Source of the DNA: the human T2T-CHM13v2.0 reference genome, Homo sapiens | Length of the DNA: 64,000 nt | Assembly: GCF_009914755.1 (NCBI RefSeq) | Contig: NC_060933.1 | Direction: 5' to 3' (one strand) | Shown: positions 1 to 64,000 of the stretch, in pieces | Layout of the letters: each line of letters opens with the position of its first letter | Numbering within the stretch: position 1 is the stretch's first letter | Made by a program: the position numbers and the translations under genes | The notes under the pieces: model-generated | Seen by the model: the letters and a program-made list of their open reading frames with translations, nothing else | Databases searched by the model: none | What the model was told of the DNA's origin: nothing

Positions 1-1350
1 ACTTAAGGTCATAAGAACTAAATCTTTTCCAGCTTTGTTCATCTCAAGACTGTTTGGTACCTGCCCATCTAATAATATTTGATAATATCTTCAGAGAAAG
101 CAGCATGACTAGTTCACTGGCAAATTAGCTAGCTGTCTTCTCTTCTGCATGAAAGAGCAGTTTGTATAAGACTTGACTGTGAGGCTGCACTATTGATTTT
201 ACAAAATACAGGCTTGGAATGTGGTGCATTAAAGCAGAGAATATGATGAACTATTATCATTGTGCAGCTCCATCTTAAGAGCTCTCTAAGGATGCTGGCA
301 GATTTTTCTTTTTTTTTGGACCACACTATTGAATCTATGAATTACCTCTAAATCTTATTAAATCATCTCTGCTTTCTGCATTGTTAGGAAGACTAACAAA
401 ACAAAATATTATCTATGATTAGAAACAGCAATATGTTTCTTTAAAAACAATACAAACTACTTGCAAAACAGCCACAAATCCCTTTTCTGTTTTGCTACTT
501 TAGTCACAGGGAGTTTTGGGGAGCAGTGAGGATAGTGAGAGGAGAGGGGTGTAGAATCTTATGAAGGCAGTTTTTATTGGGATCTATTGTGAGCCTGATT
601 TTCTACCTTGTGCCCATGTGAAGAGGGAAAATAGCTTAATAAGGCACCAGGGCAGATAAATCCTGCAGGCAAAGCAGTGCATCCAAAGAAGGGCAGTTAC
701 TGAAGTGGACAACCTCACTATAAAGAACTTTAAAAAAATATTCCCAAGATATTGACCCTCCATGAGGCTTCTGTAGTATGAACAGAGCACTTGACTTATG
801 AGTACCATTATTCCCTCATGAGATGATTGTCACAGTTTCTAAGCATGAGCAGCCATGTTTATGGCCACCAGCACCTCACTCCTTTCCTTGCCACCCAATG
901 TGTGTTTTTTTTTTTAAAGCAGCCATAGCTCATTGTCCCTGACTCAAGACTGATCAGTTTATGCACCAACCAATAGCCTTCTCTTCATTCTGGTGCCTGC
1001 TGTGTTCTCCCTCTGGTTAAAGTGCTAGTGGAGAGACAAGGCAAAAAGAATAGAAGCAGATGCAACTCAGTTTCCTGATTCCCATGCAACTTCCATAAGA
1101 TACCATTTGGATTTGATTTGTTTAGCTCAATCAACCAGATTGAGACTGGTTTGTAAAAAATAAGTTACAGTTAGTGAACAAAGAGGCATGCATTATTGGT
1201 GATGTTTCATGGAAACTTTGGTTCTATTCCTCAGTTGTCTCTGGATGGTAGATTTAGCTGGAAGAGCTAAAATCTAAAAGATGATACAGCTCCACCTCTA
1301 CCAAGTCATTTACCTGAGGATCTGGGAGCTTCAACAAGAAAACTTTAGAG

Positions 1351-1541
1351 TAGTGGTTCTCATCCAGGGGTGATTTTGCCCATGGGGGCATTTGGCAATA
1401 TCTGGATACATTTTTGATTGGCTATTGGCATCTAGTTAGTAGAGGCCAGGATGGCTGCAAAACATCTTACCATGCACAGGACAGGCCCCTGCAAAGGAAT
1501 TATCAGCCCAGTGTCAATAGTGCCAAGGCCGAGAAACTCTA
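1351..1541 (+). mobile_element. MER20 (hAT-Charlie DNA transposon)
   Basis: Terminal inverted repeats tagtggttctca...cgagaaactcta. Perfect 8-bp target-site duplication CTTTAGAG at 1343-1350 and 1542-1549. Confidence 0.85.
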
Positions 1542-1677
1542 CTTTAGAGTAATCTCTTTGGTTGTATACAGTTGATGGTGACTGAGGGTAGCTGAAGGTT
1601 CTTAGGGGGCAGGACGGGACAGCTGATTCTGAAAAGGTGTAACAAAGAAGAATCACAACCCTTGACTTTCTTCCCAG

Positions 1678-1788
1678 AATATGCCTCCAAAGATGATCAC
1701 AGGGACTTTGCAGGAGAACTGGAAGTTCTTTGTAAACTTGGACACCATCCAAACATCATCAATCTCTTAGGAGCATGTGAACATCGAG
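1678..1788 (+). CDS. TEK: TEK exon 16 (kinase N-lobe, alphaC helix)
   Basis: ttcccag|AATATGCC...CATCGAG|gtaag, 111 bp. Translates (E)[36 protein letters not shown](G), matching TIE2. Confidence 0.98.
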
Positions 1789-2815
1789 GTAAGATGCTCT
1801 TTTCCTGTCTTTCCTGCCAGAGTTTTTATAAAACAGACAAATTCCATATGGATATAAGGAAAGATAATGATCTTAAGAATGTTGCCTATTTTTTTTAAAG
1901 TTGCATCTTCTATCTGAATGTCTGTCTAGTCCCATTTATAGACTGTGCTGTGGTTTGCCTTGTTTTTGGAGGGAGGTGCCGAGGCTGGACTATTTAGCCT
2001 CTGATGTGGTTCAGCCATTACTGCCCAAAGGTATTCATGGCTCCTACCTGCCCCATCCTTGGCCATGCAGAGGTTTTCTCCACTACCACTACTATTATAG
2101 TAGGGGAGCCCCCACCATCAGCTTCTTAATTGCCTACCTTTACATTTTTCCTGGAAACCCAGGGAATTGGTATTCTGAATGTTAAAAGCCATGAATGCCA
2201 GCAATCTAGTGTAATATGAAAACTAAGGATGGTTGGATTTTAAAAATAATTATAAGAAGCTTTCATGCGATAGTGCTTTGTTTTTATCCAGAATGCTTTC
2301 ATGTACAATTACAATGGAGCTTTACAACTATCCTGTGTTGCACATGCATTTAAAGTTAAATTTATGTTATTAATTCAAATGTTTATTGAGTACTTTCTAC
2401 TGTAATGCATGTAATTACTGGTGAGTGAGTAGGTAACAACAAAAATCCTCTATGGGTTTACCTCTGCATGCAGCATGGCCTTGTAGTTCTGAATCTCTGC
2501 TTAAACTTCACTTCTCGTGGAAAAGTTTGCTCCCACAAAAAGCTCCATGCAGTAATTATTTACAAACTTGACAGCCTCTTGTTGACTTTGCAGCACAAAC
2601 ACCAACAATAGAAAAGAGACTACTTCCATTTCCTCAATTTATTAAACTAAAAATACTGGTGCTTCAAACAATTTATCATTCTATGATCCAATAAGGGTGT
2701 AATTCTGAAAGCCAGATCATGTCCCTTAGGTTAAATAATGAAGTAATGACATTTATTTTTTGAGCTACTTCCTGAAAACAGTAATGAGCATGGCACAGGA
2801 GTGTAAATGAAAGTT

Positions 2816-2850
2816 ACACACACACACACATACCACACACACACACACAC
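2816..2850. repeat. (CA)n microsatellite
   Basis: Interrupted CA run immediately 5' of the RPL36A retrocopy. Confidence 0.9.
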
Positions 2851-2859
2851 CCTGCTGTC

Positions 2860-3312
2860 CTTGCTGATAGCACTCCCACAAACATGGTGAGTGTTCTTAA
2901 AACCCGCCTGACTTTCTGTACAAACCCTACAAATGACACAGTACAAAAGGGCAAGGATTCTCTGGATGCCCAGGGAAAGTGGTGTTATGACAGGAAGCCA
3001 AGTGGCCGTGGTGGACAGACTAAACCAGTTTTCTGGAAAAAGGCTAAAACTACAAAGAAGACTGTGCTGAGGCTTTAGTGTTGACCCCACTGCAGATCTA
3101 AGAGAATGCTGGCTCTTAAGGGATCCAGGCACTTTGCACTAGGAGGAGATAAGAAGAGAAATGGCCAGTTGATCCAGTTCTAAGTTTCAGCTTTTGTTTT
3201 ATTCTGAGGACAATAAAATCTTGAGGTTACGTTTACTTCATCTGGTTGCAGTTGGTCTTTAGGGAGAGAATAAACCATGATATTAATGCAGCTTCCTTCT
3301 TGGGAAAAAAAA
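2860..3312 (+). pseudogene. Processed pseudogene of ribosomal protein L36a (eL42) in TEK intron 16
   Basis: Intronless. ATG at 2884 gives [12 protein letters not shown]...[35 protein letters not shown]. Has deletions and a premature TAG at 3076. The original C-terminus ([13 protein letters not shown]) and TAA are at 3181. AATAAA at 3212 and 3269, A-tail at 3305-3312. Confidence 0.93.
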
Positions 3313-3393
3313 CCACAACAACAAAAATATATCCCTTAAAATTTTGCTTCGTCATCACATTAGCACATAGCTGGCTCTTAAAATTTTAAGATA

Positions 3394-3803
<410 letters not shown>

Positions 3804-3989
3804 TTAAGGTAAATTACCTTTATCTTTATTAATAAATACATATTTAAATTATTTTAAAATAATTCAGTAAAGATGTGAGAAAGCACATGTATACCATAAT
3901 TTAGGTCTAACTTTCATTATAGTGCAACAGGTTTCAATATTACTTTTCTTTTTTGCTAGAATTTCAATTTCTTAGAAGATCTTTCAAGC

Positions 3990-4325
3990 TTTTTTTTTTT
4001 TTTTTTTTTTTGAGATAGATAGATAGATAGATAGGGTCTCACTCTGTTGCCCAGTCTGGAGTGCAGTAGCACGATGTCAGCCCACTGCAACCTCCCCATC
4101 CCTGGGCTCAAGCAGTCTTCCCACTTCAGCCTAAGTACTCCCAAGTAGCTGGGACTACAGGGATGCACCACCATGCTTGGCTAATTTTTATTTTATTTTT
4201 ATTTTTTGTAGAGATTAGGTCTCAGTATACTGCCCAAGCTGGTCTCAAACTCCTGGGCTCAAGCAATCCATCTGCCTTGGCCTCCCAGAGTGCCGGGATT
4301 ACAAGTGTGAGCCACTGCACTGGGC
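3990..4325 (-). mobile_element. Alu (AluJ-like) with (GATA)n near its tail
   Basis: Poly-T followed by reverse-complement Alu with J-type features (ctcctgggctcaagcaatcc). Confidence 0.9.
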
Positions 4326-5217
4326 TTCAAGTTCTAATTCATACATCATTTTAAAAACATGGTTTGCCCAAAAAATTCTTCTTTAAAAAAAACCAGTAAA
4401 ATAACTTTAACTTTACATTTTTAGTAGGTATAAATGTCGATGTTTTTAGCAAGTAAATTCCCTTTAAAAAAATTTTCGCAAGGGGATAATTTATTTTTTA
4501 AAAATTCCAAGAAAACAAAAGTAACAAAACTGGGCAAATAACGTTTTATTAAAAAAAAAAAGAGAGAGAGAAATGATGTGGAACAAAAAAGTGACAATGA
4601 ACCATAAGTTTTTCTAGGAACTATTGTTTTATTTTTTCCTAAAAGCTTGAGTTTTCTGGTATCTTGAAGCAAAATGCAATCTTTGAAACTAACCTCTGGT
4701 GGCCAGAGACCCAATCAGCAATATGGTGACTTAGGATGGGTTTTGAGGAGGAGTAGAAGGCAGGAGAGACAATTACCTGTTGTGGCTCCTTCCACATGGA
4801 TATTTAATTGTTGAAAAATAATAACAACCTCAGGAATAGCTAGAGGCAGACTAGAATAACATGCCTGGCTCATGTTACTAAGCTCCTTGATCAAAATGGA
4901 ATGCAAATGAAAAGGTGACGTGAAGAACGTGTCTGAGATCTGGAAGAGCATGCTTTGACTCACTCTACTGTTATTACTGAGTGGGTAAAAGCATTTCAGG
5001 AAGCCCTCTGTGTGAGTGCAGGTTTGGTAGGAATGGAGAGGGGGTGGGAAGGAGCAAAACCAAGCGTTGCAGCCTGGCCCCTTTTGAGTATTGCAGGAGG
5101 GTGTCACCCGTCTTCCTCCTGTCCCCCAGTGCTCCCTGGGTGGTGTTGCTAGATGTGTTTTTTAGACAAAATGGAGTTTATAGGCAATTTCCACAGCACA
5201 TCTCTTAAATGTCATAG

Positions 5218-5526
<309 letters not shown>

Positions 5527-6022
5527 TAGGGTCTGTCAACCTCTCTTCTTTAACTCCTTCTTAAAATCTCCCTCATTTTAATCTCTCTGTGAATAGTCCA
5601 TCTATTTAAAGAAAAATTAGTACTGACAATATGTTTATCTAGCAATTTTCATAATTATGAAAATTGTATAATTTTCTTCTATCTAATTTCATATATGCAA
5701 ATTTTATAATTTTCCTAATACGTAGCGAGGTACCTTAAGCTCTCTTAGCCTGGTTTGCCTCTAAATAATGTGTAATAACAGAGACACACTACATTACAGC
5801 TGGAGGATTTAACAACCTGTGTTTTTTATTTGTTCGTTTTCTGAAATTCTTCTGCCAAGATGTGGTGTGTCATTTGGCAGAATCCATTACCAGGGAATTT
5901 TGGAGGGGAACTTTAAGGGAACTGGATTGTGACTGTTTAAAATCCTTTTTTATACTATTGTTTTCTTTCCTGTTCCCCAAAGTTTTCAGCCCTGGGGCTT
6001 TCATTAGGCTGAAAATACATAA

Positions 6023-6175
<153 letters not shown>

Positions 6176-8009
6176 TGATCGCATCCTTTCCGAGGTACTC
6201 CCCTGTCTCCTGATGTTGCTTCTGAGACTGTCAGTGCTCTGTGGTGACTGAAGCATCTGACTGTATGTCCCAGTAGATACTGTGTGCCCTGGGAAACATT
6301 CTTTCTAAATGTTGGTTCCTAACATGATTGCAGCATCTGCATTAATTAATAATGAAGAAGGCACTGTCATGTGTGACCAAGTGATTGAATGTTCAAACCT
6401 AGTGGTTTGGGGTCTTGGTTCTATCCAGTCCAGACCCCAAGGCATCTCACTCAGGAACCTCTGAGGAGCTTGCACAATCCCCTTTCATGCACAGCTGACA
6501 CAGCAAGGAAAAAAATTAACATATTTTCCAAAAGTCAAGAAGACAAACTAAATGGTTTCTAAATCACCAGGAGGCTCTACAGAGAAATTCATAACTTCTA
6601 CAGGCTCATCTAAGATTTCTCTCTTCACTGAAACCTCAATGGTCACTATTCAAACCCAAATAAAATCCACTCTCCCAAACAGTAATATTTTATCTTTAAG
6701 TACAAGATTGCAGGAGAACCTAACCATACAGTCTTAGAGGAAGAGAGATACTCATTCTGCTTTTGGTGCCCAGTCTAGAATCACATAGTCCTAGAAGTAC
6801 CGCATCCCTGCATGTTACAGCTGTGTGGATGAAATGTCACCATCCTCTCTTTTCCTTGGGTGGGCAGAATGCAGGGGCCTTAGGGATGACAAGCCCTGCA
6901 GCCTTTCCATGTGTCTGGCAGATCTACTCTGGTGGATGGCTCTCCCTTTTTTAGGTCTGATGAACATTACTTGGTCCCAGCTTTCCTGGGATGGCTCCAG
7001 TTGTCATAAGATATAGACAATCTTTTTGCTTTTGTGGGCACACCAAATTGTCTCTTAGCAAGGCTCAGGTTCCGGCATTTATTCTCAATTCCAGGCTTCT
7101 TTTTTTCCCATCATACTTATTTTAGTTACTGAGAAGATAAAGTAAAACAATACTCAAGAACATTTTGAAAGGAAATCACCCATAATTCACCACCTTGGCA
7201 TATATATTTTTTTCATTTTGGCTTATTGCCTTTCACAGCATACATCCTTTTACATAGCTACAACCACAGTGAACGTAATCATTTTGGATCTTTCCACTCT
7301 CCTTTCTGATGAGGGTGTGAAGCTGGGTCCCTTTGGCTCTTCGAGGGCCCTGCATGCTTATCAACATCAACACTTTCAGAAGCCATGTGTGCCTCCCTGA
7401 GGGCTGGCTTCCAGGTGATGCTTTTCTCCCTAACCTTTTCAGGCACACTCAAAGCAGATGCTTCTCTGGAGCAGGGGTGGGCTTGTTTTCTTAAAGAAGC
7501 AGAATCCATCACTCACCTACCTACTCCAGCCTTCCCAACTCCTCCCTCACCACCTGGTGTCCTCAAATCTCCTTCCTGAAATCCTTTTCCCTGCTTTCCT
7601 CCAGCACTTGGGGGATGTGGGTACCCTGGGTGAGAAGGTGGAGGGATAACACAGGATAACTCCACAATCTACCCATTCTATTTGGATGCTCTCCTCAGCC
7701 TCCCAAGACTAGCACTGGTTTGCTTGGCATTTCATAAAGGGCAGTGATTTCTGCAATATTGGGGTTATTTACAGGGGGAGAGCACCTATCAGGTCTCAAC
7801 TCTATCTTACAATAGACTAAACAGGGTAAAGGTGTTCTTTAGCACCTTGGGGCTGGGGAGGAAAGGGCCAGGTTTGAGGGAAGGGGGAAGAAAGAAGGAT
7901 TGGAGAGGAGCAAGTTCCCTGCAAGAAAGGTGCAGTGTGGCAAGACACTCCTAGAGAACACAGTGGCTACCTTCTCTGGCAGCCAATTTTAAAATCAGAT
8001 TTTCAATTC

Positions 8010-8165
8010 TCATTGTACTTCAAAGCATCTGCATTTTTTAAAGATCCCCAGATGATTGAGTCCTATCCTGTGGATATTCTGATTCAATTGGTCTAGGGTG
8101 AGAACCCTGCATTAGGGTTTTTTTTTTTTTTTTAAGTTACCCAGGGTGATTTTAATACTGGAAGT
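8010..8165. mobile_element. MER5-like hAT remnant
   Basis: atctgcatttttt...ccccagatgatt and gattcaattggtctagggtg motifs. Confidence 0.5.
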
Positions 8166-8239
8166 ATTACTGCAAACTACTATACTAAGCAATTTGGGGT
8201 TTCACTATCATAGATTAATATATCCATCCCGTCATCATG

Positions 8240-9060
8240 GATTTGTTAGTACAATGTTTCATGCTTGTGCTAGATTTTGGGGTAACATAAGTCAGACACA
8301 GTCTCCACCTTCAAAGAGCTCGTAGACATGACTCAGGATTGTAACAGTTGATAAATGCAAAGAGCAAGGAAAGCATAGGTGCTACGGGAACACAAAGAAG
8401 GTGCACTGAACCAAGCTGAAAGGAAGTTAAGGAGGGCTTCCTGGAGGAGGTCAAATCCTGAGTTTCATAGTAAATGTTAGATAGGCAGTGAGGATGTGAG
8501 AATAAGTTGGATGAGCTGGAGGACACAGTACATACAGAACCCCTAGAGGAAAAGGAAAGCATGAAACCTTTAGGAGATGTTTAAGTAATTCACTATGGCT
8601 GGGGGTGTATTGCAGAGAGGAAGGGAGAGTTAAACTTCAGGGTTGGAAGAGGAAGCAAGGATAAAGTCCTGAAGGGCCTTGAATTCCAGCTAAGGATTTG
8701 GGATCTTGGAACCATAGGGACATTAAAGAATTTTAAGGAATAGAACTACATGGTCAAATTTGCCATTTAGCATGATCATCCTGACTACAGGGTAGAGAAC
8801 AGACAATTAGGGAGGGAGATCAGTTAGGCAGAGAGACCAGGAGAGATTGTTGTCATCAGGTGTGGTATGATGGTGGACTGAACTGAGGTGATACAGTAGA
8901 CAGAAGTGACGAGATCCAAAAGAAGTCAAATAAAAAAATAAATGAAAAAGTGCACAAGGAACTTAACAATTAGGAGGTGTGAGGTTGGAAGCCAGCAGGC
9001 TGGGAGTGAATGAGGGCAAAAAGAAAACAGATAACACTGTAGAGAGAGTTAGAATAACAG
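8240..9060 (-). mobile_element. L2 fragment
   Basis: Purine-rich reverse complement of the L2 3' region (tgtgctag...gacacagtctccaccttcaaagagctc; ggagggcttcctggaggagg). Confidence 0.65.
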
Positions 9061-10237
9061 CTGGGAGATGGGGTGGTGTGGACAGAGAGTGAAGGGAGGA
9101 GGTGTGGATGTGGAGGAGAACAATAAATAGGTAGATGTGAGAAAAAATACTTCCATACTTGAACCTAAAAGTACAAAATTACCATTTAGAATTTATGTTT
9201 AGAAATGTATGCATCAGAATATTGCCACTCCACAAAGAACTGGGAGACAATTGCACATTCAGGAATCGTCCTTGGGATCTAGGGCAGGGCTGGTCTCATA
9301 AATGCATGACCTAGGAGAACACCTGCTCTGGAGAGCTGAGAAAGGTCCCTCAAGTGCTCCTGGTTTTGTTCCACCCACTGGCTAATCTAGGTGGAGATGC
9401 CACTGTGAAAGTCTGGACAAATCTCTGGGAGGGAGGGATCAACCTCTCAATGACCAACCCTATGATTCTTGAATGAGTAGATAGGAAGGGAGCCCCAAAT
9501 CATAGAGACTTTGAGGAAACTAGGAATAAAACTTTAAAGTCAAGCTTTACAATGTCCAGGCACATCTCATTTTGCCTAGCCTGGGATCAGTAAAACAAGA
9601 TATGGGGAGAGCCTGGATGCAGTCAGGACCAGGCATCGAAAGGATCAGTATGTCTCCAAACCCAACATAAACTACACTAGCTACAAATCAGCTCAATCTC
9701 TACTGTTACACATGCACACTGTTCCCCTTGTCCAGAGATGCTCTTTCCTCTCCCATCTACCTAATGACACCTAAACATCTTATAGAACCATGCTGGGATA
9801 TCCCGTCCTCTGGACAATCTCCCTCCATCATCTCCAGGCGTAGTTGTTCTCTTCACCCTACCCCAGTTTCCCTTTTCCACCCTGCTTCCCTTTTCCATAT
9901 TATTAATACAGTTAAATTCTCACTCAGTGTCTATGCCTGTCTCCCCTTTCAAACCTCGGAGTGCCTCTGAGGGCTATAAGGTGAATAAGGAATGACCGAC
10001 TACCATGCGTGCACACTCACACTTCCATTCATATAACGCTGCTGGACCCCGAAAGATAAATAGGACTTATACTATTTGCATGTTTTGAAATTTGAAAACA
10101 CATGTAGCTGGGACATACACAAAGCAATGATTTCTGAGTCTACCCAGCAATCATTTGTGGAGCCACAGCTCAGGCAGGCTGAGAGCCTCTTAAAGACCCT
10201 GTCCCAGTTAAGTGAAATCTCACTTTGTTCTCTCCAG

Positions 10238-10308
10238 GGAAGGCTCCCAGTGCGCTGGATGGCCATCGAGTCACTGAATTACAGTGTGTACACAACCAAC
10301 AGTGATGT
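10238..10308 (+). CDS. TEK: TEK exon 19
   Basis: ctccag|GGAAGG...GATGT|gtgagt, 71 bp. Translates [24 protein letters not shown]. Confidence 0.98.
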
Positions 10309-10719
10309 GTGAGTAAACTTCTTATTGCCAAGGGATTTTTTTTTCCCTCCCAGAAACATATATATTTGACAGAGATTTTAAAAAGATACAGGAATGTCCT
10401 GTACCTCTCGGGAACAAAGGTAACTAAAAAGCTCAGGAAATAAATTAGCAGAATAAAGCCACAGAGTAGACAGTTTCCAGAGGAGTGCAGAATCACTTGC
10501 GGCAGGTTTTGGGTTTCCCTCTGCATACTGAAGTTGTGTATTCCGCATGTGCTTCAAGTTGCGAATTCTCGGACTCAACAGGAAGAAGGGACATACCGGC
10601 CTTCCTGTGGCTCCTCTCCCAGACCTAGATCAGAGGAAGCAACCCAGAATAGCTGCTGGGGACAAAATAAGGCCAGACAGTTGGGGGGGGGTCGTCTCTG
10701 CTTGCAGCCTGCAGTGATG

Positions 10720-11060
10720 CATCAGAGGCTGGTGGTGAAAGGAAGGATTGGCTTGAGATTTAGGTCATCTTGCCTCGTACCCCATTTCCAGGAGGAAAAA
10801 CCAAGGCCCCGAGGGTGGTGGTGACTTGTCCAAGGGGTTTTGCTGATGTCTGGGCATGAGGAGGGGGTGGGCAATTGCTGTGTCCTCACTGTATGCAAGG
10901 TGCTTTTTATGTTTCTCTGCATAATTTTGAGGCAGGGATTATTGTCCCCACTTTTGGAAGAATACACTAAGAGGTCCCAAGAGGTTCAGCAACTGTTTCC
11001 AGGTCACATAAGTATTGGGTGGCAGAGATTGGATTTAACTCAGATCTGTCAAGCTCCACA
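10720..11060 (-). mobile_element. MIR fragments
   Basis: cccatttccaggaggaaaaaccaaggccc...gtgacttgtccaagg and a second MIR core at about 10870-11060. Confidence 0.55.
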
Positions 11061-11332
11061 ACAAATTTCATCTGTTTTGGACAGTACCACCTTGTAGTCT
11101 CTAGTTAAAGTGATTTGGGGGCTCTGGCAAAGTGAACACTGTTTCTTTGTTGTAACCCTTCCATTGAGCTAAGAGGAGAGAAACCTACACTGTGTGCAAG
11201 GGCCTATCCTAGGATGTAGACATTTAACATCTCCTTTTCTCAGAAAGGGTGGGTCTCCCTGGCTTTTGGGGCCGGAAAATGAGTGGTGACTCTGTTTGCT
11301 GATTGTTGGTTTCACACTTGTCCCTCCTGCAG

Positions 11333-11373
11333 ATGGTCCTATGGTGTGTTACTATGGGAGATTGTTAGCTTAG
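11333..11373 (+). CDS. TEK: TEK exon 20
   Basis: ctgcag|ATGGTCC...AGCTTAG|gtgagt, 41 bp. Translates WSYGVLLWEIVSL(G); phases join exons 19 and 21. Confidence 0.97.
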
Positions 11374-11586
11374 GTGAGTATCTATGTTTATCTACCAGGT
11401 GAGACTCTAGGCAAAGTGAGTGGAAGCCTCTAGCACTCCCTTGCTGCATAATTCCACAGGATGCCGTTTGTATGTGGTTCTACCAGATGTGACTTGGAAA
11501 TAGAAACATAGTGTATTTATTCCCATATTTTTCTTTTTAAAAGCCTTATACCTAACGTCATATTTAACACTAATGACCTGGAGGCC

Positions 11587-11624
11587 ATGAACTTTATTAT
11601 ATATTATGAACTTTATTATATATT
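11587..11624. repeat. 19-bp perfect tandem duplication
   Basis: atgaactttattatatatt x2. Confidence 0.9.
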
Positions 11625-11839
11625 AATTGGCTCCGCTTGTACAAGTTGCCAGGTTAACTTCTAAAACTCTTAGATTATGCAGCTATTAAAAGTCACATTT
11701 TTGAAAGCCATTTAATAGCATGTGAAAATATGTAATAATTTCATGTATACCCTGATCCTAGTTTTATCAATATTGCATATTTTAAAAAACTGGAAGGCAC
11801 TACACAGAAAGGTAATAACATTTATTCTTCATGCTTTTT

Positions 11840-12200
11840 AATGTGGTACATATACACCATGGAATACTATGCAGCCACAAAAAAGAGAGGAATGAGTTCG
11901 TGTCCTTTGCAGGACCATGGATGAAGCTAGAAACCATCATCCTCAGTAAACTAACACAGGAATAGAAAACCAAACACCACATGTTGTCACTCATAAGTGG
12001 GGGTTGAACAATGGGAACACATGGACACAGGGAGGATAACATCACACACTAGGGCCTGTCAGAGGGTAGGGAACAAGGGGAGGGAGAGCATTAGGACAAA
12101 TACCTAATGTATGTGGGGCTTAAAACCTAGATGATGGGTCGATAGGTGCAGCAAACCACCCACCATGGCACATGTATCTCAGAACTTAAAATTTAAAAAA
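11840..12200 (+). mobile_element. L1PA 3'-end fragment
   Basis: ORF2 C-terminus and 3'UTR (atgtggtacatatacaccatggaatactatgcagcc...). Confidence 0.9.
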
Positions 12201-12264
12201 CTGTTCTACAATAAACCAACATGCATGGCTTTTGTAATTAAAAAACTGGCCATAACTATCATTG

Positions 12265-12336
12265 ATAAAATATGAGTTATAAAACTATGGACTTCCAATC
12301 ATAAAATATGAGTTATAAAACTATGGACTTCCAATC
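12265..12336. repeat. 36-bp perfect tandem duplication
   Basis: ataaaatatgagttataaaactatggacttccaatc x2. Confidence 0.95.
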
Positions 12337-12613
12337 AGAAAAAAAGGTTAATCTTATTGGTATAATAGATGTGCTTTGTGTGGGGAGACTTAGAACAGGC
12401 ACTAAGGAAGCCTGTGGTGGTTCCTTCCCCTGAAGCAATGATCATGCTTTGGCATAGTCTATAGTGTAAGCCCAGCTTTGATGTGCAGTGAGTTTGCCAA
12501 GGGAGGCATGCAGGATGCTCACCCTCTCTTGCCATACCATGTCTTCCTCCTGGCCCCTTATATTTAGAAACCCTGGACAGGAAGCATTGCTTTTCATGCC
12601 AGAGAGGACTTAG

Positions 12614-12733
<120 letters not shown>

Positions 12734-13088
12734 TAAGTCAGGCCTCATCCTGGGGCTATTTTGTCTTACCTTCCCCCTGTGTGTTTCTGGGGCCAGCTGA
12801 CTCTAGCAAAGTCAGCCGGTATACACTATACACAAACACCTACACACAGAGATCCCAAATAGGAACCCCTCCCCTTTTATTCACCTAATACTGTTATATA
12901 ATACACAAGAAGTATTAGCTTTACAGGCATAGAAATTCAGGAGGAATTTAATGACTCTTGGGAAGGTTGAAATGAGGAAGGGCAACAAATGCAGAAAAGC
13001 TCTGAAACAAATTCTTTAAACATACAACACTATCCTTGGGGATAAAGATTTCAAAGCTGTTCATTAAGATTAAGAAGGATACATTTTC

Positions 13089-19300
<6,212 letters not shown>

Positions 19301-19709
19301 GATACATTTTCTTGCCTAGAACCTTGCTTCTGCTAAGATTACTTTCAAAAGTAAGATTTATTCCAAGGGTAAGAATAATGAACTGTAGTGATACCAGCAT
19401 TCCCAGAACTATCCGTGGTAGAAGCTAACTGGCATGTTTGAAGACTGCAAGGCTCTAGGTTGAGCAGATAATTTATTGTCTAAATGGAGCTACTTCTAAG
19501 AGTGAAGGAGGGTGTTAATCTCACTGGAGCAAGAAGCATACATACCATCCTGGAAAAACCTGGACATAGTTGACCATCACTAGACAGTCCCTAAAATTCC
19601 ACCTTTTGAGATTCACTTCATAAGGGGTGAGAAGATTTTTTAGTCTTTAAGAAACTTATGTTAAAGTGTAAGCTGTTCTGGGATCTGTGACACCCTAAGC
19701 CAATGGTTG

Positions 19710-19865
19710 ATAGCCTTCCATGCACATAAGGTTCCCCAGAGTCATTTGTTCAGCATGTGGGCTCTTGGTCCCCACTGTCAGTCATTGATTCTGTAAGTTT
19801 AGGGCAGGTTCCAGAATTCTGCATTTTAATAACAGAGTAGTTCTGAGCACAACTGAGTAAGCACT
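19710..19865. mobile_element. MER5A-like DNA transposon
   Basis: attgattctgtaagttttagggcagg...attctgcattttaat motifs. Confidence 0.55.
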
Positions 19866-19983
19866 GTCTTAGGTCAGTGTTTCCCAAACTATGTTTTCAC
19901 GTGTTGTGCAAGATATAAATACATGATGCAAGGGGAAAGGAGTTCTGCGGTCAATTACTTTGGAAACTTTGTGTTAAACCTGT

Positions 19984-20335
19984 TGTCTTAGTCATTTCCG
20001 GCTGCTGTAACAACATACCATAAACATGGTGGCTTATAAACAACAGAGATGTATTTCTCACAGTTCTGAAGGCTGGGAAATCCAAGATCAAAGCGCTAGC
20101 AGATTTGGTGGCCATGAGCCATTTCCTAGCTCATAGATGGCCATCTTTCTGCTGTGTCCTCACGTGGCACTAGGGGCAAAAGAGCTCTTTGAGGCCTTTT
20201 GTGTAAGAGCACGAATCCCATTCATGAGGGTTCTACCCTCATGACCTGATCACCTCCCAAAGGACCTACCTTCAAACACCATCACATGGTTTCAACACAT
20301 GATTTTTGGGTGGCATGAACATTCAGTCCATAGCA
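19984..20335 (-). mobile_element. MaLR solo LTR (MLT1A-like)
   Basis: tgtcttagtc...tttctcacagttctgaaggctgggaaatccaagatcaa...cattcagtccatagca. Near-perfect 5-bp TSD cctgt/cctgg. Confidence 0.85.
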
Positions 20336-20768
20336 CCTGGTTAAACAGGCATTTTTTTGTTTTTAATGACAGTGCTTCTAAAAGTCCTGCCTCTTAAAGG
20401 GACTTTATGTGGGTGGCATTTTACAAGTTTGAGCATGGGCCCTTTAAGAGACACTAACATTTTGAAATATGCAGCATTCCAAGGCAAATGCTGCTCTAGA
20501 CACATACCCAGTTCTTTCTAGATGATTGCAATAGCTGAGACCAAGGTCCTGCAGAAACAGTACCGAGGGTAGGAACTAAATCTATGGGGAGTTGAAATGA
20601 GACTGGCTTAGGGAGGTGGGAGTCCTCATAGAAACTTCCTAGGGGCTGTACTTTGGTTAAGCTTCATAACCATGCATTGGGTGGCTTCATTCTCTCCTCT
20701 CTTTTCCTGCCGTGCCTAGGACTGAAGCACAGTTATAGAATTAACCCTTTAATTCTTTGCTTTCGAAG

Positions 20769-20868
20769 GTATGATCTAATGAGACAATGCTGGCGGGAGA
20801 AGCCTTATGAGAGGCCATCATTTGCCCAGATATTGGTGTCCTTAAACAGAATGTTAGAGGAGCGAAAG
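20769..20868 (+). CDS. TEK: TEK exon 22
   Basis: ttcgaag|GTATGAT...CGAAAG|gtaagt, 100 bp. Translates [33 protein letters not shown]. Confidence 0.97.
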
Positions 20869-21636
20869 GTAAGTATTAAAGTCAGGCAGGAGATCTTTAA
20901 TTGGAATACCTGATGTGCCCAGGGTGGTTCATAAAAAACATTGAAATAATTGAAGAAGTTCTTCTTGGCATGGCCCTAAGTATTATAGAAACAAAGGATG
21001 TCCCTCCACCCCCGCGACTTTGAAGAAGTTACAATTTTGGGGGGAAATAAGATTTCTATACAAGATACAGTCACGTACACACTAGAATAACATACAGAAT
21101 TAGCCTATTAGAGTTGGAAGGAATTTTCGTCATATAGCCTGACCCTTTAATTTTATAGATGAAGAAACAGACTCAGAAGTGGGTGACTTGACCAAGGACA
21201 CACAGCAAGTAGACAACAGAGCCTGACCTGCAGGTTACTATAATGAGGGTCAGGAACTCCATAAAAATTTCTAGAAGTAAGTTGGCTGTACCGATCTGGG
21301 AGTCAAAATAAAAGTAAATACAGTTTAAAGAAATAGTCATCAAAACCCAAGTGGTAATTCAACTAGAGATGCAGGTGAGATCACACAGATGTGAAAATGA
21401 GATTCAGACAGAGGAAGGAACCCAGAAGAAGGAACCCTAGGGAAGCTGAACACATTAGGAGGTACCAATAAGACACTGTGAGAAAGGCAAGCTCAGAAAC
21501 TGAGGATACAGTATGAAATCTTACTTGCAGAACGCAAGGGGATGCATTTTAGGAAGAAAGTCATCAAATACAACAGAGGGACTGAGGACAGAAAAGTATC
21601 CCCCAAGTGCTTAGTATATGAGTTGCAACAAACTAA

Positions 21637-21795
<159 letters not shown>

Positions 21796-22156
21796 GACAG
21801 AACATCTGTATACCCTCTGTTTCCCTTTCACTGGCATGGGAGACCCTTGACACCTGCTGAGAAAACATGCCTCTGCCAAAGGATGTGATATATAAGTGTA
21901 CATATGTGCTGTACACCTGGGACCTTCACCACTGTAGATCCCATGCATGGATCTATGTAGTATGCTCTGACTCTAATAGGACTGTATATACTGTTTTAAG
22001 AATGGGCTGAAATCAGAATGCCTGTTTGTGGTTTCATATGCAATAATATATTTTTTTAAAAATGTGGACTTCATAGGAAGGCGTGAGTACAATTAGTATA
22101 ATGCATAACTCATTGTTGTCCTAGATATTTTGATATTTACCTTTATGTTGAATGCT

Positions 22157-22198
22157 ATTAAATGTTTTCCTGTGTCAAAGTAAAATATTGTTAATAAA
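22157..22198 (+). terminator. TEK: Candidate proximal poly(A) signals of TEK
   Basis: ATTAAA at 22157-22162 and AATAAA at 22193-22198. Confidence 0.45.
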
Positions 22199-22707
22199 CC
22201 TAACAATGACCCTGATAGTACAGGTTAAGTGAGAGAACTATATGAATTCTAACAAGTCATAGGTTAATATTTAAGACACTGAAAAATCTAAGTGATATAA
22301 ATCAGATTCTTCTCTCAATTTTATCCCTCACCTGTAGCAGCCAGTCCCGTTTCATTTAGTCATGTGACCACTCTGTCTTGTGTTTCCACAGCCTGCAAGT
22401 CAGTCCAGGATGCTAACATCTAAAAATAGACTTAAATCTCATTGCTTACAAGCCTAAGAATCTTTAGAGAAGTATACATAAGTTTAGGATAAAATAATGG
22501 GATTTTCTTTTCTTTTCTCTGGTAATATTGACTTGTATATTTTAAGAAATAACAGAAAGCCTGGGTGACATTTGGGAGACATGTGACATTTATATATTGA
22601 ATTAATATCCCTACATGTATTGCACATTGTAAAAAGTTTTAGTTTTGATGAGTTGTGAGTTTACCTTGTATACTGTAGGCACACTTTGCACTGATATATC
22701 ATGAGTG

Positions 22708-22713
22708 AATAAA
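22708..22713 (+). terminator. TEK: Distal polyadenylation signal of TEK
   Basis: AATAAA with upstream TGTA motifs and downstream gagtgtgtct. Confidence 0.8.
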
Positions 22714-23096
22714 TGTCTTGCCTACTCACGTCTCATCCAGGAGTGTGTCTCATAGCTATTGCCACATGTCCTTATTATACTTTAAAGAAAAATCGTTTAA
22801 ATTATCCATCCCTAGCACCTAGAGTAGTGCGAGTATACTCCACCAGTTACGGAATCTGAAGCTCATCAGATTGAAAAGGTCTCCTAGAAGTGTTCTACTG
22901 CTTATTTCTTTTTCTTGCAACAGGCAGTACACCTTTGGGAGTGTTCCAGTGTGAACCAAGGGCTTAGAATTGGAATTCCTTTTAATTGTGTTACAATGTT
23001 AAATAAAGTCCTCACACAATGTCATTGATAGGTTTGTGGAAACTGCAGTACTATGTAGTGAAACCAATTTTACCATAGAGTAACTCATAGAAACGA

Positions 23097-24640
23097 GATG
23101 CTATCCCCATCAAGCTACCATTGACTTTCTTCATAGAACTGGAAAAAACTACTTTAAATTTCATATGGAACCAAAAAAGAGCCCACATAGCCAAGACAAT
23201 CCTAAGCAAAAAGAACAAAATTGGAGGTATCAGGCTACCTGACTTCAAACTATACTACAAGGCTACAGTAACCAAAACAGCATGGTACTGGTACCAAAAC
23301 AGATATATAGACCAATGGAACAGAACAGAGGCCTCAGGAATGACACCACACATCTACAACCATCTGATCTTTGACAAACCTGACAAAAGCAATGGGGAAA
23401 TGATTCCCTATTTAATAAATGGTGTTAGGAAAACTGGCTAGCCATATGCAGAAAACTGGATCCCTTCCTTATACCTTATACAAAAATTAACTCAAGATGG
23501 ATTAAAGACTTAAACGTAAGATCTAAAACCATAAAAGCCCTAGAAGAAAACCTGGGCAATACCATTCAGGACATAGGCATGGGCAAAGACTTCATGACTA
23601 AAACACCAAATGCAATGGCAACAAAAGCCAAAATTGACAAATGGGATCTAATCAAACGAAAGAGCTTCTGCACAGCAAAAGAAACTACCATCAGAGTGAA
23701 TAGGCAACCTACAGAATGGGAGAAAATTTTTGCAATCTAGCCATCTGACAAAGGGCTAATATCCAGAATCTACAAAGAACGTAAACAAATTTACAAGAAA
23801 AAACAACCCCATCAAAAAGTGGGCAAAGGATATGAACAGACACTTCTCAAAAGAAGACATTTATGCAGCCAACAAACACGAAAAAAAAAGCACATCGTCA
23901 CTGGTCATGAGAGAAATGCAAATCAAAACCACAATGAGATACCATCTCATGCCAGTTAGAATGGTGATCATTAAAAAGTCAGGAAACAGCAGATGCTGGA
24001 AAGGATATGGATAAATAGGAATGCTTTTACACTGCTGCTGAAAGTGTAAATTAGTTCAACCATTGTGGAAGACAGTGTGGCGATTCCTCAAGGATCTAGA
24101 ACCAGAAATACCATTTGACCCAGCAATCCCATTACTGGGTATATACCCAAAGGATTATAAATCATTCTACTATAAAGACACATGCACACGTATGTTTATT
24201 GCAGCACTGTTCACAATAGCAAAGACTTGGAACCAACCCAAATGCTCATCAATAATTGACTGGATAAAAAAAAATGTGGCACATACACACCATGGAACCC
24301 TATGCAGTCATAAAAAAGGATGAGTTCATGTCCTTCTTAGGGACATGGATGCAGCTGGAAACCATCATTCTCAGCAAACCAACACAAGAACAGAAAACCA
24401 AACACCACATGTTCTCACTCATAAGTGGGAGTTGAACAGTGAGAACACATGGACATGGGGGGATGTGGGGGAGGTGGGCATCACGCAGCGGGGCCTCTTG
24501 AGGAGGGCTAGCATTAGGAGAAGTACCTAATGTAGATGGCAGATTGATGGGTGCAGCAAACCGCCATGGCACGTGTATACCTATGTAACAAACCGGCACG
24601 TTCTGCACATGTACCCCAGAGCTTAAAGTATAATAAAGAA
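23097..24640 (+). mobile_element. 5'-truncated L1PA (ORF2 3' part and 3'UTR)
   Basis: ORF2 peptides [18 protein letters not shown]..., CTRMFIAALF, followed by 3'UTR and A tail. Confidence 0.93.
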
Positions 24641-25199
24641 AGAGACAAGAGTTAAGTGTCTGTAGCATACAGTACATTATTTCACTTAAGTCAGTTTCCA
24701 AGAACCTATTGAGAACATTGAGGACATATTGTAGTTCTACATGCTGCACAAACTTTACATATTCTTATGTATTCAGGAATTACAACTAGGCAACTGAATT
24801 CATCCTGAACACTCTTTATTCCCAACAGCATATTCAAGCAAAGACACAGAGCAAAATAAAGGCTGCTCACATAACACTTAACTAAATGGAAACATGAATG
24901 AAAAGCCACTGAAATATCGGTCTAGCATGTCTTCACCAAGAGGGCATACTAGGAGATACCAGTCTTTATCTTCCCACAAAAAAAAAGAATAGATAAATAA
25001 ACACAGACAACTATTCACATACCAAAACAACCCAGAGGGAGTGCAAGGGCCCATTATAGGATATGCAGCAATACAGTGGAGCACAATAATGGAGAATAAT
25101 CACACAGAAAGGATTGTGATCAGCATATTTAATACACCAGGAGATGTCTAGGAACAAAGGTGGAGGCCTTGGTATGAGCCACACAGCAGAACTACTGTG

Positions 25200-28100
25200 G
25201 TCACAGTGACCTGCTTTACAGAGGATACCAGCATCTCCTGCCACTGAGGTATCAGATAGTCATTCCCACTGGAGAACCTTAGAAAAGGAAATGCACATCC
25301 CTAAAAACCCCTACCCCCAGAAGTGGTTGCTGTTGAGACACTTTAAGAAAGGAGCCACCATTTCTTCTAACCCTGTACATACCTCAATCTTGGGGCTGCA
25401 GCCACTTCATAAGAGCCCACAAGCTCCAGTCTCAGGCTCTGTGGCTGCATTGGGCCCACCCTCGTCTCAGACACTGTAGCGACTGCCATAGTGAGCTAGT
25501 TTGTACCCTGGGCCCTAGAGTCCATACTCTACACACCAGTTCAGCCGCATGGATAACTAGGCTCCATCCTAACCCTAGAGCCATGCTAACTCTGTGTATA
25601 CCTGTGCTTCCATTCTTGGTTCCCTGGCTACTTCACAAGCATTTGTAGCCCAAAGCTGCTACCAACATGACAGACAGGGTGCTTGTGCCTCAAGCCAACA
25701 GCTCAGTCACCATAGAGAATGAGGCCCTGCCCTGACTCTGGAGCTTCTCTAACACTGTGCGTGTCTGTGCTCCCATTCTTGTCTCTACCAGCCGCTCCAG
25801 AGCATCTGTGGCTTGCATACTGTTACTGTAGGAGCGTTGCTTGTGCCCCAGGCACCAGTGCCATTAATTCCCAGATCTCATAGCAACAGACTCTCCACAT
25901 GTTCTCATGTTTCAGGCCTCAGCTCCATGGCTGTTCCACAGGTACCACTCAAATACTGGTACTGTCACTACTGCAAGACAGCCCATAAACCAGACCCAGT
26001 GCCAAGACATACCCTTTCAGCTATAACTTCCCTAGTGGGAGAAAAGAGATCAGGAGGATCTCCTCAGCCATTGTCTCTGAAGACCCCAACAACCCTTGCT
26101 GGCACTGTGGACATCCACCGTGTTGACCACTGAGGAGGCCTGCCACCTTTGTCAACACCAACCTCTGCTGACAGAACTGGTGCCAGAACTACTGCACCAC
26201 AGTCAGCAAATGGTCTGATATTCCATGGAGAGGAAGGTCTTTCCACAGTGAAACTAGCCCATGAGTTTTGCAAATGTGACTGTTCCACCAAATGCACAGG
26301 TATCAACATAAGCAACAAGAAACATAAAAAGAAAAAAAAAAAAAAACAGACACAACACCACCAAAAGAGCACAATAATCTAGTAGCTAACCCCAAAGAAA
26401 TATACAAACTGCCTGATAAAGAATTCAAAAGAATTGTTTTAAGAAAGCTCAGCAAACTTCAAAAGTGTTCAGAGAAATGATTCAATAAAGTCATGGAAAC
26501 AGTAAACAATCAAAATGAGAAATTTAACAGATTGAAATTATATTTTAAAACCCCAACATTCTGGAGCTGAAAAATAAATGAAATGAAAAATGCAATAGAC
26601 AACAACAACAGAATTGATGCAGCAAAAGAATTTGAATTCAAATAAATATGTGATTTGAAAATATGTAGTCATGGGGTTGGGGGGAAGGATGAAAAGTAAT
26701 GAAGAATGCATATGGAATTTGTGAGACAGCATCAAAAGAGCACATGTTTGAGATATAAGAGTTCAAGAAGGAGAAGAGACAGAAAGGGGTAGAAAGCTTA
26801 TTTAAGAAATAAACAGCATAACACTTTCCAAATTTGGGGAAGATAAATATTTAGGTACAGGAACGTCAGAAGTCTCCAAGCAGATTCAATCCAAATAATA
26901 TTTACAGCAAGATATATTATAATCAAATTGTCAAAAAACAAAGAGGATCCTGAAAGCAGCAAGGAAAAAGAAGATTAACATATGTAACGGAGTTCCAATA
27001 AGACTAGCAGCCAATTTCTTAGCAGAAATGTTACAGGCCAGGAGAGAGTGGAATGATATAGTCAAAGTTCTGAAGAGAAAATAATGTCAACCAAGAATCC
27101 TGTATCCGGTAAGGCTGTCCTTCAGAAATGAAGAAATAAAGACTTTCCCAGACAAAAGCTGAGGGATTTCATTACCACTACATCTGACTTATAAGAAATG
27201 CTAAAGAGAGTTCAAGCTGAATGAAAAGGCTGCTAAATTAATAGCATGAAAATATGAAAGTCATTGGCAAAAGTTAAAACACAAATTCAGAATAATACTG
27301 TAATTGTGGTGTGTAAATCACTATCTTTAGGACGAATGTTAAAATGGAAAACTATCACAAATAACAGCTACAATGATTTGTTAAGGGATATGCAATATAA
27401 AAAATATAAATTATGACATCAAAAAATGTTGGGGGTGGAAGAATAGTTACTTTATTCAATCAAAATTAAGTTGTTATCAGCTTAAAGTAGTCTATTATAA
27501 CTGTAAGATTTTTATATAAGCCTCCAGGTAACCACCAGCAAAAATCTACACAGGATACACAAAAGATAAAAAAGTAAGAAATCAAAGCACATACCACTAG
27601 AGAAAATCATCTTAAGGAAAAAAGGAAAAAGATCTACACAACAAAGAGAAAACAATTAACAAAATGGCAATAGTAAGTCCTTACATGTCAATAATTACCT
27701 TGAATGTAAATGTTAAATTCTCCAATTAAAAATCATAGATTGGCTGAATAAAAAAATAAGACCCAATTATGTGCTGCCTACAGAGACTCACTTCACTTTT
27801 AAAGATACACACAGAATAAGAGTATAAGGATAGAAAAAGGTATTCTGTCCAAATAGAAACGAGAAGAGAACAGGAGTGTCTCTATTATATAAAATAGATT
27901 TTATGCCAAAAACTGTGAAACGAGACAAACAAGGTCATTATATAATAAAAAGAGCAATTTATCAAGTAGATACAGTAACTGTAAATATGTATGCATCTAA
28001 TGTCAGAGCATCTTAAATACATAAAGCAAATGTTAATAGATCTGAATAGATAGAAATATTACAGAAATAAGAAAAATCATAAGTGACTAATATGAACAAC

Positions 28101-30955
28101 TATATGACAACAAATAATCTAGAAGAAATTGACACATTTCTAGATACATACCACCTACCACGACTGAATCATTAATAGATAGAAAACCTGAGCAGACCAA
28201 TAACCAGTAAGAAGATTATGAGTCAGTAATAAATCTTCCATGAAAGAAAAGCCTAGCACCTGATGCCTTCACTGGTGAATTCTATCAAACATTTAGGGAA
28301 GAAATAATACCAATTCTTCTCAAACTCTTTCAAAAAAAACTGAAAAGGAAGGAAAACTTCCAAGTTCATTTCATGATGCCAAAGCCAGACAAGGACACTA
28401 CAAGAAAAGAAAATTATAGGCTAATATCCCTGGTGAACACAGATGCAAAAATCTTCAACAAAAAACTAGCAAACCAAATTCAACAGCTCATTAAAAGCAT
28501 GATTCACCATAATTAAGTGCAATTTATCCCTAGGTTGCAAGGATGGGTCAATATATGCAAATCAATAAATGTGACACATGGCATTAACAGAAAGAAGTGC
28601 AAAAACCATATGATCATCTCAATACATGTAGAAAAGCCATGTAACAAAATCTCTTCATGATAAAAATTCTCAACAAAATTGGTATAAAAAGGAATGTACC
28701 TTAACCCAGTAAACACCATATAGGACAGTCCCCTAGCTAACATTATACTCAATGGTGAAAAGTTGAAAATTTTTCCTCTAAGATCAGGAACAAGAAAAGG
28801 ATGCCCACTCTTGCTACTTCTATTGAACCTAATACTAGGAGTCCTAGCCAAAGCAATTAAGCAAGAGAAAGAAAGAAAAGGTATCCAGTTCTGAAAGGAA
28901 GAAGTTAAATTGTCTCTGTTTGCAGACAACATGATCTTATATAATGAAAACTCTAAAGACTCTACCAAAAAACCCTGTTAGTGTAAATAAACTCAGTAAA
29001 GCTGCAAGATACAAAAATCAACCTACAAAAACCAGTAGTGTATCTATTAACAACAAGCTATCTGAAAAAGAAATAAAACTCCATTTACAATAGTTACTAA
29101 AAACTAAATAGGAATAAGTTTAACCCAAAAGGTAAAAGATCTGTACAATGAAAACCATAAAACATTGATGAAAGAAATCAAAGAAGACACAAATAAATGA
29201 AATAATTTTCCACATTCGCAGACTGTAAGAATTAATATTGTTAACATGTTCATACTACCCAGTGTGATCCATAGATTCAATACTTATCAAAATTCTAATG
29301 GCATTTTTCACAGAAATAGAAAAGACAACCATAACGTTTGTATGGAACCACAAAAGATCCCAAATACCCAATGAAATCTTGAGCAAGAGGACAAATCTGG
29401 AGGCATCTAGTTGATTTCAACATCTACTACAAAGCTATAGTCATCAAAGCAGTATGGTACTGACATAAAAACAGACGTATGAACCAATGGAACAACATAG
29501 AGAGTCCAGAAATAAATCTACACATTTGTGGTCAATTTTTAACAAAATGCCAAGAACACACAATGGGGAAACAATAGTTTCTTCAATAAACTGTGCTAGG
29601 AAAACTGGATATTCATATGCAGAAGAATGAAATTACCCCCCCATTTCACACCACGTACAAAATCAACTCAAAATGGATGGAAGACTTAAATGTAAGACTA
29701 GAAACTGTAAAACTACTAGAAGTAGTTCTAGGGGTACTAAGGTAATCACCGGGGTAAACTCCATGACATTGGTCTGAGCAGATTTTTGGGATATGACCCT
29801 AAAAACACAGGCAATGAAAAACCAGACAAATGGGATTCCATCAAACTAAAAAGCTTCTTCACAGCAAAGGAAACAATCAACAAAGTGAAGAGACAGCCTA
29901 CAAAATGGGAGAATATATTTGCAAACCATCCATCTGATAAGAGTTGATACTCAAAATACATAAGGAACGCAAACAACTCAATAGTAAGAAAACAAATAAT
30001 TGAAAAAATAGAGAAAGGGCCTGAATAAATCATTTCACAAAATAAGATATACGTATGACCAACAGGCATATGAAGAAAATGCTCAACATCACTAATAATC
30101 GGAATAATGCAAATTAAAACCACAATGAGTTCTCACCTCACATTTGTTAGACGGGCTATTAACAAAAAGAACGATAACAAGTGTTAATGAGGATGTGTAA
30201 AAAAGGGAATCCTTGCACACCGTTGGTGGGAATGTAAATTAGTATAGCCATTATGGAAAACAGGATGGCAGTTTCTCAATAAGTTAAAAATAGAACTACT
30301 ATATGATCCAGCAATTCCACTACTTGATATATATTCAAAGGATATTACATCAGTATATCAAAGAAATGTCTATACGCTCATGTTCGCTGCATTATTCACA
30401 ATAGCCAAGATATGGAATCAACCTAGGTGTCCATCAGTGAATGAATGGATAAAGAAAATGTTGTATATATACACAATGGAATACTATTCAGCCTTTAAAA
30501 AAAAGGAAATCCTGTCATTTGTGACATGAATGAAGTTGGAGGACATTATATTAAGTAAGGTAAGCCAGGAGAAAAAAGATGCATACTGCAGTATCTCATG
30601 CACTTGAGAAGTGTAAAACAGTCAAACCACAGAAACAGAGAGTAAAGTGGTGGTTACCAGAGACTGGGGGTGAGGGCCACTGGAGATGTTGGTCAAAGGA
30701 CACAAAATTTCAGTTAGACTGAAGGAATAAGATTAGGAGAGCTATTGTATATCATGGTGACTACAGTTAATAATAATATATTGTATACATGAAAATTGCT
30801 AGGAGAGTAGATTTTAAGTGTTCTCACCACAAAAAAATATGTGAGGTAATGCAAATGTTAAATAAATTTAGTTATTCTACAATGTACATATGTATATCAA
30901 AATATCACATTGTTCACCATAAATATACAATTTTTTTACTTTTCAGTTAAAAAAT
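25200..30955 (+). mobile_element. Old near-full-length L1 (L1MA-type) with an internal ORF2 deletion
   Basis: Degenerate ORF1 at about 26380-27230 and ORF2 at about 27660-30600, with a jump near 28050. L1MA-type 3'UTR. 5' boundary uncertain. Confidence 0.8.
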
Positions 30956-30961
30956 ATAGGT

Positions 30962-31368
<407 letters not shown>

Positions 31369-31931
31369 AGGAAAGAACTAACCCCCTAAAGAGATTAGAC
31401 AATTCAGGTACTGGGGATATAGTCTAGAACTTCCTGTGTTTAGAAGATCCATATTAGACGGCCTTAAATAATCAGTGAGTTGTTATGAATTAAAAATCAA
31501 GTAACTGCACAAGTTAGAATAAAAACACATTACACAATAGCCAAATGACCAAAACCTTTATGTCAACAGAGTGCACTGAGAAGTTTACATTTACTTCCAT
31601 ATATTTTGTGAGGGGGAGAAAAATCTCAACTTCTATTTATGGATACGAGAGCTAAAGAAATCTGTTATAATTTTGTTAGGTAAAGATGTTTTTAACTTCA
31701 AGAAGTATGATGGTTTCAGGTATCTCAGAGGAAAAAGAAATGGAGGTAACCTGAGAAATGATCCTCATGAAAGTCACAGACTCATTGCTTCAAATCTAAA
31801 CCATCTTCCACTACTTTGAAGATGAGCTGAAAATTCAAACCAACTTTATTTCTCTTTGTCCTGTTCACCTGGCTCAGTCCCAATTTTAGAAATTACTGTG
31901 GAAATGTAACCTTTAAAAATATAGTAAGTCA

Positions 31932-38076
<6,145 letters not shown>

Positions 38077-38240
38077 AAAAATGTAGTAACTCAACCTCAA
38101 CAGCGCTTTTCCTCTTCTTCTCTTTGAAAGTGTCCAGAAACCCCATACCATCATCGACCAAACTCTACTGCCAGTAGTAGGGGCCAGAGAAGTCACCGAA
38201 ACAGCAATTCAGAAATTAAAGATGTTCTTGGGCAAGGTGA

Positions 38241-38329
38241 CTACTTCTTTCCTTTCACGTCTTCTTTTACCTTCCAAATGACCAGATCCATGCAGGCTTT
38301 TGCATTTTCACTAGCATTGTGACCTCCAA
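38241..38329 (-). pseudogene. REXO6P: REXO1-like terminal pseudo-exon J (ExoIII motif, native stop; dead acceptor)
   Basis: (V)GGHNASENAKACMDLVIWKVKEDVKGKK* versus recalled REXO1 [29 protein letters not shown]. Acceptor reads ctAT instead of ctAG. Confidence 0.93.
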
Positions 38330-39950
38330 ATAGTACAGAATATTTTTTAAAGTGTTAGACATAAGACAACCATAATCTCTGATGTTACTTACATATTTCT
38401 CAAAATTAAGCCTTCAATTTATGTTTCTAACAAAGTTAACACTGCTCACCTATCGAAATATCATTAATACCTAATACAACCTCCAATGATTGCTTTATAA
38501 ATGTTTTACATGAATGTACTAGATTAACAAACATTGTTCTTTTTCTAGGTAGTCTTTCCTCTGTCACATTATCACTACCTTGCAATGATTGGCTAGCACA
38601 TCGGTACCCTCAGCTGTCTATCTCCTTCCCAGGGAGGTATGAGAAGAAAGTGGAGGGATCACCAAAGCAAGACATCTGGCTAGAAGCCAGAAATGTCGAA
38701 TGGTTAAAAAAAGAAAAAAAAAGTAATCTCTCTAAATAAAAGAACAACTTTAGGCACAAGTTTATATGGTTTTAAAAAGTAGATAAAATTTACCCAAAAC
38801 ATAAAGCTGTATAGTTCTGGTGAGAATAATAAATGATATCTGAGATTGGGTGAGAAAGTCGTATGGTCAATGCTTCTAAAATGGTGTAATAGTTTTCATT
38901 TCTTTACTTGTGTCTTACCCCAAGAAAGCTCTGATATTTTTTTAACTTTTAGAAGATTTTGTTTTAAACAGATTTGTTAACTGAAAGATTATGACCATGG
39001 TTCAAGATTATTTTCAACAGAAGGCCCTACAAATTCTATAATAGAATGTTATGGGAATTCTTTCTGAAATGAGTATTCTTAACAAAGCAGAGGATGTAAA
39101 AGATTCTCTGGAGAGGAGTGTAAGTTCATCATAAAATGAAATCATTTTGTATAATGAATGATATGATCAGAGGAACATCCATATCTCGAGAATCTTTAGA
39201 AACAAAGCAGCGTAATATAATTTTAACATATTTAAAGTTAACTTGCTCTACTGTTTGTACACAGGAAGGGCCTATATGGGCATACATGAATATACAGGTA
39301 TCCTCCATTCCACGCCAGACACTGGTGAAACTGTGCATATAGCAATGCCACGAACAGGTAATTGGTGGCTAGATTTGTTGTACTTGATTAACTTGTTTAA
39401 CATTGGGTATATTTCATCAGAAAAAGCAGAAATAGAAAAATTGGCAGCAAGATATACAAATCTGGTATAAATCAAGTTCACACATAATGACTGAATTTGA
39501 GCCATACCCCCCCCCCCCACCCCACACACACACAAATTTTCTCTTGGTGAGATAACCTGGACCCAATCAAATGTAGAAAGAACCTCTTTTGTTCTAATGA
39601 GAAGCACATATGAAAAGAGGTATACAGCAAGATTTAGAATGGAACAACAAAAGTTCTGTGCATGAATTCAAAGGCCAGACCCAATGATCTGACCACTGTT
39701 CTCAGTGAGATTGCTGTTCTGATTCATGAGGAACACCCAGGACTATACCAGGCAATGGCATATAATGGTTTTTTACACAAGCACAGGCAGATGCTTTAGG
39801 ATTCTCCACCAGAGGAGAGAACCCCCAGAAAAGAACCTGGTCTCCTACCTTAAGCATCTTAGACAGTAGACCTTTATGATGAACCTCACTGTTGTTCAGT
39901 CAAGTCAGACTGAGGGTCTTGACATCAGTCATGAGCAAATGGGCTCTTAC

Positions 39951-40071
39951 CATCATCCTGAACGATTCTCTGCAGGCAATCAGCCATTAGACTCCTAAGG
40001 GGTCTTTTGGGAGGCAAGCCAAGCTGATGAGGAAACATAACCGATATGTCCACAACTGAAGTGTGAATTAA
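39951..40071 (-). pseudogene. REXO6P: REXO1-like pseudo-exon I
   Basis: tgatag|TTA...GATG|gtaaga, 121 bp, open frame. [40 protein letters not shown] versus recalled REXO1 [40 protein letters not shown]. Confidence 0.95.
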
Positions 40072-40199
40072 CTATCAAATAAAAGTAAAAAAAAAAAACA
40101 CCTTTAACTTTCAAATAAAAGTAAAAACTCCAAAATAAGGATGCTGATAGCAGCAATAACTACTTAGGAACAAGGACTATGATACAAGAACAGGCAACA

Positions 40200-40420
40200 G
40201 TCGTGATGTGTCAGTTACTGGACTAAGTATATTGCATAGTTTATCCTGCTGTACTTTGCAGAGTAACCTAATGAGATAGGTATTTTTATTGTCCCTCTTC
40301 ATAGACAAGGAAATTGAAATTTTGAGAGGTTAAAAAACTTGCCTAAACTTACTTAGTAGAGCTGAAGGAAATAAAATCTAAACAGTCTAACTTCAGAGTC
40401 CACACTTTTCTACCATGAGG
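40200..40420 (-). mobile_element. MIR
   Basis: atagacaaggaaattgaaatt...gagaggttaaaaaacttgcctaa core. Confidence 0.6.
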
Positions 40421-40899
40421 AACCACCAGAGGGCAACATCAGGGCAGAGAGGTTCTCACAAGCACTCGGGGAGGCAGAGAACCAGGCTCTGCCCACATTG
40501 TGACTTGGCTGAGAGGGGCACACCCCAGTTCAGTACATGCCATATCGCATTTCAGTGGTTTGCTTATCTGCCTCTGGGGAGAAGGCACACACAACAGCTC
40601 AGGCCTATCTAGTTCCAAATCCCCCATGATTACACATGGAAGAAGCTGAATATGTTTTTACTGAAGTTTGGTGATGTGGAAAATATTATTGATAGAATAG
40701 ATATGGAGGGAGAGGGGTCAGATAATCTAAGGGCTCAGGAAGTCAGGTACGAGTTTGGATTCCTTATTAGGAGAACTGTACTTTGAAAGAAGCATTTAAA
40801 GATTAGCCTGAGAACAAGAGTAATTTGAAGACTAAGAAATGAGGAGTCATAAATTTAAAATTTAGTATCAACTATGCCTTGCCTGACATAACACTTTAA

Positions 40900-41400
40900 A
40901 TGATTATTCAGTGTGCCAGCCACCATGCTCGGCACTGGTTCCTACCTGCAGGGTAGTCTGTAGGGAGCACAGAGCACAAGAAGAGGAGAAATGATCAAGA
41001 AGCTGCACGGGAGAAGGAGGGAGTGGGGAACTCCCGCAGCAGGTACCACTTTGGGGCATCCTAGCACAGTGTCCCTACTCTCAGGGATTTTCAGAGTAGT
41101 GGGGAAAGGTGAAACAGGGGTTGGAACAGACAAAACTCAGCTTGGGGGACAAGGGAAGTTTCCATAAGATGACTCTAAAAGAAGTTGATGGTGGAAATAG
41201 AGAAAAGTATGAAAATCCATGAGTCTTCTGGGTGGAAGAAACAGAACGATTCCAAGGAATGAGGAAATGCAATGTTTTGAAATTTTCTGGTCTGGAGGAC
41301 ATGCAGGATAGAATGGTTCCTGAGAAATCAGGGGCAGGAAAGTCATAGTGAGAGGTGCAGTTTGGGAGATGATGTTTTTGAGGGGACAAGAGGATACCCC
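40900..41400 (-). mobile_element. L2 fragment
   Basis: gtgtgccagccaccatgctcggcactgg followed by a purine-rich L2-like body. Confidence 0.45.
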
Positions 41401-41698
41401 TTTTTTCTTATGAAAAACTCATGTCCCCAACTCTCTTTTCTTACAGTTTGGCAAGGTCCAGAGGCAAGTACATTCCAGTCTCATTTGTCACATGCAGAGA
41501 CAACATTACTCTTTGAAACAAATATCCTATACTTTGGATACCAGCTTCATCAAGAAAAAGGCTGATATTCATCTATGAAAATTAAATGGCCTTACTCATA
41601 TTTTTGCACTGAAGAAGAGCTAGCCCTTCTCTGCATGAAGGCTAGTCCTAGGGGTGGCTGAGACAAACACTCAGCTAAAGGTCCCGAAAGTTCTAGAG

Positions 41699-41889
41699 CT
41701 GTGTTGTGCAATGTGGTAGCCACAAGCTTTATGGGACTGTTGAAATTCAAATTAAAATTAAACAAAATTAGAAATGCATTTCCTCAGTCACATTAGACAT
41801 CTTTCAAGTGCTCAACAGCCAAGTGTGCCTAGTGTCTACCATATTGGGTAGTGCAGATGTAGAATAGAAAGTTCTTTTGGATAACACCG
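41699..41889. mobile_element. MER3-like hAT-Charlie MITE
   Basis: tgtgcaatgtggtagccac...ttcctcagtcacattagacatctttcaagtgctcaacagcc...ttggataacac. Confidence 0.7.
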
Positions 41890-41897
41890 TTCTACGA

Positions 41898-42106
41898 TGG
41901 GATGGGTAAACTTTTTTCTAAAAGTGCCAGATTTAATATTTTCAGCTTGCAAGTCACATGATCTGTCACAACTACTCAACAATATCATTAAAGTGTGAAA
42001 GCAGCCATACACAATCTGTAAATGAGTGGGTATGATGGCTTCATTCCAAGAAAAATATTTAGAAAAACAGGTGGCCAGCCCATGGGCCGTAGTTCACTGG
42101 CCCAGG
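41898..42106. mobile_element. MER58A-like hAT-Charlie MITE
   Basis: ggtaaacttttttctaaaag...caactactcaac...aaagcagccatacacaatctgtaaatgagtggg. Confidence 0.75.
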
Positions 42107-42573
42107 TCTAGAACGTAGAGCAAAACACACACATTTTAACCTGGAGTATATTAAGGAAAGGTTTTCATGTCTATTATGCCAAGAAAATGAACCTAACATT
42201 TAATTTTGAGCCTACCTGACTTAATGTGGAAAAAGACCCCTAAGTATGTGAATAAAATAATCAGTTAATAAATTTAGTCTTGTCTATTTGATTATTAAGG
42301 AAAGTCTGTGAAAACAATGGTTTGGGTTTTATCATAATTGATGAGGGACTATTCTTTATGATCTTGATTAGCCAGATGATGTGAACTGTCTGACACGGCT
42401 TCTAGTTTGTGGTAGTTAGACTGTATCATCAGCAAAGACAGCGATTATTGTCTTCTTGGTTAACAGGGCAAATCAAGTATCAATTATAACATAATGATAA
42501 TGACTGCTATCTTAACACATGTGGTTTTATACATTTTTTTTGTAAAAAAATATGTTGGCTTCTAATTCTTTAC

Positions 42574-42733
42574 CTAAGGGTATAGACTATGTTCAAAGTG
42601 ATGTCCGATTAATACATCACTTTAGTGACACATTAGTACAGTGTCAGCACTAAACAGGTTCAACAAGATAGCTTGGACATCACGGGTTGATGTTTTAATG
42701 TTCTTCAAGTCATCTTCTGCCACACCAGAAAAC
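42574..42733 (-). pseudogene. REXO6P: REXO1-like pseudo-exon H (ExoII motif; 24-bp insertion, two stops)
   Basis: ggtag|GTTT...CTTAG|gtaaag, 160 bp. FSGVAEDDLKNIKTSTRDVQAILLNLFSADTV[LMCH*SDV]LIGHHFEHSLYP* versus recalled REXO1 [46 protein letters not shown]. Confidence 0.93.
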
Positions 42734-43740
42734 CTACCCCAAGATGACATATAATAGCATATAAAAATTTAACTCCATGAATTTTATCAGTTATAGTTAG
42801 AACACATTATTGACCCAATGTGACAAACAGCTGAATGAAACAAAGATCTTATCTGCATGACTGTCAACTACCTCTCTGCTAGTTTACATTGGTAAACTAG
42901 GAAAATTTATCATTTGGTTCCATAATGCAAGGCTGAGGGGAGAATACATTATTACAAGTTCAGAGTTCCTGTTGAATTCTGATCTTTGCATAATCTGAAT
43001 TTTATTCAATACCATTTGTTAAGTATCCTGTCTCCCAGTAACATAAGCCTAAAGACAAAATATGGGTAGCATGGTCGAACAGATGGAGCCCTGGGCAGAT
43101 TCTAGAAAACCTGGGTTTGAACTATGCTTTGATCTGCCATTTACTTACTATATGTTATTTTCAGGTAGTTATTTAATCTTCTGGTCTCAGTCTGCTCTTC
43201 TGTAAAGTAGGGATAATTACCAACCTACTAGTTTATGAGGACCCAATGAAAATGCATGCAGGAAAGTGACTACTCTAGTGGCTTTCATAAAGCACACACT
43301 AAAATAAATATTTAGAACTCAGCTACTGCTAAGGGAGAAAAATACTGCACAAGTATTTTTAACTGAAACTATATGGTGATATTGTCTTTTGTAAGGAGCA
43401 AAAGATACCTGGCTCCATTACTTGGCTTAGTTAGGGAATATGACACATAGTTAATAAGACATTTAGATCAAGAAGAAGTTAGCATAGATGGAGTGCATGG
43501 GTTTGTTTAAAAATATTTTCTAAAGAATGTAATGCATCAAATGCATTTGAATGTTTTCAAGATTCAAAGGTTTTTGTTTTGTTTTGTTTTGTTTTTTAAC
43601 TAATGTCAGCCCTTCAGTTCTCATTTTGTCATTATGAATATCAATAGTTACCTATTTCCTGATTCGTTCCAAAAAAAGGAATTAGGGAAGATTCTATTAA
43701 ACTCATGGAAGAATAAGAACAAATAAGGGTATAATAGATG

Positions 43741-46363
43741 GGAGGGCTGGCAAGATGGCTGAACAGGAACAGCTCCAGTCTGCAGCTCCCAGTGAGATCG
43801 ACGCAGAAGGCGGGTGATTTCTGCATTTCCAACTGAGGTATCCGGTTCACCTCACTGGGACTGGTTGGAGAGTGGGTGTAGCCCACGGAGGATGAGCTGA
43901 AGCAGGGTGGGGCATCGCCTCACCTGGGAAGTGAAAGGGGTTGGGGGATTTCCCTCCCCTAGCCAAGGGAAGCCATGAGAGACTGCACCTGGAGGAACGG
44001 TGCACTCCAGCCGAGATACTGTGCTTTTCCCATAGTCTTTGCAACCGGCAGACCCGGAGATTCCCTCTGGTGCCTACCCTACCAGGGCCCTGGGTTTCAA
44101 GCACAAAACTGGGTGGCTGGGCGGACACCAAGCTAGATGCAGGAGTTTTTTTTTTTTTTTTTTTTTTTTTCCATACCCCAGTGGCACCTGGAATGCCAGC
44201 GAGACAGAACCATTCACTCCCCTGGAAAGGGGGCTGAAGCCAGGGAGCCAAGTGGTCTGGCTTGGCGGGTCCCACCCCCATGGAGTCCAGCAAGCTAAGA
44301 TCCACTGGCTTGAAATTCTCACTGACAACACAGCAGTCTAAGGTCGACCTGGGATGCTCAAGCTTGGTGCGGGGAGGGGCGTCCACCATTACTGAGGCTT
44401 GAGTATGGGGTTTCCCCCTCACGGGGTAAACAAACCCACTGGGAAGTTCAAACTGGGCGGAGCCAACCGCAGTTCAACAAGGCCGCTGCGGCCAGACTGC
44501 CTCTCTAGATTCCTCCTCTCTCAGCAGATCATCTCTGAAAAAAAGGCAGCAGCCCCAGTTAGGACTTATAGATAAAACCCCCATCTCCCTGGGACAGAGC
44601 ACCTAGTGTAAGGAGTGGCTGTGGGCGCAGCTTCAGCCGATTTAAATGTCCCTGCCTGACAGCCCTGAAGAGAGCAGCGGATCTCTCAGCACAGCATTTG
44701 AGGGACAGACTGCCTCCTCAAGTGGGTCCCTGGCCCCCATGTATCCTGACTGGGAGACACCTCACAGCAGGGTTCGACAGACACTTCATAAAAAAGAGCT
44801 CCAGCTGGCATCTGGCAGGTGCCCCTCTGGGGTGAAGCTTCCAGAGGAAGGAACAGGCAGAAATCTTTGCTGTTCTGCAGCCTCCGCTAGTGATACCCAG
44901 GCAAAAAGGGTCTGGAGCGGACCTCCAGCAAACTCCAGCAGACCTGCAGCAGAGGGTCCGGACTTTTAGATGGAAAACTAACAAACAGAAAGGAATAGTA
45001 TCAACATCAACAAAAAGGACATCCAAAGACACCATTTGAAGGTCACCAACATCAAAGGCCAAACAAAGGTAGATAAATCCACAAAGATGGGGAGAAACCA
45101 GCGCAAAAAGGCTGAAAATTCCAAAAACCAGAATGCCTCTTCTCCTCCAAAGGATCACAACTCCTCACCAGCAAGGGAACAAAACTGTGGGTAATAAAAA
45201 ACTCCTCTGAGCTAAAGGAGCATGTTCTAACCCAACGCAAGAAAGCTAAGAACCTTGAAAAAAGGTTAGACGAATTGCTAACTAGAATAACCAGTTTAGA
45301 GAAGAACATAAATGACCTGATGGAGCTGAGAAATGCACAGTACGAGAAGTTTGTGATGCATACACAAGTATCAATAGCTGAATCGACCAAGCGGAAGAAA
45401 GGATATCAAAGATCGAAGATCAACTCAATGAAAGTGAGAAGATTAGAGAAAAAAGAGTGAAAAGAAACAAACAAAGCCTCCAAGAAATATGGGACTATGT
45501 GAAAAGACCAAATGTATGTTTGATTGGTGTACCTGAAAGAGATGAGAGGAATAGAAACAAGTTGGAAAACTCTTCAGGATATTATCCAGGAGAACTTCCT
45601 CAACCTAGCAAGGCAACTCAACATTTAAATTGAGGAAATACAGAGAACACCACAAAGATACTCCTCGATAAGAGCAACCCCAATACACGTAACTGTTAGA
45701 TTCACCAAGGTTGAAATGAAAGAAAAAATGTTAAGGGCAGCCAGAGGGAAAGGTTGGGTTACCCACAAAGGGAAGCCGATCAGACTAACAGCAGATCTCT
45801 CTGTAGAAACCCTACAAGCCAGAAGAGAGTGGGGGACAAAATTCAACATTCTTAAAGGGAAGAATTTTCAACTTGAGAAGATTAGAGAAAAAAGAGTGAA
45901 AAGAAACAAGTGGCAGAATTTCCTGTTCAGCCAAACTAAGCTTCATAAGCGAAGGAGAAATAAATTCCTTTACAGACAAGCAAATGCTGAGAGATTTTGC
46001 CACCACCAGGCCTGCCTTACAAGAGCTTCCAAAGGAAGCGCTAAACATGGAAAGGAACAACTGGTACCGGCCACTGAAAAAACATACCAAATTCTAAAGA
46101 CCACTGATGCTATTAAAAAACCGCATCAACTACTGGGAAAAATAACCAGCTAGCATCACAATGACAGGATCAAATTAACACATAACAATATTAACCTTAA
46201 ATGTAAATGGGCCAAATGCCCCAATTAAAAGACACAGACTGGCAAATCAGATAAGGAGTCAAGACCCATCAGTGTGCTGTATTCAGGAGACCCATCTCGC
46301 ATGCAAAGACACACATAGGCTCAAAATAAAGGGATGGAGGAATATTTACCAAACAAATGGAAG

Positions 46364-46401
<38 letters not shown>

Positions 46402-49400
46402 CAGGGATTGCAATCCTAGTCTCTGATAAAACAGACTTTAAACCAACAAAGATCAAAAGAAACAAAGAAGGGCACTGCATGATGGTAAAGGGATCAATGC
46501 ACCAAGAACTGCTATCTATCCTAAATATATACGCACCCAATACAGGAGCACCCAGATTCATAAAGCAAGTTTCTAGAGATCTATAGAGAGACTTAGACTC
46601 CCACATAATAATAGTGGGAGACTTTAACACTCCGTTGTCAATATTAGACAGATCAACGAGACAAAATTAACAAGGATATTCAGGACTTCATCTCGGCTCT
46701 GGACCAAGTGCACCTAATAGACATCTATAGAACTCTCCACACCATATCAACAGAATATACATTATTCTCAGCACCTCATCGCACTTATTCTAAAATCTAC
46801 CACATAATTGAAAGTAAAAGAATGCAAATCATAACAGTCTCTCAGACCACAGTGCAATCAAGTTAGAATTCAGGATTAAGAAACTCACTCAAAACCCTAC
46901 AACTACATGGAAACTGAACAACCTGCTCCTGAATGACTACTGGGTAAATAACAAAATGAAAACAGAAATAAAGATTTTCTTTGAAACCAATGAGAACAAA
47001 GATACAATGTACCAGAATCTCTAGGACACATTTGACATATTTAAAGCAGTGTGTAGAGGGAAATTTATAGCAGTAAATGCCCACAAGAGAAAGCAGGAAA
47101 GATCTAAAAATCAACAACCTAACATCACAATTAAAAGAACTAGAGAAGCAACAGCAAACAAATTCAGAAGCTAGCAGCAGACAAGAAATAACTAAGATCA
47201 GAGCAGAACTGAAGGACCTAGAGACACGAAAAACCCTTCAAAAAATTCAATGAATCCAGTAGGTGTTTTGAAAAGATAAAAAAAATAGACCACTAGCCAG
47301 ACTAATAAAGAAGAGAGAAGAATGAAATAGACAAAAAAAAGTTGATAAAGGGGTTATCACCACCGATCCCAGAGAAATACAGACTACCATCAGAGAATAC
47401 TATAAACACCTCTACGCAAATAAACTGAAAAAACTAGAAGAAATGGATATATTCCTGGACACATACCCCCTCCCAAGTCTAAACCAGGAAGAAGTCAAAT
47501 CCCTGAATAGACCAATAACAAGTTTTGAAATTGAGGCAGTAATTTACAGCCTACCAACCAAAAAAAGTCCAGGACCAGATGGATTCACAACCAGATTCTA
47601 CCAGAGGTACAAAGAGGAGCTGGTACCATTCCTTCTGAAACTATTCCAAACAATAGAAAAAGAGGGAATCCTCCCTAACTCATTTTACAAGGCCAACATC
47701 CTCTGATACCCAAACCTGGCAGAGACACAACAAAAAAAGAAAATTTCAGGCCAATATCCCTGATGAACATCAATGCAAAAATCCTCCATAAAATACTGGC
47801 AAACCAAATCCAACAGCACACCAAAAAGCTTATCCACCATCATCAAGTGGGCTTCATCCCTGGGATGGAAGGCTGGTTCAATATATGCAAATCAATAATC
47901 GTAATCCATCACATGAACAGAACCAATGAAAAAAACCACATGATTATCTCAATAGATGCAGAAAAGGCCTTCGACAAAATTCAAGACCCCTTCATGCAAA
48001 AAGCTCTCAATAAACTAGGTATCGATGGAACTTATCTCAAAATAATAAGAGCTATTTATGACAAACCCACAGCCAACATACTGAATGCGCAAAAACTGGA
48101 AGCATTCCCTTTAAAAACCGGCACAAGACAAGGACACCCTCTCTCACCCCTCCTATTCAACATAGTATTGGAAGTTCTGGACAGGGCAATCAGGCAAGAG
48201 AAAGATATAAAGTGTATTCAAATAGGAGGAGAGGAAGTCAAATTGTCTCTGTTTGCAGATGATATGGTCATGTATTTAGAAAACCCCATTGTCTCAGCCC
48301 AAAATCTCCTTAAGCTGATAAGCAACTTCAGCAAAGTCTCAGGATACAAAATCAACGTGCAAAAATCACAAGCATTCTTTTTTTTTTTTTTTTTTTTTGA
48401 GACGGAGTCTCGCTCTGTCGCCCAGGCTGGAGTGCAGTGGCGCGATCTCGGCTCACTGCCATTCTTATACACCAATAACAGACAAACAGAGAGCCAAATC
48501 ATGAGTGACATCCCATTCACAATAGCTACAAAGAGAATAAAATACCTGGGAATCCAACTTACAAGGGATGTGAAGGACCTCTTCAAGGAAAACTACAAAC
48601 CACTGCTTAAGGAAATAAGAGAGGACACAAACAAATGGAAAAACATTCCATGCTCATGAATAGGAAGAATCAATGTCGTGAAAATGGCCATATTGTCCAA
48701 AGTAATTTATAGATTCAATGCTATCCCCATCAAGCTACCACTGACTTTCTTCACAGAATTGGAAAAAACTACTTTAACGTTCATATGGAACCAAAAAAAG
48801 AGCCTGCATAGCCAAGACAATCCTGGGCAAGGAGAACAAAGGTGGAGGCATCACGCTACCTGACTTCAAACTATACTACAAGGCTACAGTAACAAAACAG
48901 CATGGTACTGGTACCAAAACAGATATATAGACCAATGGAACAGGACAGAGGTCTCAGGAATAACACCACACATCTACAACCATCTGTTCTTTGACAAACC
49001 TGACACAAACAATGGGGAAAAGATTCCCTATTTAATAAATGGTGTTGGGAAAACTGGCTAGCCATATGCAGAAAACTGAAATTGGACCCCTTTCCTTACA
49101 CCTTATACAAAAATCAACTCGAGATGGATCAAAGACTTAAACGTAAGACCTAGGACTATAAAAATCCTGGAAGAAAACCTGGGCAATACCATTGAGGACA
49201 TAGGCATGGGCAAAGACTTCATGTCTAAAACACCAGAAGCAATGGCAACAAAAGCGAAAATAGACAACTGGGATCTAATTAAACTAAAGAGCTTCTGCAC
49301 AGCAAAATAAACTATCATCAGTATGAAGAGGCAACCTGCAGAATGGGAGAAAATTTTTGCAATCTATCCATCTGACAAAGGGCTAATATCCAGAATCTAC

Positions 49401-50264
49401 AAGGACTTCAACAAATTTACAAGAAAAAAAAAACCACCAAAAAATGGGCAAAGGATATGAACAGACACTTCTCAAAAGAGGACATTTATGCAGCCAACAG
49501 ACATATGAAAAAATGCTCATCATCACTGGTCATTAGAGAAATGCAAATCAAAACCACAATGAGATACCATCTCACGCCACTTAGAATGGTGATCATTAAA
49601 AAGTCAGGAAACAATAGATGCTGGAGAAGATGTGGAGAAATAGGAATGCTTTTACACTGTTGGTGGGAGTGTAAACTAGTTCAACCATTGTGGAAGACAG
49701 TATTGCAATTCCTCAAGGATCTAGAACCAGAAATACCATTTGACCCACCAATCCCATTACTGGGTATATACCCAAAGGATTATAAATCATTCTACTATAA
49801 AAACACTTGCACACTTATGTTTGTTGTGGCACTGTTCACAATAGCGAAGACTTGGAACCAACCCAAATATCCACCAATGATCGACTGGATAAAGAAAATG
49901 TGGCACATATACACCATGGAATAAAAAATGATGAGTTCATGTCCTTTGCAGGGACATGGATAAAGCTGGAAACCATCATTCTCAGGAAACTATCACAAGA
50001 ACAGAAAACCAAACGCCGCATGTTCTCACTCATAAGTGGGATATGAACAATGAGAACACATGGACACAGGGAGGGGAAAAACACACATCAGGGCCTGTTG
50101 GTGGGTGGGGAGCTAGGGGAGGGATAACATTAGGAGAAATACCTCATGTAAGTGACAGGTTGACGGGTGCAGCAAACCACCATGGCACGTGTATACCTTT
50201 GTAACAAAACTGCACGTTCTGCACATGTACCCCAGAATTTAAAGTATAATAACAATAATAAAAA
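43741..50264 (+). mobile_element. Full-length L1 (L1PA7/8-like), disrupted, no clear TSD
   Basis: 5'UTR gggctggcaagatggctgaacagg, ORF1/ORF2 remnants, 3'UTR and A-rich tail. Confidence 0.95.
48380..48459 (-). mobile_element. 5'-truncated young Alu (AluY-like) inside L1 ORF2
   Basis: T-run plus gagacggagtctcgctctgtcgcccaggctggagtgcagtggcgcgatctcggctcactgc. TSD cattctt at 48373-48379 and 48460-48466. Confidence 0.92.
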
Positions 50265-50972
50265 GATCTTAAGCTGGAAAATGGAATACTGTCTTCTATC
50301 TTTAGTATAAGGAAATGCCACAAATCTTCTTTCCAAATATACAATGGGGAATAAAAACTTATCTTATGTTTTATTAAAGATGACTATTCATATGTTTGAC
50401 ATGTACAAAGCACTTTCCTATATTTTAGCATATCTGATTTTCATAGTCACTATGGGGTTGTTACTGACTCCATAATTTACAGCTTAGAGCATCTAAGAGA
50501 CTTGCTCAGAAGGTCACAGCTAGTAGAACTTTCCAGGTCTTGTAATTCCAAATTCTGTTTTCCCCACTTTTTAGCACTGATTCTTATGTAAAGGAACATA
50601 AGTCCCTATAAAGATTTTATTGTCTCTAGAAATGATTTTGCCAAAAGCATTAAAGCTTTTATGCTGATTATTTTTCACTCACATAATTTCAGCAATTTGA
50701 TGAGTAGAATTACCACTATTTGTATATTTTAGAAATTTGACCGATAAAAAGACACTCAGGACAGTTCCTGGCTCCATCGCTCTAGGTGCGTGAACTTAAC
50801 CAATTCACTAACTCTTCTCAGCTTTAATGGCTTCATCTGAAAATTTGTGAACAACCAATGCAGCACTGTGTCGTCAAGGAATAAGGCCCTGGAAACCCTT
50901 CTACCAGGTAGACTGCTACACAATCATTCAGTCATAATAACCACAGTAAAGTAAAATATAAAACCAACATAC

Positions 50973-51080
50973 CATCTCACAACTTACTGCAAACACACGG
51001 TGATTACCATCAGCAGGTGGGAACTTGACAAAAGTCTTCACAAAGCCCTTTAGGTTTTCTTTGTGGTCATGAACATGAAG
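50973..51080 (-). pseudogene. REXO6P: REXO1-like pseudo-exon F (ExoI motif)
   Basis: tttcag|CTT...GAGATG|gtatgt, 108 bp. LHVHDHKENLKGFVKTFVKFPPADGNHRVFAVSCEM versus recalled REXO1 QHVQDGRKERLEGFVKTFEK...GIYALDCEM. Confidence 0.92.
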
Positions 51081-51255
51081 CTGAAACAAACATTGTCAAA
51101 TAAATTACTGTTTTTTCTAAGTACAATTAGGCTCATAAAATGTCATCAACTGAAAATTAGTTAATTTTTTCAAAAGCTTATCCATCACCAAGGCCTGTGT
51201 TGGAGGCTACAACTTGGTTTCTGAAACAGGCAGCACTTTGGGTGACAAGTCCTAC

Positions 51256-51329
51256 CTTGGCGACCTGACACCGGGGCGATCCAAGGAAACCTCCACAACA
51301 GCCGTATTGAGATTCAAAGCCACTGAGGA
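51256..51329 (-). pseudogene. REXO6P: REXO1-like pseudo-exon E
   Basis: ttacag|TC...GCCAAG|gtagga, 74 bp. (V)LSGFESQYGCCGGFLGSPRCQVAK versus recalled REXO1 [25 protein letters not shown]. Confidence 0.92.
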
Positions 51330-52509
51330 CTGTAAACCAACCGAAAAAATAAAAATCAAAACAAGCTTTACAAGGCAGAGTGACTAACTCTCATGAACAT
51401 GCATTTTCTTTGACCCTTAAAGAGCTTTAAGGACTCTACTGTGCAAATATTTTTAAGTCACCTCTCTTCAGTTACTTTTTTAGATATTGCATAATAGACA
51501 AAAATCTATTCCGATAAGCAGAGTTCTCACGGGCCATGCTTGAAGGTGAATTATAATTGCTAATGTTGTGAACACCTTTCTTCCCCTCTTTTTATCATTT
51601 GCCCTGGCCCATCAGCTCTCCTCTGGCTTCCTTACTTTATCCTGCATTGACTGGTTTGACAGTCAAACCACTTCAATCATCCTCTCAACATCTACTCTTA
51701 CTCCCTGACCTTTTCTTTCTGCTAGAACCTTCTGTATGACTAGTTCCAACTACCACCTTCTCCATTCCTGTATCCAGATTTTTATCTAACCCAAGAAAAA
51801 TCACCCAGTTATGCAGACTGAGACCACAATACAGATGTTGGCTCCAACCTTGGCTGGACCTTCAAAGTCCTGATGCCTTCGGCTTTTGCATCCTTCGCCA
51901 GACACCTTGCACGTTCTTCGCAGCAATAATCTCAATACTTCATATCTCTTTTCTTACCCTACTCCTATCATCCACCTCATCCATACCCTTACCTACCCTG
52001 AGCCCTTCTGTCTGGCCCTAGGAAATATTCTCCCAATTGCTCCCTAACAAGTCCCTCTGCCTCCAGGGAGTTTTTGCACTAGTTTTTGCACTAGTTTTTC
52101 TAGTAAAAACTGCCATACAAAGCCCTTTCTACAAAATGGTAAGAAAAGCTCAGGGTGTAAAAGTAACGTGCCCGGGAAAGCAAGCAGCAGAACAGCCCCA
52201 ACTCTCAGCTCTGCTGGCTCCGAAGTCCCTGTTCTGCCCATTATCCTGTATGGTCCCATCAGCCCAACTGGTTTGTTTGCTACACTTATTCTTCCTCAGC
52301 ATCTTCCCTCCTTGTTCGTCTTCTTGGAATTCACAGTCTCCCACTTTCCCAAACTAAGCCCTCCATGCTTTAAAGATGGATTGAGCTTGTCTGATTTACT
52401 TGATGACATTATTTATTCATATATTTTTCCTCCCATGGTTCCCCTCTATTTCCTTTTTATAGGATTTATTACAATATTATCCATAGTTATGTCCACATCT
52501 ACATAAATA

Positions 52510-54290
52510 ATTTACCTGTTCACCCATCCAAATGTTTATTGATGGCTTGCGTGTGTCAGAAACTGTGCTAAGTGCTGGGGGAACATGGGGAGAAAAAAAT
52601 GTTGGACAGTCCCTCCAGAAGCTTATTTTTTGAAGATGGTGGACAGATTACTAACTCATTACAAAATATAATTAACTGCTATAGAAGAAAGAGACAGGGT
52701 GCTGCAGAAGAGGGAGGCCCTATTTAGAAAGTACGGTCAGGAAAAGACCTTGAGGATGTGACAATTAAGCAGAGACCTCCAGGTTAAGAAGGAATTAGCC
52801 ATGTGAAAAGTCGAGGATGCAGCAGGCAAGAAGGCTCCAGAAAGGTGGGAGAAAGTGTGGTGTAAAGACAGCAAGGGAAAGGGTGGAAGAGGGGGCAGGG
52901 GCCAGATCAGAGAAGCAGGAGGTTTGGGATATGCTTTTGACACAGAACAGTGGGACTCGCACACTGTCCAGATGAAAGGGTGTACAAAAAGGAGGCAGTG
53001 AGGATGACACCAGGTTTCTTGGTTAAGCAGGGGAACAAATACACCTAAGTGGACTATAGGGAATTGAGGGTGCTGGAGATGATCCCAGGGTGGGGAGAGG
53101 ATCACAAGCTCATCTTCATGCAGGTGATGCTGTGGTACCCGAGGGAAACCCACATAGGCAGGCAGATGGATATTCAGCAAAGCTGGGAGTCCAGGGGAAA
53201 TGTTTCTTTAGAGATACACATTTAGGGGCTAACAGCAGTTAGAGGCTGTTGAAAGCCATGGGAAAGAATCAGTTCATCTAGGGAGAAGGGGGATATGGAG
53301 AGACAAGGCTCCCAAAGCTCTGAGAATTTCTGCCACTAGAGGCTGGTAAGGAAGAATATTCAGCAGAGGAGGTTGAAAGGAAGTAGCTGGAAAGGGAGGA
53401 AGAAAGGCAGAAGTGGGTGTTGTTACAAAAGCAGAGAGGAGAATACTATAAGGTAAGACAGTACTGAAAAGATAAGTCAAGTGACTCAGAAACAAGTCTA
53501 TTAGATCCAGCAGCCTCGAGGTCACTGATGTGAGCTTCAGTGGTGAGTGGAGAGTAAAGCCAGCTAGCATAGACAACTCTTTGTTGTGCATGGAGCATAT
53601 GCAACAGGCGGAGAAATGAGAGTAGTTATGCAGCAAGAGACCTGGGACCATGGAGGTTTAGTTTGCTACAACAAATGAGAGATACCAGAATGGTATGTCG
53701 AGAACATGCTGATCTTATAGAGGAGAGTCTGGTGAGTCCCTGAGTAGGTGCTGGAGGACAGGCAGAGAAATGAGAGTAGCTATGCAGCAAGAGACCGGGA
53801 CCATGGAGGTTTAGTTTGCTAAAACAAATGGGAGATACCAGAATGGTATGTCGAGAACATGCTGATCTTATAGAGAAGGGGAGTCTGGTGAGTCCCTGAG
53901 TAGGTGCACGAGGACAGGATACAGAGCACATGGAGAGGAACTGTGACGGGAACAGGGATGCTTCCTCCATCATGACTCCAGAAAGGAGCAGATGTTGGTG
54001 AATCTACTGGGAGGGAAGAGCAGGGCATTATTTCGCAAAGGCTTTGTTTTTTCAGTAAAGTATTAGGCAAGGTCACCTGCAAGGAATTGAAGCAATTAGC
54101 AAACAAACAAAAACTACTGCAATGTTGGCATGTGGAAAGGGCAAGGTCAGGAGGCAGCTGACTGACTTAAGGTCTTAAAAAAAGAAGAATTGTCATAGCC
54201 TGAGGGTTCTTGAGCCAATGAGCTGCAAGGGTAAGTCAAGTGGTGGTCAGATGCAGGTATCTACAATAAAGGTTTTAGAGTTGATGTAGT
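52510..54290 (-). mobile_element. L2 element
   Basis: Reverse complement of the L2 3' end (caaatgtttattga...ctgtgctaagtgctgggg) followed by a long purine-rich L2 body. Confidence 0.7.
53604..53918. repeat. About 155-bp tandem duplication
   Basis: Two highly similar copies at 53604-53757 and 53758-53913, bounded by acagg microhomology. Confidence 0.92.
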
Positions 54291-54390
54291 TTTTTCTTTA
54301 TTGGACTGTACTGAACATTGAACTTAATACTTCATTCCACTTCTCTGAACAGCTGGCTTGTCAAACCAAACAGAACTACCAAATACTTGC

Positions 54391-54504
54391 CTTTATGACT
54401 CAACACTCCGCCAAATTGGTAGTTACATTCTTCTACCCTGCTGTGTCAACCTGAGGGAGTCACACCATATATTTTTCCACATCGACAACAGAGCTTCTTA
54501 GGTG
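54391..54504 (-). pseudogene. REXO6P: REXO1-like pseudo-exon D (Cys-rich; stop and dead acceptor)
   Basis: 114 bp. PKKLCCRCGKIYGVTPSG*HSRVEECNYQFGGVLSHK versus recalled REXO1 [36 protein letters not shown]. Acceptor is tttcGG and donor is GCaagt. Confidence 0.9.
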
Positions 54505-55009
54505 CCGAAACAAAACATGAAGTAGGATTATTCCAGATGAGATGGGAGAGAAAAGGTAAATGAACCAATGTGGAGACTTGCCTTTGCATGCTTGATCCTG
54601 TGGGAAGCACATACCCAGTGTGATTACAGAGTAACAGGAGAAGTTACAGGATCACTCAAGGGAGAATTTGCAAGTGGCTTGCTTATTGCACCAGGGCTGC
54701 TGCTGCTTAAACAGGCACCCCCTCCCCGCTACCTAGCTCCAAAGTCAGCCCAGTGCCAGCCAATTGTAGTTTTAGTGTTACAACTTGACTGTAACCAACT
54801 TGACCAGTCAACTACTCTAGTACATAATAGCTCCCTGAAATAGGAGCCATGTCTTCCTTATGATTTTATCCCTTCAAGAGTCTCCCACAATAAACTGTAC
54901 ATTTATTATTAAGTTATTAAGAGTATATCTGCGTTTTTCACTAGACCCATTCATGAATATTTGTTTTATTAATAAACCTCAGACTGGTTCTGATAGTGAT
55001 AATAATGGT

Positions 55010-55830
55010 GATAACAGCAACTCTTATTTGAATATCCATGATGAGATTAGATTATGAGGCAGGCTCTGTGTCAAGCACTCTATATACATTATTTTAATGG
55101 ATTCTCACAACAACCTGATGGGGTAGTTATCATTATCCTCATATTCAGAATGAGAAAACAGAGGGTAGGAGGGGTTAAATGACTTATCTAGCATCCAGAC
55201 CTTGAATAACACTTCACTGAGAAAACAGCCTTTAGGAAGCCTGACTTCCCCCTTCAGAGTCCATATTCTTACCTGCTAAGTGTATTGCCTTCCATTGAGG
55301 GGATGTGAAAAAATAAAACAAAACGAGAAAAGCTAATAGTGAAGATAATCCCAAGGGAGAAGTCCTAAAGATGCAGAAGATGACAAATATTTTCTAGTCA
55401 CTGTAGAATATTTGTATAACTGCATTTCATACTCTGATCATCAACCTAAAGTTTGACAGCTGTGATGTTTAGCATTCTCTCTCAGTGGGGATGAACATAT
55501 TAACTAATTATGCCTAGTATTTGGAGAACATGCAAAATAAGACTAATTATAAATCTTTGTATAATAATTCACAGTGAGAATTTATAGTTTTCAAAACATG
55601 GCATTGTATATGTAAATGAATAGTGATGAAGAGTAAGAGCTCAGGAGTTGGACACCTTGGCTTCAAATCCTGGCTCTCCCACTTATTTTCTGTGACCTTT
55701 GACAAGTTATTTGAATTCTCTGAACATCAGTTTCCTCATTTGTGTAATCAGGGGAATAACAATGCTTACCTGAAATGGTTGTTTTGAGGACTTAATAAAG
55801 TAGATCACTTAGATAAAATTAAGCACCTAG
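55010..55830. mobile_element. MIR fragments (about 55010-55270 minus, about 55620-55830 plus)
   Basis: MIR cores (ctcacaacaacctgatggggtag; ttcaaatcctggctctcccactta...cagtttcctcatttgt). Confidence 0.65.
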
Positions 55831-56055
55831 ATAATTGAAATGAAAAGGGAAATGATACACAGTGCAAAAATGTTTTTATCAGTGGTATAACTATGCTGAC
55901 CAAAAAATCTCATTTCCACTAAAATAATTATACATAAACATATATATAAACATATATAAAAACATAAACATATATATATATTTATCAGAACACTGGGCCC
56001 CCTAGGTTTCAGTCTTAGCATGTAGAAAGGGTAATTGTGGGCCCCATCTACTTAC

Positions 56056-56194
56056 CATCATTTCCAAGTTTTTTTCACGCCTAGGTTTAAAAGAATACTT
56101 CCTGGTTTGTTGGGGTATGGTCTAGGGTAGTTATTTTTGTGTAGCTGTTCCTCAGTTAGCAAGTAGTTTTTAAGATGTCTATAGAGAATAACTC
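56056..56194 (-). pseudogene. REXO6P: REXO1-like pseudo-exon C (frameshifted)
   Basis: catag|GA...GATG|gtaagt, 139 bp. GVILYRHLKNYLLTEEQLHKNNYPRPYPNKPGS versus recalled REXO1 [33 protein letters not shown]. A net +1 nt near the A7 run breaks phase. Confidence 0.92.
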
Positions 56195-57269
56195 CTATGA
56201 GCACTAAGAAAAAAAGAAAAGCTATTCCATAAAATTTATGTAGCATTATCTTTCTTTACATTGTGGTAAGGTTAGAGTTTACCAACCCTTTCAGATCTGA
56301 AATGCTAGGGTTCTGATTAAGTAAGGTAGTGGCCTAAAAGAATTCTAGGTCTTCATATCCATCATCCAGCAACACCAACAAAACCGACATTGTTCCGTAT
56401 ACCATGTGACATCATACGCTTTGGGTGAGAAAAGGGAAGAATCATATCAGTAATAGCATATAGTAAGCATAGCACTTTGGTTTAAACTTTACATTAACTT
56501 AGAAAGGCAACTGCATTGATTTCATTTTTACAGATGAGGAAAATGAGGCTCAGAAAAATAAAGACACATGCCCAAGGTTACACAGCACAACTGACACACA
56601 AACCCAGGCCTTCTGGTTCCAAACTATGCGGTTATCCTTAATATTCAGACAAGGTTACAACAAACGCTTATAATCAAGGACCACAAAGGGAAACACGACA
56701 AGTCTCTCATGGCAAAAGAGTTCAAGTTCAGGTTCCATTTCCAACATCACTAACCCAGACCAAGAGCCCCTCATTTTTATGGATTCTTTTAGAATTTTAT
56801 CTATTTTCTTATTTAAAACTCTAACAGAATTTGCTAGATACTCTTTGGTAAACGCTTTGGCAAAAGGAAAAATTATTTTGTGAGAAGTATTAGGAGATTC
56901 AAAAGGATCTATTTTGTTTTCAGTCTCATATGTAAGGCTTTATTAGAGGAGAAGCACTACCATTTGCTTTTATTCAAAATGTAGCCAAAGTCTAATAACT
57001 CCTTTTCTGTAGCTTCTTGCTCCTTGGAGTTTGTTATAAATTCAGGGTTTGAGATCCCTCCCAGACCTACTGAACCAGATTCTGCATTTTAACAAGAGTC
57101 CCGTGTAATTCAAACCCATGTAAAGTTTGACATTTGAGAAGCATTGGTCTTGCTGACTGGACATACGTTAACCAAAAAAGAAAATTAACACATGCTAATC
57201 AAAAAAGCAAAATAGTTGAGAATTCAATCCAAATATAGCTTAAATGTAAGTTCTTTTCCCTTATTTATA

Positions 57270-57652
57270 CTTTTTTTTTATTTTACTTGAAATTCTGGGA
57301 TACTTGTGCTGAACGTGCAGGTTTGTCACATAAGTATACATATCTCATGGTGATTTGCTGCACCTATCAACCCATCATCTAGGTTTTAAGCCCCACATGC
57401 GTTAGGTATTTGTCCTAATGCTCTCCCTCCCCTTGCCTCCCACCCCGACAGGCCCCAGTGTGTGATGTTCTGCTCGTGTCCATGTGTTCTCATTGTTCAA
57501 CTCCCACTTATGAGTGAGAACACGCAGTGCTTGGTTTTCTGTTCCTGTGTTAGTTTGCTGACAATGATGGTTTCCAGCTTCATCCATGTCCCTGTAAAGG
57601 ACATGAACTCACTCTTTTCTATGGCTGCACAGTATTCCATGGTGTATTTGTA
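57270..57652 (-). mobile_element. L1PA 3'-end fragment
   Basis: Reverse complement of the L1 3'UTR and ORF2 end. Confidence 0.9.
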
Positions 57653-57798
57653 CTGATTTTTTAAAAGGATATAAAAAATGCATAGTATGCAGTTGACCCT
57701 TCATAAACATAATAATTTAGTATTTGTACTATACCAGGGTTACTTTCCCCTTAAGGTATCAATTACAGGGCTTATTACTATTATTACAGTAAGCTTAC

Positions 57799-58179
57799 CA
57801 TTTTTGTGTTCCTTCCCCCACTCCCCCCCCCCCCTTTTTTTTTTGAGACAGAATCTTGCTCTGTCACCAGGCTGGAGTGCAGTGGCGCGATCTCAGCTCA
57901 CTGCAACCTGTGTCCCAGGTTCAAGCAATTCTCCTGCCTCAGCCTCCCGAGTGGCTGGGACTACAGGTATACAACACCACGCCCAGCTAATTTTTGTATT
58001 TTTAGTAGAGACGGAGTTTCACCATGTCGGCCAGGATGGTCTCGATCTCTTGACTTCGTGATCCACCTGCCTCGGCCTCCCAAAGTGCTGGGATTACAGG
58101 CGTGAGCCACCGCGTGTGGCCTATTTTTCTGTTCCTACTCTCTAAATTGTTTTCTTGTCATTACTGCTTCTAGGCACGA
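57799..58179 (-). pseudogene. REXO6P: Candidate linker pseudo-exon B, split by an Alu insertion
   Basis: tcttttag| acceptor at 58180 and G|gtaagc donor at 57798. Removing the Alu plus one TSD leaves a 58-nt exon-like unit. No clear protein homology. Confidence 0.4.
57814..58121 (-). mobile_element. Alu (AluSc-like) with C-rich tail extension
   Basis: Reverse Alu. TSD atttttgtgttcct (57800-57813) / atttttctgttcct (58123-58136). Confidence 0.93.
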
Positions 58180-58655
58180 CTAAAAGATACAAGAAATTCT
58201 CTGAAATTAATGATTATTCTTGTCTGTTCCATAAAAACACATAGCACATTAAAAAAGATATAAGCATGGTAAAATATTTATTTTTATCTTAAAACAAGTA
58301 TCCAACATGTGAGTCCAAATGTCTTCATAACAAATTCCAAGCTGGGAAAAAAGTTAAATCTACTGAACTATTAAAAATGTCAAGACTTGATATTTGCTCA
58401 AATTAATACATTTTGTATAATGGATTATGTCTAAATTTGAGTCAATATGTTTTATATTATAATTTACCACAACTGTAACAACTTGCAAACCATTTCTATT
58501 TTCATGGGAAATATTTAAAACAGATACTAAGACCTCTACGTTCCATTTCTATGTGCTATATTTAATATGAATAGAAGGGGGAAGAGTTAGCTTAACCTGA
58601 AAAGACTAACCTAACAGACCCTGCATATATTAACACATGTATTTAAATCTATTTA

Positions 58656-58970
<315 letters not shown>

Positions 58971-58999
58971 ACCCCTAAAGTGTCATACATAAGAAATGC

Positions 59000-60260
59000 C
59001 ACAAAAATCATAGATTGATAGTTTATGTTCTTGAGATTGGAATAGTCTGAGACAAAACCCAGAAATCAAAGAGACTGATTACACTTTGCAATCACATCTA
59101 TCTAATAATACTTCATAAATAAGGCTGAAGAACAAACGATAAACTGAGGAATGGATTTGCAGCACATTAAAACGGTGATAGGCAAAGGTTGTTCCAGATG
59201 AACAGACCAATAAGAAACGGGGGAGTGGGAGGAGGGATGCAGAAGAGAGAGAAAGAAAAAAAAAGAACCGCTTTAACTCTGCCAGTAATAAATTTTTTTA
59301 AAAAAGACTAACTTCAGGCCAGTCGTGGTGGCTTATGCCCGTAATCCCAACACTTTGGGAGGTCTACGTGGGAGGACTGCTTGAGCTCAGGCACACGAGA
59401 CCAAGCCTGGGCAATGTGGTATAACCCCATCTCTACAAAAAATACAAAAATTAGCTGAGTGTGATGGAGTATGCTTGTAGTCCCAGCTACTCAACAGGCT
59501 GAAGTGGGAGGATCCCTTGACCATGGGAGGCGAAGGATTGAACCCCTGCACTCCAGCCTGGGCAACAGAGCCTCACCGTGTCTCGAAAAGAAAAGAAAAA
59601 AAACTAACTTCATTTTTGCTCTACACCATTGCAGTCTGACAGAGGCTAAATGATAAGCTTTGGCAAGGTGTGAGAAAAACACATATACTTCTACTTTATC
59701 GAAGGGGAATATAAATGGGCAAACTCTTTGGATGCAGTTAGCAATATTTACCAGTTTCAAACACGCAGACCCTTGCTTCTGCGCACAGGAATTTGTGCTA
59801 GGATACATATCATCATGTAGGAGAAAATGTTAGAGGTTACACTTAAATTTATCACAGAATATATAGAAAAATATTTTTTTCTATGTGAAATAATCATCTA
59901 CAAAAGTCAGAGAAAAAAATCATATATGAAAAAGTCATATAGGAAAAAATGTAAGCACTCCAAATATCCAAATGTGTTTGGGCCACCACTACGCCCGGCT
60001 AACTTTTGTATCTTTAGTATAAGTTCTATAGAAAAGAATATCTATCGTATAGATTCTACATAATAGAATATCGTAGCCATTATAAAAAGCATGATATTGA
60101 TCCAGATGTTAACAGATTCTAGATTAACTGACAAGGCCTCTGATACCTTATTCAGTGAAAATAGCTAGACATACTGTATATATAAAATTATCATATTCAC
60201 TAAAAATTTTAAAACTATATACATCTCTGTAGTAATACATAGAAAGGTCTAAATAAGAAA
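59000..60260 (+). mobile_element. Old L1M(E-type) 3' fragment
   Basis: Degenerate L1 ORF2-end and 3'UTR motifs, interrupted by an Alu. Confidence 0.55.
59317..59596 (+). mobile_element. Alu (AluJ-like)
   Basis: TSD aaaaagactaacttca (59301-59316) / aaaaaaactaacttca (59597-59612). Confidence 0.92.
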
Positions 60261-60324
60261 TATGAAAGAGTTGTCTTGGCTGCTTTTTACTCTTTATGTT
60301 TTTCTATATTATTTGAATTCATGC

Positions 60325-60710
60325 CATACATTCTTGATGGAACTGATACTGCCCACAAGGGAGCAAAATTGACTCTTGAGGGATGAAGAAAATCTTAAAT
60401 ACTATGATGGTATATGGTTCTTCAAAATTCAACCTTACCTAATAAAATCTTATCCCTTGGCACTTATTTTTTTTTATTATTAGTATACTTTAAGTTTTAG
60501 GGTACATGTGCACAATGTGCAGGTTAGTTACATATGTATACACGTGCCATGCTGGTGTGCTGCACCCATTAACTCGTCATTTAGCATTAGGTGTATCTCC
60601 TAAAGCGGCACTTAATTTTATGAAGGGGGAAGAGGGAGGTGATAGAAAAAATAATGTCTGCAAAGATTTCTTAGGGGGACGATAACGAAAACAAGGTTGA
60701 GAAATGCTAT
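60325..60710. mobile_element. hAT-Charlie-type DNA element interrupted by an L1 fragment
   Basis: Terminal ...aaggttgagaaatgct motif typical of Charlie TIRs. Confidence 0.45.
60467..60606 (-). mobile_element. Very short 5'-truncated young L1 (L1PA2/3-like 3'UTR)
   Basis: tatactttaagttttagggtacatgtgcacaatgtgcaggttag... TSD ggcactta at 60459-60466 and 60607-60614. Confidence 0.92.
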
Positions 60711-60981
60711 TCCGCATAGAAGTGAGTTACTTTCATAACCAGAAAACAAGTTTAAATATTTCAGTGATAACCTCTGACAATAAGGTTATAGTTATACATC
60801 CAATTTCAAATGCAGCTGATTTTCAACCACAAGTACCACCTACACATTCCACTAAAGAGACTATTTAAAAAATAAATTCCTTGGTATAAGCTAAAGATGG
60901 CCCTACTAATGAGAAAAAGTATTCAGGGTCAGGTACTAATTACAGGTTTTATCACTTGATTAATTGAAAAAAATAAATTAC

Positions 60982-61078
60982 CTTGATCTCTTAGCTTCTT
61001 AAGATAATTTACTGCTATGTTCACATACATATTTCTCCTGCTACACCTTTCATATATTGCCTTTTTTTCTATTTTAGC
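60982..61078 (-). pseudogene. REXO6P: REXO1-like pseudo-exon A
   Basis: cctag|GCT...CAAG|gtaatt, 97 bp. AKIEKKAIYERCSRRNMYVNIAVNYLKKLRDQ versus recalled REXO1 [31 protein letters not shown]. Confidence 0.88.
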
Positions 61079-61263
61079 CTAGGTCAAAAATTGAATAATT
61101 AAATATTAAGCCAAAAGCCTATGAACAGGAAATGTCATTTGCAATATAATGAATATGGCAAAATATTTATGTAACTTAATGAATGGGGGAAAACTGTGCC
61201 ACCAATGAAAAGCAACTTATTTTCCATTTTGTGTTTGTTTTTTAAGAAGAAAAAAAAAAAATA

Positions 61264-61563
61264 GTCCGGGCATGGTGGCTCACGTCTGTAATCCTAGCAC
61301 TTTGGGAGGCCGAGGTGGGTGGACCACTTGAGGCCAGGAGTTTGAGACTAGCCTGGCCAACATGGTGAAAACACATCTCTACTAAAAATACAAAAATTAG
61401 CCCGGCGTGGTGGCAGGTGCCTGTAATCCCAGCTACTCCGCAGGCTGAGGCAGGAGAATCGCCTGAACCTGGGACGTGGAGGTTGCATTGAGTCGAGATC
61501 ACACCACTGCACTCCAGCCTGGAGGATAGAGAGAGATTCTGTCTCAAAAAAAGAAGAAAAAAA
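61264..61563 (+). mobile_element. Alu (AluS)
   Basis: Dimeric Alu with A-rich flanks. Confidence 0.92.
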
Positions 61564-62299
61564 ACAGTTCTATGACTCCAACCCAAGAACCAGATACTCT
61601 TGCTTCATAGACAAAAGGCTACTGTATATTGGTATACGGTATATAGTGCAATACCTATACAAAGCTGAGAATATACATCAATTCATTTGATTCTCACAGC
61701 CAGCCCCAAATATACCAGAGGCATATATTACTATTTCCATTTAAAAGAAACTAAGGCTCAAAGTGGTTAATTTGCTTAGGATTACACAGCAAATGGAGGA
61801 CATGATCTTCATTTTTTCTTCTATAAAATTTACCTTCCTGAAACCATTACATAATTATTTTTATACCAAGGGTCATTAAGTCAGTAAAAGGAAAAGGAAT
61901 GAAATATGAAAGAAACAAGCAAATGGAGTGTTATGATAATAAATATTAAATATATTATTAATTTATATACCTAGTATATGCAGGTTTGTTTTAAGCACAT
62001 TAAATGTTTTCTCATTTAATCTTCATTATGACTGTATGAGAATGGGTGTCATCACTGATTTATATGATGAAACTAGGCTTGAACAAAGGAAACATCTTGC
62101 TTATTGTTACAGAGCTGGTAATTGAACCTAGGTGTACCCAAATGCCACCAAGACTCTTCTCATTACACTAAATCATCAGAGATAAAGCCATGGGAGGTTA
62201 GAGGGAGTAAGGAAGAAAAGACACATGATGAAAAAAGACAAAGCTGGAAGAAAATGAACAACACATAAGAGGCTCATATTGTCCCTTTTTATTTTTGCC

Positions 62300-64000
<1,701 letters not shown>

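What the first reader, a model, noticed from the sequence alone, without database searches (positions are those of the whole stretch)
38241..61078. Hidden multi-exon fossil gene: a lost REXO1 paralogue on the minus strand, convergent with TEK
Seen: eight short minus-strand exons scattered among L1, Alu and L2 elements (61078-60982, 56194-56056, 54504-54391, 51329-51256, 51080-50973, 42733-42574, 40071-39951, 38329-38241). Splice phases are compatible once one frameshift and one absent exon are allowed for. Only one exon appears in the ORF track. Knowledge: the translations align in order to the C-terminal half of REXO1/EloA-BP1, covering the Cys/His-rich region and the DEDDh exonuclease domain (comparison from memory, roughly 40-65% identity). 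Inference: retained introns plus high protein divergence imply an ancient duplicate that was coding for a long time and died fairly recently, i.e. a unitary pseudogene rather than an ordinary lncRNA. I recall the locus as LINC00032/C9orf14, later REXO6P, so its existence may be catalogued, but the lost protein's biology is essentially unstudied.
Basis: partly seen in the sequence, partly recalled or inferred. Interest (0 to 1): 0.9.

Follow-up and report, generated by a model that had tools for sequence, protein, structure and literature searches.

The report
Dead human copy of exonuclease REXO6
This stretch holds the broken remains of REXO6, an old vertebrate sister gene of the RNA exonuclease REXO1 that is still intact in lemurs, dogs, pigs, turtles and frogs; it is already catalogued as the pseudogene REXO6P, so it is real but not new.

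Summary
Eight minus-strand pieces between 38241 and 61078 match REXO1-family proteins in order (tblastn E 1e-15 to 3e-4). Two pieces also hit Pfam EloA-BP1.

The locus is the annotated transcribed pseudogene REXO6P. A maximum-likelihood tree places the conceptual human protein inside a strongly supported clade separate from REXO1. That clade holds named proteins from coelacanth, lungfish, amphibians, reptiles, birds, monotremes, opossum and 18 placental species, including two lemurs. Gene models that fuse this protein with EQTN and MOB3B domains in tree shrew, bat and whale indicate the same neighbourhood. It is therefore a unitary pseudogene of an ancient REXO1 paralogue.

Lesions within the window:
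- three in-frame stops
- one frameshift
- a 24-base insertion
- a lost splice acceptor
- one undetectable exon, in an interval mostly filled by an antisense L1

An unexpected extra: all 23 placental REXO6 sequences examined already lack the three catalytic aspartates of the DEDDh site, while opossum, monotremes and 120 of 120 REXO1 sequences keep them.

Searches found no paper on REXO6. Interest is low to moderate.

The parts
60982..61078 (-). Exon e1, EloA-BP1 domain (Pfam profile positions 42-73). Identical to a RefSeq exon. Ends with one spare base (phase 1).
   Evidence: Pfam PF15870 E 1.8e-8. tblastn E 8.7e-10 to P0002 and 6e-11 to Otolemur. AG/GT flanks.
56056..56203 (-). Exon e2, end of the EloA-BP1 domain (profile positions 127-161). 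Not in RefSeq NR_026679.1. The likely acceptor is AG at 56205-56204.
   Evidence: Pfam E 1e-11. tblastn E 1.3e-15, 73% identity. Sequence.
56058..56070 (-). Frameshift lesion at the A-run near the 3' end of e2. The main frame runs into TGA at 56060-56058. The shifted frame reads L-G-N-D, which matches the L-(L/V)-N-D that precedes the next exon in the orthologues.
   Evidence: Sequence, orthologue alignment. The junction phase with e3 fits only after the shift. This is an inference from those two outputs.
54391..54504 (-). Exon e3, first half of the Cys/His-rich module (C-C-R-C-G ... E-E-C-N-Y). RefSeq extends it to 54597 through an upstream acceptor. The donor is GC rather than GT.
   Evidence: tblastn E 7e-16 to the lemur proteins. 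Sequence.
54505..54506 (-). Probable lost acceptor of e3: cGG after a polypyrimidine tract, where cAG is expected.
   Evidence: Sequence. This is an inference, because no orthologous DNA was available.
54446..54448 (-). In-frame TGA stop in e3, where the 12 placental orthologues shown have K, R or Q.
51256..51329 (-). Exon e4, second half of the Cys/His-rich module. Identical to a RefSeq exon.
   Evidence: tblastn E 2.6e-4 and 1.9e-7. The phases fit e3 and e5.
50973..51080 (-). Exon e5, start of the exonuclease domain with the Exo I motif. It reads S-C-E-M where REXO1 has D-C-E-M. Identical to a RefSeq exon.
   Evidence: tblastn E 3.9e-10. Alignment. Catalytic mapping.
42734..50972 (-). Interval that should hold one more exon of 39 codons (C-Y-T-A-K-G ... 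I-D-Y-N-T-R in orthologues). No remnant was found.
   Evidence: tblastn of 36 orthologous exon peptides against this interval gave a best E of 0.19, with hits on both strands and none convincing.
43700..50270 (+). Near full-length L1 element, antisense to REXO6P, filling most of the interval above. Its GC-rich 5' end (about 43.7-44.9 kb) coincides with the RefSeq 'enhancer' features at 43709-44712. The boundaries are approximate.
   Evidence: Pfam: Transposase_22 at 45629-46150 (E 4e-27), Exo_endo_phos at 46179-46583, RVT_1 at 47679-48656 (E 2e-41). GC is 0.54-0.57 at 43.7-44.9 kb. The 5' UTR assignment is an inference.
42574..42733 (-). Exon e6, middle of the exonuclease domain with the Exo II motif. 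It reads H-H-F-E-H-S-L where REXO1 has H-S-L-E-S-D-L. Not in RefSeq NR_026679.1.
   Evidence: tblastn E 2.8e-15, 73% identity. AG/GT flanks.
42601..42624 (-). 24-base insertion (8 codons) absent from every orthologue shown. It carries a TAA stop at 42624-42622. Its exact limits are ambiguous by a few bases.
   Evidence: An 8-residue gap in all tblastn alignments. Sequence.
42574..42576 (-). TAG stop as the last codon of e6. Orthologues end this exon with A-L-K; the human sequence reads P-stop and is one codon shorter.
39951..40071 (-). Exon e7 of the exonuclease domain. Identical to a RefSeq exon.
   Evidence: tblastn E 9.6e-15, 74% identity. phmmer of P0001 against 1.8 billion proteins found 1082 relatives at E <= 1e-3.
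38241..38323 (-). Exon e8 with the Exo III motif and the ancestral stop codon at 38243-38241. The motif reads G-H-N-A-S-E-N-A where REXO1 has G-H-x-S-S-E-D-A. RefSeq has this exon as 38323-38245.
   Evidence: tblastn E 3.7e-8 to opossum. The phase fits e7.
55273..55826 (-). Two RefSeq-only exons (55826-55770 and 55364-55273) with no REXO homology. They are later additions to the non-coding transcript.
   Evidence: No tblastn hit here with 6 query proteins. Translations.

Best explanation
The region is the 3' half of REXO6P, the disabled human orthologue of REXO6. REXO6 is an ancient vertebrate paralogue of REXO1. Its protein has an Elongin-A-binding-protein-1 domain, a Cys/His-rich module and a C-terminal DEDDh exonuclease domain. 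The gene keeps its ancestral place and orientation next to EQTN and MOB3B, tail to tail with TEK. In the human lineage it lost its reading frame and can no longer make the protein. It is still transcribed and spliced into a non-coding RNA (LINC00032, NR_026679). That RNA skips two ancestral exons and uses two new ones. Shown here: homology, exon order, phases, lesions, clade membership and intact relatives elsewhere. Inferred: death after the split from lemurs, probably tens of millions of years ago, and no remaining protein function.
For: - Eight collinear tblastn hits at E 1e-15 to 3e-4. Two exons also match Pfam EloA-BP1.
- Splice phases are consistent from e3 to e8, and from e1 to e2.
- Careful IQ-TREE on 50 rows and 374 columns: REXO6 clade 100/99, REXO1 clade 100/96, placental REXO6 100/100. 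The human row sits in a 5-row set with two lemurs, rabbit and colugo (99/95).
- Identity is 71-77% to 12 placental REXO6 proteins and 52-57% to REXO1.
- Intact named relatives include a dog UniProt entry named 'RNA exonuclease 6 (putative)'.
- Fused gene models carry Mob1 and/or Afaf (equatorin) domains together with EloA-BP1 in Tupaia, Pteropus and Kogia. This matches the human neighbours EQTN and MOB3B in the supplied annotation.
- Lesions: stops at 54448-54446, 42624-42622 and 42576-42574; a frameshift near 56070-56058; a 24-base insertion; a cGG acceptor; one exon not detectable.
- The human row differs at 13 of 122 positions invariant in 12 placental orthologues. The same test applied to each orthologue in turn gives 0-9.
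Against: - No genomic DNA from other primates or mammals was available. Orthology by position rests on fused gene models and the tree, not on aligned loci.
- The excess of human-specific over lemur-specific replacements is modest: 35-40 against 19-26, with p from 0.01 to 0.25 depending on outgroup. There is no excess against colugo (31-34 against 27-31).
- The 5' half of the gene lies outside the window and was not examined.
- Pfam found nothing in the 5 short exons after the EloA-BP1 region (the second half of the Cys/His module and the exonuclease domain) taken singly.
- Only the 120 best of 1825 relatives were listed, so the absence of anthropoid and rodent proteins is an absence from that list only.
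Confidence: 0.93

Rival explanations
1. The locus now works as a functional long non-coding RNA (LINC00032), and the coding past is irrelevant to its present role. This does not exclude the pseudogene origin.
For: RefSeq lists a spliced transcript (NR_026679.1, in the supplied annotation) that uses new exons and a cryptic acceptor. Nineteen papers name LINC00032. A table in PMC7376740 lists it under 'Mutation / nevus development' and cites PubMed 17099875.
Against: I saw only the search listing for those 19 papers, plus passages from one of them. There it is a table row, not a functional study. The cited primary paper is not held. Nothing in the sequence argues for RNA-level constraint, and none was tested here.
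Confidence: 0.12
2. It is a duplicated or processed pseudogene copied from REXO1 or from the REXO1L/GOR family, not a unitary pseudogene.
For: Source databases name most relatives 'RNA exonuclease 1 homolog' and a few 'exonuclease GOR'.
Against: - Introns are retained between all eight pieces, over 23 kb.
- The human row falls in the REXO6 clade, not with the REXO1 rows.
- Identity to REXO1 is about 20 points lower than to placental REXO6.
Confidence: 0.02
3. The gene still encodes a shortened protein from exons upstream of the window (the N-terminal half), or a small peptide such as the 81-residue Celera prediction.
For: A database entry, hCG2011190 (P0001, 81 residues), joins parts of e1, e7 and e8. 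The 5' half of the gene was not examined.
Against: P0001 skips five homologous exons and most of both domains. RefSeq classes the transcript as non-coding. The three stops, the frameshift and the missing exon rule out the ancestral C-terminal half.
Confidence: 0.04

Closest known systems
REXO1 (Elongin A-binding protein 1; RNA exonuclease 1 homologue)
   Same: Same architecture in the same order: EloA-BP1 domain, Cys/His-rich module, C-terminal DEDDh exonuclease domain. The two are sister clades in the tree.
   Different: It is a separate paralogue: 52-57% identity against 71-77% to REXO6 proteins. REXO1 keeps D-E-D-H-D in 120 of 120 bird and turtle sequences. The human locus reads S-E-S-H-N and is disabled.
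Intact REXO6 of other vertebrates (for example dog UniProt A0A8I3P7F8 'RNA exonuclease 6 (putative)', Microcebus P0161, Otolemur P0165)
   Same: Same clade. The same neighbours are suggested by the fused models. The same exon-by-exon alignment holds. The placental-type substitutions at the catalytic sites are shared.
   Different: Those are open reading frames. The human copy has three stops, a frameshift, an 8-codon insertion and a missing exon.
REXO1L1P / GOR copies (recalled: tandem REXO1-derived copies on human chromosome 8)
   Same: Also REXO1-family sequences that are partly pseudogenised in humans.
   Different: GOR is recalled to be a recent REXO1-derived expansion. The window's gene is an ancient single-copy paralogue at a conserved position. 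No named GOR sequence was available, so this was not tested directly.
ISG20 (PDB 1wlj) and Arabidopsis SDN1 (PDB 5z9x)
   Same: The DEDDh catalytic core of turtle REXO6 aligns to both (E 6.9e-15 and 2.5e-26). This fixes which residues are the catalytic D, E, D, H and D.
   Different: These are single-domain or plant enzymes with no EloA-BP1 or Cys/His module. They are active enzymes.
Classical human unitary pseudogenes such as GULOP and UOX (recalled)
   Same: A single-copy gene, intact in other mammals, disabled in the primate lineage at its ancestral locus and still partly transcribed.
   Different: Here the protein appears to have lost its catalytic residues in the placental stem, long before the reading frame broke.

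Membership tests
REXO1/Rex1-type exonucleases | EloA-BP1 domain (Pfam PF15870) | tested here: met
   Exons e1 and e2 match profile positions 42-73 and 127-161 at E 1.8e-8 and 1e-11, both above the gathering score.
REXO1/Rex1-type exonucleases | Cys/His-rich module between the two domains | tested here: met
   e3 and e4 align column by column to the C-C-R-C-G ... E-E-C ... C-C ... G-C-Q block of all relatives. One conserved His is changed to Gln and there is one in-frame stop.
REXO1/Rex1-type exonucleases | Homologous C-terminal DEDDh exonuclease domain | tested here: met
   e5-e8 align to the domain at E 4e-10 to 3e-15. phmmer with P0001 found 1082 relatives. Pfam on the single short exons found nothing. 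One exon of the domain is missing.
REXO1/Rex1-type exonucleases | Catalytic residues D-E-D-H-D intact | tested here: not met
   The human exons read S-E-S-H-N at positions mapped through ISG20 and SDN1.
REXO1/Rex1-type exonucleases | Open reading frame | tested here: not met
   Three in-frame stops, one frameshift and one absent exon.
REXO6 orthology group | Placement inside the REXO6 clade, apart from REXO1 | tested here: met
   Clade support is 100/99. The human row lies within placentals (100/100). The FastTree of 146 rows gives the same picture.
REXO6 orthology group | Conserved position next to EQTN and MOB3B | tested here: inconclusive
   Support is indirect: 3 fused gene models carry Mob1 and/or Afaf domains together with EloA-BP1. 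No genomic loci from other species could be fetched.
Unitary pseudogene | Disabling lesions at the ancestral, intron-bearing locus | tested here: met
   Introns are retained over 23 kb.
Unitary pseudogene | Functional orthologue in other species and no functional copy in the same genome | tested here: inconclusive
   Intact predicted proteins exist in 18 placental species and many other vertebrates. The rest of the human genome could not be searched for a second REXO6 copy.
Processed pseudogene (retrocopy) | No introns, contiguous cDNA-like copy | tested here: not met
   The eight pieces are separated by 0.2-8 kb of sequence, and most have AG/GT borders.

The most novel reading that the evidence does not exclude
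REXO6 is an unstudied ancient sister of REXO1. In the stem of placental mammals it turned into a catalytically dead 'pseudo-exonuclease'. All 23 placental sequences examined have replaced the three catalytic aspartates, while opossum, monotremes and most other vertebrates keep them. Even so, it was kept as an open and fairly conserved gene in many placental orders for a non-catalytic job, such as RNA or Elongin A binding. It was then discarded in the lineage leading to humans. The human pseudogene would thus mark the second step of a two-step loss: first of catalysis, then of the protein.
Probability: 0.5. Interest if true: 0.5.

Novelty: already known. Interest (0 to 1): 0.3.

Why it matters
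The locus itself adds nothing new to the catalogue, since RefSeq and HGNC already call it REXO6P. What the check adds is context that my searches did not find in print.

- REXO6 is an old vertebrate gene, distinct from REXO1 and intact in many mammals, including lemurs. Humans therefore lack a protein that dogs, pigs and rabbits appear to have.
- Papers that treat LINC00032 as a generic lncRNA are describing the transcript of a dead exonuclease gene.
- The loss of the catalytic aspartates across placentals, with the reading frame retained, offers a testable case of an enzyme turned pseudoenzyme. It also cautions against assuming that REXO6 in model mammals is an active nuclease.

Tried and rejected
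- Word-indexed protein search with one 40-residue exon, longer proteins allowed. It returned only the locus's own Celera prediction, 1 of 4 candidates. This was too insensitive, so I replaced it with the exhaustive phmmer search.
- PDB sequence search with the same exon gave 0 hits. I later searched with full-length turtle REXO6 instead.
- Pfam on single exonuclease-domain exons gave nothing for 5 of 7 exon translations.
- Hunt for the missing exon in 42734-50972 with 36 orthologous peptides. The best E was 0.19. The only collinear minus-strand candidate (50920-50828, about 30% identity with two gaps, E 0.27-0.52) begins about 50 bases after the e5 donor. It is far less similar than the other exons, so I rejected it as chance.
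- A frameshift inside the 54-kb exon was ruled out. That exon is in one frame throughout, with a single TGA.
- Retrocopy or REXO1/GOR-derived duplicate was rejected on the tree and on retained introns.
- Dating the death from replacement counts. The human excess over lemurs is only about 1.5-fold and of borderline significance. Any date needs recalled neutral rates, so only 'tens of millions of years, after the lemur split' is offered.
- Reading the paper behind the 'nevus development' entry (PubMed 17099875) failed because it is not held. A follow-up search did not surface it.

Full report
**1. What is in the sequence**

Five have canonical AG...GT borders exactly as claimed: 61078-60982, 51329-51256, 51080-50973, 42733-42574 and 40071-39951.

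Pfam matched the first two pieces to EloA-BP1 (PF15870), at profile positions 42-73 and 127-161, with E 1.8e-8 and 1e-11. The other five short translations gave no Pfam match (2 of 7 matched).

A word-indexed search with the 40-residue exon found only a Celera prediction from this very locus (P0001, 81 residues). The PDB search with that exon found nothing. An exhaustive phmmer search with P0001 against 1.84 billion representatives found 1082 proteins at E <= 1e-3 and 240 at E <= 1e-10.

**2. Collinear homology**

tblastn of 29 of those representatives against the window gave 2-9 hits each at E < 0.01.

For the best one (P0002, later named as a pangolin protein) there were eight hits, all on the minus strand and in protein order. 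Their E-values ran from 1.3e-15 to 2.6e-4 and identities from 51 to 74%. The remaining seven rows had E >= 0.56. Two lemur proteins reproduce the same eight places.

**3. Corrections to the exon map**

- The second exon most likely begins at 56203. AG lies at 56205-56204. The spare G of exon 1 plus TG then gives the conserved Val, and the V-L-I-G that follows aligns to the orthologues.
- The last exon begins at 38323, as in RefSeq. Its phase fits the spare base of 40071-39951.
- The 54504 start follows a polypyrimidine tract and cGG, which looks like a mutated acceptor. RefSeq uses a cryptic acceptor at 54597, and the donor there is GC.
- The exons at 56 kb and 42.7 kb are homologous but absent from NR_026679.1.
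- The RefSeq exons 55826-55770 and 55364-55273 show no homology to any of six query proteins.

**4. Lesions in the window**

- (a) The 3' end of e2 is out of phase with e3. The main frame runs into TGA at 56060-56058. The shifted frame reads L-G-N-D, matching the L-(L/V)-N-D that precedes the next exon in the orthologues.
- (b) TGA at 54448-54446, where the placental orthologues shown have K, R or Q. The rest of that exon is in one frame.
- (c) An insertion of 8 codons in e6, absent from all relatives shown, carrying TAA at 42624-42622.
- (d) TAG at 42576-42574 as the last codon of e6, which is also one codon short.
- (e) One exon of 39 codons is not detectable between 50973 and 42733. Thirty-six orthologous peptides gave a best E of 0.19, with hits on both strands.
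- (f) The human row differs at 13 of 122 positions that are invariant in 12 placental orthologues. The same test applied to each orthologue in turn gives 0-9.

**5. What gene it was**

A named search with P0002 listed the 120 best of 1825 relatives. They include:

- 23 rows from 18 placental species: pangolin, grey seal, leopard cat, pig, panda, raccoon dog, sloth, dog, mouse lemur, cattle, yak, rabbit, bushbaby, colugo, goat, pygmy sperm whale, black flying fox and tree shrew;
- opossum, platypus and echidna;
- turtles, crocodilians, lizards, birds, frogs, salamanders and caecilians;
- lungfish and coelacanth.

Most are named 'RNA exonuclease 1 homolog' by their sources. One dog UniProt entry is named 'RNA exonuclease 6 (putative)'.

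A second named search, seeded with a 1220-residue representative, returned 120 bird and turtle proteins named REXO1. Several species appear in both lists with different proteins, for example Chelonia mydas, Columba livia, Opisthocomus hoazin and Eudromia elegans.

**6. Trees**

From 149 candidate proteins, 145 covered at least 250 residues of the reference region. I aligned these with the joined human translation, using X at each stop.

FastTree on the 146 rows separated a vertebrate REXO1 group from a larger group holding all proteins of the first list. The human row sat among the placentals.

For a careful tree I kept 50 rows of my own choosing. These were the human row, 26 named rows of the first list, 4 named REXO1 rows and 19 unnamed representatives. 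Fused models and most unnamed rows were dropped.

IQ-TREE with a site-mixture model gave the following:

| Group | Rows | Support |
|---|---|---|
| REXO6 clade | 34 | 100/99 |
| REXO1 clade | 10 | 100/96 |
| Placental REXO6 | 12 | 100/100 |
| Human + two lemurs, rabbit, colugo | 5 | 99/95 |

The human end branch is 0.23, against 0.085 and 0.098 for the lemurs.

Identity over the human-covered columns is 71-77% to placental REXO6, 61-68% to opossum, platypus, turtle, alligator, kiwi and frog, 57% to coelacanth, and 52-57% to REXO1 rows.

Coelacanth and lungfish fall inside the REXO6 clade and tetrapod REXO1 falls outside it. The duplication therefore predates the tetrapods.

**7. Position**

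I could not fetch genomic DNA from other vertebrates. Indirect evidence for conserved position comes from three mis-joined gene models:

- Tupaia P0262 carries Mob1, Afaf (equatorin) and EloA-BP1 domains.
- Pteropus P0251 carries Afaf and EloA-BP1.
- Kogia P0193 carries Mob1 and EloA-BP1.

In the supplied annotation REXO6P, EQTN and MOB3B follow one another on the minus strand, so such read-through models are what neighbouring genes would give. The tail-to-tail arrangement with TEK (which ends at 22735 on the plus strand) comes from the annotation.

**8. When it died**

Two strepsirrhine primates have intact models. No anthropoid, tarsier or rodent protein is among the 120 best rows, although an intact one should rank near the top. 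This is an absence from a list, not a proof.

Human-specific replacements outnumber lemur-specific ones 35-40 to 19-26, with p from 0.01 to 0.25 depending on outgroup. There is no excess over colugo.

Two rates below are recalled rather than computed. Roughly one random coding change in twenty makes a stop, and the primate neutral rate is near 1e-9 per site per year. On those figures, two or three nonsense changes in about 880 bases suggest neutral drift for tens of millions of years, with wide error. I therefore read 'recent' as within primates after the lemur split, and probably before the living anthropoids diverged. This is inference.

**9. An unexpected feature of the family**

Turtle REXO6 aligns to the solved DEDDh nucleases SDN1 (5z9x, E 2.5e-26) and ISG20 (1wlj, E 6.9e-15). 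The ISG20 alignment puts its recalled catalytic residues D11, E13, D94, H149 and D154 on D-C-E-M, H-S-L-E-N-D-L and G-H-D-S-S-E-D-A.

Reading those five positions in every fetched sequence gave the following:

| Group | Result |
|---|---|
| Placental rows, first Asp | 0 of 23 keep it (N in 19, S in 3, H in 1) |
| Placental rows, second Asp | 0 of 23 keep it (S in 19, N in 2, C in 1, gap in 1) |
| Placental rows, third Asp | 0 of 19 covered rows keep it (N in 17, S in 1, K in 1) |
| Opossum and both monotremes | D-E-D-H-D |
| Non-placental rows of the first list (97) | 70 complete, 7 truncated but unchanged, 20 with at least one change |
| REXO1 rows | 120 of 120 complete |

The human exons read S-E-S-H-N.

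Yet 122 of 293 columns are invariant across 12 placental orthologues, and their pairwise identities are 75-87%. That is not what 90 million years of neutral drift would leave.

The protein lost in humans was thus probably already a non-catalytic relative of an exonuclease. That these substitutions abolish activity follows from general knowledge of DEDDh nucleases. It was not tested.

**10. Surroundings**

The interval that should hold the missing exon is mostly a plus-strand L1. Pfam finds ORF1 domains at 45629-46150, the endonuclease domain at 46179-46583 and reverse transcriptase at 47679-48656. A GC-rich stretch (0.54-0.57) at 43.7-44.9 kb looks like its 5' UTR and coincides with the RefSeq 'enhancer' features. 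Whether the L1 insertion removed the exon is an open idea.

**11. Literature**

- Searches for REXO6P, REXO6 and 'RNA exonuclease 6' found no paper on the gene. The single hit for the last phrase is a lung-cancer circRNA paper, seen in the search listing only.
- LINC00032 occurs in 19 papers, seen in the search listing only.
- In PMC7376740 I read the two passages. It appears there as a table row ('Mutation; nevus development; PubMed 17099875') and as an abbreviation.
- The cited paper is not held, and a further search did not find it.
- I opened no supplements.

**12. Verdict**

This is a real, correctly interpreted feature, but it is already catalogued. It is the transcribed unitary pseudogene REXO6P. 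The new context is the age of the gene, its intact state in many mammals and the placental loss of the catalytic aspartates. That context is of moderate interest and is testable.

Noticed in passing
Proteins P0002, P0152-P0165, P0174, P0181, P0193, P0201, P0209, P0233, P0251, P0262 (placental REXO6): All 23 placental REXO6 sequences lack the three catalytic aspartates of the DEDDh site, while opossum, monotremes, 70 of 97 other REXO6 rows and 120 of 120 REXO1 rows keep them. This suggests a conserved pseudo-exonuclease in placentals.
   Followed up: partly
window 43700-50270 (+): A near full-length L1, antisense to REXO6P, fills most of the interval where the missing exon should be. Its GC-rich 5' end coincides with the RefSeq 'enhancer' features at 43709-44712. 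NCBI's mask list begins only at 46134.
   Followed up: partly
P0262 (Tupaia), P0251 (Pteropus), P0193 (Kogia): Public gene models fuse MOB3B and/or EQTN domains with REXO6. These look like read-through annotation errors, but they usefully indicate conserved gene order.
   Followed up: yes
window 42601-42624 (-): The 8-codon insertion in exon e6 loosely resembles the following 24 bases (about half the positions match by eye). It may be an old tandem duplication, but this was not tested statistically.
   Followed up: no
Non-placental REXO6 rows: Twenty of 97 non-placental REXO6 rows also carry a substitution at one or more catalytic positions, most often at the Exo II aspartate. One example is the pigeon row. 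REXO6 catalysis may be under weaker constraint than REXO1 catalysis in general.
   Followed up: no
window 55273-55364 and 55770-55826 (-): Two exons of the RefSeq transcript have no counterpart in any REXO protein, while two ancestral exons are skipped. The surviving RNA is a re-spliced remnant.
   Followed up: partly

What the first reader, a model, noticed from the sequence alone, without database searches (positions are those of the whole stretch)
38304..50984. All three catalytic Asp of the DEDDh site are replaced: likely a pseudo-nuclease before gene death
Seen: ExoI DCE reads SCE (AGT, 50984-50982). ExoII GHSLESD reads GHHFEHS. ExoIII HxxxED reads HNASEN (AAT, 38306-38304). The ExoI Glu, the general-base His and surrounding structural residues are kept. 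Knowledge: these Asp residues bind the two catalytic metals in DEDDh nucleases, and Asp-to-Ser needs at least 2 substitutions per codon. Inference: hitting exactly these three residues, twice by double change, is unlikely under short neutral decay. The functional ancestor may have been a catalytically dead RNA-binding or scaffold REXO1 homologue. If intact orthologues exist in other mammals, this would be an undescribed pseudo-enzyme.
Basis: partly seen in the sequence, partly recalled or inferred. Interest (0 to 1): 0.85.

Follow-up and report, generated by a model that had tools for sequence, protein, structure and literature searches.

The report
Dead-site exonuclease gene, later lost
The human pseudogene REXO6P descends from an exonuclease-like gene whose three metal-binding aspartates were already replaced in the common ancestor of placental mammals, and many placentals still keep that gene intact, so it looks like an undescribed pseudo-enzyme that the human lineage later lost.

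Summary
On the minus strand REXO6P reads AVSCEM (AGT 50984-50982), GHHFEHS (42606-42586, in an exon RefSeq does not annotate) and GHNASEN (AAT 38306-38304). That is Ser-Glu-Ser-His-Asn where DEDDh nucleases have Asp-Glu-Asp-His-Asp.

- **Placental mammals:** 26 protein models cover at least one of the three Asp sites, and none has Asp there. Eighteen models from 16 species cover all five sites, mostly as N-E-S-H-N. They include mouse lemur, galago, colugo, tree shrew, rabbit, cat, dog, pig, cattle, pangolin and sloth.
- **Other vertebrates:** opossum, platypus, echidna and 70 further non-placental REXO6-like proteins (73 of 99) keep D-E-D-H-D. None of the 99 lacks all three Asp.

So the site was lost on the placental stem, before the human gene broke. 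The dead domain is the best-conserved part of the placental protein: 0.87 mean pairwise identity against 0.63 for the N-terminal half. This points to selection, not decay.

Human REXO6P is a unitary pseudogene with at least 10 stops, 4 frameshifts and one lost exon. No searchable paper names REXO6.

The parts
60982..61078 (-). REXO6P exon in the RefSeq model. It is open in frame and encodes the end of the KIX-like part (AKIEKK...KKLRDQ).
   Evidence: translation; 75% identical to mouse lemur REXO6 residues 580-611 and 85% to cat.
56070..56204 (-). Ancestral coding exon that is not in the RefSeq model (VLIGVILYRHLKNYLLTEEQL...). It has an AG acceptor at 56205-56204.
   Evidence: 67% identical to lemur and cat REXO6. 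(sequence). An in-frame TGA at 56060-56058 lies before the first GT downstream; the exon end is inferred.
54391..54597 (-). RefSeq exon. Its 3' part (54508-54392) encodes the first half of the Cys/His-rich (CHORD-like) segment, KKLCCRCGKIYGVTPSG*HSRVEEC. The in-frame stop TGA is at 54448-54446, where orthologues have Lys or Arg.
   Evidence: for the orthologue residues.
51256..51329 (-). RefSeq exon encoding the second half of the Cys/His-rich segment (ESQYGCCGGFLGSPRCQVAK).
50973..51080 (-). ExoI exon, ending AVSCEM followed by a GT donor. Ser is AGT at 50984-50982 in place of the first catalytic Asp. Glu is GAG at 50978-50976 and is kept.
   Evidence: placental orthologues have N, S or H here; all others have D.
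45716..48656 (+). LINE-1 remnant inside the intron between the ExoI and ExoII exons. It holds an ORF1-like piece (45716-46150) and a reverse-transcriptase ORF (47763-48656). The exon that should lie in this intron (CYTAKGLE...DYNTR in orthologues) cannot be found.
   Evidence: Pfam RVT_1 E 8.9e-36; Transposase_22 and Tnp_22_dsRBD; masked repeats fill most of 43.7-50.3 kb; best peptide scores of 27-29 are no better than the plus-strand control or 20 shuffles (28-34).
42574..42735 (-). ExoII exon, not in the RefSeq model. It reads RFSGVAEDDLKN...SADTVL[MCH*SDVL]IGHHFEHSLYP*. Ser is AGT at 42588-42586 in place of the ExoII Asp. There are 24 extra bases (42633-42610) with TAA at 42624-42622, and the final codon is TAG at 42576-42574. 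A GT donor follows at 42573-42572.
   Evidence: Orthologues read GHSFEHSLYALK.
39951..40071 (-). RefSeq exon, open in frame ([40 protein letters not shown]). It is the part of the DEDDh-like domain between ExoII and ExoIII.
   Evidence: 60% identical to GOR. (73-76% to lemur and cat REXO6).
38241..38323 (-). Last coding exon with ExoIII, (G)HNASENAKACMDLVIWKVKEDVKGKK*. His is CAC at 38321-38319 and is kept. Asn is AAT at 38306-38304 in place of the ExoIII Asp. The stop TAG at 38243-38241 is at the orthologues' position.

Best explanation
REXO6 is an old vertebrate paralogue of REXO1 with the same layout: a KIX-like part, a Cys/His-rich CHORD-like part and a C-terminal DEDDh domain.

On the stem of placental mammals, after the split from marsupials, all three metal-binding Asp of the DEDDh site were replaced. 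ExoI became Asn, ExoII became Ser and ExoIII became Asn, and two residues were deleted just before the ExoIII His. A two-metal exonuclease cannot work without these carboxylates, so the placental protein was most likely catalytically dead. This step is inferred from established DEDD chemistry and was not assayed.

The gene nevertheless stayed open and colinear in many placental orders, and the dead domain is its most conserved part. It was therefore kept for a non-catalytic job, probably binding (conjecture).

In the lineage leading to humans it then lost constraint and became the transcribed unitary pseudogene REXO6P (formerly LINC00032), lying between TEK and EQTN. The S-E-S-H-N read in the window is the inherited pseudo-enzyme state plus one later change at ExoI (Asn to Ser). 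It is not the product of the pseudogene's own decay.
For: **Orthologues found.** One search returned 426 hits, 120 listed. One search showed ten placental proteins 72-77% identical to the 11 human pieces. One search returned 710 hits, 120 listed, and added more, one of them named 'RNA exonuclease 6 (putative)' in dog by UniRef.

**Orthology.**
- In the tree of 69 rows, REXO1 is a clade (100*). Placental REXO6 (99*) joins opossum (96*) and then the monotremes (91).
- Gar has both paralogues.
- The human pieces fall inside placental REXO6, within Euarchontoglires (95*).
- Synteny holds. The human order is TEK, REXO6P, EQTN, MOB3B. Read-through gene models in tree shrew, orca and pygmy sperm whale join Mob1 and/or Afaf (EQTN) domains to the REXO6 part.

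**Catalytic residues.** One search covered 83 chosen rows and one search covered all 215 fetched proteins with a domain hit.
- Placental REXO6: no Asp at any covered Asp site in 26 rows. Eighteen rows cover all five sites.
- Non-placental REXO6-like: 73 of 99 are D-E-D-H-D, 13 are partial with no departure, and 13 have one or two departures. None lacks all three Asp.
- REXO1-like: 77 of 86 are D-E-D-H-D.

**Positions checked against solved nucleases**.

**Constraint after the loss.**
- Eight full-length placental proteins show mean pairwise identity of 0.63 (N-terminal half), 0.76 (KIX-like), 0.83 (CHORD-like) and 0.87 (DEDDh-like). In the DEDDh-like part 106 of 163 columns are invariant.
- Mouse lemur REXO6 aligns over 100% of its length with turtle REXO6.
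- The human end branch is 0.23, against about 0.12 for each strepsirrhine.

**Human copy broken.**
Against: No activity, binding or expression data exist for any REXO6 protein, so 'dead' and 'functional' are both inferences.

I had no orthologue DNA, so dN/dS could not be computed. Constraint is argued only from open frames and uneven protein conservation.

The N-terminal half changes about as fast in the intact strepsirrhine genes as in the human pseudogene. One search counts 51 human-only changes, against 47 on the mouse lemur lineage and 70 on the galago lineage, at 365 sites. Over the whole protein the counts are 95 against 75 and 97 at 685 sites. Overall constraint is therefore weak.

Several placental models are truncated or lack part of the domain (slow loris, rhinoceros, some whales). 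No rodent, bat, afrotherian or anthropoid REXO6 protein was among the listed hits. The gene therefore seems to have been lost or damaged repeatedly.

The proteins are gene predictions, which can step around lesions.

The marsupial state rests on one species (opossum). The trees used the quick search with SH-aLRT support only.
Confidence: 0.85

Rival explanations
1. The three Asp were lost by neutral decay in the human lineage after the gene had already died. They have no earlier history.
For: The human copy is heavily decayed. By uniform decay alone, three named sites all differing has a chance of about 3-5%, which is not negligible.
Against: The same three sites lack Asp in every placental orthologue that covers them: 26 rows from lineages that split from the human lineage at or near the base of placentals. 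The human ExoII Ser and ExoIII Asn are identical to the commonest placental state. The two-residue deletion before the ExoIII His is also shared.
Confidence: 0.02
2. REXO6 died as a gene on the placental stem. All the placental 'orthologues' are decaying pseudogenes that annotation pipelines have stitched into proteins.
For: Truncated or partial models occur in slow loris, rhinoceros and whales. The gene is not seen in many orders. The N-terminal half evolves fast. Some models are read-through fusions with neighbouring genes.
Against: Full-length models of about 870-1030 residues, colinear with each other and with turtle REXO6, exist in primates, rabbit, carnivores and bovids; of the eight compared five are RefSeq models, two UniRef-only and one a genome project's. 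None of the RefSeq names carries the 'LOW QUALITY PROTEIN' tag that other hits carry. Conservation is strongly uneven (0.87 in the dead domain against 0.63 N-terminally), which neutral decay does not produce. The human copy, neutral for only part of that time, has at least 10 stops and 4 frameshifts.
Confidence: 0.06
3. Placental REXO6 is still a nuclease that works with a non-canonical site built on the kept Glu and His.
For: Glu is kept in 17 of the 18 complete placental rows. His is kept at the aligned column in 14 of 18 and sits one position away in the 4 canid rows. Such retention over a long time hints at some use for them.
Against: The four carboxylates hold the two metals in DEDD nucleases, and proteins of this fold that lack them (Exu, PML PXL) showed no activity when tested (PMC13659232, passages read). 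Pig also has Gln for the Glu, and canids have a changed His-to-site spacing. The replacement residues vary between species (N/S/H, S/N/C, N/S/K).
Confidence: 0.07

Closest known systems
REXO1 (EloA-BP1) of vertebrates and Rex3 of yeast
   Same: The architecture is shared. Pfam PF15870 (EloA-BP1) matches all seven proteins tested: five REXO6 proteins from five groups (two placental), one gar REXO6 and one alligator REXO1. A Cys/His-rich segment and a C-terminal DEDDh domain are present. PMC12129344 (passages read) describes this family as KIX + CHORD + DEDDh. Exon breaks fall at the same places in human REXO1 and REXO6P: after ...CEM, after ...ALK and before GH.
   Different: REXO6 is a separate clade present from ray-finned fish to mammals and lies at a different locus (9p21, next to TEK, EQTN and MOB3B). 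REXO1-like proteins keep D-E-D-H-D in 77 of 86 cases. Placental REXO6 has lost all three Asp.
GOR / REXO1L copies on human chromosome 8
   Same: They share a homologous C-terminal half (43-60% identity to the human pieces; 49-53% to lemur REXO6).
   Different: GOR is an intronless open frame that nests inside REXO1 in the tree and keeps D-E-D-H-D. REXO6P has introns, is single-copy and is not derived from GOR.
DEDD-fold pseudo-exonucleases: Drosophila Exuperantia and the PXL domain of human PML-1
   Same: They have an exonuclease fold with the metal-binding acidic residues gone, kept as a nucleic-acid-binding module with no nuclease activity (PMC13659232, abstract and passages read).
   Different: Those two carry an added SAM-like subdomain and are only about 10-15% identical to active nucleases. 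Placental REXO6 is a recent, clear-cut case. It is still close in sequence to active relatives (E 4.8e-21 to SDN1), has active-looking orthologues in marsupials and monotremes, and carries KIX-like and CHORD-like partner domains. Binding by REXO6 is untested.
Solved DEDDh RNases: Arabidopsis SDN1 (5z9x), human ISG20 (1wlj), ISG20L2 (7yw5)
   Same: These are the nearest solved structures by sequence to the REXO6 exonuclease-like domain. Turtle REXO6 scores E 2.5e-26, 6.9e-15 and 7.4e-14. Cat REXO6 scores 4.8e-21, 2.4e-8 and 9.7e-10.
   Different: Those enzymes have the full catalytic set, apart from the deposited 7yw5 chain, which reads Ala at the ExoIII site in the alignment. Cat REXO6 has N, S and N at the aligned Asp sites.
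EXD1 and yeast Pop2 (recalled, not checked in any call)
   Same: As I recall, both are DEDD-type domains with incomplete catalytic sets that act mainly as partners in complexes.
   Different: They belong to different subfamilies. This is a lead from memory only.

Membership tests
DEDDh 3'-5' exonucleases (RNase T / ExoIII-type, Pfam PF00929) | ExoI Asp (first metal ligand) | tested here: not met
   The human codon is AGT = Ser at 50984-50982. Placental orthologues have N, S or H. All 18 REXO1/GOR rows and opossum, platypus and echidna have D.
DEDDh 3'-5' exonucleases (RNase T / ExoIII-type, Pfam PF00929) | ExoI Glu | tested here: met
   GAG at 50978-50976. It is kept in 17 of 18 complete placental rows; pig has Gln.
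DEDDh 3'-5' exonucleases (RNase T / ExoIII-type, Pfam PF00929) | ExoII Asp | tested here: not met
   AGT = Ser at 42588-42586. Placental orthologues have S, N or C.
DEDDh 3'-5' exonucleases (RNase T / ExoIII-type, Pfam PF00929) | ExoIII His followed five residues later by Asp | tested here: not met
   His is present (CAC 38321-38319), but the Asp position is AAT = Asn at 38306-38304. Placental orthologues have N, S or K.
DEDDh 3'-5' exonucleases (RNase T / ExoIII-type, Pfam PF00929) | Homology of the domain to solved members | tested here: met
   Cat REXO6 matches SDN1 5z9x at E 4.8e-21 over residues 771-924, and also ISG20L2 and ISG20. The Pfam RNase_T model itself did not reach E 0.01 on any of the six REXO6 proteins scanned and matched alligator REXO1 only weakly.
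DEDDh 3'-5' exonucleases (RNase T / ExoIII-type, Pfam PF00929) | Metal-dependent 3'-5' exonuclease activity | not testable with these tools
   This needs a biochemical assay of an intact orthologue.
REXO1/Rex3 subfamily (KIX + CHORD + C-terminal DEDDh) | EloA-BP1 region (PF15870) upstream of the exonuclease domain | tested here: met
   PF15870 matches at E 2e-36 to 3e-44 in lemur, cat, opossum, platypus and turtle REXO6, and at 2.4e-32 in gar. The human exons at 64490-64651 (outside the window) and at 60982-61078 and 56070-56204 are homologous to it.
REXO1/Rex3 subfamily (KIX + CHORD + C-terminal DEDDh) | Cys/His-rich segment before the exonuclease domain | tested here: met
   CCRCG...H...C.YH.G...CC...C...H.H is conserved across REXO1 and REXO6 in the alignment. 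The human remnants are at 54508-54392 and 51327-51256. I did not test that it is a CHORD fold; the name comes from PMC12129344.
REXO1/Rex3 subfamily (KIX + CHORD + C-terminal DEDDh) | Being REXO1 itself (orthology) | tested here: not met
   REXO1 forms its own clade (100*), and REXO6 sequences lie outside it. Gar, turtles, crocodilians and frogs have one of each.
Unitary (unprocessed) pseudogene | Disabling lesions in a gene that keeps its introns | tested here: met
   In the window there is a TGA at 54448-54446, a TAA at 42624-42622, a TAG at 42576-42574, a 24-base insertion and one exon not detectable. Upstream there are 7 further stops and 4 frame changes. The exon-intron layout is kept.
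Unitary (unprocessed) pseudogene | Intact orthologues elsewhere, at the same locus | tested here: met
   Searches show the full-length placental proteins. Searches show the shared neighbours EQTN and MOB3B.
Unitary (unprocessed) pseudogene | No working copy elsewhere in the human genome | tested here: met
   The 1157-base N-terminal exon matches only itself and a 141-base stretch on chromosome 2 at 82% identity. The protein search found only the GOR copies at 49-53% identity; that search used a stricter filter, and closed regions are not shown.
Pseudo-exonucleases of the DEDD fold (Exu, PML PXL) | Catalytic acidic residues absent | tested here: met
   Three of the four acidic residues are replaced in all complete placental rows.
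Pseudo-exonucleases of the DEDD fold (Exu, PML PXL) | Fold retained | tested here: inconclusive
   Only sequence homology and high conservation of the domain are available.
Pseudo-exonucleases of the DEDD fold (Exu, PML PXL) | No nuclease activity but nucleic-acid binding, with a biological role | not testable with these tools
   This needs assays, and no paper on REXO6 was found.

The most novel reading that the evidence does not exclude
Placental REXO6 is a true, selected pseudo-exonuclease. It is a KIX/CHORD protein whose dead DEDDh domain was kept for roughly the whole of placental history as a binding module, for RNA 3' ends or for partners shared with REXO1. Catalysis may be dispensable for REXO6 more widely: single catalytic residues have also been replaced independently in several birds, two geckos, another lizard (Sceloporus), a toad, sturgeon and paddlefish, and tarpon, while the gene stays open. 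Humans, and apparently rodents and others, then lost it altogether.
Probability: 0.45. Interest if true: 0.75.

Novelty: new member of a known kind. Interest (0 to 1): 0.62.

Why it matters
The finding turns a locus that 23 papers list only as the lncRNA LINC00032 into a dated example of how an enzyme becomes a pseudo-enzyme and then dies.
- Catalysis was intact in fish, amphibians, reptiles, monotremes and a marsupial.
- All three metal ligands were lost on one branch, the placental stem.
- The dead domain was then conserved over a long period.
- The gene was lost repeatedly afterwards, including in the human lineage.

Active-looking and dead orthologues are both available as natural proteins, so the question 'what does a dead DEDDh domain do?' becomes directly testable. 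It may also shed light on REXO1, which is itself uncharacterised (PMC12129344, passage read).

For human biology the direct weight is small, because the human copy is broken.

Tried and rejected
1. **Alignment A1**. This was the first query alignment, GOR plus 11 human pieces. MAFFT scattered the short pieces across hundreds of columns, which would have spoiled the profile, so I rejected it. I tested piece sets offline and used the clean set A2.

2. **Exon between ExoI and ExoII.** I looked for it with tblastn and with a Smith-Waterman scan using the REXO1 and mouse lemur peptides. Nothing scored above the plus-strand control or the shuffles. I cannot say how it was lost. An L1 remnant fills much of the intron.

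3. **The 24 extra bases in the ExoII exon.** I considered that they might be a tandem duplication. TRF found nothing, so I describe them only as an insertion.

4. **Rfam** on 36000-58000 gave no family at gathering score.

No fold search was therefore run, and retention of the fold is argued from sequence only.

6. **Whole-genome protein search with lemur REXO6**. It was swamped by the GOR copies and ran with a stricter filter. I replaced it with a DNA search using the REXO6-specific N-terminal exon.

7. **Dating the human loss.** I made only relative counts. An absolute date would need neutral branch lengths that I hold only from memory, so I give none.

8. **The third protein search** was left unused. 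It could only have added short fragments (under about 300 residues) from lineages without full models, and the verdict does not depend on them.

Tables S1 and S4 of PMC12129344 list structural relatives of Rex1 and Rex3 and might include REXO6-type proteins; I could not see them.

**Rows left out.** The tree and motif table used 85 hand-picked proteins out of 217 fetched, and two of the 85 gave no domain hit. One search then tabulated all 215 with a domain hit. It classified them by which of two green-turtle references (REXO6-like P0137, REXO1-like P0208) they matched better.

Full report
**What is in the window.** REXO6P lies on the minus strand.
- ExoI reads A-V-S-C-E-M, then a GT donor. Ser is AGT at 50984-50982 and Glu is GAG at 50978-50976.
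- ExoIII reads H-N-A-S-E-N. His is CAC at 38321-38319 and Asn is AAT at 38306-38304. The frame ends ...KGKK-TAG at 38243-38241.
Its exon, about 42735-42574, is not in the RefSeq transcript NR_026679.1. That transcript splices the ExoI exon straight to 40071.

The human site reads S-E-S-H-N where the family has D-E-D-H-D.

**The rest of the gene.** I used the intronless GOR open frame from chromosome 8 (L001) and later mouse lemur REXO6 as probes. With these the human locus can be followed colinearly from residue 15 to residue 933 of the lemur protein.

In the window the pieces are:
- 61078-60983
- 56204-56070 (not annotated)
- 54508-54392
- 51327-51256
- 51080-50973
- 42735-42574 (not annotated)
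- 40071-39951
- 38323-38241

The two RefSeq exons at 55273-55364 and 55770-55826 match nothing in the protein. Exon breaks fall where they do in human REXO1 on chromosome 19. REXO6P is therefore an intron-bearing gene remnant and not a retrocopy.

It is badly broken.
- In the window there is a TGA at 54448-54446, 24 extra bases with a TAA at 42624-42622, and a TAG at 42576-42574 in a stretch one codon short.
- The exon that should encode CYTAKGLE...DYNTR is not detectable. The intron there is mostly repeats and holds an L1 remnant.
- Upstream of the window the large N-terminal exon and the next ones carry seven more stops and four frame changes.

**Is three out of three more than chance?** The human DEDDh pieces are 64-69% identical to relatives with a complete site. 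Three named sites all differing then has a chance of about 3-5% under uniform decay. That is suggestive but not decisive, so orthologues were needed.

**Finding orthologues.** The protein search takes only candidates of 0.55-1.75 times the query length and no read-through of stops. I therefore aligned a 539-residue stretch of GOR with six stop-free human pieces (A2) and searched with that profile.
- The search gave 426 hits at E ≤ 1e-5 among 1468 candidates, with 120 listed. A further 6532 candidates from unnamed sources were left out.
- I scored the 120 against the 11 human pieces. Ten proteins were 72-77% identical: pig, leopard cat, grey seal, mouse lemur, galago, raccoon dog (two models), yak, cattle and sloth.
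- Turtles, lizards, crocodile and birds followed at 57-67%, and REXO1 fragments came lower.

A second search with mouse lemur REXO6 over its whole length gave 710 hits at E ≤ 1e-10, with 120 listed and 6342 left out.
- It added panda, dog, colugo, rabbit, goat, pangolin, tree shrew, slow loris, rhinoceros and several whales.
- One dog entry is named 'RNA exonuclease 6 (putative)' by UniRef.
- It also added opossum, many reptiles and amphibians, lungfish, coelacanth and ray-finned fish.
- No rodent, bat, afrotherian, tarsier or anthropoid REXO6 appeared among the listed rows of either search. This is weak evidence of absence.

**Orthology.** A tree of 69 C-terminal regions was built with IQ-TREE (quick search, SH-aLRT support).
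- REXO1 forms one clade (100*), with GOR inside it.
- Outside that clade are the REXO6 sequences of ray-finned fish, lobe-fins, amphibians, squamates, turtles, crocodilians and birds.
- There is also a mammalian group: monotremes, then opossum (96*), then placentals (99*).
- Gar, turtles, crocodilians and a frog each have one gene of each kind.

The ten stop-free human pieces, placed in one row, fall inside placental REXO6 within Euarchontoglires (95*), next to the strepsirrhines, colugo, tree shrew and rabbit.

The locus agrees. In the human genome the order is TEK, REXO6P, EQTN, MOB3B. Read-through gene models in tree shrew, orca and pygmy sperm whale join Mob1 and/or Afaf (EQTN) domains to the REXO6 part, in that order. 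The N-terminal exon has no second copy in the human genome.

**The decisive table.** At the five catalytic columns (83 rows, all 215 proteins with a domain hit):

| Group | Rows | State |
|---|---|---|
| REXO1/GOR (chosen rows) | 18 | 18 of 18 D-E-D-H-D |
| REXO1-like (all rows) | 86 | 77 D-E-D-H-D; 3 partial; 6 with a single departure, five of them (four bats, one monkey) shown to be REXO1-like, the sixth a remora protein |
| Placental REXO6 | 30 | 26 cover at least one Asp site; none has Asp there |
| Other REXO6-like | 99 | 73 D-E-D-H-D (including opossum, platypus, echidna); 13 partial without departure; 13 with one or two departures; none lacks all three Asp |

The 18 placental rows that cover all five columns (16 species) read:
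- N-E-S-H-N (7 rows)
- N-E-S-N-N (4 canid rows, where an extra residue shifts the His by one)
- S-E-S-H-N (yak and cattle, the same as human)
- N-Q-S-H-N (pig)
- N-E-S-H-S (seal)
- N-E-N-H-N (panda)
- N-E-C-H-K (rabbit)
- H-E-N-H-N (pygmy sperm whale)

Placentals also share a two-residue deletion just before the ExoIII His. An alignment of cat REXO6 to solved nucleases puts its N, S and N opposite the catalytic Asp of SDN1 and ISG20, and of ISG20L2 at ExoI and ExoII (its deposited chain reads Ala at ExoIII).

The simplest history is that all three Asp were replaced on the placental stem, after the split from marsupials. The human Ser at ExoI is then one further change from Asn, as also happened in bovids (inferred).

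**Was the dead protein kept by selection?** I had no orthologue DNA, so this is argued from proteins.

Evidence for selection:
- Models of about 870-1030 residues exist in several orders, five of the eight compared being RefSeq models. They are colinear with each other and with turtle REXO6, and the RefSeq names carry no 'LOW QUALITY' tag.
- Conservation is strongly uneven among eight full-length placentals. Mean pairwise identity is 0.63 in the N-terminal half, 0.76 in the KIX-like part, 0.83 in the Cys/His-rich part and 0.87 in the DEDDh-like domain. In that domain 106 of 163 columns are invariant.
- The human end branch is about twice that of either strepsirrhine in the C-terminal region: 0.23 against about 0.12. 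The parsimony counts there are 37 human-only changes against 26 and 24 at 274 sites.

Evidence against strong constraint:
- Over the whole protein the human lineage has 95 changes, against 75 (mouse lemur lineage) and 97 (galago lineage) at 685 sites.
- In the N-terminal half the counts are 51 against 47 and 70.
- Several placental models are truncated, and many orders show no model at all.

My reading is that the C-terminal half, and above all the dead domain, is under moderate purifying selection. The N-terminal half is under weak constraint, and the gene has been lost repeatedly.

**How it most likely works.**
- Shown: the architecture is that of REXO1/Rex3. PF15870 matches the six REXO6 proteins and the one alligator REXO1 scanned, and the Cys/His pattern is conserved. 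The family is described as KIX + CHORD + DEDDh in PMC12129344 (passages read).
- Inferred: without three of its four carboxylates the placental domain cannot hold the two metals, so it does not cut.
- Conjecture: its conservation, with Glu and His kept, fits a binding role, either for RNA 3' ends or for partners of the polymerase II machinery that REXO1 is said to meet.

Precedents exist. [quoted passage not shown] In humans nothing of this remains except a spliced transcript.

**Is it known?** Full-text searches for REXO6, REXO6P and 'zgc 152968' (the name UniRef gives one gar REXO6 entry) found no paper. The 23 papers that mention LINC00032, C9orf14 or NCRNA00032 list it among lncRNAs or in copy-number tables; I saw search listings and abstract openings only. 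The gene name exists in databases (RefSeq 'REXO6P'; UniRef 'RNA exonuclease 6 (putative)' for dog), but I found no description of the lost active site. About 1.7 million PubMed Central articles and all supplements were not searchable.

**Verdict.** This is a new member of a known kind, the DEDD-fold pseudo-exonucleases, with an unusually clear history. The human locus itself is an ordinary, old unitary pseudogene.

Noticed in passing
window 56070-56204 and 42574-42735; also chr9:27283771-27283884 and 27287319-27287402 (L004 1771-1884 and 5319-5402): Four stretches homologous to REXO6 coding exons are not part of the RefSeq transcript. Conversely, the RefSeq exons at window 55273-55364 and 55770-55826 have no match in any REXO6 protein. 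The transcript is therefore a mix of ancestral and newly recruited exons, and it skips the ExoII exon.
   Followed up: partly
Proteins P0205, P0098, P0101, P0117, P0216, P0114 (birds), P0169, P0159, P0177 (lizards), P0187 (Bombina), P0206/P0207 (paddlefish, sturgeon), P0213 (tarpon): Thirteen of 99 non-placental REXO6-like proteins have one or two catalytic residues replaced. The ExoII Asp is replaced in five neognath birds by four different residues. ExoI reads A..Q in sturgeon and paddlefish. His is Arg in tarpon and Sceloporus. This hints that the active site of REXO6 is under loose constraint well beyond placentals.
   Followed up: partly
Proteins P0136 (tree shrew), P0132 and P0135 (orca, Pacific white-sided dolphin), P0204 (pygmy sperm whale): Public gene models fuse MOB3B and/or EQTN domains to REXO6. 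These are probably read-through mis-annotations of three neighbouring same-strand genes. They are useful here as evidence of synteny.
   Followed up: yes
window 45716-48656, plus strand: An L1 remnant (ORF1-like and reverse-transcriptase ORFs) lies in the intron from which the REXO6 exon is missing. RefSeq also marks two H3K27ac hESC enhancer elements at 43709-44712 in the same intron.
   Followed up: partly
window 54389-54390 (donor of exon 54391-54597): The RefSeq exon 54391-54597 uses a GC rather than a GT donor.
   Followed up: no
chr2:102915403-102915544 (G000:C2): A 141-base stretch is 82% identical to part of the REXO6P N-terminal exon (query bases 913-1053). It is the only other match in the human genome. 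Its nature was not examined.
   Followed up: no
chr9:27287547-27287693 (L004 5547-5693), a REXO6P RefSeq exon outside the window: The translation of this exon looked Alu-like to me (recalled resemblance, no test). It has no counterpart in REXO6 proteins.
   Followed up: no
Proteins P0093 and P0119 (platypus, echidna): Monotreme REXO6 keeps D-E-D-H-D but sits on a very long stem branch (0.39-0.47). It has Ser for the Cys between the ExoI Asp and Glu (AVDSEM). REXO6 was therefore already evolving fast in early mammals.
   Followed up: no
chr8:86.08-86.95 Mb (G000:C8): At least 49 GOR/REXO1L copies with open frames of about 600-693 residues were hit by the lemur REXO6 query. This is a large tandem family that swamps any protein search for REXO relatives in the human genome.
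   Followed up: no
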